Positions 1 through 64,000 of a DNA stretch of 64,000 nucleotides are shown in pieces. Both the position numbers and the translations under genes were made by a program. The notes under the pieces were generated by a model, which saw only the letters and a list, made by a program, of their open reading frames with translations, made no database searches and was not told the origin of the DNA. Positions within the stretch are counted from its first letter, which is position 1. Each line of letters opens with the position of its first letter. The DNA lies in the IMG/VR virus record IMGVR_UViG_3300036766_002289, positions 248,001-312,000 of that record, one strand, 5' to 3'.

Positions 1-372
1 ATCTGCAATTCCATCAACCGATACTTCCCCAGAGAAGGCTTTTGACGCCATTTTAGGTATTTTTGCAAAAGTTACGGTCGTCTTGGTTACTGGATTTGTC
101 TTGCATTTCTTTATTTAAGGGGATGTAATGACTGACGAACAAATTGATTTCTTGTACAAAGTTCTGAGTCTAACCAAGATGAAGGTATTTCTCAGGGATG
201 ATGGCGTGTTTATCCCCGTTACTGCCATTTCCATGAATTTCGTGGATAAGGATTCAGAGTTTGCCGAACCAGTTGCATGGTTGGGTGGTCTACCTGGCTC
301 GGGCCGTTGTGCTGCATTAAGTTGTGTTGAGCCTAGTGATTTCCAAATTATGAGTAGTGGGGAGTGTTTCTA

Positions 373-1332
373 ATGGGACTTAGTAACGAAGAACGCTATA
401 ACAAAATCATTTATAGCATCAATAATATCGTTGAACTTTCAGATTCCTTAAGCCAAGATACAGCTAAGCTTAAGAAGCTTGCTGGAAGTCTTTGGTATGC
501 TTTCCTGAAAAAGGATTCCAACGGGGCATTCTGGATTTTTGGGTCTGAACTTTCTAATGACTATATGCCAGCAGGTTCCCTTGTTGGGGCAGCTTTTGAG
601 GCCCATAAGCCACATAAAGAGGCTTTTGAAGCCGACAGTGAAGAAGACACGTATTACGATCATTATAAGGTTTTGAAGCACTTTGTTGATATTGAACAAT
701 TACTTGATAAGGAAAAGCGTGCAGTATTGCTGATTCATCTTCATACGCAGAATATCGCGTATGCCCTATGTCGATATAAAGATGAATTCATGGATAGGTT
801 TGAAGACCTGAATTTTCTCATTAGAACCATGCAGGGTGAATGCTTCAATTTAATGAAGGAAGACAATGATTATGTTCATGCCTGGATGCTGCATAATCTC
901 TGCGATAAAGTCTACACCATGAAGGAAGATGATATCGTAAATCAATGGTGGACCAATGATTGTAATTCCCACGATATCCGTATCCATCATGATAAGTTTG
1001 ATGAAGTGTTCAATCTTTTCAAGAAGTATCAGTTTCGCACGTTGACAGTGCAAGACCGTATTGACATAACTCTTGTCTTAATGGGTGCAAAATATGGTGA
1101 GTTTGAACACCAACACAAGAAGTTCGTTGAAACGGTAAATGCTTACAATGAAAAGCATGTCTCTCGCGGAGAAGACTCCGTTCCATTGGTTAATGTCCAA
1201 GCCATTGAAGATGCTTTCAAGGCTGGCAAGGAAGCAAAGGCTAAGAAATTGGATGAGCCTTATGAGCGTGAATGTAGTTTCACTCATAACTATGTTAATC
1301 GTAAGGGCGAAGTGGAGAATTACTTTGAATAA
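373..1332 (+). CDS. hypothetical protein (~319 aa)
   Basis: Long ORF whose ATG overlaps the upstream stop (TAATG at 371-375); no recognisable motif. Confidence 0.75.
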   Translation: MGLSNEERYNKIIYSINNIVELSDSLSQDTAKLKKLAGSLWYAFLKKDSNGAFWIFGSELSNDYMPAGSLVGAAFEAHKPHKEAFEADSEEDTYYDHYKVLKHFVDIEQLLDKEKRAVLLIHLHTQNIAYALCRYKDEFMDRFEDLNFLIRTMQGECFNLMKEDNDYVHAWMLHNLCDKVYTMKEDDIVNQWWTNDCNSHDIRIHHDKFDEVFNLFKKYQFRTLTVQDRIDITLVLMGAKYGEFEHQHKKFVETVNAYNEKHVSRGEDSVPLVNVQAIEDAFKAGKEAKAKKLDEPYERECSFTHNYVNRKGEVENYFE

Positions 1333-1801
1333 GTTACCAGCACAATTTGCTCATATTGGAGATGAAGCTGAATTTCAACAAACATTGATGAGCAATGCCG
1401 TTGTAATTTATGAATCGGTCAAGGAAAATCCAGGCATTAAACTCCTTGATGGGACGGATCATCTTACAGCTTTAACCTTCAGGCGGCTGGTCTATTAGAG
1501 GAAAAAGATAGTAAATGGTCCGTTACAGGCAGGGACGCTTTGCAAGTTGCCTATCCTAAAATTATGCCAATCCAAGGTGGTTTATACCATATTTGGTCAC
1601 GCAACTTTAATTTAGGCGTTTTTAGGAAAGGTAGATTCATAGGCATTCGTGAAAAGTTTGGTAGTATGCGTTTGGATTGTGAGCATAATTTTAATGTAAA
1701 GGAATTTCTTGAGCAATGTCCCACAGAAGTTCTAGAAAGCGCTCAATTCAATCTTGAGAACATAGCTTTATTTAATTGGTTGTCGCAGAAAGTAATTCAA
1801 T

Positions 1802-3154
1802 ATGGGAGCAAAATCCAATAAGATGAAGAAAAAGGAACTTCAAGAAAAGAAGTTCCGTTTAGAACAACAACAGGTGGTTCCACCCCCACCTGTTGTTCAT
1901 GTTTTTAAGACCAAAGTGCGTAATATCGCAAAAGCAATTGAAGAGATTTTTGCTGGCACGACTAAATTTGAGTATGGAGAGCAAAAACTACGTAATATTG
2001 CAAATGCTGTTTCATATGGGACTGGTCTTAAAAGAATTCTATTACACTTCCATGCCCAAAAAGTTGAATTTGCTGAAAAAGCGATTACTCTGGGGGCTGT
2101 TAATGCTGAAAAAATATCATTAAATGCATTAGCCAGTTTATCCAAACATTTGGGCCAAGCCATTCGTCCAATCGAAGACTGGAAATCCCCTAGCCACAAT
2201 ACCCATCGCTGTATTTCTAGTTTTGCACGGCATCTATATTGCAAATATCATGTTCCAGCATTCATGGATTATGCATGGTATGGACTTGACAGTATCAGCG
2301 ATTTACACCGTTCTTGGTTTATCCACATTGGACAAGGCCAAAATATCAGAACCGCACCAAGTCTTCCTGTCCCATTGACCAAAAGAGAAGCTCATTTCTT
2401 TCTACAATCACCCAAGGACTTTAGCCCACTGGAAGCCATTCGTTATGGTCAAATTGCCAATATGGGTGGTAATGAATCCTTTGTTCGGCAGATTCTTAAG
2501 ACTAGAATCTCTACTGATTTCAATAAAGATCGTGCTGCATTCTGGCAAAGTATATTCGTTTGGCTTATGGCCAATCCTATGTTAGATACCTGTCATTATG
2601 CACCCATTCTTGACTATATTCATAACCAAAAGTATGTTGGTTATAGACTTAATGACGAAGGGTTTATGATTGCACGTCAACCTAATTTTAGCATGAAAGG
2701 TCGTGATCCTGAAGCATTACTCCGTCAAGTAGAAATTTGGCATCGACAAACGGGTAAGGAAGGCCGTACTAATATTCCTAGCTGGTCTTCATGTGGACTT
2801 AAGGGCCTCTATCATAAGTCTGGTAAGGGCGGATTTGAGACTCTTCATACAATTCGTGAGATTTGTACTCAAAAGGAATTGGGCGAAGAAGGTCGTAAAA
2901 TGCACCATTGCGTTGGCTCATACGCTGGAAGTTGTGCCCGTGGGGATATCTCTATTTGGACTTATGAAGTCATGGACTCCGAAGGAACTAATAAGAAACT
3001 AACCTTAGAAGTAGATTGCCACAACAAATCATTGCCAAAGGTATTACGTCAAGCTCGTGGTAAATATAATGCAATGCCTACATCTAGTGATATGCACTTT
3101 GTCAATGTTTGGGTAAAAGAAGCTGGCTTAACTGTTTCCAAATACTTAATCTAA
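1802..3154 (+). CDS. PcfJ domain-containing protein
   Basis: C-terminal ELGEEGRKMHHCVGSY...SIW...LTLEV...QARGKYNAMP matches the PcfJ-like signature. Confidence 0.8.
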   Translation: MGAKSNKMKKKELQEKKFRLEQQQVVPPPPVVHVFKTKVRNIAKAIEEIFAGTTKFEYGEQKLRNIANAVSYGTGLKRILLHFHAQKVEFAEKAITLGAVNAEKISLNALASLSKHLGQAIRPIEDWKSPSHNTHRCISSFARHLYCKYHVPAFMDYAWYGLDSISDLHRSWFIHIGQGQNIRTAPSLPVPLTKREAHFFLQSPKDFSPLEAIRYGQIANMGGNESFVRQILKTRISTDFNKDRAAFWQSIFVWLMANPMLDTCHYAPILDYIHNQKYVGYRLNDEGFMIARQPNFSMKGRDPEALLRQVEIWHRQTGKEGRTNIPSWSSCGLKGLYHKSGKGGFETLHTIREICTQKELGEEGRKMHHCVGSYAGSCARGDISIWTYEVMDSEGTNKKLTLEVDCHNKSLPKVLRQARGKYNAMPTSSDMHFVNVWVKEAGLTVSKYLI

Positions 3155-4107
3155 ATAGTACCCAAATCCTTGACGTTTTGAGTGATATCAAATATGAATT
3201 GATTTGCCCTCTGCAAAGTTGCTGCTTGTTGTTCTGCCGCACTTGCAAGTAAAGACAAAGTTGATAATTCCTTGATTTTATACTTAATAGGCTCGTCATT
3301 CAGTATAGGAGAATAAGTTAGCCCTAAGTCTTTGCCCCGCATGTAGACTTCTCTGACAGCATTCATGGCTTGTTCTTCCGTTATGTCGTCCTTAAGCAGA
3401 TCAAACAAGTTTTTCCAGTGATGTTCAGTAGGAATTTTACCATTTTGTAATTTACCAGATTTATGCAGGGGATTGGCCAACTTAGAAAGCCAGTTTATAA
3501 GGATTTTTTTCTTTATTTGTTCTAGACTTCTAGCAGGAAAATGTGCTAAATGAACCGATGATATAAGTCCATATGGTGCAGGAATCATGTTTTCATAGTA
3601 TATCTCATGACCGCCTAAAGGAACGTGACTGCTAGGGTTTGTATATATCTTGTTTGGCACCAAGGCTTTATGTTGATTGGAGTCTATTGGAGTTAATTTA
3701 TATTTGATCCGTTTAAGGACGTTTAGTTCCTTTTTATCATCGGAGTTTTGTGGTAGATAATTGTGCCAGTTTATAAGGGAAACTTTGTCAGTCGGCAGAT
3801 TAATTAAGCTATCTTTGAAGTTGTCTGATATCAGGAATTCGTCAGCATCTATGAATGTGATGAAGTCAGCATCGACGTGTCGGATGAAATCATTGAATAC
3901 TTCAGCTTGTATGTGGCGTGATGATGAATTAGTGGAGATTTCTAGGTTATGGCCTTCTTGCTTTAATTGATGTAATATTTCTAGGGTATTATCTTGACTT
4001 AGATGGTCTACGATGTAGAGTTTGTCTAGGAATTTTAGATTATGTCTTATGAAGATTTCAATAATATCGGATTCGTTTTTAACTACGGATATTCCTACGC
4101 ATTTCAT
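3151..4107 (-). CDS. glycosyltransferase family 2 protein
   Basis: VVKNESDIIE...YIVDHLSQDNT...FIDADEFL (DxD motif) is a GT-A fold pattern. Confidence 0.85.
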   Translation of the reverse strand: MKCVGISVVKNESDIIEIFIRHNLKFLDKLYIVDHLSQDNTLEILHQLKQEGHNLEISTNSSSRHIQAEVFNDFIRHVDADFITFIDADEFLISDNFKDSLINLPTDKVSLINWHNYLPQNSDDKKELNVLKRIKYKLTPIDSNQHKALVPNKIYTNPSSHVPLGGHEIYYENMIPAPYGLISSVHLAHFPARSLEQIKKKILINWLSKLANPLHKSGKLQNGKIPTEHHWKNLFDLLKDDITEEQAMNAVREVYMRGKDLGLTYSPILNDEPIKYKIKELSTLSLLASAAEQQAATLQRANQFIFDITQNVKDLGTI

Positions 4108-4130
4108 TCGCCTCCTTGCGACAATTTTGT

Positions 4131-5168
4131 TTAACTAAAACATGGCAAACCGAGTGAGAATATCATGTCTAAAGTCGTGTCTACACCATTACCAGCAAAA
4201 GCTAATTTTGTTATGGGTAGATTTTTCAATACTTGTATGGAACCGCCTTTTAGTATTAATATTGCGGTTGGTGAGTCATTAATTTGTATACTTGCATCCT
4301 GAACACCTGTATTACTAATTTGAACAAAATTAGAAACGCAAGTATTGATAAAGTTAGTATCAAATGTGTCTGCACCTAAGACTGTATATCCAGTAAGTGC
4401 ATAAGGGGACTTGGTTTCCTCGACAATATCAATGAATCTTGTTTCGACTGGTTCTGTAAACCTGTCCCAATAGTCGCAATCTTGGAAGAGAAAGCCATCA
4501 GCGGTTTCACGATAAAGAAGGTTCTTTCCAGTATTTAACATGGTCCTTTGTTTACTAGGCTGCATTGGTTCGCCAGTTAATGGATTAAGGTCTAAATAAC
4601 CCTGCTGAGTAGGATAATTCAAAAGCACTTTGAATAGTTTGCAAAGTATATTTGGAGTCGGTGCCTGATAATAAACCGTGATCTTGACTGTATCTACATT
4701 AATAAGAGGAGATTGTGCGACTGTAACACGTCTTGCTTGTGGTGTAAAACTAAAGTTAGGATCGTTTACGTCGGCAGGAGCTAGAGCTAACCCCCATAGT
4801 TCATTAGGTCCGCCATAGGTTGATATTCCGAATGTGGTTGGCCATTTGATAGTAAAGTCAGATAAGTCGTCACCACCTATAGTAATTAGATTATCACCTA
4901 CTTGATTAGGGAGGGTAGACTTCTTTCTAACGTCTACTTGAATACCAACGATGGTGGCGGTGTCAGGGATGGTAAATCCACAATTACTAGCAATCAATAA
5001 ATCGGTTTGGGTATGTCCAGTTCCACCTATAGTAAATGCACAAGATGCCCCAACATTATCTTGTGCGTTAAGGTTTGCGGGATTGGCCCAGAAGCCACCT
5101 CTTGAAGCACCATTTATAATAATAGTAGTACCCATAGAAGGGTAGGCAATTTGTGAGAGCGTTGTCAT
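4131..5168 (-). CDS. putative virion-associated/tail-type protein
   Basis: Beta-rich Thr/Gly/Asn composition; GFTIPxxATIxGI...TYGG..LWG pattern of the kind seen in phage tail proteins; TAAATATAT box just upstream of the ATG. Confidence 0.45.
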   Translation of the reverse strand: MTTLSQIAYPSMGTTIIINGASRGGFWANPANLNAQDNVGASCAFTIGGTGHTQTDLLIASNCGFTIPDTATIVGIQVDVRKKSTLPNQVGDNLITIGGDDLSDFTIKWPTTFGISTYGGPNELWGLALAPADVNDPNFSFTPQARRVTVAQSPLINVDTVKITVYYQAPTPNILCKLFKVLLNYPTQQGYLDLNPLTGEPMQPSKQRTMLNTGKNLLYRETADGFLFQDCDYWDRFTEPVETRFIDIVEETKSPYALTGYTVLGADTFDTNFINTCVSNFVQISNTGVQDASIQINDSPTAILILKGGSIQVLKNLPITKLAFAGNGVDTTLDMIFSLGLPCFS

Positions 5169-5196
5169 GCATATATTTAGATGTGTTGCTTAAAAA

Positions 5197-5562
5197 TTAT
5201 TGTTGATAACGTTTCCAGCCTGGTTGATTACCGTATTGACCGAAAGCAAATGGAGCATTTTGGACATGTCCTGGGTTGCGTTCTGGACTCATTGCTCGCT
5301 TCCAACCTGCTATTTGTCTGGCAGCTGGCCGTTCTTGATTGTAAGTCTGGAGAGCATTAGCTAACGTAACTCCTTTAGCTTGTTTGAGTTGCGCAGCATA
5401 TTTTCTGACTTCGGGGTTTTGGTCATAAAGGTCTTTGAGTTCTTGGGGTAATTGCCAATATTCGTCGTCGTAATTTACTTTACTAAGATAATTGCCGACG
5501 CCCCTAATCATGTTTCCTAAGCCTTCATTTATGCAAAATTCTTTGAAACTGTCCATGAGCAT
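5197..5562 (-). CDS. putative internal head protein with capsid-targeting-like N-terminus (likely start 5556)
   Basis: MDSFKEFCINE resembles the T4 internal-protein capsid targeting sequence MKTYQEFIAE; TATATAT lies just upstream. Confidence 0.45.
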   Translation of the reverse strand: MLMDSFKEFCINEGLGNMIRGVGNYLSKVNYDDEYWQLPQELKDLYDQNPEVRKYAAQLKQAKGVTLANALQTYNQERPAARQIAGWKRAMSPERNPGHVQNAPFAFGQYGNQPGWKRYQQ

Positions 5563-5581
5563 ATATATGCGGGAAATCAGG

Positions 5582-5610
5582 TTTACAAACAGCTATTTTT
5601 GTAGTATGAT
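5582..5610 (+). promoter_or_regulatory. sigma70-type promoter
   Basis: TTTACA-17 nt-TATGAT, then an AAGGAG RBS and ATG 5635, at the divergence point of the two strands. Confidence 0.75.
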
Positions 5611-5634
5611 AGACTGTCATCTAAAGGAGATAAA

Positions 5635-5973
5635 ATGGACCGAGAAATTTACGAACGTGATTTGAAGCGACGCCAGTATGAACACCTTAAAAATGTAAAA
5701 AGGAATGTGCGGGAATGGCAACCTTGTGCGCATAACAGTTGCTCTGAATGTCACGGCACTGGCGTTAAAGCAAATGGAAGTGCATGTATTCACATGCTAC
5801 ATTGCAGTTGTCCTAAATGTTCACCATGTATGCTTTCGATGGGAACACAATTAAAACAGGTTGAAGAAGACTTTAACAATTATAGCAATTATATTTCTAG
5901 GCGAGGACCAAATGAAACCACACTACGCCATCAAGGAACACCAGCCACCTTTTCAAGCATTTTGGAACGGTAA
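5635..5973 (+). CDS. Cys-rich putative zinc-finger protein
   Basis: CSECHGTG and CSCPKC motifs; strong RBS. Confidence 0.7.
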   Translation: MDREIYERDLKRRQYEHLKNVKRNVREWQPCAHNSCSECHGTGVKANGSACIHMLHCSCPKCSPCMLSMGTQLKQVEEDFNNYSNYISRRGPNETTLRHQGTPATFSSILER

Positions 5974-6123
5974 TCGAGTAACCGTGACCCATGCCATCTT
6001 GACTTGGGACGGTAAAAATCGTAGTCAAGTGACTTTTAGTAATGGTGAGACTAAATTAGTTTCCACCAATCGTCTAAAATTTAGCGTTAAGGACTTATTT
6101 CCTTGGGATAAGGCGGAAGTCTA

Positions 6124-6462
6124 ATGGGACTTGGACGATTACCAGTTGGTACTCCAATTCGCCGTGTAACTGAGCAAGTTGCTGGCGGTGCAGAATTTGC
6201 CTGAAACCCACATTCATTTGGCCGCACGGTCAGTGTGCCAGAAAAAATGAGATTTGAGGTTATGGATGGCCCTTCAGGGATTTGCGTGGACCTTCATTGT
6301 AAGTGCATGACTTCTGGGCAAAAGCCTTGGAAGTTAGGCGTGTTGAAACCTTGGTATAAAGGCGAGTATGAAGTTCTGACCGAAAGGGAATTCCAGCTTC
6401 TTGCCCGTTATCACGATGAGACTTGTTGCCATGACCGACAAAGAACTAATTCAAAAACTTGA
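6124..6462 (+). CDS. hypothetical protein with in-frame TGA at 6202 (candidate selenoprotein or nonsense allele)
   Basis: ATG coupled by a TAATG overlap; same frame as ORF 6235-6462; SECIS-like hairpin at 6217-6242. Confidence 0.4.
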
Positions 6463-6546
6463 TGATGCACCTGATTACATTGCTAAATTATCTATATTAT
6501 TAGCTATCTTAATACTTGTAATATATGGCTGCGTGAAGAGGTTAAT

Positions 6547-7161
6547 ATGGAGATGACAGATATAGAATACTTTAGGGCCACTTATGGACTTAGGGAATGC
6601 GACGTTACGCTTATTCCTTATGGTTCAAGGGTATACGGTACGCATAATGATAAGTCAGACCATGATTTCATTGCCTTAGTCCCACCTAATCGGATGGTTG
6701 ACACAGGCACTGAATATCATTGGAATTCACTGAACGTCCATATTTACAATCGGTTTGCTTTTCAGAAACAATTAGAAAAGCATAAGGTTCATACTCTGGA
6801 AGCATATTACTTGGCTGATAGTTGTGTGCCAAAGGAATTTAAGTTTGAATTGAGTTTGCCTCTTCTTAGGGAGTCTATCGCAGAAAAGGCGTCTCATAGT
6901 TTTGTAAAGGCTAAGAAGAAGATTGAAAAGGAAAATGATTTTTATATCGGGTGGAAGTCATTGTTCCATTCACTAAGAATTTTGAATTTCGGTATTCAGA
7001 TTGCGAGTAAGGGTAAGATTTACGACTATTCGGCAGCGAATAATCATTGGTTTGAAATTAGGGATGCACAGCAATACAATTGGGATTACTTCAAGACTAA
7101 GTATCAACCTATTTACAATGAACTTGCTACTGAGTTCAGGAAGTTAGCTCCAAAGGAATAA
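6547..7161 (+). CDS. nucleotidyltransferase (pol-beta superfamily, RlaP/YcgL-like)
   Basis: YGSRVYGT...SDHDF is the GS-x-DxD catalytic signature. Confidence 0.8.
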   Translation: MEMTDIEYFRATYGLRECDVTLIPYGSRVYGTHNDKSDHDFIALVPPNRMVDTGTEYHWNSLNVHIYNRFAFQKQLEKHKVHTLEAYYLADSCVPKEFKFELSLPLLRESIAEKASHSFVKAKKKIEKENDFYIGWKSLFHSLRILNFGIQIASKGKIYDYSAANNHWFEIRDAQQYNWDYFKTKYQPIYNELATEFRKLAPKE

Positions 7162-7627
7162 AAATGGAAGATTCATTTAGTACAACCGCAATGTTAAGGA
7201 CTATTCTGTTGCATACAAAGGATGGTTTATGGACCGTCTTAAAACGGGGTGATAGTATTTGTATTGTTGATAATTATGGTCGTTGTCGGCACCAGAGTAA
7301 AGGGCACGCTGCAACTGCCGTATCCCTGGCGGGGATGCTTGCAGAACGACCCCTGGATCAAATTGAGAATGCGGATGGTGCGTTGTACTTGGCGGCAGAA
7401 AGATTTATTAAAGGAGAATAAAATGACTATTAACCGTCCTTCTTTAGAACGTCTGTTAAAGGCAGTCGATGAAGCTGTCCTTTACAAAACTGTGGGCAAA
7501 TTACAGGAATTGAGACAGATTAGGGAAGATTTCCGTATGGCAGAATTGGCATCATTGGTTACTGATGTTGTCGAAGCATTTGCACCTGAGAACATTAACC
7601 AAGTAGCATATCGAGGGCTATTCAGAG

Positions 7628-8038
7628 ATGATTACTAATCTTCTTAACCAAGATGTGATTTATGAAGACGTGACTTCCACGCGGGTCACTAGTGGCAAGG
7701 AATATAAAATTTGTGCTATTTATCAGTACGAAGATGAAGTTATGTTGGGTATTGTAGATGATGCAGGTAAGATGATTTTCGGAGTTGCTCCAGCCTTCGT
7801 AAGAATTAACAATAATCATAGTTATACGGTGTTCTTGTATTACAGTTTGAACAAGAAGATTATGGCAATTAAGGCTGCAAGAGAAATCACTGGTATTGAC
7901 CTTAAAGAAGCCAAAGACTTAGTTGAAGCACACCCAGAAGGGGTTAGGGTCAAAAAGAACTTAACTCACTCAGAGGCTAGAGAAGTATTAAACATTATTG
8001 AGGCCAATGGTTTAGAAGGCCGAATCGTTAAGGAGTAA
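7628..8038 (+). CDS. protein with C-terminal ribosomal protein bL12 (L7/L12) CTD
   Basis: KKIMAIKAAREITGIDLKEAKDLVE...VKKNL...EA closely matches the bL12 CTD; the N-terminal ~65 aa are unrelated. Confidence 0.85.
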   Translation: MITNLLNQDVIYEDVTSTRVTSGKEYKICAIYQYEDEVMLGIVDDAGKMIFGVAPAFVRINNNHSYTVFLYYSLNKKIMAIKAAREITGIDLKEAKDLVEAHPEGVRVKKNLTHSEAREVLNIIEANGLEGRIVKE

Positions 8039-8040
8039 AC

Positions 8041-8472
8041 ATGGATTGTCCCACATGTGGAAGTGATGAAAAAGACATGCCTTACGTAGGACATGGTGCC
8101 ACCATTGATGAATGGCAAAGATGCGATGAATGCGGTGATGTATTGTGTCCTGATTCATGGCACAAAATGGAAAAAGTGTATTGTCTTGTTTGCGATAAAG
8201 AATTGGACTATAACGCATGTCCGAGTCATCGTGGCGGCGTGAACGACGGTGGTTTTATGTTAGTTAGTTTCCACTATGGAAGTTGCCACGATCAATGTCA
8301 TGGTTTTCATGGAAGAAAATCCCATAGAGATGCGCCGCCTATGCATCCTTATACTAAACTGCTTACCTGCGATGAAATTGAAGCCTTTATTTGCGATAAT
8401 TGTTTTGAGAAAAAGTTTGACAAGATGAAGGGTTATGATATCGAAAAAAATGACAGAGTTAAAATAGTATAA
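8041..8472 (+). CDS. Cys/His-rich hypothetical protein
   Basis: Several CxxC motifs; AAGGAG RBS. Confidence 0.65.
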   Translation: MDCPTCGSDEKDMPYVGHGATIDEWQRCDECGDVLCPDSWHKMEKVYCLVCDKELDYNACPSHRGGVNDGGFMLVSFHYGSCHDQCHGFHGRKSHRDAPPMHPYTKLLTCDEIEAFICDNCFEKKFDKMKGYDIEKNDRVKIV

Positions 8473-8853
8473 ATTACTAAGGAATAAACATGGACTTATC
8501 ATTACAAATTACAGTATTAACTGTAGCGGGCCTGATTAGTGCCCTTTTAATAGGACTTGGTGCGTTTCTTGGCACAAGAGACGGCAACCCCGAACAAAAA
8601 GAGGCTAATAAGGTATTAGCTGGCCTATTTGGGTTCGCTGGTGTCGGCCTTCTAATATTCGCAATTGTAGTTGCAACAGGTTGGAAACCGCCCCGATAGC
8701 TTAGTTGTACCATCAGTGTCATGATTACCTACAAGCAAATCGAATGTTTACCACCAAATCATCCATTGGTCAAGCAGTATTACAGAGAACTGCAAGACTT
8801 TGAGATGTACGAAAAGCGTGTAGGTGACAATAATCCAGCGAACGGAGAAGAAG

Positions 8854-9478
8854 ATGCTACCCAAATGGCCCGCAATCCTGGTTGTCGGTAAGAAAGTTAC
8901 CGAACAGCAAGCTGCGCAAATTATTATTCGTACTTGTGGCATGTCTTTCTATACAAATGACCATAAGTACGAGAAGCAATTGTATGAAGCTGCTGGTATT
9001 AAGTTCAGCAAAGAACCTTTTCTTGACTATGACAGCGTAGATGCCGCCATTCTTAAGTATGGTTGCTGCAAGAAGCTTGATTATCTACAGAATCATCGCG
9101 TTGTTTCTAGCTGGATTGGTGGTTCTCATGGCTGGTGCGATTGGGACGGCAGCATTGGCTGCGATAATTATAATATCGGTAAATGGCCAAATGAAGAAGA
9201 AGTCTTGCAAGAATGGCAAACCATTGCCGAAGCCTTTCCTTATCTTGATCTTCGCTGCTCAATTAATGAGCGGTGAAAGTTGCGAAGAAAGCACGTATCC
9301 CCTTGTGGAATACAGTGTTAGCGAAGGGGAAGCGTTTATGTTTGAGCCTGGTGATAAGCTAATCGAACCAGTTGGGATTACTGATGAAGTCCTTTTGAAC
9401 AGGCTTAACAATCCATTGGCTGAACGTGGGTGTGATTTAGACCGATTTAAGTGGGCATTGAAAATTTGTGAGGTATAA
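8854..9478 (+). pseudogene. frameshifted hypothetical gene
   Basis: Removing one T near 9259 joins ...YLDLRC to QLMSGESCEE...; could be a sequencing error. Confidence 0.55.
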
Positions 9479-10115
9479 AATGTCTATTCAGTATGATGTA
9501 AAAAACAATCGCGTTAAGCACAAGCTTGATTATTTGTCCAACTATGACTTAGAAGGGGAGTTCGGCAAGGTAATTAAGTCCCTTGAAAAGAAATTTGAAG
9601 ACGAAAAGACTTATTATTCAACCGCCCGTAAGGTAAGTGAGACTAACTATAATGGCGGTGCTTATGCCGATGGTACCAGCACAAAAATGGTCACTTTTGA
9701 TAAGTTTTCTATTGAAATTGGCTATTTGGATGGCGACCATAAAGAACTCCAAATTTGGGGCGAACGTGATATCCTTCCCGAAGAGAATGAAGCCTTAATT
9801 AAAAAGGCACTTGAGGACAAGAAGAAGCATGATGAGTATAAGCGGGCACAGTATGAAGCATTAAAGAAGGAACTTGGCGAATGAATATTGAGAGTGGATT
9901 GCAGGTAATGGCAGACAAATACCCTAAGCACTTTGCAGATTTCATGAGTGAAGAAGATGATTGCGTTACTGCTGACGTTTTCCTTCAATGCTGTTTGTTT
10001 GGTGACATTATCTATGGCTAATTCCAAGGTTTGCAGAATAGTTATCCAAAGACTATTAAGCACAATCATTGTGCCAATTCTTGGCATAATTAGTTTTAAC
10101 ATGAGGTAAATTGTA

Positions 10116-10598
10116 GTGAGTGCGGATAAAGAAAGACGGCGAGAATATAACAGAAAATACTATTTAGATAACAAAAAAGAATTGGCGGTTAAAAAGCGAC
10201 AGCACTACCTGGCCAACCGAGAGTATTATGATGAAAAAACGCGGCAATGGAATAGGAATAATCCAGAAAAGCATCTAATAATCAGTAGACGGCAACGAAA
10301 AAAGTTAAGAGATAAATATGTTCCACGATTAGCTAAACTAGATGCAATCAAACTGAAATATGGCTGTTGTAATCCAGAATGTAAGTGGTGTGGGTCTTTT
10401 AAGTCGGTACAACTAGACTTTCATCATGTTGATCCTTCGACTAAGTTGTTTACTATTGGTGGTCGTAGGTTGGCTTTGGGTAATGATAAGATCGTGGCTG
10501 AAATAAACAAATGCACTGTCCTTTGTGCTGTTTGCCATAGAGATGTTGACAATTTGGATTGTAGCAAGTTTATAATTTGCACCGTTAGAGAATTTTAG
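10116..10598 (+). CDS. HNH homing endonuclease-like protein
   Basis: Basic helical N-terminus, CxxxxC, LDFHHVDP...EINKCTVLCAVCHR. Confidence 0.85.
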   Translation: MSADKERRREYNRKYYLDNKKELAVKKRQHYLANREYYDEKTRQWNRNNPEKHLIISRRQRKKLRDKYVPRLAKLDAIKLKYGCCNPECKWCGSFKSVQLDFHHVDPSTKLFTIGGRRLALGNDKIVAEINKCTVLCAVCHRDVDNLDCSKFIICTVREF

Positions 10599-10611
10599 CT
10601 TAGTTGTACCA

Positions 10612-10818
10612 TTAAGGGCACATCAAGTCTAACACGGCTGTAAAGCCAGCTAGGACTGATTTCCATTTTGCTGGAAAGAATGGGAATGCCGCTACCAATA
10701 CGATGATTGGTTTGGCCGCTTTGTAATATACACAAAGTTGGGCTGCTGGGTTTGCCGCATTGACTTGCGGGAGTGGTGCGAACGACGTAACGTGTTGGTC
10801 TACTGCTTCAAAATCCAT
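10612..10818 (-). CDS. small hypothetical protein (possibly membrane)
   Basis: AAGGAG RBS and TATATAAT upstream; hydrophobic C-terminal half. Confidence 0.65.
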   Translation of the reverse strand: MDFEAVDQHVTSFAPLPQVNAANPAAQLCVYYKAAKPIIVLVAAFPFFPAKWKSVLAGFTAVLDLMCP

Positions 10819-10849
10819 ATGAATCTCCTTTTGATTATATAGAAGCCAA

Positions 10850-10975
10850 GGTCAAATAAAAGCGTAGTTTAATGGCGTGCTGAAGGGCACTCTTAGAACA
10901 TCGGGCATGACAGCCCGAAGGTGCAGGGTGAGAACGACTCGCAAAGCGTTTATGCCTAATCCCTGCCGTTTGATT
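10850..10975 (+). ncRNA. tRNA-like RNA (initiator-tRNA-derived) with insertions in D and T loops
   Basis: TA-GTTT-AATGG..TA-GAAC D arm; TCGGG/CCCGA anticodon stem followed by AGGT; GCAGGG/CCCTGC T stem; GTCAAA/TTTGAT terminal pairing. Confidence 0.6.
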
Positions 10976-11186
10976 AAACAATGGGGAATTATTAATGAAA
11001 TACAAGTATGTGTCTATAACCTATTCTAACGAAGACAATATGATGGTAGAGTTAAACATTTTAGGCAAGTTTGGATGGGAACTTGTTTCAGTTTGTTATT
11101 GCGAGAGTCGTTTTGTCGCATTTTTAATGCAAAAGGAAGTCGATGAGCCTATTGCTTAGTTGTACCAGTAAATCAAAGGGGACAAA

Positions 11187-11381
11187 ATGACGAACTACAT
11201 CCCGTGTATGAAGTGTGCCCAACGATTTACTAAAGACTGGAATTGGTATATTTGCGACGAATGCGGCTATCGAGTATGTCAGAGTTGTTTTCCAAGGCAA
11301 ACTGGTCCTTATAATAACTCTGGCGGATTTAAGTGTTCACAGTGCCAATACGGACACCTCGAACAGGAGGATGATGACTAA
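11187..11381 (+). CDS. small zinc-finger protein
   Basis: Four CxxC motifs in 64 aa; RBS downstream of a motif copy. Confidence 0.7.
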   Translation: MTNYIPCMKCAQRFTKDWNWYICDECGYRVCQSCFPRQTGPYNNSGGFKCSQCQYGHLEQEDDD

Positions 11382-12042
11382 TGGAAATCCTGAATAAGCT
11401 TCTCAAGATGCAAGCTAAAGCTTTCACAGTTGAAGAACTTAAGTTCCTGATTAATTTGGATATTAAGTTGTTCCCGCATGATTATCTTCTTGGGAAGGAA
11501 GTTGAAAAGATTTACAATAGGCTCAGGGGTCTTCCGATGGAACAAGGTGGCATCGAAGGCGGGTATCAATTCTAATGAACGTTAGAACTATCCTAGAAAA
11601 TGCCAGGAATCTCTTGCCATTAGAGGTAAGAAGCGTCGAAACTAAGCCAATACCGCTTGGTCCTTTAACGGGCACCTTAGACGAATTTGATGAGTTTATG
11701 TCTCATAATGAATATGAATTAGCCTTTGATGCAATTGAGGTAGTGGGCTTTAAGGCAAAGGCTAGTTTGGAATTTTGGAGGACTTTGGCTCAAGCTGGAA
11801 TCGTAATGGGCCTTTTTAAGGAAATTAAAAATGGAAGCTATCAAGAATCAGTTGAACGATATCCTGAAGGATATGGAAATTCCCGCGATGAGACGGGAAT
11901 TAACCCCTCATAACCTTCGTTGGCTTGCTCGTAATCTTCATTTTAATAATCGAACGAAGCCTGAATTCGGCACTGCAATTCATTTTATCCAACATCTTTT
12001 ATGGTCCCAAGATGATAGTTCCTTAATCATTGGAGAATAACT

Positions 12043-12552
12043 ATGTCTACTTCGACTGACGGCCAGATTTGTTATGGTATCCCTTTTGAGAACTTGGACT
12101 TTCCTTGGGAAGGGAAGTATGAAGGTGACATTGAAAAATGGTGGCAAGACGTTAATGGATTTAAGCATTCTGTTGAGATTTATTCAGACACCGATAAAAG
12201 TGGTTATATTGACGGGCAAAAGCCTAAGCAGTCAGTGATTGATACATATTATAAGGAAGAAAGGGAGTGGCTGAAGACTAATCCACTGCCAGTTGAATTG
12301 GTGAATTATTGCAGTGGTGGAGCCCCACTTTATATTTTGGCAGTCCCCGAGTCTTTCAAAAGTAACAGCCGTGGGTTTCCGCTTGAATTCAACCCTGCCG
12401 AACTTCAGGTGACTCCAGAACAGAGACAGAATCTTATTGATTTCTGCGAGAAATATCTGGGAGAAAAGATTGCAAAACACAACGACGAAGAATACAATGA
12501 TGTTAAGATTACGCTGGAACCGAAATGGTATTTGACCAGCTATTGGGGGTAA
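12043..12552 (+). CDS. hypothetical protein
   Basis: GGAG RBS; 169-aa ORF. Confidence 0.7.
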   Translation: MSTSTDGQICYGIPFENLDFPWEGKYEGDIEKWWQDVNGFKHSVEIYSDTDKSGYIDGQKPKQSVIDTYYKEEREWLKTNPLPVELVNYCSGGAPLYILAVPESFKSNSRGFPLEFNPAELQVTPEQRQNLIDFCEKYLGEKIAKHNDEEYNDVKITLEPKWYLTSYWG

Positions 12553-13554
12553 GATGGATATTCATTTAACGAATGAACAAGCTAAATGGCTTGTTGCTCA
12601 TTTGGATGCTTTGCTTGAGGACCGAGATTGGGGCCGAGTCAAAATGGAAGCCGATCAACGGGAACATGCTCAAACTATTCACGATAAAATTGACAAAGTA
12701 TTAATTTCCAGGCAATGGTAATGTATAAAATACCAGAAGTTTTGTATGATGGCTGTATCTCCGATTGCTACATTGGAAAAGTAGTGAAAGTCCATAAAAA
12801 CAATCAATATAAGTTCTATACTTTCTGTGATTTGGAATTAGTGAAGCAATTACATGGCGACTGCAATTATTTGCATTTAGATGAGTATGCATTTACTACT
12901 ACCGTATATGATAATTGCCTATATTCTTGCGAACGATATAGTGATCTGCGTATTCCAGCAATTGGCTCCCTAATTCAGGTATTGACAGTAGGAATGGGTT
13001 ACGGTTGCCATCATTATCTTGAATTTCTTGAGAACATTGGAGATGCAGTGCCAGTCCCAGGCATGTATCATGAATTGGTTGCTAAACGAGTAGACAATTA
13101 TCAAATATAGGATTATACCCTAGTTGTACCTATGAAAAAGTCCAAGAAAATGTATCGGCTAGCGTTCCTTGTTGGGCTAATTCTTGCGCCATACATTATC
13201 ATGACAAATTTGAGAGACCTATGGAGTCTTTCAGGCATTATTATAGGCGTCTTATTTGTTACTATGCTCAGTTTAACTTTCTATGCTTCTAATCTTGAAG
13301 AACGAGGAGAATGAAATGCAATATATTGAAGGTTACTGGTGGGTTTGGCTCATTGGCATGGTCGTTACTTTCCTTTATGGCGGCTGGAATCAGACTTCAC
13401 GTATGAATCGAATGATGGCCCTTCAGCTAGAAACTAATTTCTTCCAAGGCGTTTATGCTTTGTTTGCCGCTGCCCTTCTTTATGTTGGATTCATGGTTCT
13501 GCTGATTACTTCTATCGTTCTCAATGTAATTCATTACGTAAAAGAGATTCAATA

Positions 13555-14109
13555 ATGTATCAGTATGTATTAGCATTGTCCTTATTGGCGTCTACTGACC
13601 CAATTCCTACTGGAATTGATGGCGAAAATTTATTCAATCATCTAAAAGCCAGTCTTATACAAATTTCCATTGAGAAAGAGATTCTTGACCCAAGAGAATC
13701 CAGATACATACTGACCTCCTTTTACAATTGCTTTTATCTTGATATGGAGTTATTGAGAAAAAGGTATCATGAATTCAAGGACGCCCCGCCTGTTGAAGAT
13801 GCAATGCGTTTCCCTGATCGGAAATATATTAATGAATTAATGGCTTTCAACGGGGAATATAGAAGTAATATGGATAGGATGGGGGAAGCATACAACCATA
13901 GAAGGGATGAATATAAAGAAGTAATAAAAGAAACAGATAAAATCAGATTGATTTTAGATGCTGCTTGGGATGCCAGTTGCGACTATTATTACGTGTCTGT
14001 CAGAAGGAATGCACTGCTTAAGCTAAAGTCGCTGATTGGTAATAACGCTTATTATTCTGGGGAATTGCCCCCACCAGTACCAGTATGGAGATTAAGGGAG
14101 ATTAAATGA
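13555..14109 (+). CDS. hypothetical protein with signal-peptide-like N-terminus
   Basis: Hydrophobic N-terminus VLALSLLAS; TAATG coupling to the upstream gene. Confidence 0.65.
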   Translation: MYQYVLALSLLASTDPIPTGIDGENLFNHLKASLIQISIEKEILDPRESRYILTSFYNCFYLDMELLRKRYHEFKDAPPVEDAMRFPDRKYINELMAFNGEYRSNMDRMGEAYNHRRDEYKEVIKETDKIRLILDAAWDASCDYYYVSVRRNALLKLKSLIGNNAYYSGELPPPVPVWRLREIK

Positions 14110-14524
14110 AAGTCTTAATGTACGGCAATCGTAAGGAGGGAAGTACTTATTGGGATATTAGTAATCCTGAAAAGGAAGTCGCTGGACTTAGGCGATTATT
14201 CCAGCACCTTGACGAAGACTGGCAAATGTTTGAAGTGGAAGAACACACCTTTGAAGAAGAAAAAGAAATCAAGGAATTAGAGGGCCTCAAGGAATTACTG
14301 GATAACAATAAGATTCCAGATATTCTATTGGAAATTTCCAAAAAGAAAGTGGCCCGCTTAGCGGAGATTCAGAAGGAAAAGCAAAATAACACAAAGCAAA
14401 TTGAATTGGCTAAAAGGGCACGGGCTGGTGATGCTTACGCCATTGGCAAGTTACTCCGTGCTGTTCAGCACACTGACTATGGTGAATGGTCAATCATTAA
14501 TGTAGCCAATCCGTTGGAGTAAAT

Positions 14525-14719
14525 GTGAAAACTCTTGAAGACATTACCAATATGCTCGCCAGTCATATGGGGTCTAAGGAAGCAGCAGAACTTTGGCTCA
14601 ATACCGTTGATCCTGTTGTTTCTAATGAAACCCCAAAAGAAACCATTGACAGAGGCAGAATCGACATTATTATTGCCTATCTAGAAGATCATTGGGGACC
14701 AGGCCCGAGTTATAGCTGA
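14525..14719 (+). CDS. antitoxin Xre/MbcA/ParS toxin-binding-domain-like protein
   Basis: GSKEAAELWLNT...ETP.E.I..GR pattern; no cognate RES toxin nearby. Confidence 0.5.
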   Translation: MKTLEDITNMLASHMGSKEAAELWLNTVDPVVSNETPKETIDRGRIDIIIAYLEDHWGPGPSYS

Positions 14720-14726
14720 GGTAACA

Positions 14727-15659
14727 ATGACCGATTGTTTAATCTGTCATAATCCTATCATTAGGCGTGCCCATCGTTCACCAAAATACCAACAGAAATA
14801 CTGTGGTATTGCTTGCCGCGATGAAGCCCTAAAGATATACAGCATCCAACCTTGCAAAGTGTGCAAAAGACTTTTTAAGAAACGTAGAAAAGGCACAGTT
14901 TGCTGCTCAGTGGAATGCTTCAATGCTAACAAAAAGAAACCATTAGACAAAGATGCTCTTATAGCTGCCATGCTTGAATGCAGATTTGGCCCGTTACCCA
15001 ATTGGACAAATATCTCCAAGAAACTTAAATGCTCCCATCATACAGCAGTTGATACAGCAAAGGAATTTAGCCTGATTGATTCCAAAAGACAAGGACCAAT
15101 CGTCGATGGACAATATTTACCTATCCCAGAAAAACCACCGCTTTCCATTGACCCTAACCTAACTTCTAAAGAAACCCTTGAAAAAGATTTAGTTGCCAAT
15201 AGAACCATAAATGGTTGCTGGCTATGGACTTGCAGAACTAACAGGCAAGGTTACGGGCTTATTTATTTGAATAGACCATATGACCGTGAGTTTTTGGTTA
15301 AGGCGGTTGCTCTTTATGTTTGGAAGGATTTACCATTAGATCAAAATAAGTTAATTTTCAATAAATGTGGTTTTAAGAATTGTTTTAATCCAAAGCATCT
15401 TAGGGTATGTAAGTCTAGGCGAGAAATGTCGAATTGTCTAGCTAAGGCGGGCAAACTTAGGGTGCCACTTGGTAAGCAGCATCCACGATGGAAGATTGAT
15501 TTGCCGATGGCTCTTGATATCAGGGACGGTATTAATATGGGCGAAACTAATAAGCAAATAGTTAAAAGACTTAAGGTGTCGTCGCTTATTGTCAATAATA
15601 TTCGTAAAAAGAGGACGTGGAAGTATATTTGGAAACTGAAGTCTGAATACATAGCTTAG
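14727..15659 (+). CDS. HNH endonuclease with N-terminal zinc fingers and C-terminal HTH
   Basis: YCGIAC/CCSVEC repeats; GCWLWT...GYG...CGFKNCFNPKHL. Confidence 0.75.
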   Translation: MTDCLICHNPIIRRAHRSPKYQQKYCGIACRDEALKIYSIQPCKVCKRLFKKRRKGTVCCSVECFNANKKKPLDKDALIAAMLECRFGPLPNWTNISKKLKCSHHTAVDTAKEFSLIDSKRQGPIVDGQYLPIPEKPPLSIDPNLTSKETLEKDLVANRTINGCWLWTCRTNRQGYGLIYLNRPYDREFLVKAVALYVWKDLPLDQNKLIFNKCGFKNCFNPKHLRVCKSRREMSNCLAKAGKLRVPLGKQHPRWKIDLPMALDIRDGINMGETNKQIVKRLKVSSLIVNNIRKKRTWKYIWKLKSEYIA

Positions 15660-16843
15660 TTGTACCAAAGGAGTTGAATATGATTGGCTGTATTATTATT
15701 GCTGAAGAGGAATGCAACGGCGAAGTATTTGAGTTTGAGACTCAAAAAGAAGCTGCCGCCTTTTGCACTGGAGTCCATGAAGGGGCAGGGCTTTATGGTT
15801 GCGGTTCTTGCAAAGCATATACGCTTGCAGATTTAGAGCAATTAGACTCAGAAGACGATGCCGAAGATATTGCATTTATTGAACAGTATTTGAGGTCTTA
15901 ATGGAACCATTCAATAAGTTACAACGCCATGTCCAACGGGCACATGGTTTTCTTGAACTTTATCAAATGACTGATTCTGAAGTAATGCGTCAGCGTTATG
16001 TCGATGAAATCAAGAATGCCTTGAACGACAAAGAAATTGAAGAGATGTTTGACCGCATGGCTTGGGAACACGAACAAGAACGAAGGCGAAATGAAACTTC
16101 CCATTGAATTAGATATTGAGTTAGACACAATCTGGACTGAGTATAAGTCTCAGCTTGAGAAGGTGCAAACTCCTGCCGAATTAACAGAATTTGTCAATCG
16201 TTGGCGGGAGATTTTCCTCATTGAGATGAAGGAAGTAAATCAGCAAACTTTGGATGATATTCGTACAGCAAATATGAATTTGTCCCCTCCCCGCACAATG
16301 GATAATTTGGTTGCTGAATTAATTCTTCCACGCAAGATTATGATGGCAATGATAAATGCACAAAGATACATTGTGCCACTTAATTGTGCTTTTATTCAGG
16401 GCAATGGTGGTTTAGGAGCTTTTTATGATGACTGAACGCGAAAAAGACCTTCATTTGAAGATTGTCTGTATTACTGCTCGCTTGATGAGCAATACCAAGT
16501 TTGATTCTTCTCAAACTAGGGCTGAATATCGCTCCAGTTTGGACGATCAAATCGAAAGCCTTGATGATTATGTTATTGACTTGCTTGCTGAACACTTAAA
16601 GGTTGCTGAACTTTATGACATTGTGGACCTTAATCACGATGATGGCCCAGAGACGGATGGACTGACATTCGTTGGGTCATATAAAGGTTACGGCATTCAT
16701 TCTGAAGACACTGGTTTTATGATTTCTAAAGGTATGGATTTTTTTCAAACTTCATTCGCTTCTGTTGAGATTTGTAAGTGGTTCATTGATGATGATATCG
16801 AGATTCAAGCATTAAAGAACACCGACCATCGTGGGCCACAACA

Positions 16844-17380
16844 CTAAGTAGCATACATCGTGGGCCACAAATCGCTGCAAGTCCTTTTGTTCTTAGTATT
16901 TACGCCAGCGTTTTTGGCTATTTTTCTGTCATAATCATTAGGAATAAGACCGCGTGAGACTAGTTTAGTTTCTTCATCTCTCCACTCTTGCATCTTGGCT
17001 TGAAGCCATTGGTCATTAGCAGTGGTGGCGTCATTGATCCAGCTTTCAGGAACTAAGTGGTTAATAACGTCCTGAACATATTCGTGGGTTTCACGGGTAC
17101 GAATCGCTCTATTTTTTAATTTTTCGCAGCCTGGTGGCTGAAATGTATACAGATTCATTTCTTGGTCATAAGTGGTGAATTCGTGTCTAATTAGGGCAAT
17201 AAGGGCGTTACCAGAGAATGGTTTGCCGCTCATTGCTTCCATGATATGTTCACCTAATTTTTGTTTTTGCTCAGCGGATAAGAGGGCAATACGTCCAGGT
17301 GCAGGCCAGCCACGATGGGCAGGATTCCTTGGTTTGTAAATGATCTTGCCTTCTGTTAATAACCACTCTCTAAAGTTCAT
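16844..17380 (-). CDS. putative internal head protein with capsid-targeting-like N-terminus
   Basis: MNFREWLLTE N-terminus; TATATAA just upstream of the ATG. Confidence 0.5.
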   Translation of the reverse strand: MNFREWLLTEGKIIYKPRNPAHRGWPAPGRIALLSAEQKQKLGEHIMEAMSGKPFSGNALIALIRHEFTTYDQEMNLYTFQPPGCEKLKNRAIRTRETHEYVQDVINHLVPESWINDATTANDQWLQAKMQEWRDEETKLVSRGLIPNDYDRKIAKNAGVNTKNKRTCSDLWPTMYAT

Positions 17381-17389
17381 GAGTTATAT

Positions 17390-17866
17390 ATGTTTATCAA
17401 TAATAACAAACTCGCTAAAACCAAACATCTTCCGCCTGGACATGTTGACAAGGCCAAAGCAGAAAAAGCCATCAAGAAGGAATATGAAAAGTGCTTTAAC
17501 ATTGAGAGAAAATGGTGCAAACGATTCCATTACAGATTTTGCACAGTGGCCAATGCTCTGCAATTTTGCAATGAGATTTGCTATTCCCTTGGTGAAAGGC
17601 GATTAAAAGGATTAGTAATTAATTCACCTGAAGTGGGAGAGTTTGCTGCTGCGCATTATTACAATCGTTGCATTCATTTCAAATACGGATTTCCTATCTA
17701 TATCGGTACTCTAATGCATGAGTTAGCTCATCATTTTGAGTGTTATTCTCACGGAGAAAAATTTTGCGAAGTGTTGGACTTTTTATTCCAGATGGCTTAT
17801 ACTAAGGTGACGGGAAAGCGGCCTAAGAAGGATTGGAGTTATGAACGAAATCAGATTGTGGCTTGA
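17390..17866 (+). CDS. HExxH zinc metallopeptidase-like protein
   Basis: TLMHELAHH...HGEKF. Confidence 0.65.
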   Translation: MFINNNKLAKTKHLPPGHVDKAKAEKAIKKEYEKCFNIERKWCKRFHYRFCTVANALQFCNEICYSLGERRLKGLVINSPEVGEFAAAHYYNRCIHFKYGFPIYIGTLMHELAHHFECYSHGEKFCEVLDFLFQMAYTKVTGKRPKKDWSYERNQIVA

Positions 17867-18143
17867 TGATGTGCGTGCAATGCCCCCGAGATATACTCAT
17901 TGGGCAAAAACTGCAAGTCAAGCTATTAAGCTTCTCGAAACTGGAAAAGTAACAGAGTGTTCATTAGATCATGACTTAGGCAATCAGGTTGAAACGGGTT
18001 ATGATGTTGCTAAATGGATTGAGTACCATGCCCATGATGGCACACTTCCTAAAATCCGTTGCAAGGTTCATAGTCAAAATGTCGTAGGTGCAAAAAACAT
18101 CAAGATGGCTTTGCAAAGTGCCTATAGAGCTTGGGGAACTTAG
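17841..18143 (+). CDS. cyclic-phosphate-processing receiver domain protein
   Basis: LWLDDVR...SLDHDLG...TGYDVAKWI...VHSQNVVG signature. Confidence 0.8.
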   Translation: MNEIRLWLDDVRAMPPRYTHWAKTASQAIKLLETGKVTECSLDHDLGNQVETGYDVAKWIEYHAHDGTLPKIRCKVHSQNVVGAKNIKMALQSAYRAWGT

Positions 18144-19281
18144 CTTAGTTGTACCGAGTGTATCATGGAGAGAAAATTGACTAAGGTTTTGGAAACTTTT
18201 GATGGATTCGTCGATAAAATCGTTGGTGAAATTGCGTACATTACTCTGACCAGTGAACATGGAGACGTTCTTTGGGGTGAATATGATAGTGTGAAGCTTG
18301 CTGAAAAAGGCATCAAGGAACGTAGACGATTCAAATGCCAGACTGTGGAAGTGAAGGAAGGCAAGTGGAGTATTGAGGCTGATAAACCGCCAATCGGTTA
18401 TCATGTTGTCCGAATTGATATTCAGGCTATTCCTGATATTGAATTGACTCCAGAGCGTGAACAGGAGATCAGTGAAGAAATTGACCGACTTCTTGGAGAT
18501 TAAATTATGCCAGATATTCAAAGAATTGAGGAAGGTAACTGGAAAGTGTTTTACAACGGCAAGATTTACGCTATGATAAATGATGGACAATGCTGGAATT
18601 TGCACTATAGCCATGTCCAGAACCCTGTTCTTGCCCGCGAGGTTCTTCCTGAAGAAGTGCTAGATTGGTTAATGGAACATGCCAAAAATTAATTTCTATA
18701 TCAAAGGTAAGATTGACGGTGCTACCGTTGAATGGGCAATTGACAAGCAAGGCAATGCTGTTGACGTGCGGAATATGTCCGTATACGACCTTCTTGAGAA
18801 ACTTCAAAAAAGAGAACTAGTTCTTGATCCATACGTTTTTCTGAGTGGCAAGTGCGAACAGGAAAATCTTGAGGCTCATCTTTTTGAGAGGAATAGAGGC
18901 GAGAATGGATGCTAATTACGAAGCCTTTATCCTATATTATACCGCTTTCCATGAATTTGAAATCAGTGTTAAAGAATTTAAGGATATGTTGATTTCCGAC
19001 ATTGGGGAGGATGGCTTTGCTCAGGCTATTGCCATTTTTAAGCAGGACCGAGAAAAGAGAGAATCCGTTGGTGATAAGCGTACAATGTATGAGGCGACAC
19101 ATGAAATTAAAGGAAATGCTTAGGAATATGCCGACGTTTGCTGGTATAATCAACCTAATCAGCAACGATTTTGTTTTAATACCGAAGCAGAACGAAATTT
19201 GTTTCACATCCGTCTTTGGGAATTAAATGCTGAATTTGTCCTTTACGGTGATGGACACCTTTTCAAAGTAGATGTTATGCT

Positions 19282-20034
19282 ATGAATGTAATTAAAAATT
19301 GCCGTCATGGTTTGATGTTATACAATACCAATGATATTTGGATTGGCCGCTCACTTACCCAATATGGCGAATTTTCCCAAGGTGAAGTTGAACTTTTTCA
19401 AGAGCTAATCAAGCCAGGTATGCTAGTCATCGACATAGGGGCCAATATCGGCACGCATACCGTTCCTTTTGCTAAGTTAGTTGGCCATAAAGGATTAGTA
19501 TTCGCCTATGAACCGCAAAGAATAGTATATTATTGTCTATGCGCTAATGTTGCGTTAAATAACCTAACGAATGTTCATTGTTTACGTCAAGCAGTCGGTA
19601 ATGCGGAAGGTAGCATTGATGTTCCTGAACTTGACTTCAGGAAGCCTAATAATTTTGGTGGACTTGAGCTAGGCAAGGTAAGTGGCACCCCTGTTAAACT
19701 AACCAAACTTGATAATTTGAAGTTACCAAGACTTGATTTCATCAAAATTGATGTTGAAGGTATGGAGTTAGACGTGATTAAGGGGGCAGAATCATTGATT
19801 TCTAAATATAGGCCCTTAATCTACATGGAAGTTGATAGACCCGATAGCGTAGAAACATTAACTGAGATGATGCAGTCACTTGATTATGAAACTTACTCTC
19901 ATAAACCCCCTTTATTTAATCCAGATAATTATATCGGCAATGAGCAAAACGTGTTTGGCAATATAGTTTCCATTAATATGTTATGTCATCCAAAAGAATT
20001 AGAATTTAACTCTGCTAAGTTAGGATTAACATGA
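19282..20034 (+). CDS. FkbM family methyltransferase
   Basis: IDIGANIGTHT...AYEP...FIKIDVEGME. Confidence 0.9.
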   Translation: MNVIKNCRHGLMLYNTNDIWIGRSLTQYGEFSQGEVELFQELIKPGMLVIDIGANIGTHTVPFAKLVGHKGLVFAYEPQRIVYYCLCANVALNNLTNVHCLRQAVGNAEGSIDVPELDFRKPNNFGGLELGKVSGTPVKLTKLDNLKLPRLDFIKIDVEGMELDVIKGAESLISKYRPLIYMEVDRPDSVETLTEMMQSLDYETYSHKPPLFNPDNYIGNEQNVFGNIVSINMLCHPKELEFNSAKLGLT

Positions 20035-20212
20035 CAATTCAACCAGGAATAGTAGTCAAAGATTACTATGGTAATAAGACTACGATTTACCCCACGGGGG
20101 CTGAGTGGATACTAGCCTTTGCATTAAAAGGTTGTCAGTGGGCGATTGATGAAATTGAGTCGGGCAGGCTACAGCAGGCCCAAGACTCTTTATGGGAAGG
20201 GGAGAATATCTA

Positions 20213-20479
20213 ATGGGCTGTTTAATTACTATTTGTGCGTTGATTGCTCCTAGAGTGACCATGTTTGTCATTCTACTCTCTACTGATTGGTTCTCAAGGG
20301 CGTATGAAACTACCGTTTACCCAGTTTTGGGTTTCATTTTCCTGCCTTATACAACTTTAGTATACATGGCCGCTATGCTCAATGCAGGCGGGGTAATGGG
20401 CATTTGGACTTTGCTAATGGTTCTTGCTGTCCTTACCGATTTGGGCAATTATAAGATTGAATACAAGAGAGCATTATGA
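20213..20479 (+). CDS. small membrane protein
   Basis: Three hydrophobic segments; PR...W.SRAY...P.LGFIFLPYTTL pattern typical of a bacterial small membrane family. Confidence 0.65.
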   Translation: MGCLITICALIAPRVTMFVILLSTDWFSRAYETTVYPVLGFIFLPYTTLVYMAAMLNAGGVMGIWTLLMVLAVLTDLGNYKIEYKRAL

Positions 20480-22681
20480 ACGTTATCAAGGAAATTGAAG
20501 AAACATACATGCCATTAAACAAAGAGTGGTATCATCGTAGTATTGTAATGATTCTGCTTGAAGAAGCAATTAAAGCAGAACGTAAGGCATGTGCCGAACT
20601 GGCCTTTCTGAATGCTGCGCAGTCTCATAGTGACAATACAAGTCTAGAACGCAAATGAAAATCCAAGAACTTGAAAATTGGGTAATTCATGACGGCAAAT
20701 TACAAACGCCTTGGGGCTTACACTATATTCAATGTAACAAAAAAATTGAAGTGTGTAAAAGCTTATTCGGTTATGTTTTTGGCTACAATTATGCCGAAAT
20801 AACTTTTGATTTGCTGAACAAGAAACCTGAAAATCCATTTACTGACGATGATGGATTCTATCATATTCCTGGTTGGTCTGATAGACAAATGAACGACACT
20901 TTAAGTTATCATTTTTGGCTTAGTTGGAGTTGGGAAAGAAACTTAAAAGCATTCCGTTTATTCTGTGTAAATTCTGAGAACTTTCCTACAGTAGTCAGAG
21001 ATTAGAGGTAATTAATGGACGCTAATCCCGCATTTTGGACGCCGCAAGTCCTTGAAGAAAAAGAACTTAACGACATTTGCACTTGGCTATTTAGTTGGCA
21101 AAAGGCATGTGTTACTAGTGATAGTCTATCTACTGATTTCCTTGAAGAAGGTGAGAAGTCACCAAGTCAGCAACTTGATCCTAATTTCAAGGTGGCGATG
21201 GGACATATTGAGGCATTGATTCGGCATATTAGGGCAACAAAAGGAAGTAAATTTAAGCGTGGTGATATTTTAGTGTGTAGTGGCATTGATATGGCTTTTC
21301 ATACTTTAGGTGAACGTCCATTGCTTGGTAATACTTATAATGCTTGTTGTGATTCTTATATCACCCCACATAGAGAAGTAGTGGAAGTATTTGGGTTGGT
21401 GGGGGCGTATCCAGTCAGTTGGTTTAGGAAATATTGGGACTTACCTTAGTTGTACCAGAGAAGACATGGTTATTTGCATTGACTACTCCGAGAAAGGTTG
21501 TTGGATTGCATGGGACAAGGAAAGGGGAGTAAATTCTTTTCCTCGTTTAGAAGTCTGTGGTAATCCAGTCAGGCTACAAGTTGTAATGCAACGTAAATAT
21601 CCTGATGCCATTATTGAAATTAGTGAAGCCGCGTCTATGGTGGCACTTCCGATGATGGACGATTATATTGATAAATACGTTGGAAGCAGCCTTCATAAGC
21701 ATGATAGGGGACAATAATGCTACGCAATGACGGCAAATACGAAATTTGTACCATCGAAGCTAAGCCAGTTGACGACAAATACAATTCTGGTTGGTTTGGG
21801 ATTAGCTTTGATGGTAGTTTTAAGTGGGGCAAACGCTGGTATCCAGATTACAGCGGCAAGGAATATGAGCCTTATGAATCTTTTAGTGCAAGTGGAAAAT
21901 GCTGGCAAGAAACTGGCATACACGGCACTTATGATGTTGAAAAAGCAATTAAGCTTTACCTTATTCTCATTGAACTCAATCCTGAATATATGTTCAGGGT
22001 GAATAAGAAAACTATTTTGCAGGAAAGTGAAATCCTTTGGTGCGGCTCAAAAAAGAAGAAGCAACTGGTGAAGTCTTGAAAGGCCGATGCACGTAGGAGT
22101 TTTAGCTTAGTTGTACCAGAGGTCGTATGGAAAGAATCATCCAACCCGATGCGTGGCTCGTTACCAAACGAAACGGACAATACGAATATTCCCCATTCTA
22201 TGGGAAGATCGAAAATTTTGTCCCTGAGTTTGGTGAAGAACTAATGGAAATCTGTGGCACCGAAGAAGCCGCAATTCGTTCCATGCACGCTTGCTACAAG
22301 CTTTACAATTCGTAAAAAGTGTGCTAGGATAGGAATATGCGGCCTGGTTGTGGTAACATAACCGTGTGAGTACACAAAGTCTGAAAAACCGTGATTACGA
22401 TTGTTAGTTGTTATCGGTTCAACATTTATTACGTGGAAAGCACACCAAGAATTGACTTGGGGGCCGCTCCATTTTTGGAGAAAAGTCATGGCTCAGTTAG
22501 TTGCAGACGTGGATAATTTGCAGGTTCAATGGTTTTACAAGGATGGCAAGAAGCTTGCTCATTTGGTGGCATGGAATGCCGAGATGACGGAAATTGTGGA
22601 ATCTGTTCATATTTCAAATAAGGTTGCTGAAATCTTATCTGATTATGGTGTAAATTCAGGTAGTTAATACAGGAGAAAATC

Positions 22682-23011
22682 ATGGCAATGAAGATCGAAC
22701 ATCCGTATGGCAACAAGGGCGAAACCTACAAGTTCCCGAGCTATTTCGGCTCTCATGCTAGTATGATCGACCAGCCTCTTACCGATGCTGTCAAGCAATT
22801 GCAATCTGGTGAAGCTCCTGACGTTCCAAAGGAACAGATGGCACTGCTTAATAAGCTTGCAAGCCTTATGAAGGATGATTGCGTGGTTATTAAGGACGAA
22901 CACAAGGAACCCTACGTCACTAGTCGTAAGGCCCTTGATAATGGCCTGGCAGACCCGAACCGCTATGCCACATGCCGTGTTGAGTACCTTTGTAATCAGA
23001 AGAAGGATTAA
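22682..23011 (+). CDS. hypothetical protein, probably highly expressed
   Basis: AGGAG RBS, biased codon use, strong downstream hairpin. Confidence 0.7.
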   Translation: MAMKIEHPYGNKGETYKFPSYFGSHASMIDQPLTDAVKQLQSGEAPDVPKEQMALLNKLASLMKDDCVVIKDEHKEPYVTSRKALDNGLADPNRYATCRVEYLCNQKKD

Positions 23012-23016
23012 TAACA

Positions 23017-23053
23017 TCTGCACAAAGGGATATTTTCTATCCCTTTGTGCAGA
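23017..23053. terminator. 16-bp perfect inverted repeat (terminator or stabilising hairpin)
   Basis: TCTGCACAAAGGGATA / TATCCCTTTGTGCAGA; no U-tract. Confidence 0.55.
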
Positions 23054-25083
23054 ATAGTGGTAATAAGAGCATTTTTTAGTCCAACCGAAATCCTAATTGG
23101 AGTAATAAATGATCCGAGAACCCAATGGCGGGAATTACCGCAAAGGTAAGGCTTTGACTTACCAAGGTGTATTAGATGAAATTGCATCTAACCTTGAGAA
23201 CGCAAATGCATGGGCGGTTCATAAAAATTGGAGCAATGCAGCTAAGTACAGTCTTAAAGCAGAAGCTTTAATTGAATTACTTGAAGTCCATAATTGTGGT
23301 TCTATTGGTGGGTTTGATAATGGCCAAAAACCGAATTCAACTTTAGAAGAACGGTGGGAGTGGCTAGACGGCGGCAATCCAAACTAGGGTAAATATAATG
23401 AATGTCCTTGGTAAATTAGATAAAGTCCTTGAAAAGAAATGGGCAGAGATTAATGAAAAATGGGAAGAAATTGAGGCAAAGGATGGAAACCCTTACGAAT
23501 TATGGTATAGTTTCCTTGAAACTCTAGGACATTATAAGACCGTAACTTATGAATCTCATTGGCATCCCGAATATGGTGTTCCTGCCCTTATTAAGGCTCT
23601 TTTTGACGTAGTGAATAGTGACAAACTAGTATATGCTATTGATTTTGATACTGGTAGTAATGCGAGTGAGGTACTATTCTTTGACCGTGAGGAACTACAT
23701 GAAGCCCTTAAATGTGTTTAATCAAACTGATGAAGAATTAGAACAAAGACTCAAGGACCATAAGCGCAAGATGTGGCAAATGCTCTTGGTTTTTATTGTC
23801 GTAATGACTCTTAATGTTCTATTTGTTTTAGGCATTGCTTGCTATGGTCCCGCCTTACCTAGTGTGCAGATTCTCATTTCTACTCCCCTTTGCGTTATTA
23901 ATTGCTTGTCTATTTGGTGGTTAGGCTTAGGCGGGAGATGGCAATGAAATGGGAATTGCCTTGGAGATATCCTGAATGGCTTTATATTGCAATGGCAATT
24001 GCTTTCATGATTGGTTGGTATTTAGGAGGCACTAAATGATTCAGCCTAATTTTGGATATTTTGATATCAGCGGTGGAAGATTGGTAATTAGTTTCTATTA
24101 TCCAGATGAAACTGGTGCTACCAAAAGAGAAGAATTAACGGTACTTAAGAATCATATTGAAGTCACTGAACTTTGTATTAAATTGAACGCAATGCTTCCT
24201 TTGATGGCTCAAGCGTCGGCGCGATTTGAAAAGGGTGCATAATGGACGATATTGCTCTTTATGAAATTCTTGTTCCAACCGTTATGAATAAGAAGCCTGT
24301 TAGGACACGGCACCACAGGCAATGGGATAAATACGTTCAAAATATAAGTGGTGGTTTAACCATCCTTAAACCAAATAAGGGGAAATGGGTTTCTCCTAAA
24401 TCTAAAGAGTTGTATGAAGAACGGAGTATCCCCGTTCGTATTGCCTGCACCAGACAGGAAATTGACAAGATTATTGATTTCACTATTAAGCATTACAATC
24501 AGCTTGCGGTCATGGCCTACAAGCTTAGCACCGAGGTAATTATCAAACATAGGGACTAAGATGAAAGATTGGTTAAATACTTTTGAATATTTGGGAAGCC
24601 ATTCTGCAAATGGGCAGATTATATCTTCTTGGCAAAAGGTTTTCCCTAATGAATATCGTATTTGTTATCACACTTATGAAAATGAATACGGCGGGAAGTC
24701 GATAATCGCGGTAGATGTATTACCTGAAATTGGTGAATCAGAAGGGATTTATCACAAACGGTCCCCAAGTTTGAGTTTTTTTGCCACTGGCTTCGAGGAA
24801 TTTGAAGAACTAGAAAACAAGATTAAAAGGGAGATTGTTCCAACTCTGAAAAAGTGGGCAATTAAAACACTATGAGAAAGAAATATTGGAATGATTGAAC
24901 CAACAGAATTTGATGCAGAGAACCCATTTTTTCGCATTAAAGAGTGGAAATTTGCGGAAGATTGTGTTGCCCAAATCGTGGAAGATAAATTCGGTCGTCT
25001 TGGCACTGATTATAGGCTTTTTGACGGTAATCGTTGGCTATATGTTCCCATTGAAGTATTCAATCTTTTCCTAAAACTTGGCA

Positions 25084-25551
25084 ATGCACGAAAACCATAA
25101 AAAAGAACAATACTTCTTTAATGATGAAACCATCCAAAAGCTAGCAGACTTTGCTAGTCAATTCGAGAATCCGTGCTGTCTCTGCACCCCCACCGTTGGC
25201 GTTGAACTAGAAAAACGTGGCATCCAAGTCACCACTTTAGATACCGACGAACGCTTTTCTAATCTAAAAGGCTTTATCAAATACGACCTCTACAGACCTA
25301 TTGCACTAGACAAGAAATTTGGTATAATTCTCTGCGACCCACCGTTCAACATCGTCAAACTGTCCCAATTGTTCACTGCAATACGTATGTTAAGTGCAGG
25401 GTTTGAACAGCCACTATGGATCAGTCACCCAGAAGAACGAAAATACGATGTAATGGCGACTTTTTTCTGGTTTAAGCTGAAAGAAACAGGATTCTTCCCA
25501 CAATACCAGATACCCCAAGAACATATTCAATTTTATGGAAATATTTTGTGA
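25084..25551 (+). CDS. N6-adenine-MTase-like (EEF1AKMT1/Efm5-type) methyltransferase
   Basis: QYFF..ET...CLCTPTV...LDTDERF...FIKYDLYRP...LCDPPF. Confidence 0.7.
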   Translation: MHENHKKEQYFFNDETIQKLADFASQFENPCCLCTPTVGVELEKRGIQVTTLDTDERFSNLKGFIKYDLYRPIALDKKFGIILCDPPFNIVKLSQLFTAIRMLSAGFEQPLWISHPEERKYDVMATFFWFKLKETGFFPQYQIPQEHIQFYGNIL

Positions 25552-26786
25552 AAATTGAATTTCTAAAACTATATAATTATGCCAAACAATGTTGCAAGCA
25601 TAAATGATACATTATACTTATAAATTCAGGTTATATCCAAACGCTGACCAGCAGAAACGTCTCAGCCAGCACTTCGGCTGTTGCCGTTTTGTGTATAACC
25701 ACTTCCTTGCTCAACGTAAAGATGCTTACCTTGCTAACGAGAAATCACCGAATTATTATCAACAGGCTGGTGATTTAACTAAGTTGAAGAATGAAAAAGA
25801 ATGGTTGTATGATGCCAACAGTCAAGTTCTACAATTTGAATTAAAATGTCTGCAAGCCGCGTATAATAATTTCTTTGAGAGAAGGGCGAAGTTGCCAAAG
25901 TTTCATAATAAAAAGAACAAACAGAGTTTTACAATACCACAGCATGTGGGCATTAAGAACGATAGACTTTACTTCCCTAAATTCAAGGACGGCATAAAGA
26001 TTAAACTTCATCGTGAGATAGAAGGAGTGATTAAACATGCTACATTAAGTAGAAATTGTGCGGGTCAATATTTTGTGGCTGTTCTTGTTAAACGAGACAT
26101 TGAACAATTGTTAGGAAATAATAAAGAAATTGGTCTGGATTTAGGTATTAATGCACTCGTTACTTGTTCGGATGGAAAATCCTACAAAAACATTCGTCCA
26201 TATAGGAATTTGGAACACCGATTGCGAACATTAAGTAAGAATCTCCACCGAAAAAAATTGGGTAGCAAGAATCGTGAGCGAGCTAGGAAGATATTGGCTA
26301 AGTGCCATACAAAGATAGTAAATATTCGTAATAACCATTTGCACAAAGTATCCAAAAATATCATTGGCGATAACCAAGTCATCGTTTTGGAGAATTTGAA
26401 TATAGATGGAATGTTGCGAAACCACTGTCTTGCTAAATCTATTGCTGATGTATCATTTTCTGAATTGGTTAGACAAATTGAATATAAGGCAAATTGGTAT
26501 GGCAGGACAATAATTAAAATAGACAGATGGTTCCCATCTAGTAAAACTTGTTCAGAGTGTGGTTATGTTATGGATAACTTGCCTTTGAGTGTTAGAGAAT
26601 GGGAGTGTCCTCAGTGTCAAATAAAACATGATCGTGATAAGAATGCGTCCATCAATATATTGAATGAAGGAAAAAGAACTGTAGGAATTACAGGGATAGC
26701 GTCTGGACTTAATGTAAGACCTAAGAGTGATCTTGGGCAATCAAGGACGAAGGACGAAGCCACGCCATCTTAGGGCGGCAATTCAC
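25537..26786 (+). mobile_element. solo tnpB element (IS200/IS605 family, no tnpA)
   Basis: Follows TTTAT (25532-25536). Right end GAAGCCACGCC-ATCTTAG-GGCGGCAATTCAC has a subterminal hairpin and ends in TCAC. Confidence 0.75.
25604..26773 (+). CDS. tnpB: RNA-guided endonuclease TnpB
   Basis: YKFRLYP HTH; RuvC residues IGLDLG, VLENL, HDRDKNA intact; zinc ribbon CSECG/CPQC. Confidence 0.95.
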   Translation: MIHYTYKFRLYPNADQQKRLSQHFGCCRFVYNHFLAQRKDAYLANEKSPNYYQQAGDLTKLKNEKEWLYDANSQVLQFELKCLQAAYNNFFERRAKLPKFHNKKNKQSFTIPQHVGIKNDRLYFPKFKDGIKIKLHREIEGVIKHATLSRNCAGQYFVAVLVKRDIEQLLGNNKEIGLDLGINALVTCSDGKSYKNIRPYRNLEHRLRTLSKNLHRKKLGSKNRERARKILAKCHTKIVNIRNNHLHKVSKNIIGDNQVIVLENLNIDGMLRNHCLAKSIADVSFSELVRQIEYKANWYGRTIIKIDRWFPSSKTCSECGYVMDNLPLSVREWECPQCQIKHDRDKNASINILNEGKRTVGITGIASGLNVRPKSDLGQSRTKDEATPS

Positions 26787-26797
26787 GGAAATACACA

Positions 26798-27511
26798 ATG
26801 AGCGCAACCGCATATAAACTGACCCACCATTTCACTGAGAAACACCTTACAATGTTAAGGGAATTCTTATCCTATGAGGTAAGATACCCAAAAGAATTCC
26901 CAATCCAAAAAGATTCTAATGGCTTCCTAATCCAAGCTGGCCCCTTCTCCACCCTACACTGGAGTCGCCAGGTGGAATGGCCTTGGGCTGTTCTTAATGC
27001 AGACCTTAAAAAGTCCCACGTTGCTCTTGATATCGGCAGTGGTCAATCAGTTTTCAAGTTCTTGGTTGCAGATAAGTGTAAGCGGTTAACCACTTTAGAT
27101 CATGACTCTAAGACTGTAATTGAAACAGGTTTTTCAGCTAGGCAATTAGGATTTAAGAATATTATTCCTGTGGATGGGGATGCTAGGAAGTTGCCTTTTA
27201 AGGATAATACATTTGATCGTGTATTCCTGATATCGGTCATGGAGCATATGCCTAGTGGTCATATTAAGGCGGTAAAAGAGTTAAAAAGGGTATTGAAGCC
27301 AGGTGGTATTGGGTCGATATCGTTTGATATTGCGGTGAGTGGGCATAGTGATATTGACTTCCATGTAAATATCAAACAGGCATGGAATATCATGAAGGAA
27401 TTAGGGGTGGAACGAGATGATAACCTATTAACGAATAGTGCTACAGTAACACTGAGAGATTTAGGTGGTTTGTCCATTACAGCGGTATTGGTTTCATATA
27501 AGAAGGATTAA
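26798..27511 (+). CDS. class I SAM-dependent methyltransferase
   Basis: ALDIGSG...GDARKLPFKDNTFD...SVMEH...RVLKPGG. Confidence 0.9.
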   Translation: MSATAYKLTHHFTEKHLTMLREFLSYEVRYPKEFPIQKDSNGFLIQAGPFSTLHWSRQVEWPWAVLNADLKKSHVALDIGSGQSVFKFLVADKCKRLTTLDHDSKTVIETGFSARQLGFKNIIPVDGDARKLPFKDNTFDRVFLISVMEHMPSGHIKAVKELKRVLKPGGIGSISFDIAVSGHSDIDFHVNIKQAWNIMKELGVERDDNLLTNSATVTLRDLGGLSITAVLVSYKKD

Positions 27512-29462
27512 ATCATGGACACAGTAACGTTTACTAAGGACGAAGTTAAAGAAATTTACGAGTGGATTGATGCTATGTCAGGTGGCAATCCAGAAAATGG
27601 TTTTATGTGGGATGGGACTGATGATCCTAAACACCCACAGATTTCTGCATTGGTTAAAGTATTTAAGTGTATTGGGCGACGTATCCCAGAAAGTTGCGAA
27701 CCATGCAAAAAATAAGAATTGAACCTAGTGTATATGCTGGGTTTTTGGATATATTTGTGAATGATGAATTTTTCGCTAATTACGGAAATGAAAAATTTTC
27801 TTTTGCTCCTGATTCTGACCTTATTGAACTTGATACTCTTAAAGAAATCATTAAACAACTAGGAGATTGATATGCAAGGTATCCGTATTCGTCATGGAAT
27901 GCTCTTAAAAACCTTAGCTGAAAAGCTAAATCGGTTTCCATCGTCTGTCCGTCGCTCCCTAAAGCGTATGGGATATAGCGTCATTAGAGGTAAAGTTTGG
28001 CTACGAGGACAATTCATAAGGAGATACTAATGGAGATTTCTATTGGTGATTATGGTCGCATGATGTTTGAAGAGATGACTTCCGCAAAAAGTGGCTGTCT
28101 TCATTGGGATAGTATCCGCGATGAAGCTAAACCATTGGTGCATAAGCTTTTAGAACTTAACAATAAGATGAAGAATGCACCATATCAAATCGTAGGCATT
28201 AAAGAAAATGGGAAGAAGGTATTATCGAAAGCCAAGCGTATAGAAAAGGCTCAAGTTCAAATGTGGGGATATAAGGCTTGCGTGCTTAAGGAAGGCGATT
28301 ATGTGTGGTTGAATGACAATAATGACCATGAGATGTATATTCGTCAAGATGACCCTGTAAAAGTTATTGATATCACCAAGAAAGGTATTTACTTGGCGAT
28401 GCATGACATTATTGAGCGAATTAACATAGATGAAAACATATTGCTGGCACCTGCTGATTTTCATGGAAAAGAAGAATCTTACACATCTGATGAATATTGG
28501 CTGAAACAAGCAGATGCTCTTGGAATATAGGAGTCATTATGTGGGATTGTCACGAACACCGAGACGAATTGTGGATTAGTAACAGCTGCACAGTTTACCA
28601 TAAAGAACATGGTCAATTGTGTTGGTGGGAAGTTCATTGGGACTGTATTATTTATCATCCTATTCAGTTTAAGGACAAAACGGCAGCAGCAAAGTGGATC
28701 GGTGAAGGGTGTATTGCGGATATTCAAGAAGGTTTGTCACGTCTTCAGGTTGGGTTTTCTTGCGAAGGGTTTAGCAAACGTGAATATTATCGCGGATAGC
28801 TTAGTTGTACCGAGGTTGACATGAACACCAAATATCCAGAACTTGATAAGGCAGTTGACTATGTTCTCCGTGTGACTCTTGGCAAAATTGCTGAGTCAGC
28901 GGAATTTGCTGACCAGCCAGAGATGCCATATAAGGCTCAGTATATTCTGGAAGAACTCATTAAGAAGTTAAAGGAGCGCGTATGATCCAGATATCCATAC
29001 ATGAAAATGACAGTATGAGCGCAGATAAGTTAAAGCCAGGTCAGTGGGGAGTCTTGACGGAAGGACATGACGGTGTTCCATCAGGGACTCTTTGCTATAT
29101 GGCTTGGGGTGGTTTTGCAGCCCCAGATAAGGGAAGTTTGCAATTCCCTTTCAGGGGAACTTGGGCATGTAAAACAGAGGTGTATATGGTACGTCATTTA
29201 AGGACTGGCGAAGTTATTAGTGGACGAATGGAATGATTAAGGGAGAACAAATGCACATTAGGATCAATCTTAATGAAGACGGCACGGCTACATACTTTAG
29301 GTGGCTAGACGATGAAGAGGACTATGACTTCAGGAATCCCCTTCCATCGTATCTTGCCTTGAAAGCTATTAGCCAAGGTGCTACTGCTGATATTACTGCT
29401 TTAGACCCCGATGACAGTGACCGAGTTTTTGAAGGTAGCATTAAATTCTATGGAGGCTAAAA

Positions 29463-29770
29463 ATGGGTTACATGGGATTAAGTTGCGTTTGTGATAGTGA
29501 TGCCGCATCTGACCTTGCTGGTAATGTATTTAGTGGCATGGTGAAGACACTGCGAGCGGGCTTGAAAGAACGGGGTAACGAATATAATACTGATGGCCCT
29601 GTCAATGTGGCTTTGTTTATTGAAGAATATCTTAATCCCGATTAGAAGCACTTATGGTCAAGTCTAATAAAGCAGAATGGGATAATGAGCGAAATAAGAA
29701 AGATCATTTGACTGCATACAAGCGAATGCTCAAGAGTCTTGATGGATTCTTGGACAACGTGAGGTTATAG
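29463..29770 (+). pseudogene. frameshifted hypothetical gene
   Basis: Coding-like sequence continues in another frame after ~29641 (LEALMVKSNKAEW...) and stops in the motif. Confidence 0.45.
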
Positions 29771-31232
29771 CTTAGTTGTACTAACAAGGGAGACTAACAT
29801 GGATTTCAAAGTTCAAAGAGCTAGTTTGGTTGCGGGTGAGTGGAAGACTGTTTGCACCAATAGCAAGGAAGACTATGTGCGAGAAATCTATAAGAAACAG
29901 CTTCAACTCTACTCTGTTGGGCGTTTTCGTCTCTTAGACCCTGATGGAAAGGTGCTTGCTGAAGATAAAGCTGCACCATTATTCAGCAATAACTAAGGTG
30001 AAAAATGGCACTTACTTGGGGCGAAGAATACGACCTGAAGAAGCTGCTTGAAAAAAACAAAGCTAAAGAAGAAAAATCACCTGGATTAGGTGGTTGTTTT
30101 ACTGTATTGCTTGCTCTTGCCCTTACCTATCTTTCCTATTATCTAATAATTAATTGGGTTGAGAAGGTCAATAACCACATGAAATCGGCGAATTCTCGCT
30201 TAGAAAGGCTTGAGAAACATGAAGGGCCGTGATATGCCAATGTGTTTCGGTGATAACCATAAGTGGACCCCCGCTGGTGGTTGTAAAGAAAATCCTGGGT
30301 ATTATGGCGTTGGTGGTTCAGCCATTATGTATTCTGAAGTCTGCGAGCATTGTAAGACTGAACGTAGCAGGATTTTTGGTGATAAGAGCGCAAGTGGCAA
30401 TAGGAACCGTGGCTGGCGTTATGACGCCTACGGTGAATATAATTATGCTTAAACCAGCAGAAACAATCAAGGAAGCTACCGATGCATTGAATGATGCTTG
30501 GACTGATTTTAAGCATAAATCCTCATTCTATTATCGTGTAATGCATGGTTCCGAAGACGCTAAGGATGCCCACGAAGAATTTAGAATGACGTGTCAGCAA
30601 GTTTCTGGTTGGCTTGAGTATGGCGAACTTGGTGAAGGCACAATTTTTGTTGATGAGTATGTGGGGAAGAAATCGCCCTTATGGATTGAGACAAAACAAC
30701 TCCTGAATATGGCAGAATTTGTTCTAATTAAGTATCGACAATATAGCCGTAGGGATTTGCATTATAAGCCTAAATCCATGACTGAATTAAGTAAATTCAT
30801 GAATTGGATATTTTGGCGATACTCATAGCTTAGTTGTACCAGTAGAGCAAAGGGAGAACAGACTTTATGGACCAAGATATAGTTAAGTTGAAATCTGCTA
30901 AGGCTACGAAAGATGGCCGTATCTGTTTAACCATGTGGATGCCACCGAATTTGCATGGCTGGTATGAGATTTCTTTTTCACCTTCCGAGAGTGAGTTGTT
31001 ATCGTTGGTACCAGCAGAATATCAAGATATAACCAACATCAGATTAGTGATAAATGAAGTAGGTTTGCGAAGTAGCATAGCTGAAATTCAAAATCGTGGG
31101 TTACTAAAATTTGGAAAATCTTATGAATATAATTTTTGTCAAAAAATTCGTAAGCAAATGCAAAAAGAATTGTCGATAGTTGCGGATTGCCGAACCTATG
31201 AAGGTCAACCTAGTCGCAATATGGTCCAACAA

Positions 31233-32042
31233 TTAGATTAAGACAGCTAATCTAAATGCCTTTAATCCTTTATATCCTGATTTTTTAAGTACAAAACTGA
31301 CAGTGCTGTGGTGAATGTGCCGTAATTGACAAATCTCGTTAATTGTCTTGCCTGTCGTCAATAATTTGAGTATCTCCTGATGGAGACGTGTTGCTCGCTC
31401 GAAACGATTGAGATGACTTAGGTTTATTCTTGACCATTTACGTTCCAAATAAGGAAGATGAAGGGCTATGCCAGTTTGTTTTAGGAATTTGACTGCTATG
31501 CTATTAGCAAAATTGACGACTGCATAACCTTTAGTGTTAATTTTGGCCACAGGGCATTTAATACCCAAATGAGAATGTAATCTATGACTCATAAGGTTCA
31601 AGTTGGAAAGCCAACTACTATGAATTTTAATTGTTATAAAGGAATCTGGTCGTCCGCCTGATTGGGCACGGATAGAGCCGTCACCATCTATAAATCCAAT
31701 TAAAAGAGGCCAAAATAAGTCTTTGTTGATTTTACTAAGGTCAGGCGGCTCATAAGTTTTACGGCAAGACATATTGAATTTTTTAGATATATTGGTAACT
31801 AATGGGTCTGAGAAGGCAGCACTAATTTGAGGATACGATTTACCATTGCACTTAATAGTTCTATAATGAAAACTATTATCATACCCGACGTATTTGAGGA
31901 AGGTTTTTAGGTGGGCTTCATCCTTGATAGACAATGAAACGCAAAGACGATTGCCTTTGAAATGGCCGTCTGCCAATAAGAAACCTATCCAATAGTAAGA
32001 TATTGGGGACTCGTTTAACAGTGAATGTAATTTTGATTTCAT
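31233..32042 (-). CDS. LAGLIDADG homing endonuclease
   Basis: Two motifs, YWIGFLLADG and LIGFIDGDG; C-terminal HTH. Confidence 0.9.
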   Translation of the reverse strand: MKSKLHSLLNESPISYYWIGFLLADGHFKGNRLCVSLSIKDEAHLKTFLKYVGYDNSFHYRTIKCNGKSYPQISAAFSDPLVTNISKKFNMSCRKTYEPPDLSKINKDLFWPLLIGFIDGDGSIRAQSGGRPDSFITIKIHSSWLSNLNLMSHRLHSHLGIKCPVAKINTKGYAVVNFANSIAVKFLKQTGIALHLPYLERKWSRINLSHLNRFERATRLHQEILKLLTTGKTINEICQLRHIHHSTVSFVLKKSGYKGLKAFRLAVLI

Positions 32043-33983
32043 ACTCTATATGAGTATCAGCAATAATTATTTGTGTCGTGTTTATTAAATTCTCAAGAAC
32101 TTTTAGGAGGTTGAAATGGACGCTAATCAGCAGGACAAGTTAGTGACGTTTGTTGCCACACTCATTGGCGTGGTTGCCGTGGCCGTTATTGTTGCGTGTG
32201 TTCTGGCACTTCCAGTTATGTTTCTCTGGAATGCTATTATCCCCGATATCACCAAGAATGCATTGGAACCGATTGGTTTCTGGCAGGCACTTGCTCTTAA
32301 CGTCCTTTGTTGCATTCTTTTCAAGAGTAGTTCCAGTAGCAAGAAGGGGTAAATGCAAAAACTAGCTTATAAATGGAGCAAACGCCATAAGGATTATCTA
32401 ATCCATTTCCCCACAAGACCTGATGGGCGTTTGCTCTATGGCTTTTTTGAGAGTGATTCAGCTAAAGAATTCCTAAAAGAACTAGAAGCCCGTGGCTACG
32501 ATCTAACTACCCTTAAATTTGAGGTAAAACTGAAATGACTCTTCCTTTGGTGCCTATGAGGAAGCTTGTTGAGGAAGCAAACAATCTTCCTGTTGAGCCT
32601 TATGAACGTGACTACGTTCCACGGGACGTTGTTGTTTTAGTAATTGATAGGGCAAGTATAGAGTTTCAAGATGAAGATGCTTCCTGTTTAGATTATGAAA
32701 GGATTAGGATTAAGCCTAACCCCCATATTCTTGCTGTTGCTTCTACCGATGGAGTACGAAATTCTTATAGAATTTTGGCTCATTTCCCTCAGCGTATTCA
32801 GCAGAAAGCATTGCTTGCTTTTAGGTTACTAATTGGCTCGTTTGGCATTTACCCATTTAAGCGTATTTGGGCATTAACCGTCCCTGAATCGTGGCGTGGA
32901 GAAGATGGCATTGACCAAACTATCGGAAACGTCAGATAGCCTAGTTGTACCAGAGAGCCTAATGAAAAACTTCATCCATGACCCACATGACTCTGACCCC
33001 AATTCGCCTATCCACGTCCTTAAAGAGGACAATATGAGTTGGTGTGGCTTACTCTATGCTTTTTGGGAAGAAGTCCCAGATGAAAAGCTGCAAGCTACAG
33101 CCAGACATTGTGTTAAGTGCCACCAGAATTGGCAAGCTTCTACTGGACTTGCCGAGGCGTTACTTGGATGTAGTCCAGAATTACCCAAAGATAAGTTTGT
33201 ACTAGTGTCGTCTAAGGGCTTAGTAAACGAAGCTAATCAACCTGTTGATTGGTCATATGTCAGTCCAGACTTCATGTTATGCCGTGTCGCTGGCACTATG
33301 CGATATGATGAGGTCAAGTATTTCTTAGAGACTTCTGAAATTGGTAGCTTTATTCCAGTGGACAATGACCTACTCTTCAAGGTAACTCCAAAATGACTAC
33401 AAAACAACTTAAGCAAATCAAGTCTTTACTATTAAAGATTCAAAATAAAAAGGAAGAATTGGCAGTGAAGCGGGATGAACTGCGCACTCATCTATACGAT
33501 TTTGAAGACTTAATCAATAGTCTTGAAGCTGGCATTGAAGATATTGAAGCGGGCATTGGTAACATTGAAACTGGCATTGATACTATTAGTGGCTTAATTT
33601 GAGGTGAAAAATGAAGATTAAGTATGTGATAATGAATTGCGGACGTGGTGTAACTGTGAGTGGGGACCGTGAAATTAAGCGGTTTGATACCGAACAGGAA
33701 GCCGAATTGGTCCGTGGACTTGGTAAATTGGATGTTACAAAGAACCCTAACATTATCACGGTTAAAACTTTATTTCTTAAGCTGCGTAAGGCTAACATTC
33801 CTGAGAATGAAGCAGTACAAATCGTCGGCAATCTTCTTGTAGAAGTGAACGACGAATTTGTTGAAAAATATCTTGATGAGACTACAGATATTTATGTTGA
33901 TGTTATCTTGAGAATGAAATCGGAATTCGATAAGATTTCGCCTTTGTTGTTTCTCAAATATATTGAAAGTAATAAGCTGACGA

Positions 33984-34178
33984 TTAAATTCTCTCTCTAG
34001 TGTGTAGCCAAAGAGCAAAGGATTCAGTCTGGCCAGTGACTTCAGCATGGCATTTTTTGCACATGCCGTGAGTTACTTGGTCAGTTGGCTTAGGCACATA
34101 TGGTTCTCCAGCAGAATTGTCGGGTTTTAGTAAACGTTGGCACCAAGCACAAACTCTTGTTAAATCACTTTTCTCCAT
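33984..34178 (-). CDS. small zinc-binding protein
   Basis: VCAWC...THGMCKKC; ATAAATA box just upstream of the ATG. Confidence 0.65.
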   Translation of the reverse strand: MEKSDLTRVCAWCQRLLKPDNSAGEPYVPKPTDQVTHGMCKKCHAEVTGQTESFALWLHTRERI

Positions 34179-34188
34179 AGGTTTATTT

Positions 34189-34836
34189 ATGGATATCAAA
34201 GAAACTATTAGGACAATTCGCAAGAAATACCGCGAACTAGCCGATGCTGAATGCAATACGGTTTTTAGTGATTATTATTGCAAGCAATTTGATACACAAT
34301 ATGTTGGCAAATCCACCGACAAAATTCAAATTGACCAATACGAAGTAACTGATATTGTAATCGACCACTACAATAATATGAATTGTAAGTGTGGTTTCAT
34401 GCCTGTTGAATATCTGCGTCCTTTTCGTGTTATTTTCAATTCTCACTTCGATAAAGAAGACCATTCTTATTACTTGCGAGTAGGTTCCCATTTCTTCATC
34501 AATTACTTTCGTCAGAATCGTGACAAAATTGATGACGATTATCTCGCCGTAATGCTCCAGATGGATGACCATATGCCCAAAGAAACTGGCGGTAATCACT
34601 TCCGCGAATGGCTCTTAGGTCGTAACAATAATGGTTGTGGGGAACTACGTTACAACCCTAAGCCCAAGCTATTAAAGAACTTAGTTCAAACCAAGGAAGG
34701 TTGGACATGGGAGCGGCCAAAGGATAATTGTGAGATTTGTCATGGCGAATCTGGCGGCGTTAAGGGCAATGAGAGCATCGTTAATGGGAAAGTAGTATGC
34801 GACTATTGTTCAGTTAAAATGCAGGAGATGTCATGA
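34189..34836 (+). CDS. hypothetical protein with C-terminal zinc ribbon
   Basis: CEIC...GVKGNE...VCDYC. Confidence 0.6.
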   Translation: MDIKETIRTIRKKYRELADAECNTVFSDYYCKQFDTQYVGKSTDKIQIDQYEVTDIVIDHYNNMNCKCGFMPVEYLRPFRVIFNSHFDKEDHSYYLRVGSHFFINYFRQNRDKIDDDYLAVMLQMDDHMPKETGGNHFREWLLGRNNNGCGELRYNPKPKLLKNLVQTKEGWTWERPKDNCEICHGESGGVKGNESIVNGKVVCDYCSVKMQEMS

Positions 34837-35829
34837 GCGAACCTTATTTAGGCATTACTGTTGACTTGCACCTTTTTGGACGATATGTTTCTATTGCTAG
34901 TCCAAATATTTGATCCCTAATCAAGCTTATGACACAGAAGGTATGTGGGACGATGACTTACCTTAGTTGTACCATTGAAACCATGAATACTTGCACTGGT
35001 AGTGGAACTCTTGGCTACGTCTCAGACTACAATAAGCTGTTCAAGTCAGCAAAGTGTCCAGTCTGTGGCACCAAGGTTAAAGTGTCGTTCCCTGATAAGA
35101 TGCACGAAAATCGTGCTAAGTTTAGCAGGCATAAAAATGAACCAAATTCGCATTCTTAAACGCTGTCCTATTTGCCGCGCTGTTAGAGTCGAAGGCTCTG
35201 GCGGTTGGTCTACTGACTATGTTTGCGGCACCCGCCGTGGCAATGTCAGTGAAGAAATCCACTGGCAAGGGAAACTCTGCTTCGACCGAAAAGAAAAGTC
35301 TGAAGATAGAAAGGCTAAGAAAGCGGAGAAAACTAATGCAATATAACGCACCCAATGTCCCTAATGGCTATTACACATACCATCTTCCTCATTGGGAAAA
35401 TAAGGAACTCGCTAGAGTTTTTGAAGTTGATGGGGAACGATTCGTAGATTTCATTAATATGGACTCCCCACGAAGACTTAACAGTTTCCCCGCTAATGGG
35501 ATTTTTGAATCTTCGGAACCGACCGATAATCTTAATCTGTCCCCAGAAGAAATTAAGGGCCGTGTTCAAGAATTAACCAAACACATTAAGGAATTAACCA
35601 AACACATTAAGGAATTGTTAGGCGGTCTTAGAAATCTTACTGGCATCCGTTGTACTTGCGACGAAAAGACTCTATGCGTATCTGTCCCAGATAAGCTAAA
35701 TGTTAGCTTGCCCACAAAGACACTCGGCAGACGATTCTATTTCCTTCTTGACGTGAAACTAGAATCTATTGAATACACTAATGATGATATCGGTCGCGTA
35801 GAGTAAACCTTAGTTGTACCGAGATAACC

Positions 35830-36291
35830 ATGCACACATATGAAGCATCATCGCTGGCACGTCAACTCATGAACAGTCATGGCCTTGGTCAGTGGATTTT
35901 TTCCTTTGACCGTGCCAAACGCCGCGCTGGTCAATGCCGATATAGGGCTAAAACCATTTCCCTTAGTGAAAACTACGTGCGTCGAAATACGGAAGATGAC
36001 GTGCGTAATACCATTTTGCATGAAATTGCTCATGCCCTTGTTGGTCCAGGCCACGGGCATGGTCACGTCTGGAAACAAATGGCTATCCTGGTCGGTGCAA
36101 AACCCACTCGTTGCTACGGCGAACATATTGATATGCCAAAAGGCCGCTATCATGCCAAGTGCAATGGCTGTAATCTGGAATGGAATTTCCACCGTAGACC
36201 CAGGAAGACTAAGGGTCGTTATTGTCGTAAGTGTGGCCCTGTCATTGGCTTACTACAATGGAGTCCAAATTGTATTTCGATATTCTCGTAA
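35830..36291 (+). CDS. SprT-like zinc metalloprotease
   Basis: AGQC...I.LS...TILHEIAHA...HGHVWK plus CxxC pairs; ATG at motif+10. Confidence 0.9.
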   Translation: MHTYEASSLARQLMNSHGLGQWIFSFDRAKRRAGQCRYRAKTISLSENYVRRNTEDDVRNTILHEIAHALVGPGHGHGHVWKQMAILVGAKPTRCYGEHIDMPKGRYHAKCNGCNLEWNFHRRPRKTKGRYCRKCGPVIGLLQWSPNCISIFS

Positions 36292-38975
36292 CTCATCCAC
36301 GATTTACTAACCAATATATTGAAGTCCTATTAGATGCCCCCGAAGGACTATCTGAGAAAGTCTATCAGGAATTGGCTAGAGAATACCTCTACCGAACCAA
36401 TTACGAAGCATATTGCTTTGTAACCGAAAATCCAAGGAAGAAATCATGAAATGGAAAGTTGAATTAGAAAAGACGTGGCGAAGACAACACGTTTCAGTCG
36501 TGTTTGCTAATGCAAATGATCCCTATGACCGCACTACACTTGAGGTTATTTGTCCTAATGCTAACGACGCCAGCGAGTTACAACTTGCCATGACCTTATG
36601 CAAAGTCCTTAATAAGGCTTGTGCGGAAGGCAAGGCTACACTTAGCTTAGTTGTACCAAAGTAAGGAGAGCTAGTCATGACCATTCGAGAATATCTCAAG
36701 GGCCTTACTGAGAAGTTAAATGGCCTTTACTTTGAAAATGACCTTGATCTTCGCATGACCACTTTTGATGTAGCTACGTTCCAATTAGCAGCTATTGAAT
36801 ACACCGAAAGCTGCAAAGACCAAATAGGAGAATTCAATGGAATCTGAAACTTTTAATTTCACCGTCATCAATCCCGATACCCAACGGGAAACGGTTATCC
36901 ATGTTTATTCTAATCCTAATAGCAAGCGATTTGCTATTAATGGCACCATTATTGATGGCCAGCAATTAGCTGAATTGGGTATGCTTATGTTCGCTCTTGC
37001 TTGCCAGCATGATTCCCCCGACGTTGATTCTTGCGATGCATTGCTGGAAGGCTTTGAAATCCCTGTCCCCGTTCAAGAACTAATTGAGGTGGCTTATGGT
37101 AAAGCTTGATCCCCGCTTCTCCAAGACTGAATTTGCTGTGGAAGGCGATTCTTTCGTCTACCATGCCCTTTGGGGGAAGTATTCAACGGAAACACTGTAT
37201 AAGACCCCAATGAGTGTAGTTCGTTGGGAAGAAGATTGTATGGGAACAGTAACCCAGATTGGCTACCTGGACACTATTGGCGAAGTGGGTGGCCGAATGA
37301 GAGGTCGTCCAATCAATATTAATTTTCGTTGGGCTAAACTCAATGGCCATTCAATTATGTTTTATGATCCCTGTTCCCAATTAGTGGATTATAAGATGGT
37401 TGAAGACTGGCTGGACAAGTATACTAAATTCCGCCGTTGTGATGCCAATAACTTCCATAATGTTTTGGAACTAATCAAGGCATTCCCGAGGTAAAACTAT
37501 GAATGATAGAGGAAATCAGCCAGCCTTCCCAAACACGGAAACCGATATGTTCCAAAAATGGATGTTCCAAAAATGGCAAGGCATAACTTTAAGAGAGTAT
37601 TACGCTGGTTTGGCGTTACAGGGTTTACTCGCTCGTGAATATACCGCTGACGCTGCACAAAAAGCAGTAGAACTTGCAGAAACCTTGTTGGATGAATTGG
37701 AGAAACCATGAAAATTGAAATCAATTTCAAGACTCCTGATGCTGTCTATGATGCAATCGAGCGAAGTTTTTCCAATACATTTCCTTTGCACATGACCCCG
37801 CTCGATAAACGCGCCACAATCGACCATTATAAGAACAAACTGGACAAGTGGATTGAGTATGGCGAAAGCGTCACCCTTGTCTATGACACACTGAGGCCGA
37901 TACCTTAGTTGTACAGTAGGAGCTATGTCAATGATCTTTGAAATGGTCGTCTACTGCGGAGCATTGAAAGTCTTCCGCATCCTGAATAGCACATCCCGAA
38001 GAATTGAAGTATCGGCGTCCACCGAGTTTTAACTTTGATCCTAGTGGTGATGCAGGCAGTGCAAAACACTTGCGACGTAAGGCTAAGGCTAAGAGAATTA
38101 AGCAGCGGAATCCCCGAAATAGGATTAAGAACAATGGCGAAGAAGAAACTAACTCCAGCACAGGAACGTAAACAAATACAAGATTACATTATGTTCTTGG
38201 AAAAGCGCCTCGCATCCAAGAATTATAAGGCTAACGTCTCAACCGAAGAATATCAGAAGACAAAAGAAAAATTGGACAAAGCTCGTTTTCGTCTTAAAAT
38301 CTTGAAATAAGATTGACCAATCGTATTATTAAAGCTTTGATTATCGTCGCTTTTCCGATATGATTGGGGGAGAACTAAAATGAAGAAACAAGGTTTATCT
38401 CAACTGATCGAAGCCCTGCAAATCTTCCTCAAGTATGGAGATATTGCATATCCTACTCATTGCGAACACGATGAAATGACCGTCTGCGTTGACCCCGCTA
38501 AAGTGTCCGATGAAGATAAGAAAAAGCTGGATGAACTTGGATTCTTTGAAAGCGACGAAGATTGCTTCAAATCATTCAAATATGGTTCTGCATAACATGA
38601 AGAAAATAGGCTCTATATTCACCGATGTTGCTGCCATTGTCGTTGCCGACCCATGCAAGATCATGAGTCCCGAAAAATATAAGGAATTCATGAAATTGGT
38701 AGCGGAACGTAATAGAACATTTACTCTCGAAGAATTCAAAATGCTTGCTGAAGCCAAAACTAAAAAAGCCAAGGAAGCGATTAAAAAGAAAATAGTCAAA
38801 GCCCTTCCGCACCCTGGCGGTATCTATAAGATGGAAGATTGCATTATCTTTACCACCCTCGGCCCCGCTGATGGTTGGCTCAACGTTAGTACAAAGAAAG
38901 ACGCCAAGGGTAATCATACAAAAATCATTATTGACCTAAATCCAAAGACGATAGCTTAGTTGTACCAGAATAGCT

Positions 38976-39650
38976 ATGTATAAGATTTTACTAGACGAAC
39001 AGAAGCTTGACGAATTCATCAATTTTCTCCCTGATTTGGAAGAAAATGAAGTGTATTATCTCGCCCTCTTCGCCCGCCACAAATACTCCACCATTATGCC
39101 CAACCTGAAAGACAACCAACTTAATCGCTTTACTTCCAAGAAGGAAGAAATCAAAGAGAAAATCCTACGCCTTGAATGCCCCATCGGTGCCTACAAACGC
39201 GATGGCATCGACATTCCACAAGAAGCCCTTGCAGTCTATATCGCCCCCAATCCCCGTAACCTTATCAAAGCCAATAAGGAACTGTTAGTCGAACTGGCCA
39301 AGTGCTTCGCTGAAGGTAGAGCTAACTTTAACCCACTCTCCCTTGCTCGCACCGCTGTTCATAACGCTACTAATCGTAAAGTATTTGTAGACTTCGACTT
39401 CGATCATATTGAACCTGAAATTCATTTGCCTAAGATTAAGGAAAATCTGCCAGATAATGCATATAGAATCCTTAAGACTAGGGGTGGATTTCATGTTCTA
39501 GTGCTGTTGGCCAATGCGCCTAAAGCTAATTGGTTCAAGGCTATTGCTTCCCTTGAAGGCTGCGATGTTAAAGGTAGCAATACTCTATTCCCCGTGGCTG
39601 GTTGTAGTCAAGGTAATTTCTGCCCTTATTTCAGGAGCCAATATGAATAA
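38976..39650 (+). CDS. putative AEP-fold (primase-like) protein
   Basis: FVDFDFD and KTRGGFHV resemble AEP motifs I and II; ATG at motif+10. Confidence 0.45.
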   Translation: MYKILLDEQKLDEFINFLPDLEENEVYYLALFARHKYSTIMPNLKDNQLNRFTSKKEEIKEKILRLECPIGAYKRDGIDIPQEALAVYIAPNPRNLIKANKELLVELAKCFAEGRANFNPLSLARTAVHNATNRKVFVDFDFDHIEPEIHLPKIKENLPDNAYRILKTRGGFHVLVLLANAPKANWFKAIASLEGCDVKGSNTLFPVAGCSQGNFCPYFRSQYE

Positions 39651-39682
39651 GATTGTTTTTGAATAACCTGTGGGATTAGCAA

Positions 39683-40099
39683 ATGACCATCAAACAAGAA
39701 ATAAAGAAGATAGCCAAGCATTATGGCGTGAAATATAGAATGAGAAATCTCGTATATGCAGGTTCTTATGATTTACGAAATCCTCTCATAGAAATAAACA
39801 AAAAATTAAAAACTAGAAATGACATATTTTCTACTTTGTTCCATGAATTAGGGCATCATTACTGTAAGATGAATGATAAGTTTGTTGTTTTTCACACCGA
39901 CACCACGGATAAACCTAATAAACATATGCGTAAACATATGCGTGATATGATAAAAACAGCCAATCGGGCAGAATTGTATGTTGACAAATGGGGCGAAAAA
40001 GAGTTCTATAAATGGTATCCAAAATTGAAATATATTCAATCATACAGAACGAAAAAAGAGAAACGAGAGTTGAAAAATGGGTTGCTGTGCTTGTTTTGA
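39683..40099 (+). CDS. ImmA/IrrE-like HExxH protein
   Basis: IEIN..L...TLFHELGHH followed by a distal Glu (AE). Confidence 0.55.
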   Translation: MTIKQEIKKIAKHYGVKYRMRNLVYAGSYDLRNPLIEINKKLKTRNDIFSTLFHELGHHYCKMNDKFVVFHTDTTDKPNKHMRKHMRDMIKTANRAELYVDKWGEKEFYKWYPKLKYIQSYRTKKEKRELKNGLLCLF

Positions 40100-43000
40100 A
40101 AACAAGTGGAAACTTAGCTTAGTTGTACCAAAGAAACCATGAACGCATTACTTGAAACTGATAACATCTGGACAGCAATTGGAATCCTTACCAATGCCCA
40201 CGGCATGAAAGTAGGTCAACACCTAGAAACCCTACTTTGTAAGGAAATTCAAGGGCACCGTAAAATGGACCTGGAACTTGTGGCCAAGGATATCCAGAAG
40301 CAAATCAAGAGATGCATTGGAGAATAAATGAAAATTCATTGCCGAAGTAACATCGACCTCCGACAAGAACAATGGCCAGAAATGGTGGAAGCTCGCCCAC
40401 AAGTTGGCGACATTATCGAATCTAAGACCGCTTGGGGTCCAAATAAGATTCACCTTGAATTGGCGGTTGTTGGCGTGAAGTATCGTTGGTTTCCTTATTC
40501 TGGTGGGCCTCTCGGTGAGTGGGGACTTATTGTTGAATTGCATTTGCCCCCGCATACTTTTGAACACTTTACAGCTTTCCAACAATGGTATAAGGATATT
40601 TTGCGATAATGGACACAATCAAAATCGAACTTACAATTAAGAAGTCTGCATGGCTCTCCGAAGATGCCCTAATCAATCGTATCAAAAAGGAACTTGAATG
40701 GGCATTAGCCACTGGTGGTTGTGAACTCGTTGATGCCAAAATTGTACTTCCTTGGCAGTGTAATTCACATAACCCAAACGAAGCCCCATTTCCCGATAGC
40801 CTAGTTGTACCAACAGGATCATGACAAACTTCAAACAATTACTTGAAAAAGTCACCTTCCCTGGCTATACTTTCGAGCTAGGTGAAGAAAATGGCGTCCG
40901 ATTTGTCCGTATTTATTACAATGAACCCGATACCGCAACTGGCATCGACGAAACCCAATATGGCCGCAAATGGTGGCTTGAACCCACTGACTCAGAAATG
41001 GGCTTCCTGCAATCCTGCTTCAAAGCCCTATTAACGTCCCTTGAACACCGCGCCCGTGAATGCTTCAAATACGATGGCTACCCCCTTATGTTCCCCCATA
41101 GGAGTCTGGCAGAAGCCATTGAACAAGCAAAACGTGAAAAATCTATTATTCAAATGCCTAAGATTGGATTCAAATGAACCATAAACATGATTGGGATGCA
41201 TACCGCATCTGCACCCTTCAGGAATTTATTATGAATTCCTGAAGGACAAACGCGAACAAATTGCCCGCTTGTTCGGCGCTGCCCAAATTATGGCCCAAAA
41301 AGGCTGCTGGGAAGCCGTGGCTGAATACTGCGAAACTATCGCTAATATCGCCTTCAACAAAAAGAAAATTGGGAAGAATATGCCCATGAACTAGATTCGC
41401 CCTATCAGTGAGGTTTAATCATGTGCCTTGAAAGCATCCGTGATGAATTTCTAGCGATATCGCATCCTGGCAATGGCATCTATTCCATTTTTGCCTATAA
41501 GATTATCCAGCGTGACCTCCGCTCTATGCATAATCACCATATTTGGGCACCTGGACACTATTTCATCGAACATAAAGCCAAATATCACCCAATTCACCGT
41601 CGAATTTATAATATTGATAAGAGTTTTCATGCCTATCGCTATCTGAAAGATGCTAAGGAATCAATATACAACCTTAAAGAAGAAATTCTAATTAAAATTG
41701 AAATTTCAAGGGATGATATCACTGGAGCAAATCTCACCCAAGTCTCTGCCCGTAAAGTAACTTGGAATGGCGATTATCTCTGCCCCAAAACCAATCGCTG
41801 GAAGAAACTGAAGATCAACTGGTAAACCTTAGTTGTACCAAGAGGAACCTATGAAATACGAATTTGCTAGCCTACGTGGTGATAACTTCATCGCTGAGGG
41901 TAATACCCCAGAAGATGCCTACAAAAACCTTGTCGAACAAGAAAAAGACGAAGGAACCCTCTGGCGTCTATCTGACCCCTATTTGGTCGAACACTGCATC
42001 CGCCGTGGCTGGTCTAGGTTAGGCCAAAACCCAGGCGTAGCTTACCGTGTGGTAAATCCTAACCAATCCGAGATTATTGCTGCCCTAAAAGGCCAATTAG
42101 AATCATTGCTTGAAATTGGCTCAGTAGTCCAAACTGATGATGAAATCCTAGAAAATAACAAACGTCGCCAGAAAGCTAGAGAACTACTCAATGAATTGGA
42201 ATGAAGCTAGAACTAATTCCCTTGATCGAAGAAAATTTGGCCAAGATGTTATTATCGTCAATCTTCACCCTGTTCCTGGCGCACCAGCATTAAATTGTAC
42301 CTATTTTGAAGTAATTGACCGTATCCCACATCTCCAAAGATGCAAGGAAATCGGCCAAAAAGAAGCATTCGATGAACTAATTAAAGAGTATCAAAATGCA
42401 TGACGACCTTGAAAGAGAATTAGAAGATGAACGAATACTCCATTATGCTGCTGCCAACGCACATAAAGTCTTATCTGAAGGCATTAAGAAAGCATTGCAA
42501 CTCGAAAATTGGCCAGATTTCTATAAAATGTATGGGCCTGGCATGTTCGCTGAAGGCGTTGCCCGTTTCCTGAACGAAGAAGTAAATAAACTGAGGAACA
42601 AACCATGATCGACAAAACCCCCACTAATAAACAAGCAATTAACCAACACTGCCATGCAGTCCGCAATGAATCTTCACAAATTCTTGCTTGGATTCCTGAA
42701 GCAATTTACACAAATAATGAGAAAATGCAACAACTCCGCGAAGCCCTTATCGAATGGGATACCTTAGTTGTACCAGAGGAACGATAATGAACCCCAATGA
42801 ATATAAACAGTACATCCAGCAGCGTAATGCAATCGAAGAGGAAATCGTTTCCCTAGCTATTGAATATGCCAAGCTTTTTTCAAAACTTAGCGAAACTGAT
42901 CCTCTCAACCAGTTGAGTTATGATGATGTTAAAATGACTGAGGATTTAATAAGCATTGGCTGGACATACTACGGCTCCTATCAATCCGAAGACAAAGGCG

Positions 43001-43421
43001 TCATTACAGTAGACCCTGAAATTCTCCTCGGCACAAAAGAAAACTGGAAGCCAGCTATCGAAAAGTGCATCAAAGAAGAACAAGAAAAATTAGCCGAAGA
43101 AAAGAAAATCCAAAAAGAGAAAGAAAAACAAGAAGAAATTACCAAAGCAATGGTAATCCTCAAAAAACATAAATTCAAATTTATTGGAGAATAATCATGC
43201 GTTTTGCCGATAACCACTGCACCTATACCGAAGATTATAAGAACCATACCTATACCTTCATCGGTAATTGCGTCGTCACTGGCAAACCCTACTCCGTTAC
43301 CGTCCCCGCTCAGGGCCTGTTCGCCTATCGTCAAGGCGCTCATATCCAAGACGCCTTCCCTAAACTCTCTACAGACGACCGCGAATTCCTTATGTCTGGT
43401 ATCTCCCCAAAAGGCTGGAAT

Positions 43422-43809
43422 CTAACCTTTAATAGCTTCTTGTAATTCAGCTTTACCAGCACGCGAGACTAGTTTAAGTTCCAGGCATTGGTTGTTATAG
43501 AAGCTATAATCATTCCATGCTTTAATCATGGCTTCATTGCGGTTATTGGCTTTAATAAGACCAATAACTTTGCGTTGGGTCATGGATTGATTGTAGTCAT
43601 AGCGGATTACGATATAGTTAATCACTTTTAATGATAAGGACTTCGGGGATATCGAGTCCATCCTCCTTATAATTTGACATATAGGCCCAAACGGGGTGTT
43701 CTTCGCCTACGCAGTCAACGCCTACAACTTTGGTATCTTTTGGGTAATTTTGGAGAAGATTGATTAGGTCTTCGATGGTATTAATCATCATTTTCATCAT
43801 CCTTACCAT
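43422..43809 (-). other. two small minus-strand ORFs (probable local inversion)
   Basis: MMINTIEDLINLL... and MTQRKVIG...; base composition flips relative to the C-rich flanks. Confidence 0.5.
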
Positions 43810-43878
43810 GCAATCCGCCCATGATGCACAAGAAGCCTGTGATCGAGCTTGGTACGACTGGTATTTGGGAGAACAAGC

Positions 43879-44144
43879 ATGATTAACATCACTACGGCTA
43901 TACAGCCTATATCTTCCCCCAAGAATATGAACTTGTTGCTGAAGTCGATAGCGATGATATCGACGAAGCTTTCAGACTCACCAACCATATCAACCACCCT
44001 TGGTGGATGAACGAAGAAGTTAAAGCCATCAAACAAGCCCGCTCTACCTCCGTGGGCGATGTTATCGAAATTGGCGATAAGTCCTTTCTCTGTGCCCCTT
44101 TAGGCTGGACTGAATTGGATAATAACCTTATTAATAGGGATTAA
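43879..44144 (+). pseudogene. YodL-like domain protein, frameshifted just after the start
   Basis: RSTSVGDVI...GW motif is out of frame with the GGAG-preceded ATG 43879. Confidence 0.55.
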
Positions 44145-45289
44145 TAATGGACCCAATTAGCTTAGATGGCCAATTTTCCAAGTGGGCCACACTACACCGC
44201 AAGGAAATGGGCCAAGAATATGAAGAGAAATATGACCTTGCCCGCGCCGCTTTTGAAGCTGGCTATAAATTAGCTGTAAAAGATATTAATTTCTTCGATA
44301 CCTTAGTTGTACCAACCAAACCATGATCTATACTCGTTTTTGGTGTGCAGCTTGGGTCTATGTCACCGACCCCGATGCCGCTTCATTAGGCTGTGGTTCC
44401 AGCGTAGGCGAATATATTGCCGCTGATACATTAATTGGGTAAAGGAGTTCTAAATGGAAATTGTTAGCGTTACCATCGCTGTCCTAGCTAAATGCAATTG
44501 TGGCCAATTCGTCCAGCAGTATTTCAATGAAGATTATAGCCCCGATGAAGCCAGTATCGACACCCTAATCGCTGGCTGTAACCATTGCCGTGCCCGCTTG
44601 ACACCAGTTCAAGCTATGCACAAAATTCTGGGCGATTAACCTTAGTTGTACCATTATCTGCGGAGGAACTCATGATTAGTCGAGAAAATTGCCGCATCGG
44701 TATGAAAGTCTATTTTGGCCGTCCTAATGGTGCGAAAACCCTTGGCGTTATTACCAAACTTAATTCCAAAGCCAAAGTCAAAACCCTTGAAATTCGTGGC
44801 TCTGGTCGTGGCTCCATTATCGGCACTGAATGGGGTGTCCCCTATTCCATGCTAACCCCCGCTGATACCGTTGTGCCGTTGATAACCCCAACACCCCAAA
44901 GCAGTTACGGCGAAGATAAACACATTATGCAAGCTATCCGTGCCCTTTATAATAACCTTAGCCCCGAAAATCTTACCTGCGATGGCGAGATTTCAGGCAA
45001 CGAAGTCGCCCAACGAAGTGCTACCTATCATCGTAAATTAAACGCCCTTTTCACCGCCCTTGGTCGCCATGTCAGCGAAGAAGAAGCATATAGCACCCTA
45101 TAACCACGGAGCAAATTATGATTTTTTTCTATTTCCTATATTGCCTTGTTAGCGGCGGTATTGTCGGTATCCTAATAAGTCGGTTCAGTAACCGACCACT
45201 AATCGCCATCATCCTATGGGTAAGCATCATACTCATCGACGGCTCTTTAGGATTGCTTATACTGCCTAAGTAAGCCCTATAACCGCGCC

Positions 45290-46030
45290 AATTTAACCAA
45301 TTGTGATACGCTTGTGATACTCACACAAAACCCATCACAAACCTGTGACGAAGGAAATTATATGTGGCTCCGAACCAGAACTAAAAGCTATTCAATTTGT
45401 AACTCAGACCTACTCGGCATCCCCGCTAAGTCTGTGAATGAAGCCTATTGCCCTAAATGCAGGGATATCTTTCAACTTAATAAACCCAATAATGTCCATA
45501 AAGACGCCAGCAATGAAGACGTGTATAACTGGGAATATACCCATAGCTGCGGAGCTAGATTGTTGATAATTAACGATTAATTGGTCACAAATCCTGTGAT
45601 GCACACTACTTATAGCCAATTTCTAATGTCGAGCGCAAATAGTGGGAGAAAATGGGACTTAGTGGGGACTTAGTTTGTGATGGGTGGGAATTTGATAGGC
45701 AGGGGTCTAGCCCGTTCTCTATTGTGTCCTATTTCAATTGTAAAATGCATTCTAATTGAATTAGAATGAAATAATTCAAAAAGGCCATCTGGGTCGCTGA
45801 AACGAATTTCGATATAAAAATAGCCACAAACCCAGTTGTTCCCGAAAGGGTTTGTGGCTTCAAATCTCAAGTGGATCAGTTTGACTTGAGACACTCTCAT
45901 CATAACACTTTTTTGACCAATGTAAACCCCAATCTTGTACAACTAAGGTATTTTTGTTAAAACAAATCCATAACCATTATCCATATAGGCTTCACCTTTA
46001 TAGCCTAGTTGTACAATGTTTGTGATGGTT
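45290..46030. other. candidate replication origin / regulatory switch region
   Basis: Mostly non-coding; TGTGA/TCACA repeats; 13-bp and 12-bp inverted repeats; divergent motif pair; C-rich to G-rich switch seen by eye. Confidence 0.45.
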
Positions 46031-46091
46031 AAATCCTACTACTACAAAGGTTGGATGGTTCATTATTACACTCTCGGAGAAGAACAATTTA

Positions 46092-46561
46092 TTGCTTGTC
46101 AAGAGCATCGGGTGTTACGGGCAGCAAGAGATTAAGCAATTGATTTTAGATAGTATTCCTGTTGGGGCCACAAAGATTCGTGTTCATAGCAATGGGGATT
46201 TCTTTTCTGTAAAATACTTCCAAGCATGGATGTTGGTAGCGAAAGAGCATCCTGAAATACTGTTTTATTCTTACACAAAGTCGCTTCCAATCTGGATTAG
46301 ATATAAACATTTGGTGCCTAAGAATTATGTATTGACGGCATCATATGGTGGCAAATGGGATTATCTAATCCGTAAGCATCGTCTTAAATACGCAGAGGTG
46401 GTATTTACACCGAATACCGAGCTTCCTATAGACATGCTTGTGATCCTAAAAACAAAAGATTTGCTTTATTGCTTCATGGCATTCAACCTGCTAATACGGA
46501 AGCTAGTTTAGCTTTGAGTCAATTGCGAAAACAGGGTTTCAAGGGATATTCTAAACCTTAG
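46092..46561 (+). pseudogene. GP88-family protein remnant
   Basis: IRVHSNGDFF...W...FYSYTKS; N-terminus missing; C-terminal FALLLHGIQP shifted out of frame near 46432. Confidence 0.6.
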
Positions 46562-46602
46562 TTGTACCAAATGGCTTGAACGAAATCTAACTGGAGAAAA
46601 AC

Positions 46603-46983
46603 ATGGCGACTTGGACTTGCAGTTGCGAACGGTATTTCCCCGAAACTCAGGAATTGACCAAAAAGGGCGTCAAGAAGAGGATGATGGTGGATGTCCGCAA
46701 GATGAAGATTGAGGGTGATTTCATCGGCACTACCAGCTATGAAGTCAATTACCTCAAGCGTAATGGCGAATTCAAGTTCTATGTCAAGCAGTTAGTCCCG
46801 CCTAAGAAGGAAAAGTGGCCTACCCTAAAACTGAAGGCCGTCATTCTGCTGGACAAGTGGATACGGGAAGTGGCCTATACCCGTGAACAGTTCAAGCAAT
46901 GGTTGGACAAGCGTATTGGGACTGGTGCAGAATCGGCCATTGTCGATTTGATGACGATGCCACCGCAAAACCTTGCTGCATAG
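46603..46983 (+). CDS. hypothetical protein ending -LAA
   Basis: GGAG RBS after a motif copy; terminator follows. Confidence 0.75.
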   Translation: MATWTCSCERYFPETQELTKKGVKKRMMVDVRKMKIEGDFIGTTSYEVNYLKRNGEFKFYVKQLVPPKKEKWPTLKLKAVILLDKWIREVAYTREQFKQWLDKRIGTGAESAIVDLMTMPPQNLAA

Positions 46984-46989
46984 GCAGTT

Positions 46990-47009
46990 AGGGCAATCGC
47001 CCTTTTTTT
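46990..47009 (+). terminator. intrinsic terminator
   Basis: AGGGC-AATC-GCCCT followed by a T-tract. Confidence 0.65.
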
Positions 47010-47034
47010 CTTGTCTAGAAATACTGAAATCAGA

Positions 47035-47062
47035 TTTACAAAACGGAAAGCTAGGCTAGAAT
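47035..47062 (+). promoter_or_regulatory. possible sigma70-type promoter abutting a motif copy
   Basis: TTTACA-16 nt-TAGAAT. Confidence 0.45.
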
Positions 47063-47125
47063 AAGCTTAGTTGTACCTTGAAAATTGCTGCCACGCACAC
47101 TACCATATAACAACGGGGGTGTGAC

Positions 47126-47743
47126 ATGGCAACTAAAGAATGTCTTGGTTGTGGGCCGAAAGAAGAAAATGAATTTGCGGCTGACAAATCGCGTGCAGAT
47201 GGCAAATGTCCATACTGTAAAGCGTGCAGGGCAAAACAAGAAAAAGAAAGACGGAAGGAGCGCGCCGCACTACCTACGCGGATTTGTTATCGGTGTGGGT
47301 TGGAGAAATTAAAGACAGAATTTTCTCCTAAAGAACGGCGTTATAGTAGGTCATTGCTTTGTTTGGACTGCCAGCAATTGGCGGGTGATAAAGCTTATCC
47401 TTTACATTTAGCGGCGTGCAAACGGACTTACGATAAAAGAAAAACAAAGATAAGTCAGCAGAAAAAAGACAAACGAATCGAGTTTAAGTTAGAGTTAATT
47501 CAGTTGGGCGGCGGTAAATGTTTGGATTGCGGGCTAGAATCAAATGAAGAGAATCCGCCAGCTTGTTTTGATTTCCACCATAAAGACCCTAAAGAAAAGA
47601 AATTTTCTGTTGGCAGGGCATTAGGGCACCATGCAAACAAGGATTTGAGTCTCGAAGAAATCAAGAAATGCGATCTTGTGTGTGCGACGTGCCACCGTAG
47701 AAGGCATGTAAACCTTAGTTGTACTAAGGTGGATGAACAATAA
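47126..47743 (+). CDS. HNH homing endonuclease-like protein
   Basis: Zinc-finger repeats; FDFHHKDP...EIKKCDLVCATCHR. Confidence 0.85.
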   Translation: MATKECLGCGPKEENEFAADKSRADGKCPYCKACRAKQEKERRKERAALPTRICYRCGLEKLKTEFSPKERRYSRSLLCLDCQQLAGDKAYPLHLAACKRTYDKRKTKISQQKKDKRIEFKLELIQLGGGKCLDCGLESNEENPPACFDFHHKDPKEKKFSVGRALGHHANKDLSLEEIKKCDLVCATCHRRRHVNLSCTKVDEQ

Positions 47744-47765
47744 CACTTTTTTCAAGGAGTTAGAC

Positions 47766-48755
47766 ATGGTTGCAGCTTTGGAATTGCGTGAAGATGGTAC
47801 TGCCTCAATGGCCTACACTGGTGAAACGCCTTGGCATCGTTTGGGTTCGGCGGTTGATGAGAACATGGCATATGATGCTGAGGGTTTCATCAAGGCGGCT
47901 GGATTGGATTGGGAAGCGGAAAAGGTTCGGTTGCAGACGATGGACACGTTGGAGCCAGTGGACGCATACATGGTGCGTCGGTTGAGTGACAAGAAGAAGC
48001 TGGCGGATTCGGTTGGCCCACGGTATACCATTTTGCAGAACCGTGATGCCTTCAAGTGGTTCCAACCGTGGTTGGATACTAAGGAAGCGGCTTTGCATAC
48101 TGCTGGTGCGTTGTTTGAGGGGAGTCGCATTTGGATTCTGGCCAAGTTGAACCGTGATCCGATGGAGATTGCGGCGGGTGACATTGTGGAGAAGTACGTT
48201 CTCCTAAGTCATTCCCACGATGGGACTTTGGCAATTCGTTGTGGATTTACGCCGATTCGGGTTGTTTGTTGGAACACGTTGAGCATGGCGCACCATGACA
48301 CGGCGAGCAAGTTGATTCGGGTGAAGCATAGCAAGAACGTTATCACGAATATCGAAAACATTCGTGACACGATGAACATGGTGAATGCGGAATTTGAAGC
48401 GACTGCGGAGCAGTATCGGTTGCTTGCTTCTAAGTCCATCAATCAGAAGGACTTGCAGAAGTACATTAAGATGGTATTCGAGCTTGATGGGGTGGACGAT
48501 AAGGATGTGTCCACGCGGAGCAAGAATATCATGGATGAGGTGATCGGTCTTTGTGAAAGTGGCAAGGGGAATAACTTGCCGAGTGTTAAGGGCACGCTAT
48601 GGTCAAGTTACAACGGAGTATCGGAATATCTCAGCTACGTTTCGGGGCGAAATGAATCCAATCGTATGGATTCGCTCTGGTTCGGCAAGGCCAACGGCAC
48701 CAATAAGCGGGCACTGCAAGTCGCTGTGGATATGGCCAATGGAGTGGCTGTATAA
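47766..48755 (+). CDS. DUF932 / LGT_TIGR03299 family phage-plasmid protein
   Basis: MAYTGETPWHRLG...Y.ILQN..AF...TAGAL..G...SHDG...TPIRVVCWNTL...GTLWSSYN. Confidence 0.9.
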   Translation: MVAALELREDGTASMAYTGETPWHRLGSAVDENMAYDAEGFIKAAGLDWEAEKVRLQTMDTLEPVDAYMVRRLSDKKKLADSVGPRYTILQNRDAFKWFQPWLDTKEAALHTAGALFEGSRIWILAKLNRDPMEIAAGDIVEKYVLLSHSHDGTLAIRCGFTPIRVVCWNTLSMAHHDTASKLIRVKHSKNVITNIENIRDTMNMVNAEFEATAEQYRLLASKSINQKDLQKYIKMVFELDGVDDKDVSTRSKNIMDEVIGLCESGKGNNLPSVKGTLWSSYNGVSEYLSYVSGRNESNRMDSLWFGKANGTNKRALQVAVDMANGVAV

Positions 48756-48818
48756 ATAATTTCCAAATATATAACATAATGGGTTGATTTATTTAGCCCA
48801 TTATGTTATATATAGTTT

Positions 48819-49529
48819 ATGGAACATTATTACGTTGAAAGCAAGAAGTGCCCACGTTGCGGCGAAACAAAAGGTAGAGATGAATTTCATAAAGATTCAT
48901 CCAGAAAAGATGGCTTACAAGCCATTTGCGCTGAATGTTCAAGAAAGAAACGACGGGAACAGAGTCGGAAAAACGCTGCACAAATAGAATACCCTTACAT
49001 TGAGTTTAGGGTATGTTCCACTTGTCAAGAAAAAAAGCATCGGTCGGAGTTCGGTAAAGACCGTTACGACAAATATGGTATACGTTGCATTTGCCTTAGT
49101 TGTACAAGAATAAGGAACAGGAAAAACTATGTAAAATATGATCGCCCTGGAGAAGAAGACTCTAGGTCACGCCTATACAAGGCGACTGTCAACGGTAGGC
49201 TTGTGAGCTTGTTAGGTAACGCTAAACGGCGGGCAAAGCTAAAGGGTTTAGATTATGATTTAGACCTACAATGGCTTCTAAATCTGTATCAGATACAAAA
49301 CGGTTCTTGTGTATTGACGGGGTTGCCGTTTTCTTTTGAATTTAATAAGGAATTCAAAAGACAGTTTATGCCGTTTTCGCCTTCACTGGACCGTATTGAC
49401 TCAAGTAAAGGTTACACAAAAGAAAACACGCGATTAGTATGCACGGCAATAAACATTGCTATGAACCATTACGGGGAGAAGACATTTGCGGAAGTGGCGA
49501 CGGCATATTTACAGCGGGTTAAACGGTGA
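48819..49529 (+). CDS. HNH-like homing endonuclease
   Basis: CxxC repeats; CVLTG...SLDRIDSSKGYTKEN..LVC..IN. Confidence 0.8.
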   Translation: MEHYYVESKKCPRCGETKGRDEFHKDSSRKDGLQAICAECSRKKRREQSRKNAAQIEYPYIEFRVCSTCQEKKHRSEFGKDRYDKYGIRCICLSCTRIRNRKNYVKYDRPGEEDSRSRLYKATVNGRLVSLLGNAKRRAKLKGLDYDLDLQWLLNLYQIQNGSCVLTGLPFSFEFNKEFKRQFMPFSPSLDRIDSSKGYTKENTRLVCTAINIAMNHYGEKTFAEVATAYLQRVKR

Positions 49530-50655
49530 TGGAATCTTTTCCCTATCCCCTTTTTTTGTACCTTATAACTTATATGTTAGTTGTACATTGAATTGTGATA
49601 AAGGAAAAGATTTCAAGGGGACAAAATGAAATACAAACTACGATTTCGTGGGACTGACCACATCCTTAATTGGATGGGTCATGAAGTAGCTTTCTCTGAG
49701 TCGGTGGCGGACATGCTGATATGGGATTCGGGTGGGGAGTTGGAGATTGTGTGGCCGCACGATTATCAGATTTAGCTTAGTTGTACCAAATCAAGGTAGA
49801 ATTCCTTACAAAGGAGATGTGATGCAGCTTCCTTCATTCAGCAATTACGGTGGTTATGCGTCGGATAACTATGGGGCGCATACACTTAGGTTCAATCTGG
49901 GGGCGATTTCGGTTTGGTATAGTTATCAGACTGTGGTTGCGTTCAGGGCGGGCCAGAGTGGGGAGTTGCGGGTATTGGACTATAAGGATTCGCAGACTAC
50001 CCGCAAGCATTTGAACAAGATTGATGGCGGTGCGGTGGCATGTCGTCTGAGTAAGGATGAGTTTCAGACGTTGTGGGACAAGGAAGTGAAACCTTACCTT
50101 AAAGCTTAGTTGTACCAAAATTCCCATGAATACATTAGCATGGTGTTTGTTGTTTTTGAATCCGCCCGACCGAACAACTGAGTTTGTCGGTTTAATTACT
50201 GACAAGAATGGGCAACAGGTCCACATTGAACTTGAAGTGAATCAGGTTGCGGTGGGCTATGACATTGTGCAGAATATCATAGTCAAGGTGGACAGGGAAG
50301 ACACTAGCGATTTTCGGGTGCAGTGGGGCCAATATGAATTGTGTACTGACTGCTTCATGGAATACGATGGTTCAGGTTTTGGTTGGGAGCGGCAAGATGA
50401 GTGGGTTGAACTAATCCATGACGGCGAAGTAATTTTCAGAATGTATGTAGCTCACTGGAGATAAAATGATTACTGAGAAGGACATTGCGGATCAGTGCGA
50501 GTTAATTCAGGATGATTTGGCTTGCATTCTGGATGGGGTAGATAATGAAACTTTGAACGCGGTTTGTCAGGTGATCGTGGACAGGCTGGCAATTTTGAAG
50601 GGCAAGATAGCTTAGTTGTACCAATCCCATTGTGATTTAACATAAAGGGGAAAAC

Positions 50656-51390
50656 ATGGCAAAGAAGAGTGACCGTCCGACGTTTGGGGTGCCCGATGAC
50701 ATTCTGCCGTCGTTCAAGCGGTATGTGGTGGCTAAGCAGATTTTCGAGATTGCACAATCCCGAATGGAAGCGGAGAATGGGGCAATCAAGGCCAAGATGA
50801 TTGATAGTTTCACGGATAGTCTGGTGCGTATCAAGCGCCGTCCTGCTAATCCACGTTTGACGTTGGCGGATGCTGGCAAGCCCGACATTGAGGGCCTGTT
50901 TCAGGTGCAGGAAAAGTTTTCTCCGCAAGCTGTGGAGGGTGATGGGCCAGTAGCCGAGCGGTTGAAGACTGCCTTTGTTTCCGCTGGTGTTTCGGCGGAT
51001 ACGGCGGATAAGATCGTGGCGAATGAGGTGGTTTGTGAAGACAAGACTACCTTAAAGCCTTTCAGTGAAATGATTAACGGTGCGCCTATTGAGCAAGAGT
51101 TGGCGGGCCGTTTGATGAAGCTTTTGCTTGATAGCTTCACGGATGATGAGCGGAAGTTGATGATTCAACCCGCGTCGAAGATTGAAGTTAAGGAAGGATT
51201 CTTTGAGCGGTTGGGCATTTACGTGAAGGATAAGGCCGAGGCGATTGGGGCAATTCGTGTGATGAAGCCTGTTCACTTCATGTCGCATATGAAGTTAGGG
51301 CTGAGTGATACACCGCAAGGGCGGTTGAATCGGCTCTATGAGTATAGTAAGGAAATGATTACTGGAGAGGTGCCCCCTTCCAAGGGCTAG
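50656..51390 (+). CDS. hypothetical protein (244 aa)
   Basis: AAGGGG RBS after a motif copy; strong terminator follows. Confidence 0.8.
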   Translation: MAKKSDRPTFGVPDDILPSFKRYVVAKQIFEIAQSRMEAENGAIKAKMIDSFTDSLVRIKRRPANPRLTLADAGKPDIEGLFQVQEKFSPQAVEGDGPVAERLKTAFVSAGVSADTADKIVANEVVCEDKTTLKPFSEMINGAPIEQELAGRLMKLLLDSFTDDERKLMIQPASKIEVKEGFFERLGIYVKDKAEAIGAIRVMKPVHFMSHMKLGLSDTPQGRLNRLYEYSKEMITGEVPPSKG

Positions 51391-51408
51391 GGCCAATCGG
51401 TCTTAGTC

Positions 51409-51440
51409 AACCCTAGTGCTTTCTGCACTAGGGTTTTTTT
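51409..51440 (+). terminator. intrinsic terminator
   Basis: AACCCTAGTGC/GCACTAGGGTT followed by a T-tract. Confidence 0.85.
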
Positions 51441-52359
51441 ATTGTTATAAATTTATAGCTTAGTTGTACTAAAAACCATATGAAACACATTACTGAAGAT
51501 TGTGAAGTTACTGTGGTTGATGGCGAAATTAGTGTGGATTATCGCCATGAGCGGGAAGTGACCATTACTGATAGTAATGGGATTCAACGGTTGCCCGCGT
51601 CGAGTGTTATTCCAGGGCTATCCCGCAATTGGTGGACTGCCAATTGGTCAGGGAGCCAGTGGAACTTGGACCTTGACTGTGGTTGTCAGAGGTTCAATGG
51701 TGTTACAACGACACGTCGCATCAATGAAGCGTTAAAGGTGGCGGGTTTGGACGCTGCTAAGGTTAAGGCAGTGGTGAGTGCAGCTAAGAAAAGGACGCAT
51801 TTTTCGGTAGGTAGGAAAGCTTAGTTGTACCAAATTGAACATGCCGCATTCGACTTCTGGCGAGGTCAGTGGTCCTTCACACCACTTAGACGGGATCGAA
51901 ACCCGTATGCGGTACTAAGGAGTAAACCTATGCCAGTTGAAGCTGTTGAAGGGGTTGATGGGAATTGGACCCTATATGAAAAGGGTGGCTTGCGAGCAAC
52001 GGCACGGGAATTCAAATCGAAGGAATTGGCCTTAGCTTGGGCTGTGAAAAAGGGCTGGAAGATAACTTAGTTGTACCAATTGAAAGGAATGAAGATGCTT
52101 TTCAAAAAGGTTACTGAGGGTTACGTTGAACAGACGTTCAATGATGCTGGGGAGTGTATTGCCCAGCGATTTGTGGCGGGTGAAGTGGAGTACGAGACGG
52201 AAGACGGTGATCCTATCAACGTGATGGATATGCCATTTGGCGGGAGGGAATACTTCCCCTTCGATATGAAGCAGCCTTCCGATGAGTGTTATAAGGAAGG
52301 CTAACTTAGCTTAGTTGTACCAAATCAATTGTGATTTCCTTTACTCAGGAGAATGGACA

Positions 52360-52860
52360 ATGCGGAATTCTTCTTCGTTCGCTGATTCGCTGGTTGAACT
52401 CATTGGCGGGCAGGTTCAGGAGGCCATCAACGATATGGACCTCAGTGACCAGATTGAGAAGGCAATCAGCAATTCCAACGAAATCGAGAAGCAGGTCGAG
52501 AAGCAGGTCGAGAGTGCGATGGATGACCTCGACATTGACGACAAGGTGAAAGATTCGGTGGCGGATTACGACATGAGCGAAGCCATCGAAAGCGTAATCA
52601 AGGACAATTACGATTTCCCCGAAATCTGCAAGGAAGCAATGGATGAGTTGCTGGGACAGCGTGTCAAGGATGAGTTGGAAGAAATCTACAAGTCAGCGGG
52701 TTTCATCGACGTGGTTGATGCGATTGTGCAGCATCGCCTTCATTGGATTGCCGCTGCAAAGCGTGCCAAGTTGGTGGATTATGTCAAGTTTGGCCCGCTG
52801 GTGCGATTTGTGAAGGGCAAGTATGCTGCTCTGGTGCAGTGGGTTGTCAAGAGTCGCTAA
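52360..52860 (+). CDS. acidic helical-repeat hypothetical protein
   Basis: AGGAG RBS; D/E-rich quasi-repeats. Confidence 0.7.
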   Translation: MRNSSSFADSLVELIGGQVQEAINDMDLSDQIEKAISNSNEIEKQVEKQVESAMDDLDIDDKVKDSVADYDMSEAIESVIKDNYDFPEICKEAMDELLGQRVKDELEEIYKSAGFIDVVDAIVQHRLHWIAAAKRAKLVDYVKFGPLVRFVKGKYAALVQWVVKSR

Positions 52861-53153
52861 TTCTTATAAGGGGAATCGCCCATCCCCTTATAACCTGGAT
52901 AGCTTAGTTGTACCAAACATGGAGATGAACATGGAAAGCAAGACACTTTCGCTGGAAGAAGTGGTTGAACGAATTGCTGAGTCACTTCGCCATTCAGAAG
53001 GCGACTTAGTTGCGGAAGTTTACAACGAGGTGATTGGAGGGAATCTGACCTATATGGGTGATTCCTACTTTAATGGGGATGGATAGCTTAGTTGTACCAA
53101 AGTGTGAGTAAGAAACAAGTTTTTCTCTTCTCTTTTTTGAAAGGGTTTTCGCA

Positions 53154-53465
53154 ATGGTCAAGAACGAACAGGTTCACGTCTGCGGTTCCGAGACTTCCAA
53201 GGGCTTCAAGGTGCTGCCGCTTCAGGTTCGGCATCGCAAGGTCAAGGAAGTCAAGGTTGTGAAGGCAAAGGGCAAGGTGGGTCGGCCCCGTGTCTACAAC
53301 GGCACCCATCGTCGCATCGTCGCGGCGGCTCTGAAGAATCACGGCCTTACCAAGGGTCTGGAGTTCCTCGCCAAGGAACGCAAGCTCAAGGTGTCCATGA
53401 CTCTGGCGCTCGCCGTCGCCAAGGAAAACGGGATTGAGTTCAAGCGTGGTCGGCCCGCCGCGTAA
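53154..53465 (+). CDS. highly basic putative nucleic-acid-binding protein ending -PAA
   Basis: K/R-rich; GRPR and RGRP AT-hook-like motifs; GC-rich codon bias. Confidence 0.65.
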   Translation: MVKNEQVHVCGSETSKGFKVLPLQVRHRKVKEVKVVKAKGKVGRPRVYNGTHRRIVAAALKNHGLTKGLEFLAKERKLKVSMTLALAVAKENGIEFKRGRPAA

Positions 53466-53633
53466 AGGAATGGGGGAATCGCCCATCCCCCTTCCCTGGA
53501 GTTAGACTCGGCCCTTCTTGGCTTGTGCCATTAAACGGGAGGCCCGTGGTGGGGCGGAAAAATTTACGGTAGTCTAACTTAGCTTAGTTGTACCAATTAG
53601 ATTGTGATTTCTTTTCTTTATGGAGGGCCAAAC

Positions 53634-53876
53634 ATGGCTCAGTCCGAATTGACCGAGGGTTTCGAGGTGTTTGAACTGCCGACGTATCAGACTTCGGCCA
53701 AAGAGTTTGCGGAGAAGGAAGGCGTTGACTACGCTGTGGCGCAGGGCTTCATCAAGCTGCTTGTGAAGCGTGGCGTGGCCGTTCAGCTTGCTTCCCGCAA
53801 GATTGAAGGGCAGAAGGGCAAGCCGACGAACATTTACGAGTTGCCCACCAATGTCTCTCTGAAGTTGGCTGCGTAG
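53634..53876 (+). CDS. putative winged-helix DNA-binding protein ending -LAA
   Basis: GGAGG RBS; ...L.KRG...GKPTNIY wing-like motif. Confidence 0.55.
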   Translation: MAQSELTEGFEVFELPTYQTSAKEFAEKEGVDYAVAQGFIKLLVKRGVAVQLASRKIEGQKGKPTNIYELPTNVSLKLAA

Positions 53877-53966
53877 TCGGGCATGGTGGTCTGGTGGCAG
53901 GGAGCCATCAGCGTAAGGTAGGCATACACTCCTACGCCACCTTAGCCTAGTTGTACCAGTCACTTT

Positions 53967-54006
53967 GGCTGAGTGGTGGAATGGCAGACACAAACCTTAG
54001 AAAATT
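53967..54006 (+). pseudogene. 5' half of a tRNA-Leu-like gene
   Basis: GGCTGAG-TG-GTG-GAATGGCAGA-CAC D arm nearly identical to that of the downstream tRNA-Leu; no 3' half; starts at motif+10. Confidence 0.65.
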
Positions 54007-54030
54007 TCATATCCTTTACTCTAATAGGAT

Positions 54031-54465
54031 ATGAAAACTTGCCCTATATGTTCTAAGGTGTTTAACTGGACTAAGAATGACGTATGTTCTTCTTGTCGTG
54101 TAGCTTGGTTACGGTATAAACAGCGCTCTAAAGCATACGAAATTCTTGGTAACGAGTGTGTTAAGTGCGGGAACAATGACCAAGACGTATTAACGTGCCA
54201 TCATCGCAAACCAAAAGAAAAATCGTTCATGCTTTGCTCTGCATGGGGTAGTATCGCATGGGAATTGATTGTAGACGAACTGAAAAAGTGCGAACTACTT
54301 TGTGCCAATTGCCATTTGAAATTCCATGCCAACGAGAATCAGAAAAGATTTAAGTTGGTTGAGAATTACTATCGGCCTCATGGTGGAATGGCATACACAG
54401 CAGACTTAAAATCTGCCGCCTATAACGGGCTTGTGGGTTCGAGTCCCACTGAGGCTATTCCTTAG
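54031..54465 (+). CDS. HNH endonuclease (ORF reads through tRNA-Leu)
   Basis: CVKCG...LTCHHRKP...ELKKCELLCANCH. Confidence 0.85.
   Translation: MKTCPICSKVFNWTKNDVCSSCRVAWLRYKQRSKAYEILGNECVKCGNNDQDVLTCHHRKPKEKSFMLCSAWGSIAWELIVDELKKCELLCANCHLKFHANENQKRFKLVENYYRPHGGMAYTADLKSAAYNGLVGSSPTEAIP
54374..54457 (+). tRNA. trnL: tRNA-Leu (anticodon TAA), CCA not encoded
   Basis: Acceptor GGCCTCA/TGAGGCT; D arm GTG/CAC; anticodon arm GCAGA-CTTAAAA-TCTGC; long variable arm; T arm GTGGG-TTCGAGT-CCCAC; discriminator A. Confidence 0.92.
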
Positions 54466-54510
54466 TTGTACCAAAAAGAGCATCAAACCTTTCGCCAGTA
54501 GGAGAGTAGA

Positions 54511-55143
54511 ATGCTTGTGACTGATTGCGAATCGAAACAGATGAAGCACGTTCTTGTACGCTGGTTTCGTCACCTTTTCGGGAAAACTTCTTGGAATGAG
54601 ATTTTTCCTAATCATGATGAGGGATGCGTCACAACGCAAAATAAAGGACGTGACAAATACCATCTCTATGAAAAATGGTTGAAGCGAGTTACGGCTTTTT
54701 TCGTTTCTTCTGATGCAACCTATGAACAAGCGGAGAGTTATTTCATCAAAAAACTACCATCTGAGTGGTGGTATGGTTGTCGGTCGGAATTGGTTGCTAT
54801 CTTGAGCGTGAGTCACAATGCCGCGAAGTGGGTAGCTGCAAATAAAGAGTTGGTTGCCAAGGAAGAGAAAACGTATTTTGATTGTCCCCATTGCGGCGGT
54901 TGTCACGGTTACAAGATTCCCGCAGACACCGATGAAGGCGAAATTACGGTGAAGTGTAAGCAAGAAAATGGCCAATTATTCAAGGTGCAATATGAAAATG
55001 CCAATGACCTTGGATTGACGCCAAACAAGGCAGATATGCCCACGATCATTAAAATCAAGAATTCAAATCGTGCTAGTCAGATTAAGACTGCCTTAGAGCA
55101 TTTGGGATTGGGATTGGGATTGGCACTAACGCCAGCGGCTTAA
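54511..55143 (+). CDS. hypothetical protein with zinc ribbon, ending -PAA
   Basis: AGGAG RBS; CPHC motif. Confidence 0.7.
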   Translation: MLVTDCESKQMKHVLVRWFRHLFGKTSWNEIFPNHDEGCVTTQNKGRDKYHLYEKWLKRVTAFFVSSDATYEQAESYFIKKLPSEWWYGCRSELVAILSVSHNAAKWVAANKELVAKEEKTYFDCPHCGGCHGYKIPADTDEGEITVKCKQENGQLFKVQYENANDLGLTPNKADMPTIIKIKNSNRASQIKTALEHLGLGLGLALTPAA

Positions 55144-55998
55144 CTTAGTTGTACCAAAGGGGGCAATGATGTACCGCGTAGTAACCAGAAACGCATTTGG
55201 TCATGAATTTTCTGTGATGAAAGAAGGAACAAGGGCCGAGTGCAAGCGGTTCATTCTTGGACGGTGGGGACATTGGCCCCCGTTTGCTGTCATTACGCAA
55301 CGGACTGAAAACTTTGAACGGTGTTTCTAACGGAGGAATCCCATGTTTGTGTTGAATGGTTTTTGTCGAAAAGAAGGCGATATGGAGCAGAATTTTAGTT
55401 CAGGCGAGACTGAACTGGCGCTTCATGTGGCCAAAATCTGGCAGAAGTTAGGCTGGCAACCGCGTCTCAAGCATTATGACGGCAGCGGTGTTCATTTCGT
55501 TAATTTCAATCCTCCGCTCCGTAAGGCAGCTTGATGCCAAGGGTTCGCCCACCCTGGTTTTACCTTAGTTGTACCAATCCCTTTAGGAGGCTGTTCATGA
55601 AGACTTGGAAATTTTATGGGTGGGGTGGGGGAAATGTCACTTGTCAAGGTGACACTGTTGTTGATGCACTAAAAGCAAGTGGTGGCTTATTTGAATTTGT
55701 GCGATATGAAGAAGTTGGCAAGGAGCCACAAACAACCGACGATGTTGATTTCTTGCTATATATTGCTGAGCGATTTTCTCGCCAGCTTAGTGGACAAGAC
55801 CAGCGTGAATTTGTGCGGATTTACGATAAATACGCGCCTAATTCAAAGCGAACTATTCTGAAAGAATTGAACAAAGTTGTTATTCACGCGGCATGGGATG
55901 CAAGGAACAACGCCGCCTAATCAGGGTTCTCGCCCACCCTGGTTTTACCTTAGTTGTACCAATTCAAGCAGATTACTCTTCTCTTTCTGGAGTTAGTC

Positions 55999-56508
55999 AT
56001 GCTGACTAAGGACTTCTTGACCGCTGGCAAGGCCATCTTCACCCTCGAAATCCCCCATGACTTCGCCAACAGGAACAACACCAAACCCCATTACACTTGG
56101 AAAGTGTCCAAACCCAAAAACCCTTCCTCATTTCTTTTTGTTTCTCTTCTCACTGGTCCCGATAACACCAACGACTATAAGTATTTGGGTCTTCTCTTCC
56201 CCCGTAATGGCATTGTAAATCTCACGGCCAAAAGCAATTTCGACGCTAAGTCATGGCCTGTCTTGCTCTTGCATCGTATTTGTGCCAACCTTTGGGGCAC
56301 GAACAAGATTGAGGCTAGTGGCTTCAAGCTGCACCATGAGGGTTATTGCTGCAAGTGTGGTCGGCTCTTGACGGTGCCAAGTTCCATTGAAAGTGGAATT
56401 GGTCCAGAATGCGGCAAGAAGGCTGTTTTCTATGGTGCCCCTGTTGTGACGGCAATGGATATTGCCAGCAATGGTGGTATCTATGAAGATGTATATGGGG
56501 GCGATTAG
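55999..56508 (+). CDS. DUF6011 domain protein
   Basis: HEGYCCKCGRLLTVPSSIESGIGPEC. Confidence 0.8.
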   Translation: MLTKDFLTAGKAIFTLEIPHDFANRNNTKPHYTWKVSKPKNPSSFLFVSLLTGPDNTNDYKYLGLLFPRNGIVNLTAKSNFDAKSWPVLLLHRICANLWGTNKIEASGFKLHHEGYCCKCGRLLTVPSSIESGIGPECGKKAVFYGAPVVTAMDIASNGGIYEDVYGGD

Positions 56509-57101
56509 CCCTTATAATAACATACCTTAGTTGTACATTATAAGAAAAGGAGAAACATATGACCTGGCGTGACGTGCTGCGTGGTTTACAGAATATGGGC
56601 AATAGCAAGCTGGATAGTGAAGCATTGCTTTATCTTCCAGCCGCGTTCTACAAGGACAAGGGCGAAATCGTTGCCTTCTCAAGGTTTACGACGATTGACG
56701 GTGACGTAGCTGAGGAGCATGACTGTACTGAGGGTGATCCTATTCTTTTGCGGTATTAGGGATTGCCTAGTTGTACCGAATGTGCTATACTCAAAAGGGG
56801 ATTGTGATGAAAGCGTTTGTATATGAATTCAGGGATGGACAGGCAAAGTGTGGTACGGGCCGTGTTACGCCGAATTATAAGAATTTGGCTAACATGAAGC
56901 GCTATTTCATCCAGAATCTTCCTGCTGGTTGTTACCAAATTCTTGCTTTTTTTGATTGGGACAATCGGTATAAGGATGCTGACATAACCGAAGTGGTTAC
57001 TGTGTATGGTTATCCGCCCGAAGTGACACGGATTTCCGTTCATAAGGGCAAATTGCTTTTGGGCAACGGGTGGATGATACCTTAGTTGTACGGAGAATCA
57101 T

Positions 57102-57521
57102 ATGACTATTCTACTCTTGATGCAAGGTGCTTCTGGTTCGGGTAAGTCCACCAAGGCCGAGGAATTGGCTGTGGAGCTTGATGCCGTCATTTACTCCACC
57201 GACGATATTTTCGCTGAAAGTGGCACGTACATTTTCAATCCGAAGTTGTTGGGTGTGAACCACAAGAAGAACTTGGACCGCACCATTGAGGCATTGAAGG
57301 CGGGCAAGAACGTCATTGTGGACAATACCAATACTCAGCGGTGGGAATGCAAGGGCTACGTTGAAGCGGCTCTGGAGTTAGGGGTAGAGGTTCGCTTCCA
57401 TCGTTGTGTTGGCAATTACCAGAACATTCATGGCGTGCCGAGCTACAAGGTTCAGCAAATGCGTGACCGTCTTGAGGATTTGACGGTTGAAAGCGTCATG
57501 GCGAGCAAGAAGCCTTTTTAG
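57102..57521 (+). CDS. P-loop polynucleotide-kinase-like protein (AAA_33)
   Basis: GASGSGKST, STDD, VIVDNTN, HGVP; ATG at motif+10. Confidence 0.85.
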   Translation: MTILLLMQGASGSGKSTKAEELAVELDAVIYSTDDIFAESGTYIFNPKLLGVNHKKNLDRTIEALKAGKNVIVDNTNTQRWECKGYVEAALELGVEVRFHRCVGNYQNIHGVPSYKVQQMRDRLEDLTVESVMASKKPF

Positions 57522-58848
57522 CTTAGTTGTACCAATTAGGGTATGATTACCTCTAATAGGAGAACGGCGATGAAGATTATCTGGACGGATGCGACGGAGG
57601 CCCAATTGCTCAAAGACACGCCGAAGTTGCTGGAGATTCATGAAAGGGCTTTGAAGTCGGACCCCACATGGGCATTCTTCGGGGGCACAATCACTATCGG
57701 TGAGCATAGCTATCAGATAGCTTAGTTGTACCAATTAGGTTGTAATTCCTTTAACTGGAGAAAGCCATGAAGACTTGCGATTTGAAGTTGGGCGACATTG
57801 TTCACTACAAGGGCAACACTGGCTTCTACATGGACATGACTGTGGTGAGCATTTTCGATGATGAAGTCGTGGTGTGGCGTCCTTATATTTGGATGACACA
57901 AGATGGTCCAGAGTTGAAGACGGAAAAAATTGTCTTCAGCGTAGAATACTCCAAGATGGAGTGGGAAGTCAAGAGTCGCCGCGCCGATTTGAATGCCAAC
58001 CGCGATTGGTACAATTGCGGACATGAGGTACCGAAAAAGGCGGAAATCAGTTGGTGTGGCATAGCCTAGTTGTACCAAATTAGATAACTCTTACTGGAGT
58101 CCAAAATGGACACATTTGAATCAGATGAAGAAGTTGGGCACGAAGAAGAAGTCAAAGAGGCTACGCACAAGGGCGTAATTTTGGCTGAGGATGATTTTGA
58201 GCTTGACCAGCTTGTGGTGGTGCATAGTCTCAAGGGCACGCTTGATACGGCCCCAATTATGGGGCAACCGCTCAAGTTCAAGGCGATTTGTCTGCCCTTC
58301 ATTATTGCCACAATTGTCCTTGAAAATCGGCCAATCACGCTGGACGCACGGTATCTACACTTCATGAAAATCAGTGAAGAGTTTGTGCGGGCGCAAATGT
58401 CCTTGCCGAACCAGCAGCAACAGCAGAAGAAGGGACCGCAAGCATAGCTTAGTTGTACCAACCAAGACGTAACTTAACTCAGTGGAGAGTAGAGATGCGT
58501 TACTTTCTGAAGTTGTCAACGAAGGATGGCTGGTACGAAGAGGTGGACGAATACACCTACAAGAATGCGCCCTACGCTATGGACGAAGGGGGAAATGATC
58601 CCCGTTATTGTGTGGGTGGTATCACCACTGATGGCGTCACAGTGGACGCTGATTTGCGTGGGGTTCCGCTCCGTGACATAGCTATTTTCGCAAGGGCATT
58701 GCAAGCCTTGGAACCAGCAAAGGTTGATGGCGGCTTCATTCGTCCAATGCCCGCGATCATCTTCAAAAAGGGCCGTTCAAACTTCATGCGAACAGCAGAT
58801 GGCAAGGTGTGGAAATCGGTGGCTTAGCCTAGTTGTACCAAAACATTT

Positions 58849-58986
58849 GCCCCTGTAGTGTAAACGGTAGCATACCTAATCACGGTTCTAAGGTAACGGG
58901 AATTCACGTTATGCTTATCATCTGGGAAGTACAACTAGATGCTGCGTGGTTGGTGGAGCAGAAAATCGAAAACTGCCAGGGGCACC
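58849..58986 (+). ncRNA. tRNA-like RNA with anticodon loop replaced by a two-hairpin domain
   Basis: Acceptor GCCCCTG/CAGGGGC + ACC; D arm GTGT-AAACGGTA-GCAT; extended stem 58875-84/58945-53; T-like arm GCAG/CTGC; starts at motif+10. Confidence 0.7.
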
Positions 58987-59098
58987 CTAATCTAATTGAA
59001 ATTTATGACAGAAATAACCTTATACTCGGTCTGATAGTTGGGCGGTAAGCTGAAAAATGCTTATCGCCTCCCATAAAAAGAAACAATGATTTATATTG

Positions 59099-59128
59099 AA
59101 CCGCTATACAGCGTTGTATAGCGGTTTT
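59099..59128 (+). terminator. hairpin/terminator
   Basis: AACCGCTATACA/TGTATAGCGGTT followed by TT. Confidence 0.65.
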
Positions 59129-59510
59129 ATCTATATCTTAGTTGTACAAGGATTGTTATGATTGAAATACTTGACCTTAGCTGTGTGCCAGTTGATGAAA
59201 AGTGCGAGCAGTTGGGAGTCAATTATGACCCCACCAAGGCAATCAAGGAATGCCGTGCCTTCATCCGCCAATTGCGTCGGCAATTCGGTGAGGAACCATT
59301 CGGGGCGCAGTTGAAGATTACGTCCAATCCACATGACTTCGGCACCTATCATGAGGTGGCCGTCAAGTTCCATGACCAATTTGAGGAAGCAGTTGAATAC
59401 GCTTTCAAGTTGGAATCGGAATTGCCCGAAAAGTGGGACGATGGTGCGCTGCGAGAGTTGGGCCTATTTGACCGATTAGTTTCCTAAACCTTAGTTGTAC
59501 CAAAATCCCC

Positions 59511-60608
59511 ATGAACGTACAAGACTATCTTCGCTCTGGCAAGACTCTGGAAAACTTGACTTCCGAGCTTGCTATCAGCGTAACCAAGCATGACTCTCTG
59601 CCGCTGGTCATTCTCAATTATGACCAGATTGATTCGCCTAAGACCAATCCCATCGTGCGGGAATGTCGCGGTCTGGTTCTCCAGTCTGAGAACTATTCGC
59701 TGGTGGCCCGTGCTTTCGGTCGCTTCTTCAATTGGGGCGAAGTGGCTGACGAAATGCCCTTGTTCGACTGGAACACTTGCATTGCCGACGAAAAGGCCGA
59801 TGGTTCCCTTGTCCTCATCTATAACTTTGAAGGCCAGTGGCTTGCCAATACCCGTGGCTCTTTCGCTGGTTGGCCTATCTTCAATGATGAATACAAGGCA
59901 AAGTATTTCGGCGTTGACCCGTCAATGCGCTGGTCCGATGCCTTCCTAAAGGCGCTGAACGTCAACAGCCTTGATGAGTTAAACCTTGACCCGTCCATTA
60001 CTTACGTCTGTGAGTTCTGTTCGCTGTGGAACAAGGTTGTACGGGAGTATCCTACTCCGTGCATGTATCTGTTGACGCGGTTTGCTGGTGAGCAAGAGAT
60101 TGGCCCTTTGACTCATCCCGCATTCCGAACGTTGCAGCGATTTCCCTTGACGAATGTTCAGGAAGTGCAGAACTTTTGCACGGATCATCCCGAAGCAACC
60201 TTTGAGGGGGTGGTTGTGAAGGACTCCAGCTATCGCCGCTGGAAGCTGAAGAATCCGCGATACGTGTCTCTGCACCACATGAAGGGCAATGGGGATGGCA
60301 TGTGGCGTCCTAAGTATATGCTGCCCTATATCCTCAAGAATGAAGGCGATGAACTGTTGACCTACTTCCCCGAAATCACCGAACTCTATAATGAGTATAG
60401 GGATAAGGTGAATGCAGAGTATGTCATGCTGGAGGCGCTCTGGCTGAAGAACAAGGACATTGTGAACCAAAAGGAATTCGCTTTGTCCATTGTGGGGAAG
60501 ACTCCGTTCACTGGTGTTTTGTTCAATCTCCGTAGGGATGGTGGGGATTTGAAGCGGTCGTGGTTGAACCATGAGGATGGAATCTTAAAGGTGCTGTTCA
60601 AAGCTTAG
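59511..60608 (+). CDS. T4 Rnl1-like RNA ligase
   Basis: RECRGLVL, FFNWGE, EKADGSL (motif I Lys), TRGS, EGVVV, KLKN; ATG at motif+10. Confidence 0.9.
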   Translation: MNVQDYLRSGKTLENLTSELAISVTKHDSLPLVILNYDQIDSPKTNPIVRECRGLVLQSENYSLVARAFGRFFNWGEVADEMPLFDWNTCIADEKADGSLVLIYNFEGQWLANTRGSFAGWPIFNDEYKAKYFGVDPSMRWSDAFLKALNVNSLDELNLDPSITYVCEFCSLWNKVVREYPTPCMYLLTRFAGEQEIGPLTHPAFRTLQRFPLTNVQEVQNFCTDHPEATFEGVVVKDSSYRRWKLKNPRYVSLHHMKGNGDGMWRPKYMLPYILKNEGDELLTYFPEITELYNEYRDKVNAEYVMLEALWLKNKDIVNQKEFALSIVGKTPFTGVLFNLRRDGGDLKRSWLNHEDGILKVLFKA

Positions 60609-60615
60609 TTGTACC

Positions 60616-60744
60616 AATTTGGTCTGATGACTCCCACTGATTACCTATGGGGCAGTGCGGTGGAGTTAGGGTGAGCAAGCCCTAGCGAAAAAGGTATAAA
60701 GAGCAACCGTCATTCCGTGGATTTGCTGCACGGATTCTTTTTTC
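60616..60744 (+). ncRNA. candidate small structured RNA with its own terminator
   Basis: Lies between two motif copies with only a 15-codon ORF; stems GACTCC/GGAGTT, CACTG/CAGTG, TAGGG/CCCTA; terminator TCCGTG/CACGGA + T-tract. Confidence 0.55.
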
Positions 60745-61407
60745 CTTAGTTGTACCGAGTTCATCATGGCTGAACTTTTGGTTTGCATCGACAAAGACTT
60801 GATTGAAATTAACGTCACGCATGAACGTGATGGTGGTTTCCCTAATCCAGGGTGGGAATCAGCGGGATGGTTCCCTTCTATTCATGACGCTTTGACCGAA
60901 GGCAAGCTGTGGCTGGACATGGGCAAGGACATGGGCCTCAAACGTGGGGCTAGAAGTCGTCCTCGTTACTGGTTGCAAGCGGCCTAAACCTTAGTTGTAC
61001 CAATTCAATCATGAAACAATTCTACATTGAAGTGATGATGCCGCCCTTCCCGATCAAAGGGAAGAAGTTCAAAGTCTGGTCAACCTATCCTGGCGATGCG
61101 TTGTCGCCTGATTTGACCATGTTGTTCAGCGTATGGGCGTTGGACAAGGAAGATGCAATTTCCAAGACGCTTTCGGGTGAAGCACATACGTTGCTTTCCC
61201 CCAATGCGAAGAAGCTTCAACTAGCATAAGGGGATACGATGATGGGTTGGCAGCGAAAACAAGATGAAAAGCGGAAGCTGAACGGTCAGAAGGACTGGAC
61301 ACGCGAACAGAAGGAGCAAATGAGGTTGTTTCTGAAGCAGTATCCACAAGGAGGGGAGCATGACCGAGAACGGCGAAAAGCTGGATGACCTTTGGATTGA
61401 TTTGGGC

Positions 61408-61439
61408 GGGGAAGGCTAAAAGGGGCCTTCCCCTTTTTT
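61408..61439 (+). terminator. intrinsic terminator
   Basis: GGGGAAGGC/GCCTTCCCC followed by T7. Confidence 0.85.
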
Positions 61440-62089
61440 GTTCCTATAATTAGCTTAGTTGTACTAATTAGGCTGTGATTCCTAAAACAGGAGCAGAACA
61501 TGAACGAACGACATGCGGGAATTCCGTGGATACCTGAAGCAATGCACGGATAAGCAGGTGCAAGGCGTCTACGATAAGGAAAACGAAGCTGACCGCGACA
61601 ATTACGCAGAATTGGCGATTGCGGAAGCAGAACGTCGTGGCATTATGCTGGACCTTAAACCTTAGTTGTACCAATTAGGCTGTGATTTAACCCTTGCGGA
61701 GGATCGTCATGGGTAACATCGAAGCCTTGGAAATGGTCGCCGTTCTTGCCAATTCGGCCCGCGAACAACTCTTGAAGGGCGAAAAGCCCTGCATCAGCAA
61801 TCTCAACCGTATCATCCACCTTGCCGTGACCGTCGAACGGGAATTCGATGAACAATGGCAAGCGGAAGGAGAGAAGAATGAGAATTGCAGTTGATTACGT
61901 AGACGGGGACTATAGGGAATATAATAGCCTCGAAGCTGCCGTCGAATTCATCATGGACCATGAGGCCGAAGTAGAACGCATCTATGAGGTTGACGTGGGC
62001 CAAGCTAAAATCAAAGAATACGGGTGCGAATGGAGTTTGAAGCTGGTAGAATTATAGCTTAGTTGTACCAATTAGGTTGTAATTAACCC

Positions 62090-62181
62090 CAAACAGGAGC
62101 AAGGTCATGCGTTATTGGATTCGTCACGAAGACCTCAAACAGGAGCAAGGTCATGCGTTATTGGATTCGTCACGAAGACCT
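62090..62181 (+). repeat. perfect 46-bp tandem duplication of RBS plus first codons
   Basis: 62090-62135 is identical to 62136-62181; CAAA microhomology at the junctions. Confidence 0.9.
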
Positions 62182-62398
62182 CAAAACGGCAAATTATTGT
62201 GACAACTATGATTGCCCGCTTGCACGGGCCGTCAAGCGGAAACATCCCCTCGTCCATGTCCAAGTCAATTCCCGCTATGTTTTCATGAACGGCAAGGCTT
62301 ACCACATTGCCACGCCGTCCGCTGACAAGCTGCTGTCATGGTCATGCAAAGAAATCATTCTCGACAAGGGCTTCCATGTCCGTCTCAGTGCGGCCTAG
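62153..62398 (+). CDS. hypothetical protein ending -SAA (paralog of 62919-63215)
   Basis: Shares MRxWIRxxDLxTANY...DCxLARAxKRK...KGFHVRL. Confidence 0.75.
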   Translation: MRYWIRHEDLKTANYCDNYDCPLARAVKRKHPLVHVQVNSRYVFMNGKAYHIATPSADKLLSWSCKEIILDKGFHVRLSAA

Positions 62399-62918
62399 TT
62401 TCAGGGTTCGCCCAACCCTGGCTTTACCTTAGTTGTACCAATTAGGTTGTGATTTCTTACCCTTTACCTGGAGTCTTGACAATGGGCAATGCTTTCCGTC
62501 TGGCCAAGCTGCTGGTGATCGAGAATCCCAATCGTTCCGCCAAGTCCATCCGAGAGGAAATCGAGAAGATGACGGGCATCAACCTCGATGGCCGCGTGAT
62601 CGGCGGCGAGAAGCGCATCCTCATCTATCGCAAGGGCAAAGCGGCCTAAGCCAAGGGGTCGCCCACCCTGGCTTAACCTTAATGGAGAAATCCCATGAAT
62701 GAAGAACTCAAAATCAAGCTCCACGAAATGCTCGAATCGTATTCAAGTCAACTTGATACGATTTGGTATAACTCTGATTCGGGTTCGCACATGGATTGGT
62801 GCCGTAGGCAACAAGCTGAGATTGCCGAACTCATTGCCGAACTCGAAGCTGTTGACGCGATTTGCTGGTAGGCATAACTTAGTTGTACCAATTAGGTTGC
62901 CCAAAACAGGAGAATACA

Positions 62919-63215
62919 ATGCGTTTTTGGATTCGTCTGGCTGACCTCCGAACGGCGAACTACAGTAGCAATACGGACTGCTTTTTGGCCCGCGCCATCA
63001 AGCGTAAAATCCCAAAGGCTAAGGTTCTGGTCCATCCCGATTTTGTCGAGGTGGGTAAAACTCACTACGCGATTGTCGGCAATGGAGTGGACCGACTCAA
63101 AGAGGACCATGACACCAAGGAAAAAGGCTTCCACGTCCGACTCCGTAAAGTGAGTGGCTGGCTAGAGTGTAACCAAGCGAAAGCCGCAATTGACCACATC
63201 AGGACGTTCAATTAG
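62919..63215 (+). CDS. hypothetical protein (paralog of 62153-62398)
   Basis: AGGAG RBS; shared motifs as above. Confidence 0.75.
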   Translation: MRFWIRLADLRTANYSSNTDCFLARAIKRKIPKAKVLVHPDFVEVGKTHYAIVGNGVDRLKEDHDTKEKGFHVRLRKVSGWLECNQAKAAIDHIRTFN

Positions 63216-63264
63216 CTTAGTTGTACCAATTAGGTTGTGATTCAACCCAAACAGGAGAACGGCC

Positions 63265-63393
63265 ATGTTTGAAGTCATTCGCAACGGCAAGGTTCTGTTC
63301 CGCAATGCTTCCTATCAGCGTTGTCTCCAATTCAAGGCCCGCCACAAGCTCAATGCCATCATTCGGCCCATGCCCCAAATGCTCGCGGCCTAA
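63265..63393 (+). CDS. 42-aa basic protein ending -LAA (absent from the ORF track)
   Basis: AGGAG RBS; MFEVIRNGKVLFRNASYQRCLQFKARHKLNAIIRPMPQMLAA. Confidence 0.7.
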   Translation: MFEVIRNGKVLFRNASYQRCLQFKARHKLNAIIRPMPQMLAA

Positions 63394-63671
63394 GCCAAGG
63401 GGTCGCCCACCCCTGGTTCTATACCCTAGTTGTACCGAGGTTCACATGCTTATTCCCCGCGCCGTAGTGTTTGATTCAAAAGGCAAAGCTCTTTGTGCTG
63501 GCAATCCCTGCAATGGTTACTCTCATCGCACCGACTGCCGCCATACGACCATGCACCTACCATCGGAACATTTCGATTTTATCGACGTGAACGTGGAAGG
63601 CAAGACTGAGGCCGAAATCATGTATGAAATCACGGCGGAATACCACATCTAAGGGCCATTCAGGTCTGAGT

Positions 63672-63810
63672 TGAGAGTGGCTTAAAATAGGAGCAAACCT
63701 ATCCGTGGCCGCATTAACTTCGGTTAGTGCCCGCCCAAGAAAGTAACGGGAGCCAACGGGAAACACCCTCCAAAAGTGGATTACCAATGACTCATCAATA
63801 ACCGCTCTTA
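63672..63810 (+). ncRNA. candidate multi-hairpin structured RNA
   Basis: Closing stem TGAGAGTGG/CCGCTCTTA; ATAGG/CCTAT; GCATTAAC-TTCG-GTTAGTGC; GGG/CCC; TCCA/TGGA. Confidence 0.6.
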
Positions 63811-64000
63811 CCTTAGTTGTACCAATTAGGTTGTGATTCCACCCCAACAGGAGCAAAGTCATGCTGGTTCTCGACAATCCCAAAGACATTGCCGCCTTCC
63901 GTAAGTTGGCACTACGTAGTGCTTTAGGGCTGGAAATGAAGGGCTTCAAACGGCATGGACCGTCTTGCTTCTCCATCATCAAGGCCGAATTCGGGCTGAA

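What the first reader, a model, noticed from the sequence alone, without database searches (positions are those of the whole stretch)
8697..63823. 65-copy motif that fixes a start point exactly 10 nt downstream: a phage-specific promoter system making leaderless mRNAs
Seen: CYTAGTTGTACH lies almost always at gene junctions, on the coding strand. In 23 copies exactly 9 nt separate it from an ATG (8721, 18165, 21466, 22127, 28821, 34983, 35830, 37925, 38976, 40139, 40821, 44323, 46025, 50126, 51480, 51841, 57102, 57543, 59158, 59511, 60766, 61011, 63446), mostly without an SD. Two tRNA-like RNAs (53967, 58849) begin at the same offset. In copies with longer leaders the same position is usually a pyrimidine|purine step (tt|GTGATT, ac|GTAAC, gc|AGATT). 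Inference: the motif occupies -21..-10 of a start site. It has no -35 partner and fits neither sigma70 nor sigma54, which points to a phage sigma factor, RNAP or activator encoded elsewhere. The alternative is an RNA-processing signal that cuts 9 nt downstream.
Basis: partly seen in the sequence, partly recalled or inferred. Interest (0 to 1): 0.9.

Follow-up and report, generated by a model that had tools for sequence, protein, structure and literature searches.

The report
Private promoter of a huge phage
A 590-kb uncultured phage places the same 19-base promoter in front of almost every gene in this region, probably starting RNA 10 bases downstream so that about a third of the genes get messages with no leader, and three related huge phages each use their own version of the signal.

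Summary
CYTAGTTGTACH occurs 64 times against 0.03 expected. With two one-base variants there are 65 plus-strand copies and one minus-strand copy. An ATG follows after exactly 9 nt in 23 of the 65 plus-strand copies (1.5 expected, P about 1e-22), and none follows after 8 nt.

The conserved unit is a contiguous 19-nt block, BWTAS-CYTAGTTGTACC-AA, with nothing conserved upstream. It sits at gene junctions in 63 of 65 copies, often contains the upstream gene's stop codon, and in several places follows a strong terminator.

The window lies in a 590-kb phage contig. Three related huge phages each use only their own variant: CTTAGCTGTACC, TGAGGTTGTACT and TAAAGCTGTACT. Their architecture and ATG peak are the same. 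This is a phage-specified promoter family.

A start at +10, giving leaderless mRNAs, is favoured at about 60%. The support is the single-base-sharp ATG spike, a pyrimidine/purine step at +9/+10 outside the ATG class, and leader modules shared between phages that begin exactly at +10. A TG...AAT frame also matches an extended -10 element.

The main rival, at about 22%, is a start at the block's edge giving 9-nt leaders. About 20 genes carry good Shine-Dalgarno sequences inside the spacer.

No RNA polymerase or complete sigma factor was found in the one complete relative. The tRNA claims hold only in part.

The parts
8695..63825 (+). Array of 65 same-strand copies of the 19-nt promoter block. 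Density rises from about 1 per 3 kb to 1 per 350 bp toward the right end.
   Evidence: 12-mer starts: 8700 10599 11155 13119 15655 18144 21445 22106 28800 29771 30829 32940 34962 35809 36646 37904 38955 40118 40800 41828 42763 44302 44641 46004 46557 47066 47714 49095 49576 49776 50105 50611 51459 51820 52066 52310 52903 53087 53583 53946 54461 55144 55564 55949 56526 56766 57081 57522 57721 58065 58448 58828 59137 59490 60604 60745 60990 61454 61661 62058 62428 62878 63216 63425 63812
8695..63448 (+). Class 1: copies followed by an ATG after exactly 9 nt (candidate leaderless genes). There are 22 with ORFs of 35-365 aa.
   Evidence: ATG at 8721 18165 21466 22127 28821 34983 35830 37925 38976 40139 40821 44323 46025 50126 51480 57102 57543 59158 59511 60766 61011 63446
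59485..59503 (+). Example of class 1: promoter block of the RNA ligase gene (ATG 59511, 365 aa). The spacer AAAATCCCC has no SD.
   Evidence: The N-terminus is anchored by homology: residue 18 aligns to position 20 of PHROG 562, and Pfam RNA_lig_T4_1 matches. The JGI gene call uses the same start.
38950..38968 (+). Class 1 block. ATG 38976 opens a 224-aa ORF. The upstream ORF ends on the TAG inside the block.
51409..51445 (+). Strong intrinsic-terminator-like hairpin (11 pairs plus a T run), 14 nt upstream of the next block.
   Evidence: Upstream fold of -18.9 kcal/mol.
51454..51472 (+). Class 1 block directly after that terminator. ATG 51480, 114-aa ORF, spacer AAAAACCAT.
   Evidence: With read-through blocked, this gene must use this promoter.
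61408..61443 (+). Strong terminator-like hairpin (10 pairs, 7 GC, T run) just upstream of the block at 61449-61467.
63807..63863 (+). Example of class 2: the block, then spacer AATTAGGTT, then the leader module GTGATT...ACAGGAG and ATG 63861. About 24 copies share this module in the window and its right-hand extension.
55559..55599 (+). Block preceded by a terminator-like hairpin (55540-55555). The Shine-Dalgarno AGGAGG begins exactly at +10. ATG at 55597.
15650..15682 (+). Counter-example class: a canonical SD (AAGGAG) lies inside the 9-nt spacer and the ATG is at +14 (15680, 73 aa). Similar cases follow the blocks at 41828, 42763, 55144, 29771, 36646 and 52066.
45934..45952 (-). The only minus-strand copy. 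It faces away from the + copy at 46004, 57 nt apart, forming a divergent pair.
45999..46017 (+). Plus-strand partner of the divergent pair (CCTAGTTGTACA).
51815..51915 (+). Block followed after 11 nt by tRNA-Glu(UUC) at 51843-51915.
   Evidence: Rfam does not score this tRNA.
53941..53992 (+). Block followed at +10 by a 26-nt copy of the 5' part of tRNA-Leu. It is a fragment, not a tRNA.
54374..54457 (+). Intact tRNA-Leu(UAA). The next promoter block starts 3 nt after its end.
58823..58985 (+). Block followed at +10 by a 137-nt structured RNA-like element. Its first 7 nt pair with its last 7 in an acceptor-like stem. It is not recognised as a tRNA.
   Evidence: z-score -2.77
49090..49108 (+). 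Copy inside a 236-aa ORF, a possible internal promoter. The copy at 63420-63438 is the other one inside an open frame.
57076..57094 (+). Variant copy ending ...TACG. ATG 57102 at +10, 139-aa ORF.
49571..49589 (+). Variant copy starting GTTAG. SD-led ATG at 49626.

Best explanation
The repeat is the main promoter of the non-structural (early or middle type) half of a ~590-kb phage. The functional unit is a contiguous 19-bp block, BWTAS CYTAGTTGTACC AA.

Its 5' half differs between related phages, so it is read by a phage-encoded specificity factor. Its 3' part (TGTACY AA) is shared by all four phages. It lines up with an extended -10 element: TG at -15/-14 and AAT at -9 to -7.

The most likely enzyme is the host's multisubunit RNA polymerase, redirected by an unidentified phage factor. 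It would open the DNA downstream of the block and start at the purine 10 nt after the 12-mer, about 7 nt after the AA.

Where that purine is the A of an ATG (22 genes here), the mRNA has no leader and is translated in the leaderless mode. Elsewhere the transcript starts with a short reusable leader module that carries a Shine-Dalgarno sequence.

Shown: the repeat, its spacing, its position at junctions, and the private variants in relatives. Inferred: the start point, the enzyme and the mode of translation.
For: Promoter identity.
- 64 copies against 0.03 expected, 63 on the coding strand.
- 63 of 65 copies lie at gene junctions.
- Strong terminators lie directly upstream of several copies.
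- There is a divergent pair at 45.9-46.0 kb.
- Sigma-70-like sites are at chance level, 26 against 28.1.

Phage-encoded specificity. Four related phages each use exclusively one variant: 81, 38, 32 and 47 copies with no cross-use. The closest relative (89% identical DUF932 protein) differs by one invariant base. In the complete relative LR756511 the motif covers one half of the genome and is absent from the other 300 kb.

Start at +10.
- The ATG spike is one base wide in three phages: 23 of 65, 8 of 37 and 9 of 32 after 9 nt, with none after 8 nt. In LR756511 it falls at +9 to +11.
- Outside the ATG class, +9 is a pyrimidine and +10 a purine in 50/65 and 59/65 (this phage), 25/28 and 26/28 (L154), and 21/22 and 20/22 (L155).
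- Leader modules shared between phages and between unrelated genes (GTAACTYAACTCA, GTTCCGACAC) begin exactly at +10. The 9-nt spacers in front of them follow each phage's own pattern.
- Several Shine-Dalgarno sequences begin exactly at +10.

Enzyme. No T7-like polymerase and no multisubunit polymerase motif was found anywhere in LR756511.

Precedents. A promoter box about 10 nt upstream of start codons is the accepted signature of leaderless transcription (PMC6028130). AR9 and phiKZ virion-polymerase promoters are a conserved block followed by 6 N and a purine start (PMC5312081).
Against: - No RNA 5' ends are available, so the start point is inferred.
- About 20 genes across the four phages have their ATG at +11 to +20 with a well-placed canonical SD inside +1 to +9. 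Examples are AAAGGAGTTGAATATG here and AAGGAGGAACAAATG in LR756511. With a start at +10 these SDs are used only on read-through transcripts from upstream promoters.
- SD start positions run fairly continuously from +1 to +12, with no sharp edge at +10.
- The -12/-11 positions (AC) do not match the TA that sigma-70-type factors need.
- No complete sigma factor was found. The only sigma-like protein is a 124-aa sigma-70 region-4-only ORF in LR756511. No counterpart of it could be located in this phage.
- C before ATG is also common at SD-led starts here, so part of the Y/R signal in the ATG class is not specific.
- Recognised tRNAs start at +12, not +10.
Confidence: 0.6

Rival explanations
1. 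Same promoter, different start point. Transcription begins at the A directly after GTACC, so the block spans -17 to +2, as in T7-type single-subunit polymerase promoters. The 22 genes then have 9-nt leaders, mostly without SD. The enzyme would be a phage polymerase too divergent to recognise.
For: - The block is 19 nt, contiguous and almost invariant. It is bounded at exactly -17 and +2 on this numbering, with an A/T-rich 5' end, phage-specific bases in the middle and a shared 3' part. This is the layout of T7, T3 and SP6 promoters (T7 layout from general knowledge).
- The first base after the block is a purine in 77 of 81 copies and the base before it is a pyrimidine.
- Every gene with its ATG at +12 to +14 has a good SD within +1 to +8.
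- The complete relative has four unannotated ORFs of 968-1639 aa that could hide a polymerase.
Against: - There is no T7-like polymerase in the complete 595-kb relative (phmmer --max). Pfam found no polymerase domain among its 26 largest ORFs.
- This model gives no reason for a one-base-sharp preference for a 9-nt leader without SD.
- It gives no reason for the Y/R step at +9/+10 in unrelated leaders.
- It gives no reason for shared leader modules to begin exactly at +10.
- The 5' hairpin that would have required transcription of the spacer was not supported: 63.5% paired against 61% in shuffles, and no RNAalifold consensus.
Confidence: 0.22
2. The block is an RNA signal. Long read-through transcripts are cut 9 nt downstream of it by a phage-specific endonuclease, which releases leaderless mRNAs and the ends of structured RNAs.
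For: The boundary at +9/+10, the ATG spike and the structured RNA that starts at +10 would look the same for a cut as for a start. Genes are tightly packed on one strand, so polycistronic RNA is plausible.
Against: - Strong terminators lie 5-20 nt upstream of several copies, so the signal would often not be transcribed.
- No other promoter candidates exist to make the precursor. Sigma-70-like sites are at chance level across 20 kb.
- The back-to-back divergent pair at 45.9-46.0 kb is typical of promoters.
- The 12-mer forms no structure of its own, and no ruler-type RNase of this kind is known.
Confidence: 0.07
3. The block is recognised by an ordinary host sigma factor of an unknown host. It would be the host's own promoter type copied by the phage, not a phage-specific system.
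For: The host is unknown. The shared TGTACY-AA part resembles an extended -10 or an ECF-type -10 element (inference).
Against: Closely related phages differ systematically in the 5' half, and by a single invariant base between the two closest relatives, with no cross-use. That is not expected if a conserved host factor reads it. The block is absent from the structural half of LR756511.
Confidence: 0.05

Closest known systems
Leaderless-type bacterial promoters: -10 box about 10 nt upstream of the start codon, as in Mycobacterium, Deinococcus and GeneMarkS-2 'group C' genomes (PMC6028130). From general knowledge, also the middle/late promoters of Thermus phage P23-45.
   Same: A conserved promoter element lies at a fixed short distance from the ATG. 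There is a pyrimidine/purine step at the start. Leaderless and SD-led genes are mixed in one genome.
   Different: The element is a 19-bp near-invariant block, not a loose TANNNT. It lacks the TA at -12/-11. It is specific to one phage, and relatives have their own versions.
T7/T3/SP6-family promoters of single-subunit phage RNA polymerases
   Same: A contiguous, almost invariant block of about 19 bp is used dozens of times. The central positions are phage-specific and the 3' part is shared within a family of phages. There is no -35 element.
   Different: No such polymerase is detectable in the complete relative. The sequence evidence places the start about 8 nt beyond the conserved block, not at its edge.
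Early promoters of phiKZ-like jumbo phages read by the virion RNA polymerase, e.g. AR9 AAATATATATTAT-(6N)-G+1 (PMC5312081)
   Same: Jumbo phage. A long conserved block is followed by a short unconserved spacer and a purine start. It is very sensitive to single-base changes.
   Different: Those blocks are AT-rich and read by a split beta/beta' polymerase. That enzyme's DFDGD motif is absent from LR756511. AR9 and phiKZ leaders are 26 nt or longer and no leaderless transcripts were seen (PMC5312081, PMC8244752).
T4 middle and late promoters: MotA/AsiA sigma appropriation, and gp55 (general knowledge)
   Same: The phage has a T4-type portal and terminase. Host polymerase would be redirected by phage factors to a promoter without a normal -35 element.
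   Different: The MotA box is separated from the -10 element by about 12 bp, and the T4 late element is TATAAATA. No convincing gp55 homologue was found (best E 0.022). MotA and AsiA were not searched for.
Sigma-54 promoters (-24 GG / -12 GC)
   Same: On the +10 numbering the conserved DNA spans about -26 to -8 and ends about 10 nt before the start, as for sigma-54.
   Different: There is no GG-N10-GC. The block is continuous, not bipartite. No RpoN homologue was found in the relative.

Membership tests
Phage-specific promoter (generic) | Over-represented, strand-specific and located upstream of genes | tested here: met
   64 copies against 0.03 expected, 63 on the + strand. 63 of 65 lie at junctions.
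Phage-specific promoter (generic) | Sequence co-varies with the phage lineage | tested here: met
   Four phages have four exclusive variants.
Phage-specific promoter (generic) | Primary (5'-PPP) transcripts start at a fixed distance from the motif | not testable with these tools
   No transcript data are available for this uncultured phage.
Leaderless-type promoter | Promoter element at a fixed distance of about 10 nt from the ATG in many genes | tested here: met
   23 of 65 copies have an ATG after exactly 9 nt (P about 1e-22). Relatives show the same peak.
Leaderless-type promoter | No SD between the element and the ATG | tested here: met
   About 16 of 22 spacers lack GGAG, GAGG and AGGA.
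Leaderless-type promoter | -10 consensus TANNNT | tested here: not met
   The aligned hexamer is ACCAAT, or TACCAA in the other frame.
T7-type single-subunit RNAP promoter | Contiguous conserved block of about 17-23 bp | tested here: met
   A 19-nt block.
T7-type single-subunit RNAP promoter | Cognate T7-like RNA polymerase gene in the genome | tested here: not met
   None in the window. None in the complete relative LR756511. The rest of this contig was not seen.
T7-type single-subunit RNAP promoter | Start at the 3' edge of the conserved block | tested here: inconclusive
   SDs inside the spacer argue for it. The spike, the Y/R step and the module boundary at +10 argue against it.
phiKZ-type virion RNAP promoter | Split beta/beta' polymerase genes with a DFDGD motif | tested here: not met
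   No DFDGD or D.DGD in an RNAP-like context in LR756511.
Sigma-54 promoter | GG and GC doublets 10 bp apart, and an RpoN protein | tested here: not met
   The consensus lacks them. There is no RpoN hit.
Sigma-70 housekeeping promoter | -35 TTGACA and -10 TATAAT separated by 16-18 bp | tested here: not met
   Nothing is conserved upstream of the block or at +17 to +22. Consensus sites are at chance level.
   53967 is a fragment and 58849 is not called. Recognised tRNAs start at +12.

The most novel reading that the evidence does not exclude
A clade of 160-600-kb phages with no recognisable RNA polymerase, and apparently no complete sigma factor, runs half of each genome from a private 19-bp promoter. 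An unknown phage-encoded specificity factor reads it. That factor could be a new kind of sigma substitute, perhaps built around a stand-alone sigma region-4 domain, or a cryptic polymerase. The start is placed on the A of the ATG, so a quarter to a third of these genes are made as leaderless mRNAs. Specificity can be reset by a single base between sister phages.
Probability: 0.4. Interest if true: 0.75.

Novelty: new variant of a known kind. Interest (0 to 1): 0.62.

Why it matters
Huge phages are known almost only from metagenomes, and how they organise transcription is essentially unknown. This is a ready-made, testable regulatory code. One 19-bp signal marks more than 80 transcription units in this phage, and homologous private signals mark those of three relatives.

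- It improves gene-start calling, because the ATG at +10 is the start.
- It separates temporal modules, because the structural half of the complete relative lacks the signal.
- It gives a natural set of orthogonal promoter variants whose recognition factor could be found by co-variation.
- If the start is at +10, it would be large-scale use of leaderless translation by a phage that also carries many tRNAs and an L7/L12-like protein. That bears on how huge phages take over host translation.

Tried and rejected
1. 5' hairpin in the AATTAGGKT...ACCCTAA leaders, which would have proved that the spacer is transcribed. Pairing was 63.5% against 61% in shuffles, and RNAalifold gave no consensus. The relative's leaders lack it. 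Rejected as evidence.
2. The 12-mer's TTGTAC as a -35 element. Nothing is conserved 17 bp downstream. Rejected.
3. Stop-codon reassignment as the reason for the short ORFs. No stop codon stands out.
4. Literature search for the motif, and for promoters or leaderless mRNAs in megaphages. Nothing relevant was found.
5. Scan of viral contigs for DNA encoding NADFDGD.
6. The three other contigs that hold the 17-mer (L001, L004, L011) have a single copy each, consistent with chance.
7. Host identification through the TnpB gene. The best hit is 68% to a Proteobacteria MAG contig, which is not decisive.
8. Sigma and polymerase hunt in the complete relative.
   - RpoD, RpoN and RpoE queries found only a 124-aa region-4-only ORF.
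   - Its neighbours are uninformative.
   - No relative of it was found in IMG/VR or the protein database.
   - T7 RNAP found nothing.
   - T4 gp55 gave only E 0.022.
   - Four ORFs of 968-1639 aa have no PHROG annotation and no PDB match.
9. Terminator-preceded promoters were checked for the SD-in-spacer class. None was found, but there are too few for a test.
10. Start-codon type (ATG against GTG/TTG) as a test for leaderless starts. It has no power, because nearly all starts here are ATG.

Full report
WHAT IS THERE

The pattern CYTAGTTGTACH matches 64 times in the window, 63 on the + strand, against 0.03 expected. Allowing one further mismatch adds 57081 (...TACG) and 49576 (GTTAG...). That gives 65 + strand copies and one - strand copy at 45936-45947.

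A position-by-position tally was made over 81 copies from the window plus its right-hand extension. It shows a contiguous conserved block of 19 nt: B-W-T-A-S, the 12-mer, then A-A. Nothing is conserved further upstream, so there is no -35 partner.

Only 2 of 65 copies lie inside long open frames. In 35 of 65 the stop codon of the upstream ORF is the TAG or TAA inside the block. Strong terminator-like hairpins sit just upstream of the blocks at 51459, 61454, 47066, 62428 and 55564. Sigma-70-like sites in 44-64 kb are at chance level, 26 against 28.1.

THE SPACING

An ATG follows after exactly 9 nt in 23 of 65 copies. The expectation is 1.5 per offset, so P is about 1e-22. There are none after 8 nt and 3 after 10 nt. 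Twenty-two of these ATGs open ORFs of 35-365 aa.

For the RNA ligase (ATG 59511) the start is confirmed by homology over the N-terminus and by the JGI gene call. The remaining ATG, at 51841, lies 2 nt before a tRNA-Glu.

WHERE THE WINDOW COMES FROM

The window is identical to part of IMG/VR UViG 3300036766_002289, at positions 248,001-312,000. That is part of JGI contig Ga0373622_0000005 of 590,099 bp, at roughly 448-512 kb. Motif copies continue on both sides of the window.

The window encodes small accessory genes: methyltransferases, a SAM lyase, a Lar-like protein, HNH endonucleases, TnpB, DUF932, an RNA ligase and an L7/L12-like protein. It encodes no sigma factor and no RNA polymerase. 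Other pieces of the contig carry a dense tRNA array.

RELATIVES

The only DNA-level relative among deposited phages is LR756511.1, a 595-kb uncultured phage. Its first 21 kb carry about 55 copies of its own repeat, TAAAGCTGTACT, in the same architecture.

Over the whole genome the repeat's core 8-mer, AGCTGTAC, occurs 55 times on the + strand in 0-20 kb. It occurs 77 times on the - strand from 20 to about 300 kb with falling density. It is essentially absent from the other 300 kb. That other half holds the T4-type portal and terminase.

A search with the DUF932 protein found two more relatives. L154 is from a 373-kb contig (89% identity). L155 is from a 160-kb contig (64% identity). They use CTTAGCTGTACC (38 copies) and TGAGGTTGTACT (32 copies).

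No phage uses another phage's variant. The family pattern is five variable bases, then Y-TGTAC-Y, then R-A. The closest pair differs at a single position that is invariant within each phage.

This is the behaviour of a promoter that co-evolves with a phage-encoded recognition factor. It argues against an ordinary host sigma factor.

WHERE DOES RNA START?

Evidence for +10, the tenth base after the 12-mer:
- The ATG peak is one base wide here (23 of 65), in L154 (8 of 37) and in L155 (9 of 32), with none one base closer. In LR756511 it spreads over +9, +10 and +11. Only start-site selection by a polymerase is known to measure distance from a DNA signal at this resolution, and leaderless translation needs the AUG at the very 5' end.
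- Outside the ATG class, +9 is a pyrimidine and +10 a purine in 50/65 and 59/65 here, 25/28 and 26/28 in L154, and 21/22 and 20/22 in L155. In the 37 heterogeneous leaders of this phage the counts are 26/37 and 33/37.
- Leader modules are re-used between phages and between unrelated genes. GTAACTYAACTCA occurs in all four phages. GTTCCGACAC occurs before orthologous genes in L154 and L155. ACCTCTAAC occurs in LR756511. All begin exactly at +10, while the nine bases before them follow each phage's own pattern.
- Several Shine-Dalgarno sequences begin exactly at +10, including four AGGAGG in L155.
- With +1 at that position, TG falls at -15/-14 and AAT at -9 to -7. This is the frame of an extended -10 element with a normal 6-nt discriminator (inference).
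- A promoter box about 10 nt from start codons is the accepted signature of leaderless transcription (PMC6028130). AR9 and phiKZ virion-polymerase promoters are likewise a block, 6 N and a purine start (PMC5312081).

Evidence for a start at the edge of the block:
- The block would then span -17 to +2, as in T7-type promoters.
- About 20 genes in the four phages have their ATG at +11 to +20 with a canonical SD inside +1 to +9. If RNA starts at +10, those SDs work only on read-through transcripts. That is possible, because all these genes abut an upstream gene with no terminator between them, but it is less economical.
- A 5' hairpin that would have settled the matter was not supported.

WHICH ENZYME?

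The complete relative has no T7-like polymerase. It has no DFDGD-type motif. Pfam finds no polymerase domain among its 26 ORFs of 600 aa or more.

The only sigma-like protein found is a 124-aa ORF consisting of sigma-70 region 4 alone. Its neighbour was searched separately and is uninformative. Four ORFs of 968-1639 aa remain without any match.

Host polymerase redirected by an unidentified phage factor is therefore the most likely model, and it favours a start several bases beyond the conserved DNA. A cryptic phage polymerase is not excluded. I could not inspect the remaining roughly 500 kb of this phage's own contig.

RNA PROCESSING

A cut at +9/+10 would explain the boundary as well as a start does. 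Three things argue against it: terminators directly upstream of several copies, the lack of any other promoter candidates, and the divergent pair.

THE tRNA ARGUMENT

The element at 53967 is a 26-nt copy of the 5' part of the neighbouring tRNA-Leu. An HNH endonuclease ORF separates it from the intact gene. The element at 58849 is a 137-nt structured sequence closed by a 7-bp stem that starts at +10 (z-score -2.77), but it is not a recognisable tRNA. The two recognised tRNAs that directly follow a block, here and in L008, start at +12.

VERDICT

The promoter reading is well supported. A start at +10 with leaderless mRNAs is the best-supported mechanism, at about 0.6. A start at the block edge is the serious rival, at about 0.2.

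I found no published description of this motif family. It is a new variant of a known kind: a private phage promoter, here in huge phages without a recognisable polymerase.

Noticed in passing
window 53967-54457: An HNH endonuclease ORF (about 54031-54370) sits between a 26-nt copy of the 5' part of tRNA-Leu and the intact tRNA-Leu. This looks like the scar of a homing insertion that duplicated part of the tRNA gene.
   Followed up: partly
window 58849-58985: A 137-nt structured element (-46.7 kcal/mol, z-score -2.77) has an acceptor-like closing stem followed by ACC. It is not called by ARAGORN or Rfam. It contains an antisense near-copy of the promoter 12-mer at 58927-58940.
   Followed up: partly
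window 25604-26773: A full-length TnpB/IS605 OrfB gene (389 aa, with HTH, OrfB and zinc-ribbon domains) lies inside the phage. The closest genomic relative is 68% identical, on a Proteobacteria MAG contig.
   Followed up: partly
window 7628-8038: An ORF with a ribosomal protein L7/L12 C-terminal domain (Pfam E 3.9e-12), as reported for huge phages. It lies in the short motif-free stretch at the left of the window.
   Followed up: no
window 1-64000: G+C rises steadily from 0.39 to 0.49 from left to right, in parallel with promoter density and with shrinking gene size.
   Followed up: no
window 57534-63840, L002 6836-10920, L134 (LR756511): In the long-leader class a degenerate second copy of the promoter core lies directly downstream of the true one. 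Here it is AATTAGGTTGTRATT and in LR756511 it is AAAAGCTTTACC. It overlaps the presumed start and could be a second binding site for the factor (shut-off) or a relic of duplication.
   Followed up: no
window, 35 of the 65 + strand copies: The stop codon of the upstream gene is the TAG inside the 12-mer (20 cases) or the TAG/TAA in its 5' flank (15 cases), so genes and promoters overlap.
   Followed up: yes
L008 (same contig, outside the window): 25 tRNA genes lie in 10 kb, with promoter copies between the clusters. LR756511 has about 50 tRNAs, including one with anticodon CTA (reads UAG) at L138 11588-11661.
   Followed up: no
L138 22451-22825 (LR756511, about 190.5 kb): A stand-alone 124-aa protein consisting of sigma-70 region 4 only (Pfam E 5e-12). 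It was the only sigma-like protein detected in that 595-kb genome.
   Followed up: partly
window 58460-58495, L154 17941, L155 14162, L134 5124: The same leader module (GTAACTYAACTCA...GGAG) precedes unrelated genes in four phages, so promoter-leader cassettes appear to be re-used as units.
   Followed up: partly
window 49095 and 63425: Two promoter copies lie inside open reading frames (236 aa and 143 aa). They could be internal promoters giving shorter products, or the ORFs are over-called.
   Followed up: no

What the first reader, a model, noticed from the sequence alone, without database searches (positions are those of the whole stretch)
25528..26802. Solo TnpB with a reconstructable empty site and a recoded target copy: RNA-guided homing without transposase
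Seen: joining TTTAT (ends 25536) to 26787 (after the right-end TCAC) gives in-frame CAA TTT TAT GGA AAT ACA CAA TGA, whose TGA overlaps the next ATG (ATGA at 26798). The occupied allele repeats GGAAATA at 25537-25543 and then diverges, so the host gene still ends properly (GNIL instead of GNTQ). No tnpA or obvious left-end hairpin is present, and RuvC residues are intact. Known: TnpB guides come from the sequence 3' of the right end and cut the empty site next to a TAM; IS200/IS605 insertion makes no target duplication. Inference: TAM TTTAT, guide GGAAATACACAATGAG, own allele protected by mismatches after nt 7, spreading by homing between phages.
Basis: partly seen in the sequence, partly recalled or inferred. 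Interest (0 to 1): 0.65.

Follow-up and report, generated by a model that had tools for sequence, protein, structure and literature searches.

The report
Solo TnpB element, empty site confirmed
A 1,250-base element that encodes an RNA-guided nuclease (TnpB) but no transposase sits between two methyltransferase genes of a giant phage; a 95%-identical phage from another sediment sample carries exactly the predicted uninterrupted site, and the element's decayed ends suggest, without proving, that it now spreads by RNA-guided homing rather than transposition.

Summary
TTTAT (25532-25536), GGAAATA at 25537-25543 and 26787-26793, and the right end ...TTCAC (ending 26786) are all present. A 6,595-nt contig from an independent sediment metagenome (run X2, about 95% identical) joins 25536 directly to 26787. 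It skips exactly 1,250 nt, with 7 ambiguous letters and nothing in between, so the empty allele exists.

Relatives confirm the right-end boundary: 8 of 8 lose similarity right after GTTCAC. They also support the TAM, with TTTAT flush against the left end in 7 independent insertions.

TnpB is full length, with its RuvC D/E/D residues and zinc-finger cysteines intact. The omegaRNA scaffold is conserved, with compensatory base changes. The 390-kb record holds no tnpA, no second copy and no other target.

The right-end hairpin is also eroded. The element is therefore probably immobile by TnpA. A TAM plus 7 nt of target abutting a truncated left end cannot come from a canonical IS200/IS605 insertion. 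I read it as a repair or recombination junction between empty-site DNA and the element's interior, though a plain deletion is a live rival.

Homing is plausible, has precedent in plasmids, and is untested here. This is a new member of a known kind, of moderate interest.

The parts
25078..25551 (+). N6-adenine methyltransferase gene (host gene). Its last codons (GGA AAT ATT TTG TGA) are supplied by the junction and the element's left end.
   Evidence: PF10237, E = 1.2e-18. Homologues conserve ...F/Y-G-N and then vary (alignment A1).
25532..25536 (+). TTTAT, the transposon-adjacent motif (TAM) immediately 5' of the insertion.
   Evidence: TTTAT lies flush with the left end in L009, L010, L012, L013, L072, L100 and L105. 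The X2 joint starts right after it.
25537..25543 (+). GGAAATA, the left copy of the 7-nt repeat. It is identical to the first 7 nt of the target and guide template.
   Evidence: 'both = 7' in the X2 joint.
25537..25603 (+). Left-end remnant of 67 nt. It is the inner part of the family's left end, with a promoter-like site (GTGAAA, 18 nt, TATAAT at 25548-25577) and a partial ATAATTATGC...GCATAA palindrome. The outer roughly 50 nt, including the TnpA hairpin, are missing.
   Evidence: Alignment A2. L009's left end is 118 nt and folds at -24 kcal/mol, z = -3.9. The window remnant folds at -6.1 kcal/mol, z = -0.8. Promoter scan.
25604..26773 (+). tnpB, 389 aa, intact. It has HTH_OrfB, OrfB_IS605 (RuvC) and Cas12f1-like TNB zinc-finger domains, with D179, E263 and D345 present.
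   Evidence: ISDra2 TnpB (8EXA, 8H1J), E = 4e-71 over residues 6-386. Invariant columns of A5.
26610..26786 (+). OmegaRNA (reRNA) scaffold region overlapping the 3' end of tnpB. Stems are conserved with compensatory changes. The invariant AAAAGAAC (26672-26679) is a candidate pseudoknot partner of the terminal UUC.
   Evidence: Consensus fold of A4: 40 pairs, 11 with changes on both sides. 96.8% of cells are paired, against 32-46% when partners are slid. The pseudoknot is proposed by analogy with ISDra2 (PMC10097598).
26759..26779 (+). Eroded right-end hairpin (stem 4 of the omegaRNA, which is also the TnpA-binding hairpin). It is a 4-bp core, perhaps 6 bp with a bulge, against 9 bp in relatives, and has a 4-nt deletion in its 3' arm.
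   Evidence: Alignment A3. Folds.
26782..26786 (+). TTCAC, the right-end terminus and cleavage motif.
   Evidence: Eight relatives are conserved up to GTTCAC and unrelated beyond it. Most of the 56 further loci share this terminus.
26787..26802 (+). The 16 nt templating the guide (GGAAATACACAATGAG). This is the target sequence in the empty allele. It covers the old stop codon of the upstream gene and the start codon of the next gene.
   Evidence: Position relative to the right end. Guide length by analogy with ISDra2 (PMC8612924, PMC10097598). No other TAM-plus-target site exists in the 390-kb record.
26798..27511 (+). Class I SAM-dependent methyltransferase gene. In the empty allele it overlaps the upstream gene through ATGA.
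   Evidence: PF08241, PF13649. 86% identical orthologue in L002.

Best explanation
This is a degenerate, non-autonomous IS200/IS605-family element of the solo-tnpB (IS1341-like) kind. It lies in a 390-kb phage genome at a canonical TTTAT TAM, inside the last codons of an N6-adenine methyltransferase gene.

Shown:
- The element is 1,250 nt. Its right end is exact.
- Its TnpB reading frame, catalytic residues and omegaRNA scaffold are preserved.
- The guide template matches the junction of an empty allele that really exists in a roughly 95% identical phage.
- The left-end hairpin is gone and the right-end hairpin is eroded.
- The record holds no tnpA.

Inferred:
1. An ancestor received a canonical TnpA-catalysed insertion at TTTAT|GGAAATAC. 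Autonomous relatives with tnpA do occur on large viral contigs.
2. The present allele arose when empty-site DNA, cut back to TAM + 7 nt, was joined to the interior of the left end at an A/T-rich microhomology. This is the product expected if a TnpB cut is repaired by homologous copying from the right flank, through the right end and tnpB, and the left side is then closed by end joining (abortive gap repair).
3. That product was kept because it restores the conserved G-N codons and a stop codon of the methyltransferase.
4. The element can no longer be moved by TnpA. It persists, and can spread to empty alleles of co-infecting relatives, by omegaRNA-guided cleavage followed by homologous repair (non-restorative homing).
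5. Its own left junction is spared because only 7 TAM-proximal nucleotides match the guide.
For: - Empty allele with an exact joint.
- Right-end boundary.
- TAM.
- TnpB integrity.
- OmegaRNA covariation, in which the window takes part (for example CUGUAG/UUACAG against CCGUAG/CUACGG).
- Left-end truncation and loss of the hairpin.
- Right-end hairpin deletion.
- No tnpA, no second copy, no other target in the record.
- Autonomous relatives with a Y1 tnpA: L020 (281-kb contig) and L011 (75-kb viral contig).
- A canonical insertion would replace G-N-x-x* with a read-through of more than 40 aa. This uses L009's left end as a proxy. N155 is nearly invariant in homologues.
- The 7-nt repeat lies flush with both TAM and right end, P about 1e-4.
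- TnpB cuts 15-21 bp from the TAM (PMC8612924), so a cut empty site keeps the TAM-proximal target bases.
- TnpA-independent, TnpB-dependent spread is shown for plasmids (PMC11870625). It is discussed for co-infecting phages (PMC13565253).
Against: - Nothing shows that TnpB or the omegaRNA is expressed or active.
- Stem 4 of the omegaRNA is shortened, which could impair the ribonucleoprotein.
- Only one occupied allele is known. X1 and the IMG/VR record are the same source, so no co-conversion tract or second occupied background could be examined.
- The canonical full-left-end allele at this site was not found.
- Relatives' left ends carry GG followed by A/T-rich sequence near the same register (L009 has ATGGCGGATAAATGTGAAAA). 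Part or all of GGAAATA could therefore derive from the left end, and the allele could be a plain internal deletion.
- None of 56 other distinct relatives shows a TAM plus partial-target duplication, so the proposed repair product is not recurrent.
- The X2 letters over guide positions 8-16 were not seen.
- The original contig is 590 kb and only 390 kb could be searched for tnpA.
Confidence: 0.55

Rival explanations
1. This is a decaying IS remnant. A canonical TnpA insertion at TTTAT|GGAAATAC was followed by a simple internal deletion of the outer roughly 50 nt of the left end, through a 2-nt AT microhomology. The deletion happened to bring a left-end GGAAAT into frame, and selection kept it because it rescues the methyltransferase C-terminus. 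On this view the 7-nt identity to the target is chance plus selection, and TnpB played no part in forming the junction. TnpB may or may not still home.
For: Without gaps, the window's TATGG......TGTGAAAA lines up in register with L009's AATGG......TGTGAAAA. L009 has GGATAAAT where the window has GGAAATAT. L021 has AATAATTTGTGA where the window has AATATTTTGTGA. Close relatives L019 and L104 also have short left ends without hairpins, so left-end decay is common in this sub-lineage. No other relative shows a target duplication.
Against: It needs the left-end interior to match 5-7 nt of the right flank (P about 1e-2 to 1e-4). It also needs the deletion to start exactly at the TAM/left-end boundary. 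No sequenced relative has GGAAATA at that place in its left end.
Confidence: 0.25
2. The 'empty' allele of X2 is secondary. The element was lost from an occupied ancestor by slippage or end joining between the two GGAAATA copies, so the polymorphism reflects deletion and not a naive target.
For: A 7-nt direct repeat flanking 1,243 nt is a possible substrate for such a deletion. The joint has exactly that 7-nt ambiguity.
Against: This does not explain where the repeat came from, or why it is flush with the TAM and the right end. The product restores an ATGA-coupled gene pair of normal appearance. Either way, an X2-type genome offers TAM plus target to the nuclease.
Confidence: 0.1
3. TnpB is retained mainly as a weapon in competition between phages, or as a domesticated function. 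It would cut co-infecting relatives that lack the insertion (marker exclusion or interference) with little or no copying of the element, or serve a regulatory role.
For: The frame and scaffold are intact although both TnpA-binding ends have decayed. A target is present in a related phage. The same phage carries a free-standing LAGLIDADG endonuclease gene at 31233-32042. Interference by phage homing endonucleases is described in the review PMC13565253.
Against: Flanks that are 95% identical would allow homologous repair, so exclusion and homing are not separable here. A purely regulatory, nuclease-dead role is unlikely because D/E/D is intact.
Confidence: 0.1

Closest known systems
ISDra2 (IS200/IS605 family) TnpB-omegaRNA of Deinococcus radiodurans
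   Same: Same domain architecture. Alignable over the full length at E = 4e-71, with RuvC D/E/D and the zinc finger present. The omegaRNA is encoded at the 3' end of tnpB, runs to the right end, and takes its guide from the flank. The TAM is 5 nt and T-rich (TTTAT here, TTGAT in ISDra2). Insertion is 3' of the TAM.
   Different: No tnpA. The left-end hairpin is missing and the right-end hairpin (stem 4) is shortened. Seven nt of target are duplicated next to the TAM, which peel-and-paste insertion does not produce. The element resides in a giant phage, not in a chromosome.
Non-autonomous solo-tnpB elements (IS1341-like) on viral contigs: L009, L010, L012, L013
   Same: TnpB is 67-68% identical. 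They share the right-end terminus GTTCAC, the TAM TTTAT and the inner left end, including the ATAATTATGC palindrome.
   Different: Those copies keep a 118-nt left end with a strong hairpin and a 9-bp right-end hairpin, so TnpA could mobilise them in trans. They show no target duplication.
TnpB gene drive of IS200/IS605 in plasmids, also called 'transposon non-restorative homing'
   Same: The proposed mode of spread is the same: the guide records the insertion site, IS-minus copies are cut, and IS-plus copies win or are copied, without TnpA (PMC11870625; PMC13565253).
   Different: That work was experimental and done in plasmids. Here there is only a natural occupied/empty pair in phages and a junction that may be a repair scar. 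No activity was measured.
Free-standing homing endonuclease genes of T-even phages (Seg and Mob; intronless homing)
   Same: A nuclease gene sits between conserved phage genes. A related phage lacking it carries the cleavable site. Spread is expected during co-infection by repair from the donor (review PMC13565253).
   Different: Target recognition here would be by RNA guide plus TAM, not by protein. Self-protection would come from the insertion itself splitting TAM from target.
Abortive gap repair of cut-and-paste elements (internally deleted P elements and Ac/Ds; cited from my own knowledge, not checked here)
   Same: One side is repaired by homology and the other is closed at a microhomology. 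The result is a terminally or internally truncated copy.
   Different: That is a eukaryotic, transposase-induced break. Applying it to a TnpB cut in a phage is my inference.

Membership tests
TnpB (IS200/IS605-family RNA-guided nuclease) | HTH_OrfB, OrfB_IS605 (RuvC) and C-terminal zinc-finger (TNB) domains | tested here: met
   PF12323, PF01385 and PF07282 all score above their cut-offs.
TnpB (IS200/IS605-family RNA-guided nuclease) | RuvC catalytic D-E-D and CxxC...CxxC present | tested here: met
   D179, E263, D345 and C316/C319/C335/C338 are invariant columns in A5. Alignment to ISDra2 TnpB.
TnpB (IS200/IS605-family RNA-guided nuclease) | Structured omegaRNA encoded at the 3' end of tnpB and ending at the right end | tested here: met
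   40-pair consensus with 11 compensatory pairs. 96.8% paired, against 32-46% for slid controls. The terminal stem is shortened in the window.
TnpB (IS200/IS605-family RNA-guided nuclease) | RNA-guided, TAM-dependent DNA cleavage | not testable with these tools
   Needs biochemistry or an interference assay.
IS200/IS605 insertion sequence (mobile by TnpA) | Y1 (HUH) transposase TnpA in the element or elsewhere in the genome | tested here: not met
   PF01797 gives no match in the 390-kb record, while the control genomes do match. The remaining roughly 200 kb of the original contig could not be searched.
IS200/IS605 insertion sequence (mobile by TnpA) | Subterminal hairpins at both the left and right ends | tested here: not met
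   The left-end remnant has no hairpin (z = -0.8), against L009 (-24 kcal/mol, z = -3.9). The right-end stem is reduced to 4-6 bp by a 4-nt deletion.
IS200/IS605 insertion sequence (mobile by TnpA) | Insertion 3' of a specific penta- or tetranucleotide (the TAM) | tested here: met
   The X2 joint begins right after TTTAT. Seven relatives have the same motif.
IS200/IS605 insertion sequence (mobile by TnpA) | No target-site duplication | tested here: not met
   A 7-nt direct repeat GGAAATA flanks the insert. I read it as secondary, not made by a transposase.
Homing element (non-restorative TnpB homing) | Occupied and empty alleles coexist in related genomes, and the guide matches the empty junction | tested here: met
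   Guide positions 1-7 are confirmed in X2. Positions 8-16 were not read.
Homing element (non-restorative TnpB homing) | Conversion of empty to occupied alleles that depends on the nuclease | not testable with these tools
   Needs co-infection or plasmid-surrogate experiments.

The most novel reading that the evidence does not exclude
The left junction (TAM + 7 nt of target fused to a truncated left end) is a natural scar of TnpA-independent, omegaRNA-guided homing between co-infecting giant phages. The TnpB-cut empty site would have been repaired by copying from the right flank and then closed by end joining. The resulting transposase-dead element now lives purely as an RNA-guided homing gene, a natural intermediate between a transposon and a free-standing homing endonuclease.
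Probability: 0.35. Interest if true: 0.65.

Novelty: new member of a known kind. Interest (0 to 1): 0.45.

Why it matters
TnpB is the ancestor of Cas12, and its natural role is still being worked out. Restorative homing after TnpA excision has been shown in bacteria, and TnpA-independent drive has been shown in plasmids. For phages the idea is only discussed.

This locus offers a clean natural test case:
- an exact occupied/empty pair in 95%-identical giant phages;
- a defined TAM and a defined 16-nt guide;
- an element whose TnpA-binding ends have decayed while its nuclease and guide scaffold have been conserved.

If the nuclease is active, the locus would show that a TnpB element can outlive its transposase as a homing gene in viruses. 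It could also explain why TnpB is so common in phage genomes: 424 GenBank phage records and more than 500 IMG/VR stretches match.

If the nuclease is inactive, this is an ordinary decaying IS remnant.

Tried and rejected
- Megablast of 24000-28500 against GenBank phages gave no match.
- The search for related loci with either methyltransferase in IMG/VR gave no relatives.
- Exact look-up of the TnpB and methyltransferase proteins found only one other contig. It is from the source sample, carries the same occupied arrangement, and its DNA was not retrievable.
- An exact 22-mer of the reconstructed empty junction gave 0 hits in IMG/VR and 0 in JGI metagenome contigs. The empty allele was found only by laying contigs of run X2.
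- The closest protein-level relative phage (L002: N6-methyltransferase 75%, second methyltransferase 86%) is neither empty nor occupied. It carries an unrelated 73-aa ORF between the two genes, so it does not settle the ancestral state.
- I screened 56 distinct relatives for TAM + partial-target duplication and found none. L040 and L050 gave short matches that are A/T-rich or belong to a dispersed repeat, not to the left-end junction.
- The 5'-truncated copies L014 and L015 show no target remnant.
- Rfam gave nothing relevant.
- RNAalifold's long-range GUGA/UCAC helix is invariant and so uninformative. I prefer the ISDra2-like pseudoknot (UUC with the invariant GAA about 110 nt upstream), but this is by analogy only.
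- I considered a transposase-made 7-bp target duplication and rejected it. There is no such transposase, and the family makes no duplication.
- I considered a nuclease-dead regulatory TnpB (TldR-like) and rejected it because D/E/D is intact.
- No structure or complex prediction was run, because sequence-level homology to solved TnpB was already decisive.
Full report
**Context**

The window is bases 248001-312000 of a 390,039-nt IMG/VR virus record. IMG/VR classes it as a 'provirus' and CheckV rates it 98% complete. The protein database records the source contig as 590,099 nt. Neighbouring genes are phage-like: phrog_562 (RNA ligase / tail-fibre attachment catalyst), phrog_1221, and many small ORFs. 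A LAGLIDADG endonuclease gene lies at 31233-32042.

**Checking the observation**

- The N6-adenine methyltransferase gene (25078-25551; PF10237) ends ...CAA TTT TAT GGA AAT ATT TTG TGA.
- tnpB runs from 25604 to 26773. It carries the HTH_OrfB, OrfB_IS605 and Cas12f1-like TNB domains.
- The sequence ...GGCAATTCAC ends at 26786 and is followed by GGAAATACACAATGAGC.
- The ATG of a class I SAM methyltransferase gene is at 26798.
- GGAAATA occurs at 25537-25543 and again at 26787-26793.
- Joining 25536 to 26787 gives ...QFYGNTQ* with an ATGA overlap. The occupied gene ends ...QFYGNIL*. Both proteins are 157 aa.

**The empty site exists**

Five public runs hold parts of the region. I laid the contigs of four of them on 24000-28500.
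- X1, the probable source, covers the whole stretch with no differences.
- X2 is a sediment metagenome from another study. One 6,595-nt contig at depth 16 matches 24144-25536 with 68 differences and 26787-27870 with 53 differences, about 95% identity.
- The two parts of that contig are joined directly: 'skips 1250', 'both = 7', no letters between.

The letters of X2 at guide positions 8-16 were not listed, so I cannot confirm a full 16-nt match. The same contig also lacks window 27871-28028, which corresponds to the 52-aa ORF at 27872-28030.

**Boundaries and TAM from relatives**

TnpB relatives of 67-77% identity were fetched from IMG/VR, GTDB genomes and metagenome assemblies.
- Right end. 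In eight relatives the 3' region is conserved through ...CCC-TTTAGGG-...GGGTAGTTCAC and is unrelated afterwards. The right end of the window's element is therefore 26786, and the 16 nt from 26787 template the guide. Most of 56 more distant viral loci share the terminus GTAGTTCA(C/A).
- TAM. Four full-length solo elements (L009, L010, L012, L013, each in a different flank) start their left end directly after TTTAT. The same holds for L072, L100 and L105. TTTAT resembles the ISDra2 TAM, TTGAT (PMC8612924).

**Integrity of the nuclease and guide scaffold**

The protein aligns over residues 6-386 with ISDra2 TnpB (8EXA, 8H1J) at E = 4e-71. In a 30-sequence alignment, D179, E263, D345 and the four zinc-finger cysteines are invariant.

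The last 177 nt before the right end fold into a consensus of 40 pairs in 7 helices, 11 of them with compensatory changes. On that structure 96.8% of cells are paired, against 32-46% when partners are slid by 1-3 columns. None of 500 shuffles reaches the observed covariation score. The window itself carries compensatory changes, for example CUGUAG/UUACAG where relatives have CCGUAG/CUACGG.

In ISDra2, positions -5 to -3 pair with -103 to -105 to form a pseudoknot (PMC10097598). By that analogy, the terminal UUC could pair with the invariant GAA at 26676-26678. This is an inference.

- Left end. In L009 it is 118 nt from TAM to ATG and holds a strong hairpin (CCCAGTCCC-TTTA-GGGGCTGGG plus an outer stem). 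As DNA it folds at -24 kcal/mol, z = -3.9. The window has only 67 nt, with no significant fold (-6.1 kcal/mol, z = -0.8).
- The window aligns to relatives only from about TGTGAAAA (25546) inward. That retained part contains a promoter-like GTGAAA-18-TATAAT.
- Right end. The hairpin, which is stem 4 of the omegaRNA, has a 4-nt deletion in its 3' arm and substitutions in its 5' arm. This leaves a 4-bp core, or 6 bp with a bulge.
- The record holds no Y1 tnpA (with positive controls), no second tnpB, no second right end, and no other TAM-plus-target site within 3 mismatches.
- Autonomous relatives do exist. L020, on a 281-kb contig with TnpB 75% identical, and L011, on a 75-kb viral contig, both have a divergent Y1 tnpA and a left-end hairpin beyond it.

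**How the junction arose**

A canonical IS200/IS605 insertion places the full left end directly after the TAM and duplicates nothing. Here the TAM is followed by 7 nt of the target and then by the interior of the left end.

From the window's composition, P(GGAAATA) = 1.2e-4, and the repeat is flush with both TTTAT and TTCAC.

My preferred reading:
- An empty-site end that retained TAM + 7 nt was joined to the left-end interior.
- The join probably used an A/T-rich microhomology. L021 has AATAATTTGTGA where the window has AATATTTTGTGA.
- The right side meanwhile is a plain homologous continuation.
- TnpB cuts 15-21 bp from the TAM (PMC8612924), so a cut empty site keeps TAM-proximal target bases.
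- Repair that copies from the right flank through the right end and tnpB, but fails to reach the left flank, would give exactly this product (abortive gap repair).
- Selection would then keep it. With L009's left end as a proxy, a canonical insertion replaces G-N-x-x* with a read-through of more than 40 residues, and N155 is nearly invariant among homologues.

The main rival is a plain internal deletion of the outer left end.
- Without gaps, the window's TATGG is in register with L009's AATGG relative to TGTGAAAA, and L009 has GGATAAAT at that place.
- On that view the 7-nt identity is chance plus selection for the G-N codons.
- Left-end decay is common among the closest relatives. L019 and L104 both have short, hairpin-less left ends.
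- None of 56 other relatives shows a target remnant.

I put the target-derived reading at about 0.5-0.55 and simple deletion at about 0.25.

**Function**

The occupied left junction matches the guide at 10 of 16 positions (1-7 and 13-15). By what is known of TnpB, that should not license cleavage, but this was not tested.

The element has a preserved nuclease and scaffold, a guide that matches an allele present in a 95%-identical phage, and decayed TnpA-binding ends. That fits an element maintained by homing or by interference against relatives lacking it. The mode has been shown for plasmids (PMC11870625). A 2026 review names it 'transposon non-restorative homing', with co-infecting phages as possible targets (PMC13565253). 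No expression or activity data exist for this locus.

**Comparison and novelty**

TnpB genes are common in phages. tblastn finds them in 424 GenBank phage records, 378 of them near full length, and more than 500 IMG/VR stretches match. A solo TnpB in a phage is therefore ordinary.

What this locus adds is an exact natural occupied/empty pair with a defined TAM and guide. It also adds an element whose TnpA-binding ends have decayed while the RNA-guided module is conserved, and a junction that may be a homing scar. I rate it a new member of a known kind, interest 0.45. The scar reading, if proven, would deserve about 0.65.

**Limits**

- X1 and the IMG/VR record are the same source, so only one occupied allele is known.
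- The X2 contig sequence itself could not be fetched.
- Read laying could be called only once.
- About 200 kb of the original contig could not be searched for tnpA.

Noticed in passing
window 27871-28028 (ORF 27872-28030, +): A second presence/absence difference from the X2 phage. The X2 contig skips exactly 158 nt, corresponding to a whole 52-aa basic ORF with only a faint winged-HTH hint (PF13592, E = 0.037). The gap falls at gene boundaries.
   Followed up: partly
window 31233-32042 (-): A free-standing LAGLIDADG_3 endonuclease gene of 269 aa (25.7 bits, cut-off 22.5) lies 4.4 kb downstream. It is another probable homing gene in the same phage.
   Followed up: partly
L002:5468-5689: The nearest protein-level relative phage (Logan SRR21686423) has an unrelated 73-aa ORF between the two methyltransferase genes. 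The ORF has no Pfam or PHROG match and overlaps both neighbours (ATG inside GNVICTH*, and ATGA at its end). The junction between these genes is therefore a hotspot for small gene gain and loss.
   Followed up: partly
L014/L015 (the same loci as L028/L029), IMG/VR 3300020200_000014 and 3300020193_001983: A 5'-truncated tnpB (residues 143-386 only) has a perfectly intact right end and hairpin on two viral contigs. No target remnant is present at the truncation point.
   Followed up: partly
L019, L102, L021, L104 (TnpB 74-77% identical to the window's): The closest relatives also lack a recognisable left-end hairpin. L019, L102 and L021 share a different outer block (AACTATTTAGCAAAAAAA). L102 and L021 share ATTACATT just after the right end. 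This sub-lineage may have a different or decayed left end as a group.
   Followed up: partly
L050:389 and 472, compared with the right flank at 2390: In one viral relative, the first 12 nt of the guide template (TTAAACAATGTT) recur twice upstream, inside a repeated TTTATTAATTAAACAATGTTCGAT unit. That element seems to sit in one copy of a dispersed phage repeat.
   Followed up: no
run X1, 601-nt contig on window 25609-25880: The source sample holds a second tnpB, about 82% identical over 272 nt, with a different upstream sequence. Related elements therefore coexist in that community.
   Followed up: no
whole record: IMG/VR calls the 390-kb record a 'provirus', and the protein database lists a 590,099-nt contig for its proteins. 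Whether this is a giant phage or a trimmed larger contig is unresolved, and it limits the 'no tnpA' statement.
   Followed up: no

Follow-up and report, generated by a model that had tools for sequence, protein, structure and literature searches.

In a clade of huge sediment phages that carry their own ClpX and ClpP-like genes, about one in six proteins encoded in the promoter-dense region, which is taken to be early, ends in a conserved Ala-Ala. This is the signal that ClpXP uses to select proteins for destruction, so these phages probably build short lifetimes into part of that protein set, as inferred from sequence. We first examined a window of 64,000 nucleotides, positions 248,001 to 312,000 of the IMG/VR record IMGVR_UViG_3300036766_002289, in which a sequence-only reading had listed ten proteins with Ala-Ala C-termini. 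All ten ends were confirmed on well-formed genes, and the observation is stronger than originally described. Each ORF is preceded by the promoter-like motif and/or a GGAG ribosome-binding site, and is followed by a terminator hairpin or the next promoter. Some start codons needed small corrections, for example 62482 rather than 62449, 53634 and 55597, which do not alter the ends. The promoter-dense region runs to about window position 69 kb, 5 kb past the window end, and holds an eleventh case.

Table 1. Ala-Ala-ending genes of the promoter-dense region and associated features (window coordinates).
Position	Strand	Length	C-terminus	Description
46603..46983	+	126 aa	PPQNLAA	Predicted beta domain plus a long C-terminal helix, with a flexible last 8 residues
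53154..53465	+	103 aa	KRGRPAA	DNA-binding-type protein; two GRP (AT-hook-like) motifs around a predicted three-helix bundle
53634..53876	+	80 aa	SLKLAA	Orthologue in the related phage G001 ends RLKLAA; homologues on L045-L047 end the same way
54511..55143	+	210 aa	ALTPAA	TAA stop lies in the 5' part of the next promoter motif; only a weak zinc-ribbon hit; no orthologue in the two related phages
55343..55534	+	63 aa	PLRKAA	Followed by a hairpin terminator
55597..55920	+	107 aa	ARNNAA	Followed by a hairpin terminator
60766..60987	+	73 aa	YWLQAA	ATG lies exactly 20 nt after the motif (leaderless-type); TAA stop lies in the next motif
62153..62398	+	81 aa	VRLSAA	Followed by a hairpin; paralogue 62919..63215 is longer and does not end in AA
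62482..62649	+	55 aa	RKGKAA	Followed by a hairpin
63265..63393	+	42 aa	PQMLAA	Followed by a hairpin; G001 orthologue ends SQMLAA, using GCT GCT instead of GCG GCC
66377..66619			LPAA	Eleventh case, past the window end
55535..55564	+			Example of the GC-rich hairpin (GGGTTCGCCCACCC type) that follows five AA-ending genes; others start at 55924, 62404, 62655 and 63399
59511..60608	+		LFKA	RNA-ligase-like gene whose end is supplied by GCT-TAG of the next promoter motif

Next, we tested whether these ends are enriched, as the sequence-only reading had proposed. Within the window, 0 of 126 called genes in positions 1-46000 end in AA, against 10 of 39 in 46000-64000, confirming the earlier claim that none lie to the left of 46 kb. 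Across the 390-kb phage genome, 11 of 60 genes in the dense region end in AA compared to 6 of 659 elsewhere (Fisher p 4.6e-9) using a home-made gene caller, while a second caller gave 11 of 56 against 6 of 673 (p 1.8e-9), and 0 of 365 among genes of 130 aa or less elsewhere. The internal AA dipeptide frequency, 0.7%, predicts about 0.4 such ends (binomial p about 5e-13). GCNGCN-stop 9-mers on the + strand number 13, against 3.65 +/- 1.9 in second-order Markov simulations, and 11 of the 13 are real gene ends, whereas off-frame and minus-strand counts are at background. The earlier statement that varied Ala codons are used is only partly right. Seven different codon pairs occur, but GCGGCC occurs four times, and one 28-nt block comprising the AA-stop and hairpin is identical at 62641 and 63385, so a few cases are not independent.

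The excess recurs in related sequences. The related huge phage LR756511.1 has 7 of 45 (binomial p 6e-9). The second related huge phage, G001, has 8 of 56 when called on the 21-kb locus L015, and 8 of 92 against 6 of 622 genome-wide (p 9e-5). Eleven metagenome contigs give 19 of 119 after removing the anchor gene (p 5e-17).

Comparison of orthologues indicates that selection acts on the protein. Orthologues at 40-70% identity keep AA while Ala codons, stop codons and tail length change. In reciprocal-best-hit pairs, AA is kept in 14 of 18 pairs with at least one AA member, whereas the last dipeptide is the same in only 8 of 31 non-AA pairs. All 7 homologues of the 126-aa protein end in AA, as NLAA or NLEAA, and this family uses, for example, GCT GCA TAG, GCG GCA TAA and GCA GCG TAG. 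For the 63-aa protein, both orthologues end RKAA although the tails differ, and 6 of 7 library homologues end in AA with tails of different length. In the family of the 103-aa protein, 56 of 58 members end in AA, with 0-4 variable residues between a fixed RGRP and the AA. These tails read RGRP-AA, -KAA, -AAA, -KIAA, -VAA, -KVAA and -KQKKAA, and the other two members end in VA, which is also read by ClpX. Thus, AA tracks the terminus and not the alignment column.

We modelled two of the eleven proteins with AF2. The last 8 residues of the 126-aa protein have low pLDDT and no regular structure, and residues 93-103 of the 103-aa protein are coil, so the tails are predicted to be accessible and unstructured in these two models. 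The AA tails carry a net positive charge of +1.1 against +0.1 for other genes of the region. Over the 26 tails of the three phages, L is the commonest residue at -5 and R at -4, while -3 is L in 7, K in 7 and P in 4. This partly matches the E. coli consensus [LFYW]-[LAR]-L-A-A (PMC10862746). In E. coli, Ala-Ala is necessary but not sufficient, Leu or another hydrophobic residue at -3 and a tail of 5 or more residues favour recognition, and Pro, Gly, His or short polar residues at -3 weaken tags (PMC10862746); among the eleven tails here, -3 is Pro in 3 and N, Q or S in 3. These rules are those of E. coli ClpX, which may differ from the ClpX that would read the phage tails.

We then investigated the proteolytic machinery encoded by the phages. 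All three encode a full-length ClpX (E 2e-130 to solved ClpX structures) with an N-terminal C4 zinc finger, an AAA+ module and a small C-terminal domain (Pfam zf-C4_ClpX, AAA_2 and ClpB_D2-small). The GYVG, SITRDV, GGRKH and SIGFG motifs are present in each, the last containing the IGF loop for ClpP docking. The phage ClpX thereby retains the six residues that set Ala-Ala-COO- recognition in E. coli, namely pore-1 Tyr and Val, pore-2 Thr and Val, and RKH Arg and His (PMC7652416). The phage ClpX itself ends in EAA in all three phages; either not every AA end is a degron or ClpX is self-limiting. All three phages also encode a ClpP-like peptidase (Pfam CLP_protease, 71.6 bits) with an intact triad, in which Ser lies in MSAG, His in MLH(D/E), and the acid is Glu in two phages and Asp in LR756511.1. 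Its gene does not sit among head genes. The N-terminal 50 or so residues are divergent and lie outside the Pfam match, and a prediction of the complex gave no answer, so docking to ClpX through canonical N-terminal loops and IGF pockets is unproven.

We propose, with moderate confidence, that the terminal Ala-Ala-COO- is a short, portable C-terminal degron of the ssrA-like (ClpX C-motif-1) kind, kept by selection on about 15-25% of the small proteins made from the promoter-dense, probably early, counter-defence region of this phage clade. In this view, the exposed tail would be bound after synthesis in the axial pore of a ClpX hexamer, either that of the host or the phage's own, and the protein would be unfolded and fed to ClpP or the phage ClpP-like peptidase. 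These proteins would therefore act only for a limited time, with the rate tuned by the residues before the AA. Our analysis establishes the enrichment, its restriction to real gene ends, the protein-level conservation across the clade, the flexible tails in two models, and the presence and residue conservation of the phage ClpX and ClpP-like protein. In contrast, that ClpX binds these tails, that ClpX-dependent degradation follows, that the region is early, and which ClpXP acts are inferences. The phage is known only from sediment and soil metagenomes. In support of ClpX as the reader, an E. coli screen of random C-terminal tags found terminal Ala-Ala in 91% of the top 100 degrons, with consistent enrichment only in strains that had ClpXP (PMC10862746).

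The interpretation in the sequence-only reading is thus partly supported. Its core idea of built-in ssrA-like degrons, by analogy with the ssrA tag and Caulobacter CtrA, is the best-supported reading, while its description of early takeover proteins is inferred. Its two alternatives, programmed short life or saturation of host ClpXP, cannot be separated by sequence, although a phage-borne ClpX and ClpP-like pair fits programmed turnover better. It had also suggested that the -IA and -KA ends supplied by the motif belong to the same phenomenon, which is not supported. The ends at 50109, 51824, 57725, 58069 and 60608 are real, but come from GCT/GCC-TAG inside the motif as a DNA-level by-product and are not kept in orthologues; for example, the RNA ligase end LFKA is LFK in both relatives.

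We considered other explanations. It is possible, but unlikely, that the AA-COO- end is read by something other than ClpX, either another protease that accepts non-polar C-termini (ClpAP, FtsH, Lon, a tail-specific or PDZ protease) or a phage protein that binds C-termini for localisation, packaging or assembly. Protein-level conservation shows only that the terminus is read, not by what, four E. coli proteases can recognise ssrA (PMC10862746), and Pro or polar residues at -3 are poor for E. coli ClpX. However, the ClpXP requirement in the E. coli screen and the Ala-Ala-reading residues of the phage ClpX argue against this, although a phage-encoded alternative reader such as SspB, ClpS, Lon or a PDZ protein is not excluded on present evidence. 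Slightly less likely is that many abundant AA-tailed proteins act as decoys which occupy host ClpXP or its adaptors, sparing other phage proteins or host proteins useful to the phage, so that the tails matter as inhibitors rather than timers. The evidence for ClpX recognition applies equally here, and the many different small proteins carrying the tail would be expected if mass action is the point. Yet the phages add ClpX and a ClpP-like peptidase of their own, which raises capacity rather than blocking it, and a decoy needs one abundant protein, not tails conserved family by family over long divergence on specific families such as the AT-hook protein.

A DNA- or RNA-level origin, in which GCNGCN before the stop belongs to a terminator or promoter cassette or a copied 3' module, is largely refuted. 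The four GCGGCC-TAA/TAG occurrences, the duplicated 28-nt block, the motif-derived single-Ala ends, and the five of six GGGTTCGCCCACCC-type hairpins that follow an AA stop are consistent with it. However, AA persists through codon changes and tail indels, AA ends show no significant association with hairpins (p 0.14 and 0.40), and relatives with a different promoter motif show the same excess. Chance, composition (the region is GC-richer, at 47-50% GC, with Ala at 7.8% against 6.1% elsewhere), paralogy or gene-calling artefact is refuted by the statistics above, the agreement of two callers, the absence of BLASTP similarity among the AA-ending proteins, and replication in 13 other sequences.

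As in ssrA-type tags, there is a free C-terminal Ala-Ala on a tail predicted to be unstructured, a partial match to the upstream preferences (L at -5, R at -4, L at -3) and a ClpX with the recognition residues, but the tail is encoded in the gene rather than added by tmRNA or exposed by cleavage, sits on roughly a sixth of one viral gene class, and often has K or P at -3. Caulobacter CtrA-type cell-cycle substrates likewise have a genetically encoded C-terminal AA on a regulator whose activity must be confined to a time window; CtrA needs adaptors and localisation, whereas here there are many unrelated small proteins and no evidence for adaptors. Alanine tails added by ribosome-quality-control rescue are also ClpXP degrons (Lytvynenko 2019, cited in PMC7652416), but are added after translation to stalled chains, while here exactly two Ala are templated and conserved. 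Among phage substrates of host ClpXP, lambda O (cited in PMC11242549) and MuA also have their amount or activity set by ClpX, but these are single proteins with other recognition signals, in contrast to a shared AA signal across a gene class. ClpX and ClpP genes have been annotated in other jumbo phages (Iyer et al. PMC7824862; phage G, PMC12484599; AP-J-162 and Atu_ph07, PMC11242549), but the papers found propose no substrates, degrons or purpose for them. Here, clpX and the clpP-like gene are not adjacent (about 160 kb apart in genome G000), and a simple sequence rule, ending in Ala-Ala, picks out a conserved candidate substrate set in the same genomes, which makes the question directly testable.

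A more speculative reading, which we hold only tentatively, is that this clade runs a self-contained proteolytic timer, in which the shared Ala-Ala degron marks a defined subset of early, counter-defence proteins and a phage-encoded ClpX and ClpP-like protease, made from a different promoter class, clears them at the switch to later stages. The AA-tagged genes would then be the first candidate substrate set for a virus-encoded ClpXP. If the tails turn out not to be degraded, a conserved C-terminal signal with an unidentified reader would remain to be explained. If the degron reading is right, C-terminal dipeptide statistics would become a cheap way to find short-lived regulators and anti-host factors in uncultured viruses, natural tails of graded strength would be provided for degron engineering, and temporal control in these phages would work partly by programmed protein removal rather than by transcription alone.

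We first characterized the genome that carries the Ala-Ala ends. The window is bases 248,001–312,000 of a 390,039-bp virus record. The genome has 39% GC, 48 tRNA genes and no tmRNA gene, and its baseplate and tail proteins are of the myovirus type. The only relative in the phage collection is the 595-kb uncultured phage LR756511.1, with 56% amino-acid identity in a baseplate protein. The runs that hold the sequence are sediment and soil metagenomes, so it is probably not one of the "Jug" gut phages (PMC12880540). The window's 126-aa AA-ending protein is recorded on a contig of 590,099 bp, whereas the present record is 390,039 bp and classed as "provirus". The record may be a trimmed part of a larger genome comparable in size to LR756511.1. 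One tRNA has a CUA anticodon (amber-suppressor type, labeled Pyl by ARAGORN). Coding density is 0.90–0.96 under code 11, so no recoding is indicated, and many genes of the promoter-dense region stop at the TAG inside the motif.

The promoter-like motif, TAnnCTTAGTTGTACCAA, occurs 101 times on the + strand and 5 times on the - strand. It is dense from about window 32 kb to 69 kb, running 5 kb past the window end, and from about 46 kb onward the GC content rises to 47–50%. The DNA there is a chain of units, each comprising the motif, a GGAG ribosome-binding site or an ATG exactly 20 nt after the motif, a short ORF, and then a hairpin or the next motif. The motif comes in two forms. In one, the ATG lies exactly 20 nt after the C of CTTAG (leaderless-like). 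In the other there is a leader, CCAATTAGGkTGTrATT..., whose TTAGGGT/ACCCTAA arms can pair just before the GGAG-ATG. An exact-pattern scan of viral contigs for the 19-nt motif found nothing; relatives use variant cores (CTTAGCTGTACC, AAAGCTGTAC, CCAGCTGTA and GTTGTACCT). This variation suggests a phage-specified recognition factor that co-evolves with the motif. Sequences resembling tRNA 5' halves directly follow promoters at two sites, but ARAGORN does not call them even at a relaxed threshold, and one ORF that overlaps tRNA-Leu is probably not a gene. Rfam found nothing relevant in window 44–64 kb.

Next, we examined the observation of the sequence-only reading, that ten proteins of this region end in Ala-Ala and none among the genes left of 46 kb. 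The observation held: all ten Ala-Ala-stop ends are present at the coordinates given in that reading, and the ORFs that carry them have the unit architecture described here. We built two gene callers, a periodic Markov model for the bulk genome and a codon model trained on motif-anchored ORFs for the GC-richer region. With the first set, 11 of 60 region genes end in AA against 6 of 659 elsewhere (Fisher p 4.6e-9). With the second, the counts are 11/56 against 6/673 (p 1.8e-9), with 0 of 365 among genes of 130 aa or less elsewhere. Inside the window, the split is 10 of 39 genes right of 46 kb and 0 of 126 left of it. The eleventh case ends LPAA and lies past the window end. The internal AA dipeptide frequency in the region is 0.7%, which predicts about 0.4 such ends (binomial p about 5e-13). 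At the DNA level there are 13 GCNGCN-stop 9-mers on the + strand, against 3.65 +/- 1.9 in second-order Markov simulations, and 3 on the - strand. Eleven of the 13 are real gene ends. The few AA-ending proteins outside the region include a PARP-like protein with a WGR domain, an AAA ATPase with the motif upstream, and an ArdC-N plus metallopeptidase protein. Of four such loci, three, but not that of the ArdC-like protein, have counterparts ending in the same tail in the second relative, G001.

Coordinates of the features discussed, in window or genome numbering as indicated (L001 and L009 are loci with their own numbering).
Feature	Coordinates	Strand	Remark
Promoter-dense region	window 32941-64000 and on to about 68700		Two forms of the motif
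Leaderless-like examples	window 50106->50126, 59491->59511, 60991->61011		Motif to ATG
RGRP-AA family protein	window 53154-53465		Two GRP (AT-hook-like) motifs flanking a three-helix bundle
tRNA 5'-half-like sequences	window 53955-54030 and 58840-58900		Directly follow promoters
ORF overlapping tRNA-Leu	window 54031..54465 (tRNA-Leu 54374-54457)		Probably not a gene
P-loop kinase (AAA_33) and T4 Rnl1-type RNA ligase	window 57102-57521 and 59511-60608		In the dense region together with tRNA genes
46-nt tandem duplication	window 62087-62178		Copies the ribosome-binding site and first codons of gene 62153..62398; leaves an out-of-frame decoy start at 62107
Paralogous pair	window 62153/62919		Only one of the two ends in AA
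Identical 28-nt blocks	window 62641 and 63385		AA-stop plus hairpin
Eleventh AA-ending gene	window 66377..66619 (L001:2377-2619)		Ends LPAA
AA-ending genes outside the region	genome 161952..163583, 202276..203346, 204173..205060, 109942..110724		
Phage ClpX	genome 157854..159158 (L009:1120-2424)		434 aa, ends EAA
tRNA with CUA anticodon	genome 170512-170586		Labeled Pyl by ARAGORN
ClpP-like peptidase	genome 319591..320202	-	Just right of the dense region

We then asked whether the signal resides in the DNA or in the protein. Some DNA-level copying exists: GCGGCC occurs four times and a 28-nt block made of AA-stop plus hairpin is present in two identical copies. Comparison with relatives, however, shows that selection acts on the amino acids. 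LR756511.1 has an analogous promoter-dense region in its first 19 kb with a different motif (AAAGCTGTAC), and 7 of 45 genes there end in AA. A second relative, IMG/VR contig 3300003310_000099 (G001, 373 kb, collinear with this genome), uses the motif CTTAGCTGTACC. In a 21-kb locus of G001, 8 of 56 genes end in AA, while genome-wide the counts are 8/92 in the region against 6/622 elsewhere (p 9e-5). Among reciprocal-best-hit pairs across the three phages, AA is kept in 14 of 18 pairs with at least one AA member, whereas the last dipeptide is identical in only 8 of 31 other pairs. Ala codons and stop codons differ between orthologues.

The AA also stays at the terminus when the tail changes length. 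The NLAA family ends NLAA or NLEAA in 7 of 7 members, and the RKAA family keeps AA in 6 of 7 members on tails of different length. In the RGRP family, 56 of 58 members end in AA, where the conserved RGRP is followed by AA, KAA, AAA, KIAA, VAA, KVAA or KQKKAA, and the two exceptions end in VA. This family of small proteins is widespread on huge metagenome contigs (up to 623 kb) and is sometimes labeled "transposase" by JGI. Eleven further metagenome contigs, found through the RGRP family, carry motif variants, and after excluding the anchor gene 19 of 119 genes end in AA (p 5e-17).

An association between AA ends and terminator hairpins was not significant (p 0.14 and 0.40), and RNA pairing of GCGGCC with the downstream hairpin, or small hairpins spanning the stop, inspected by eye, are not general. 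The single-Ala ends (-IA, -KA), which the sequence-only reading had noted as supplied by the motif, do come from GCT/GCC-TAG inside the motif but are not conserved; the RNA ligase, for example, ends LFKA here and LFK in both relatives. Paralogy was rejected as a cause, since the AA-ending proteins show no similarity to one another by BLASTP and the only hit involving one of them is to a paralogue that does not share the ending. The ten AA proteins gave no significant Pfam family.

We next considered what could read the tail. In E. coli, the Ala-Ala-COO- dipeptide is the most important element of the ssrA degron and is bound by ClpX through Tyr153 and Val154 (pore-1), Thr199 and Val202 (pore-2) and Arg228 and His230 (RKH) (PMC7652416). 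In a random C-terminal tag screen, Ala-Ala was present in 91% of the top 100 degrons, and consistent enrichment was seen only in strains that had ClpXP. Ala-Ala was necessary but not sufficient, and Pro, Gly, His or short polar residues at -3 were disfavored (PMC10862746). AF2 models of two AA proteins put the last 8–11 residues outside regular structure. The tails are net basic, and L is commonest at -5, R at -4, and L or K at -3, which partly matches the E. coli consensus.

A search of the phage genome identified a full-length ClpX, which has the zf-C4_ClpX, AAA_2 and D2-small domains and matches solved ClpX structures at E 2e-130. The GYVG, SITRDV, GGRKH and SIGFG motifs are all present. 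The phage ClpX itself ends in EAA in all three phages, and in this genome its TAG stop lies in the 5' part of a downstream promoter motif. A ClpP-like peptidase carries Ser, His and an acidic residue at the triad positions. Its neighbors are a phosphatase, a SprT-like protein, a HAD-domain protein and a CCA/poly(A) polymerase, not head genes. Both genes are conserved in LR756511.1 (72% and 62% identity) and in G001 (85% and 82%), and neither is directly preceded by the motif. Prediction of a complex between phage ClpX(60-434) and the ClpP-like protein returned no answer (score 0.00), which is not evidence either way.

The region looks like an early, counter-defence block. It holds DUF932, an RNA ligase plus a P-loop kinase, tRNA genes and many ORFans, each with its own promoter. 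The kinase and ligase, with the tRNA genes and the HAD "RNA repair" protein and CCA/poly(A) polymerase just to the right, look like a tRNA-repair, anti-anticodon-nuclease kit. ssrA-like AA degrons and phage-encoded ClpX and ClpP are both known (PMC7652416, PMC7824862, PMC12484599, PMC11242549). In our literature searches we found no paper linking a class of phage proteins to an encoded AA degron, or proposing substrates for a phage ClpXP. This is therefore a new use of a known signal, and it gives a concrete, testable list of candidate substrates.

Our comparisons firmly establish that a C-terminal Ala-Ala is under purifying selection on a sizeable subset of the region's proteins across this phage clade, whereas recognition by ClpX, the ensuing degradation, pairing of the phage ClpX with the ClpP-like protein and the early timing of the region are inferred from sequence and models alone, without experimental data. 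Some features count against a degron: Pro or polar residues occupy -3 in about half the tails, the phage ClpX has its own EAA end, and the N-terminus of the ClpP-like protein is divergent. The interpretation of the sequence-only reading, that early takeover proteins are programmed to be short-lived or else saturate host ClpXP, is supported in part. The most economical reader is ClpX, whether of the host, the phage or both, so the tails are most likely degrons that limit the lifetime of these proteins. A phage-borne ClpX and ClpP-like pair fits programmed clearance better than saturation of the host enzyme.

What the first reader, a model, noticed from the sequence alone, without database searches (positions are those of the whole stretch)
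49576..64000. One-gene-per-motif cassette architecture with a density gradient and homogenised leaders
Seen: no copies in the first 8.6 kb, about one per 2-3 kb up to 35 kb, and about one per 350 bp after 49.5 kb. Right-end copies share a longer leader, CTTAGTTGTACCAATTAGGYTGTRATT...CAAACAGGAG. Two nearby units carry paralogs (62153, 62919), and some units hold only RNA. Known: repeated promoter/stem-loop cassettes mediate modular shuffling in T4-type phages (PeSL elements). Inference: recombination between repeats adds, deletes and duplicates single-gene modules, with the youngest or earliest-expressed at the right.
Basis: partly seen in the sequence, partly recalled or inferred. Interest (0 to 1): 0.65.

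Follow-up and report, generated by a model that had tools for sequence, protein, structure and literature searches.

The report
Promoter-per-gene cassette array in huge phage
A 390-kb uncultured phage puts the same 20-base signal, most likely its own kind of promoter, in front of nearly every small gene in a fast-changing region, and its relatives do the same with slightly different versions of the signal, which marks out swappable single-gene units.

Summary
The core TTAGTTGTAC occurs 84 times exactly on the + strand of the 390-kb genome and 2 times on the - strand. Density rises to about one copy per 380 bp from window 49.5 kb to genome 316.6 kb, which is 4.6 kb past the window end.

The conserved block is about 20 nt (ATASC-TTAGTTGTAC-CAA). 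It usually holds the stop codon of the upstream gene. It sits exactly 10 nt before an ATG in 22 units, or before a G that opens an SD-bearing leader.

Five relatives have the same architecture, each with its own internally uniform variant around an invariant TGTAC. These are phage genomes or contigs of 160-595 kb plus one 2-kb contig.

My best reading is a clade-specific, non-sigma-70 promoter, often paired with an upstream GC-rich stem-loop. Transcription would start 11 nt after TAC, which makes about a quarter of the units leaderless mRNAs. No phage RNA polymerase was found; three sigma-like genes were.

Comparison with two relatives shows a conserved backbone order, single-cassette translocations and about 75% gene turnover. 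Homology ends at the motif. The PeSL analogy therefore holds for architecture and plasticity, but not for promoter type. Recombination at the motif itself is not shown. I rate this a new variant of a known kind.

The parts
49572..64000 (+). Dense cassette zone. It continues to genome 316,640, which is 4.6 kb beyond the window. There are 37 motif copies, with TTAG/CTAG starting at 49577, 49777, 50106, 50612, 51460, 51821, 52067, 52311, 52904, 53088, 53584, 53947, 54462, 55145, 55565, 55950, 56527, 56767, 57082, 57523, 57722, 58066, 58449, 58829, 59138, 59491, 60605, 60746, 60991, 61455, 61662, 62059, 62429, 62879, 63217, 63426 and 63813.
8696..49110 (+). Sparser part of the same array: 29 + strand copies, and units of one to several genes.
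59486..59513 (+). Example of the short class. It comprises the stop of the upstream gene (TAA 59485-59487), the motif, 10 nt, then the ATG of the RnlA-like RNA ligase gene. There is no SD, so a leaderless start is predicted.
59511..60608 (+). RnlA-like RNA ligase gene (365 aa). Its stop codon is the TAG inside the next motif. It is a backbone anchor conserved in G001 (74%) and LR756511 (55%).
57102..57521 (+). Polynucleotide-kinase-like P-loop gene (AAA_33). It belongs to the short class (ATG 10 nt after TAC) and is a backbone anchor.
63212..63267 (+). Example of the long class with the homogenised leader. It comprises the motif, then CAATTAGGTTGTGATT, then ACCC..AAACAGGAG, then the ATG at 63265.
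51816..51915 (+). RNA-only unit: the motif followed by tRNA-Glu(UUC), which starts 13 nt after TAC.
53942..54465 (+). Unit comprising the motif, a 5' tRNA-Leu fragment (from 53967, exactly 11 nt after TAC), an HNH endonuclease ORF (54031-54465) and the full tRNA-Leu(UAA) at 54374-54457.
58824..59137 (+). RNA-only unit: the motif and a tRNA-like RNA starting 11 nt after TAC. It contains a reverse-complement motif copy at 58929-58938.
60600..60745 (+). RNA-only unit: the motif, about 100 nt without an ORF, and a hairpin with a T-run. No Rfam match.
55538..55564 (+). Recurrent GC-rich stem-loop (AGGGTTCGCCCACCCTGG followed by TTTTA) directly upstream of a motif. Similar copies lie at 55924, 62401, 62652 and 63396.
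62153..62398 (+). Paralog A (81 aa).
62919..63215 (+). Paralog B (98 aa), 46% identical to A.
62086..62185 (+). 46-nt tandem duplication (2.2 copies) of the SD and first codons of paralog A. It is absent from the related strain in run X3.
47733..48755 (+). The most conserved cassette gene (340 aa): 87% identity to G001 and 62% to LR756511. It is an anchor used to find further relatives.

Best explanation
The repeat is a clade-specific promoter, often joined to an upstream terminator-like stem-loop. It heads almost every small gene, tRNA or small RNA in the accessory (hyperplastic) region of a huge phage with T4-type portal and terminase.

The conserved block ATASC-TTAG-TTGTAC-CAA would lie at about -25 to -8. 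Transcription would start 11 nt after TAC, at a purine preceded by a pyrimidine. In about a quarter of units that purine is the A of the start codon, giving leaderless mRNAs. In the others it is a G that opens a 25-30-nt leader with a GGAG ribosome site.

The 5' part of the block supplies the stop codon of the upstream gene. Stop, promoter and start therefore fit into about 30 nt.

The phage has no detectable RNA polymerase of its own but encodes three sigma-like proteins. The signal is therefore most likely read by host polymerase carrying a phage sigma; this step is inferred, not shown.

Every unit is bounded by the same short sequence. Units can therefore be gained, lost, replaced or moved without breaking expression, and comparison with relatives shows that this happens. 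Whether the motif itself is the crossover point is inferred only.
For: Strand and position:
- There are 84 exact copies on + and 2 on -. All lie upstream of + strand genes, tRNAs or ORF-free units.

Start point:
- The ATG sits exactly 10 nt after TAC in 22 units of G000 and 25 of G001, with few at neighbouring distances.
- The base before that ATG is C or T in 47 of 47 cases, against about 50% at SD-led ATGs genome-wide. The same holds in LR756511 (16/16), L192 (5/5) and L194 (8/8). All 3 copies in L151 have the ATG at this distance, each preceded by C or T on reading the printed sequences.
- Long-leader units have T then G at the same two positions, and both classes share R-T-R-A there.
- Two tRNA-like RNAs begin at position 11, and tRNAs begin at positions 11-16.
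- Eight of the 22 short-class units have no SD-like triplet at all.
- TA lies 12-13 nt before the ATG, which is the known signature of bacterial leaderless genes (PMC3160421).

Trans-acting reader:
- Each relative has its own uniform variant around the invariant TGTAC. G001 has TTAGCTGTACC (110+/3-). LR756511 has AAAGCTGTAC. L192 has TTGCRATTGTACCA and L194 has TTGAGGTTGTACTAA.
- Uniform within a genome and different between genomes is the pattern known from phage polymerase and sigma-specific promoters.

Not a sigma-70 promoter, and no phage polymerase:
- Sigma-70-like sites are not enriched: 13 found, 16.9 expected.
- No multisubunit RNAP was found (controls positive).
- Sigma-like ORFs of 275, 160 and 108 aa are present and conserved in both relatives.

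Terminator-promoter composites:
- A stable stem-loop lies upstream of 29/68, 35/74 and 33/55 dense-zone copies in the three genomes.

Plasticity.
Against: - There are no RNA data. No RNA run holds the sequence, so no transcription start is observed.
- In G000's homogenised leaders, the 7-8 nt just after TACC are complementary to the bases before the SD more than in cross-pairings (1 of 5000 permutations). If that is an RNA hairpin, the start must lie further upstream than I propose. The signal is weak in G001 (368/5000) and not evident in the other lineages.
- The motif's RAG(K) after TACC could serve as a weak SD at 6-nt spacing.
- The block does not match any known sigma consensus, and no reader protein is identified.
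- The T7-type RNAP search had a silent control, so a divergent single-subunit polymerase is not excluded.
Confidence: 0.65

Rival explanations
1. The motif is an RNA-level signal inside long polycistronic transcripts. It could be a cleavage or binding site for a phage or host ribonuclease or RNA-binding protein that separates cistrons, or a 5' element that stabilises them. Transcription would start elsewhere.
For: - Most units have no terminator before the next motif, so read-through is likely.
- Complementarity between the bases after TACC and the bases before the SD in G000 would need those bases to be transcribed.
- Lineage-specific uniform variants would also fit a co-evolving RNA-binding protein.
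Against: - The pyrimidine-purine pair at a fixed 10/11 nt, with ATG there in 47 units of two genomes, fits initiation by RNA polymerase rather than cleavage.
- There is no conserved secondary structure across lineages.
- No other promoter class is enriched in the zone that could drive the long transcripts.
- Units that follow strong stem-loop plus T-run terminators still carry the motif.
Confidence: 0.12
2. The motif is simply the strong early promoter for the unmodified host RNA polymerase of an unknown host whose primary-sigma consensus is unusual. No phage factor would be involved.
For: - The gene content is early-like by analogy with T4: RNA ligase, polynucleotide kinase, tRNAs and many small ORFans.
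- TA lies at -13/-12 and TG just before it, resembling an extended -10 element displaced by one base.
- T4-type phages use host polymerase.
Against: - Closely related phages found in similar sediment and freshwater samples differ uniformly at positions upstream of TGTAC. This is not expected if a conserved host sigma reads the site.
- There is no -35 element, and the 10 contiguous invariant bases are unlike host promoters.
- A separate TATAAT-like element precedes the sigma-2 gene.
Confidence: 0.12
3. The motif is primarily a recombination site, integron-like or a homing-endonuclease target. Its job would be to capture and move gene cassettes, and expression signals would be incidental.
For: - Homology between strains and relatives ends at the motif.
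- Single cassettes have moved.
- Three HNH endonuclease genes lie in the zone.
Against: - No tyrosine recombinase is present in the genome, with a positive control.
- The motif is not an imperfect inverted repeat like attC.
- The fixed 10-nt distance to ATG and the Y-R pair have no role in recombination.
- Copies also head conserved, immobile backbone genes.
Confidence: 0.05

Closest known systems
PeSL elements (promoter-early stem-loop) of T4-type phages (Arbiol et al. 2010, PMC2839356; Comeau et al. 2014, PMC4122927)
   Same: - Composite of stem-loop, promoter, SD and start codon in the intergenic spaces of hyperplastic regions of phages with T4-type core genes.
- Runs of single ORFs, each flanked by the element.
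- Insertions, deletions, replacements and displacements between related phages lie next to the elements.
- The sequence is lineage-specific.
   Different: - The promoter is not a sigma-70 (-35, N17, -10) or MotA-type promoter. It is one contiguous block of about 20 nt with TGTAC invariant.
- Far denser and more numerous: about 100 copies, one per 380 bp, against a few tens.
- The upstream stop codon is embedded in the element.
- A quarter of units have no SD, with the ATG at a fixed 10 nt.
- The stem-loop is present in only about 45-60% of copies.
- Mini-circles were not tested.
Phage-specific promoter sets read by a phage-encoded polymerase or sigma (T7/T3/SP6 promoters; SPO1 gp28 and gp34 promoters; phiKZ early promoters). 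Named from general knowledge.
   Same: A conserved contiguous block close to the start site, identical in many copies within a genome and differing at a few specificity positions between related phages. All copies are on the transcribed strand.
   Different: No phage RNA polymerase was detected. The number of copies per genome is much higher, and each serves one very small gene.
SPO1 host-takeover module (a cluster of small early genes with many promoters and terminators). Named from general knowledge.
   Same: A cluster of very short genes of mostly unknown function, each or nearly each with its own strong promoter, at one end of a transcription region.
   Different: SPO1 early promoters are host sigma-A type. 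The module holds about 24 genes, not more than 100, and cassette shuffling has not been described for it.
Integron gene-cassette arrays
   Same: An array of single promoter-distal ORFs separated by a repeated short site. Content varies between relatives.
   Different: No integrase. The repeat is not an attC-type inverted repeat. Each unit appears to carry its own promoter rather than relying on a single Pc promoter.

Membership tests
PeSL (T4-type promoter-early stem-loop cassette) | Host phage belongs to the T4-like myoviruses | tested here: met
   T4 gp20-type portal (E=6e-76) and T4-type large terminase domains. However, the nearest cultured phages have only about 29% TerL identity, so the phage is a distant member of the superfamily at best.
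PeSL (T4-type promoter-early stem-loop cassette) | Sigma-70-like early promoter (-35, about 17 nt, -10), or a Mot box plus -10 | tested here: not met
   The logo shows one contiguous block and no bipartite pattern. Sigma-70-like sites in 49-64 kb number 13, against 16.9 expected from shuffles.
PeSL (T4-type promoter-early stem-loop cassette) | Stem-loop just upstream of the promoter | tested here: met
   A stable hairpin (-9 kcal/mol or lower) lies in the 45 nt upstream of 29/68 (G000), 35/74 (G001) and 33/55 (LR756511) dense-zone copies. Many are a recurrent GGGTYCGCCCACCC type. So the feature is met in about half of the copies only.
PeSL (T4-type promoter-early stem-loop cassette) | SD and start codon at the 3' end of the element | tested here: inconclusive
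   39 of 101 copies have a GGAG-type SD 18-45 nt after TAC. 22 have the ATG at 10 nt without an independent SD.
PeSL (T4-type promoter-early stem-loop cassette) | Concentrated in hyperplastic regions and adjacent to indels, replacements or displacements between related phages | tested here: met
   Only 12-41% of ORFs in 230-320 kb have a homolog in G001, against 45-100% in most other bins. Single-cassette translocations were polarised with LR756511 as outgroup. Homology stops at the motif.
PeSL (T4-type promoter-early stem-loop cassette) | Excised mini-circles, or deletions by recombination between two elements | not testable with these tools
   Only assembled contigs were served. The joints seen in the source run coincide with the >=27-nt repeated leaders and are alignment ambiguities. 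One contig of run X3 joins 59440, plus 29 other letters, to 60992. This is consistent with loss of three cassettes between motifs 59491 and 60991, but it is a single contig.
Promoters of a phage-encoded RNA polymerase (T7-like or phiKZ-like) | Genome encodes the polymerase | tested here: not met
   PF00623 and PF00562 gave no match, with 14/14 controls positive. PF00940 gave no match, but its control was silent, so that search is inconclusive. The large ORFs without Pfam hits are tail-fibre or structural by PHROGs, or unassigned.
Integron cassette array | Tyrosine-recombinase integrase and attC-type sites | tested here: not met
   PF00589 is absent, with 14/14 controls positive. The motif is not an inverted repeat.
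Bacterial leaderless genes | -10-like TA signal about 12 nt upstream of the start codon, and no SD | tested here: met
   The TA of TGTAC lies at -13/-12 from the ATG in the 10-nt class. 8 of 22 units have no SD-like triplet. The criterion is taken from PMC3160421. The transcript 5' end itself was not observed.

The most novel reading that the evidence does not exclude
A whole clade of huge sediment and freshwater phages uses a self-contained junction of about 30 nt: the stop codon of the upstream gene, a private promoter, and a leaderless ATG 11 nt after TGTAC. This would be a plug-and-play socket for single genes. The upstream half of the socket would be a lineage-specific 'promoter code' that co-evolves with a phage-encoded sigma. 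Accessory genes could then be swapped freely within a lineage by short-homology recombination and expressed at once. That would make it an integron-like gene-capture system without an integrase.
Probability: 0.3. Interest if true: 0.75.

Novelty: new variant of a known kind. Interest (0 to 1): 0.6.

Why it matters
Huge phages carry hundreds of small genes of unknown function, and how those genes are expressed and exchanged is largely unknown. This region offers several things:
- A sequence rule (TGTAC, 10 nt, then Y-R) that predicts transcription units and gene starts, including leaderless ones, in at least five uncultured phage lineages.
- A natural series of promoter variants to pair with their reader protein.
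- A clear case where regulatory repeats delimit the units of gene turnover, extending the PeSL idea from 170-250-kb T4-type phages to 340-595-kb genomes with a different promoter class.

It also gives compact, portable expression signals that could be tested as orthogonal promoter and sigma pairs.

Tried and rejected
- Exact-pattern scans of IMG/VR. The 18-nt leader pattern found nothing. The 14-nt core gave about 100 single chance hits. The only locus with two hits (L063) is a coding tandem repeat. Relatives were found through proteins instead.
- LR756511 first looked motif-free when searched with the G000 core. De novo k-mer counting then showed its own variant.
- A repeated 13-mer in L153 is a coding repeat, not a regulatory motif.
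- Rfam gave nothing for the ORF-free units.
- RNA evidence: no RNA run holds the region.
- Joints in the source run X1 (for example 57565 to 62052) fall in the repeated long leaders and were rejected as alignment ambiguity, not taken as circles.
- A 5' RNA hairpin as a general feature is significant only in G000. It is not supported in G001 and not evident in the other lineages.
- Reading the block as -35 plus -10, as a MotA box plus -10, as the Bacteroidetes TAnnTTTG element, or as an ECF promoter: the spacings do not fit (reasoning). The strong GGAG sites also argue against a Bacteroidetes host.
- TAG recoding: making TAG sense gains no more open frame than the other stops.
- Terminal repeats or a genome terminus: none at the contig ends.
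- Literature searches for the motif, or for promoters of huge phages, found nothing relevant.
No alternative genetic code was used.

Full report
WHAT THE WINDOW IS

The window is bases 248,001-312,000 of a 390,039-bp IMG/VR virus record. The genome encodes a T4 gp20-type portal that contains an intein, and a T4-type large terminase. It carries about 48 tRNA genes and has about 38% G+C.

The nearest GenBank phage is the uncultured 595-kb genome LR756511.1, with 67% TerL identity. Cultured phages reach only about 29%. Public runs that hold the region are sediment and freshwater metagenomes.

Yes.
- TTAGTTGTAC with up to 1 mismatch occurs 69 times in the window, 66 of them on the + strand, against 3.5 expected. 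Genome-wide there are 84 exact copies on + and 2 on -.
It continues past the window end to genome 316,622, where the array stops abruptly.
- The longer shared leader has 9 matches in the window against 0 expected, and many more follow just beyond it.
- The two paralogs are 46% identical.
- A tRNA-Glu unit, a tRNA-like unit and an ORF-free unit exist.
- 'One gene per motif' holds for about four units in five.
- G+C rises from about 0.38 to 0.44-0.48 in the dense zone. The same happens in a relative.

ANATOMY

A logo over 101 copies shows a contiguous conserved block from 5 nt before TTAG to 2-4 nt after TAC: A-T-A-S-C-TTAGTTGTAC-C-A-A. A weaker Y-R-T-R lies exactly 10-13 nt after TAC.

The stop codon of the upstream ORF is most often the TAG inside TTAG or the TAG 4 nt before it. 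This is why TAG makes up 44% of stops in 283-317 kb, against 13-19% elsewhere.

Downstream there are two classes.
- Short class: in 22 units the ATG starts exactly 10 nt after TAC, with only a handful at 11-14 nt.
- Long class: in about 39 units a GGAG-type ribosome site and an ATG follow at 30-45 nt. In these the base 11 nt after TAC is usually G preceded by T.

A stable GC-rich stem-loop, often the recurrent GGGTYCGCCCACCC type followed by a short T-rich run, lies directly upstream of 29 of 68 dense-zone copies. Sigma-70-like promoter matches are not enriched in the zone: 13 found against 16.9 expected.

RELATIVES

The RnlA-like ligase and a conserved 340-aa protein were used as queries.
- G001, a 373-kb phage, has 110 + and 3 - copies of TTAGCTGTAC. 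That is one base different in every copy. It shows the same gradient, the same G+C rise and the same two classes, with 25 ATGs at 10 nt.
- LR756511.1 looked negative with the G000 core. K-mer counting then revealed AAAGCTGTAC. There are 55 copies on + in its first 19 kb, with their own homogenised leader, and 77 on - thinning out to about 300 kb.
- A 341-kb phage (L192) has TTGCRATTGTACCA.
- A 160-kb contig (L194) has TTGAGGTTGTACTAA.
- A 2-kb contig (L151) has TTAGTTGTAC preceded by TTC.

The invariant part in all of them is TGTAC, then 10 nt, then Y-R. The bases upstream of TGTAC are uniform within a genome and differ between genomes.

WHY A PROMOTER, AND WHERE IT STARTS

Four features point to a transcription signal read by a co-evolving trans-acting factor:
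- the strand bias;
- the position before genes, tRNAs and ORF-free units;
- the frequent pairing with an upstream terminator-like hairpin;
- the pattern of variants that are uniform within a genome and different between genomes.

The start point is inferred from several observations.
- There is a sharp peak of ATGs at one distance in every lineage.
- The base before those ATGs is a pyrimidine in 47 of 47 cases in G000 and G001, against about 50% at SD-led ATGs genome-wide. It is also a pyrimidine in all 29 cases tallied in LR756511, L192 and L194, and in the 3 L151 copies on reading the printed sequences.
- The same Y-R-T-R appears in long-leader units.
- Two tRNA-like RNAs begin at that very position.
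- Eight short-class units have no SD-like triplet.
- The RAG after TACC is conserved in long-leader units too, so it belongs to the motif rather than being an SD.
- In L151 the ligase gene has an extra ATG that restores the 10-nt distance.

A TA about 12 nt before the start codon is the accepted signature of bacterial leaderless genes (PMC3160421). I therefore place +1 at 11 nt after TAC and read the short class as leaderless mRNAs. This is inference. No RNA data exist for this phage.

WHO READS IT?

No multisubunit RNA polymerase is encoded (controls positive). A T7-type search was negative, but its control was silent.

Three sigma-like ORFs are present:
- 275 aa with regions 2 and 4;
- 160 aa, ECF-like, with regions 2 and 4;
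- 108 aa, similar to T4 gp55.

All three are conserved in G001 and LR756511. The 160-aa gene is preceded by a conserved TATAAT-like element in G000 and G001.

A second motif, TAAATAAT or TATATAAW, lies 3-6 nt before many ATGs outside the zone. It looks like a T4-late-type promoter, a natural partner for the gp55-like protein.

By exclusion, the cassette motif would be read by host polymerase carrying one of the other two sigmas. This step is the weakest in the chain.

DOES THE ARRAY SHUFFLE?

G000 and G001 are collinear and 65-85% identical in DNA outside the zone. Inside it there is almost no DNA homology. Only 12-41% of ORFs in 230-320 kb have a protein match, against 45-100% in most other bins.

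About 24 of 104 ORFs in the dense zone are shared. With LR756511 as outgroup, a backbone order is conserved: the 340-aa gene, a 244-aa gene, the kinase, the ligase and others. Single cassettes have moved. The unit at genome 294,603 lies left of the backbone only in G000. The 244-aa unit is displaced only in G001. Several small units near the right end are also out of order.

In all 15 orthologous pairs with a motif on both sides, the 40 nt upstream of the motif are at random identity (0.20-0.40). The motif is 0.67-0.94 identical, and the coding sequence, where the start coordinates align, about 0.6-0.7.

A strain about 90-95% identical in another sediment metagenome (run X3) has contigs whose homology begins 3, 3 and 8 nt before TTAG at motifs 58066, 59491 and 61662, with unrelated sequence upstream. 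At 61662 that upstream sequence is a tRNA 3' end. One X3 contig passes from 59440 to 60992 with 29 other letters between. This is consistent with absence of the three units between two motifs.

Cassette genes are almost all unrelated to each other. Even so, the right-end leaders are nearly identical within each genome and different between genomes. One ortholog keeps a related leader in G000 and LR756511 but carries the local leader type in G001 (sequences).

Together this shows cassette-wise turnover and concerted evolution of the junctions. It does not prove that crossovers happen inside the motif, because any viable rearrangement must end at a gene boundary, and every boundary is a motif. 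No tyrosine recombinase is encoded. Three HNH endonuclease genes in the zone may contribute.

COMPARISON WITH KNOWN SYSTEMS

The closest described system is the PeSL of T4-type phages (PMC4122927). A PeSL is a stem-loop plus early promoter plus SD and start, lying in hyperplastic regions next to indels, replacements and displacements.

Architecture, location and association with plasticity match. The defining sigma-70-type promoter does not match, and mini-circles could not be tested. Other differences are the density, the embedded stop codon and the fixed-distance leaderless starts.

In how it works, the motif resembles phage-specific promoter sets such as those of the T7 group or SPO1 (my own knowledge). 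No phage polymerase is present here.

I file it as a new variant of a known kind.

UNEXPLAINED

- The complementarity between the bases after TACC and those before the SD in G000 leaders. It conflicts with the proposed start site if it acts in RNA.
- The G+C rise in the dense zone.
- The opposite orientation of the dense block in LR756511.
- The identity of the reader protein.

Noticed in passing
genome-wide, e.g. G000 genome 23769, 32291, 98463, 144973, 324268, 353372 (outside the window); window 25570 (= genome 273570): A second promoter-like motif, TAAATAAT or TATATAAW, lies 3-6 nt before the ATG of many genes outside the cassette zone. It resembles the T4 late promoter TATAAATA and again implies very short or absent leaders.
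   Followed up: partly
G000 genome 170512-170586; G001 167507-167581: A tRNA with anticodon CUA (an amber suppressor; ARAGORN calls it tRNA-Pyl) is conserved in both phages. TAG is not recoded genome-wide. It is, however, the stop codon embedded in the motif and makes up 44% of stops in the dense zone, so suppression would extend many cassette proteins.
   Followed up: partly
window 62086-62185: A 46-nt tandem duplication (2.2 copies, 98% matches) of the SD and first codons of gene 62153. The period is not a multiple of 3, so the first ATG opens a short out-of-frame ORF. The related strain in run X3 lacks it.
   Followed up: yes
window 53967-54465: An HNH endonuclease ORF (54031-54465) sits between a 5' fragment of tRNA-Leu and the complete tRNA-Leu(UAA) at 54374-54457, and overlaps the latter. 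G001 has the tRNA without the HNH gene. It looks like a homing-endonuclease insertion with partial target duplication. Two further HNH paralogs lie at 47126-47743 and 48819-49529.
   Followed up: partly
window 58829-58990: The tRNA-like RNA after motif 58829 contains a reverse-complement copy of the motif (58929-58938). This forms a 10-bp inverted repeat with its own upstream motif. ARAGORN and Rfam do not call it a tRNA.
   Followed up: partly
G000 genome 372396-374927 (L016:8396-10927) and 126371-128659 on the - strand (L011:10371-12659): Inteins interrupt the T4-type portal protein and a C-methyltransferase. The latter also has a LAGLIDADG domain.
   Followed up: no
window 42000-64000 and G001 290-325 kb: G+C rises to 0.44-0.50 in the dense cassette zone, against 0.38-0.41 in the rest of both genomes. 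This suggests a different origin or different constraints for these genes.
   Followed up: partly
LR756511.1 0.7-19.2 kb (+) versus 19.4-300 kb (-): In the 595-kb relative, the dense homogenised block and the thinning-out gradient are on opposite strands and converge at about 19.3 kb. In G000 and G001 they are on the same strand. This implies an inversion of the dense block in one lineage.
   Followed up: no
whole record G000: IMG/VR labels the record 'provirus'. However, no tyrosine recombinase and no terminal repeats were found, and the content is phage-like throughout. The region 360-390 kb, which holds the terminase and portal, has almost no counterpart in the G001 contig.
   Followed up: partly
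LR756511.1 12371 and 12404: Two motif copies lie only 33 nt apart with no gene between them. This may be an emptied cassette slot.
   Followed up: no
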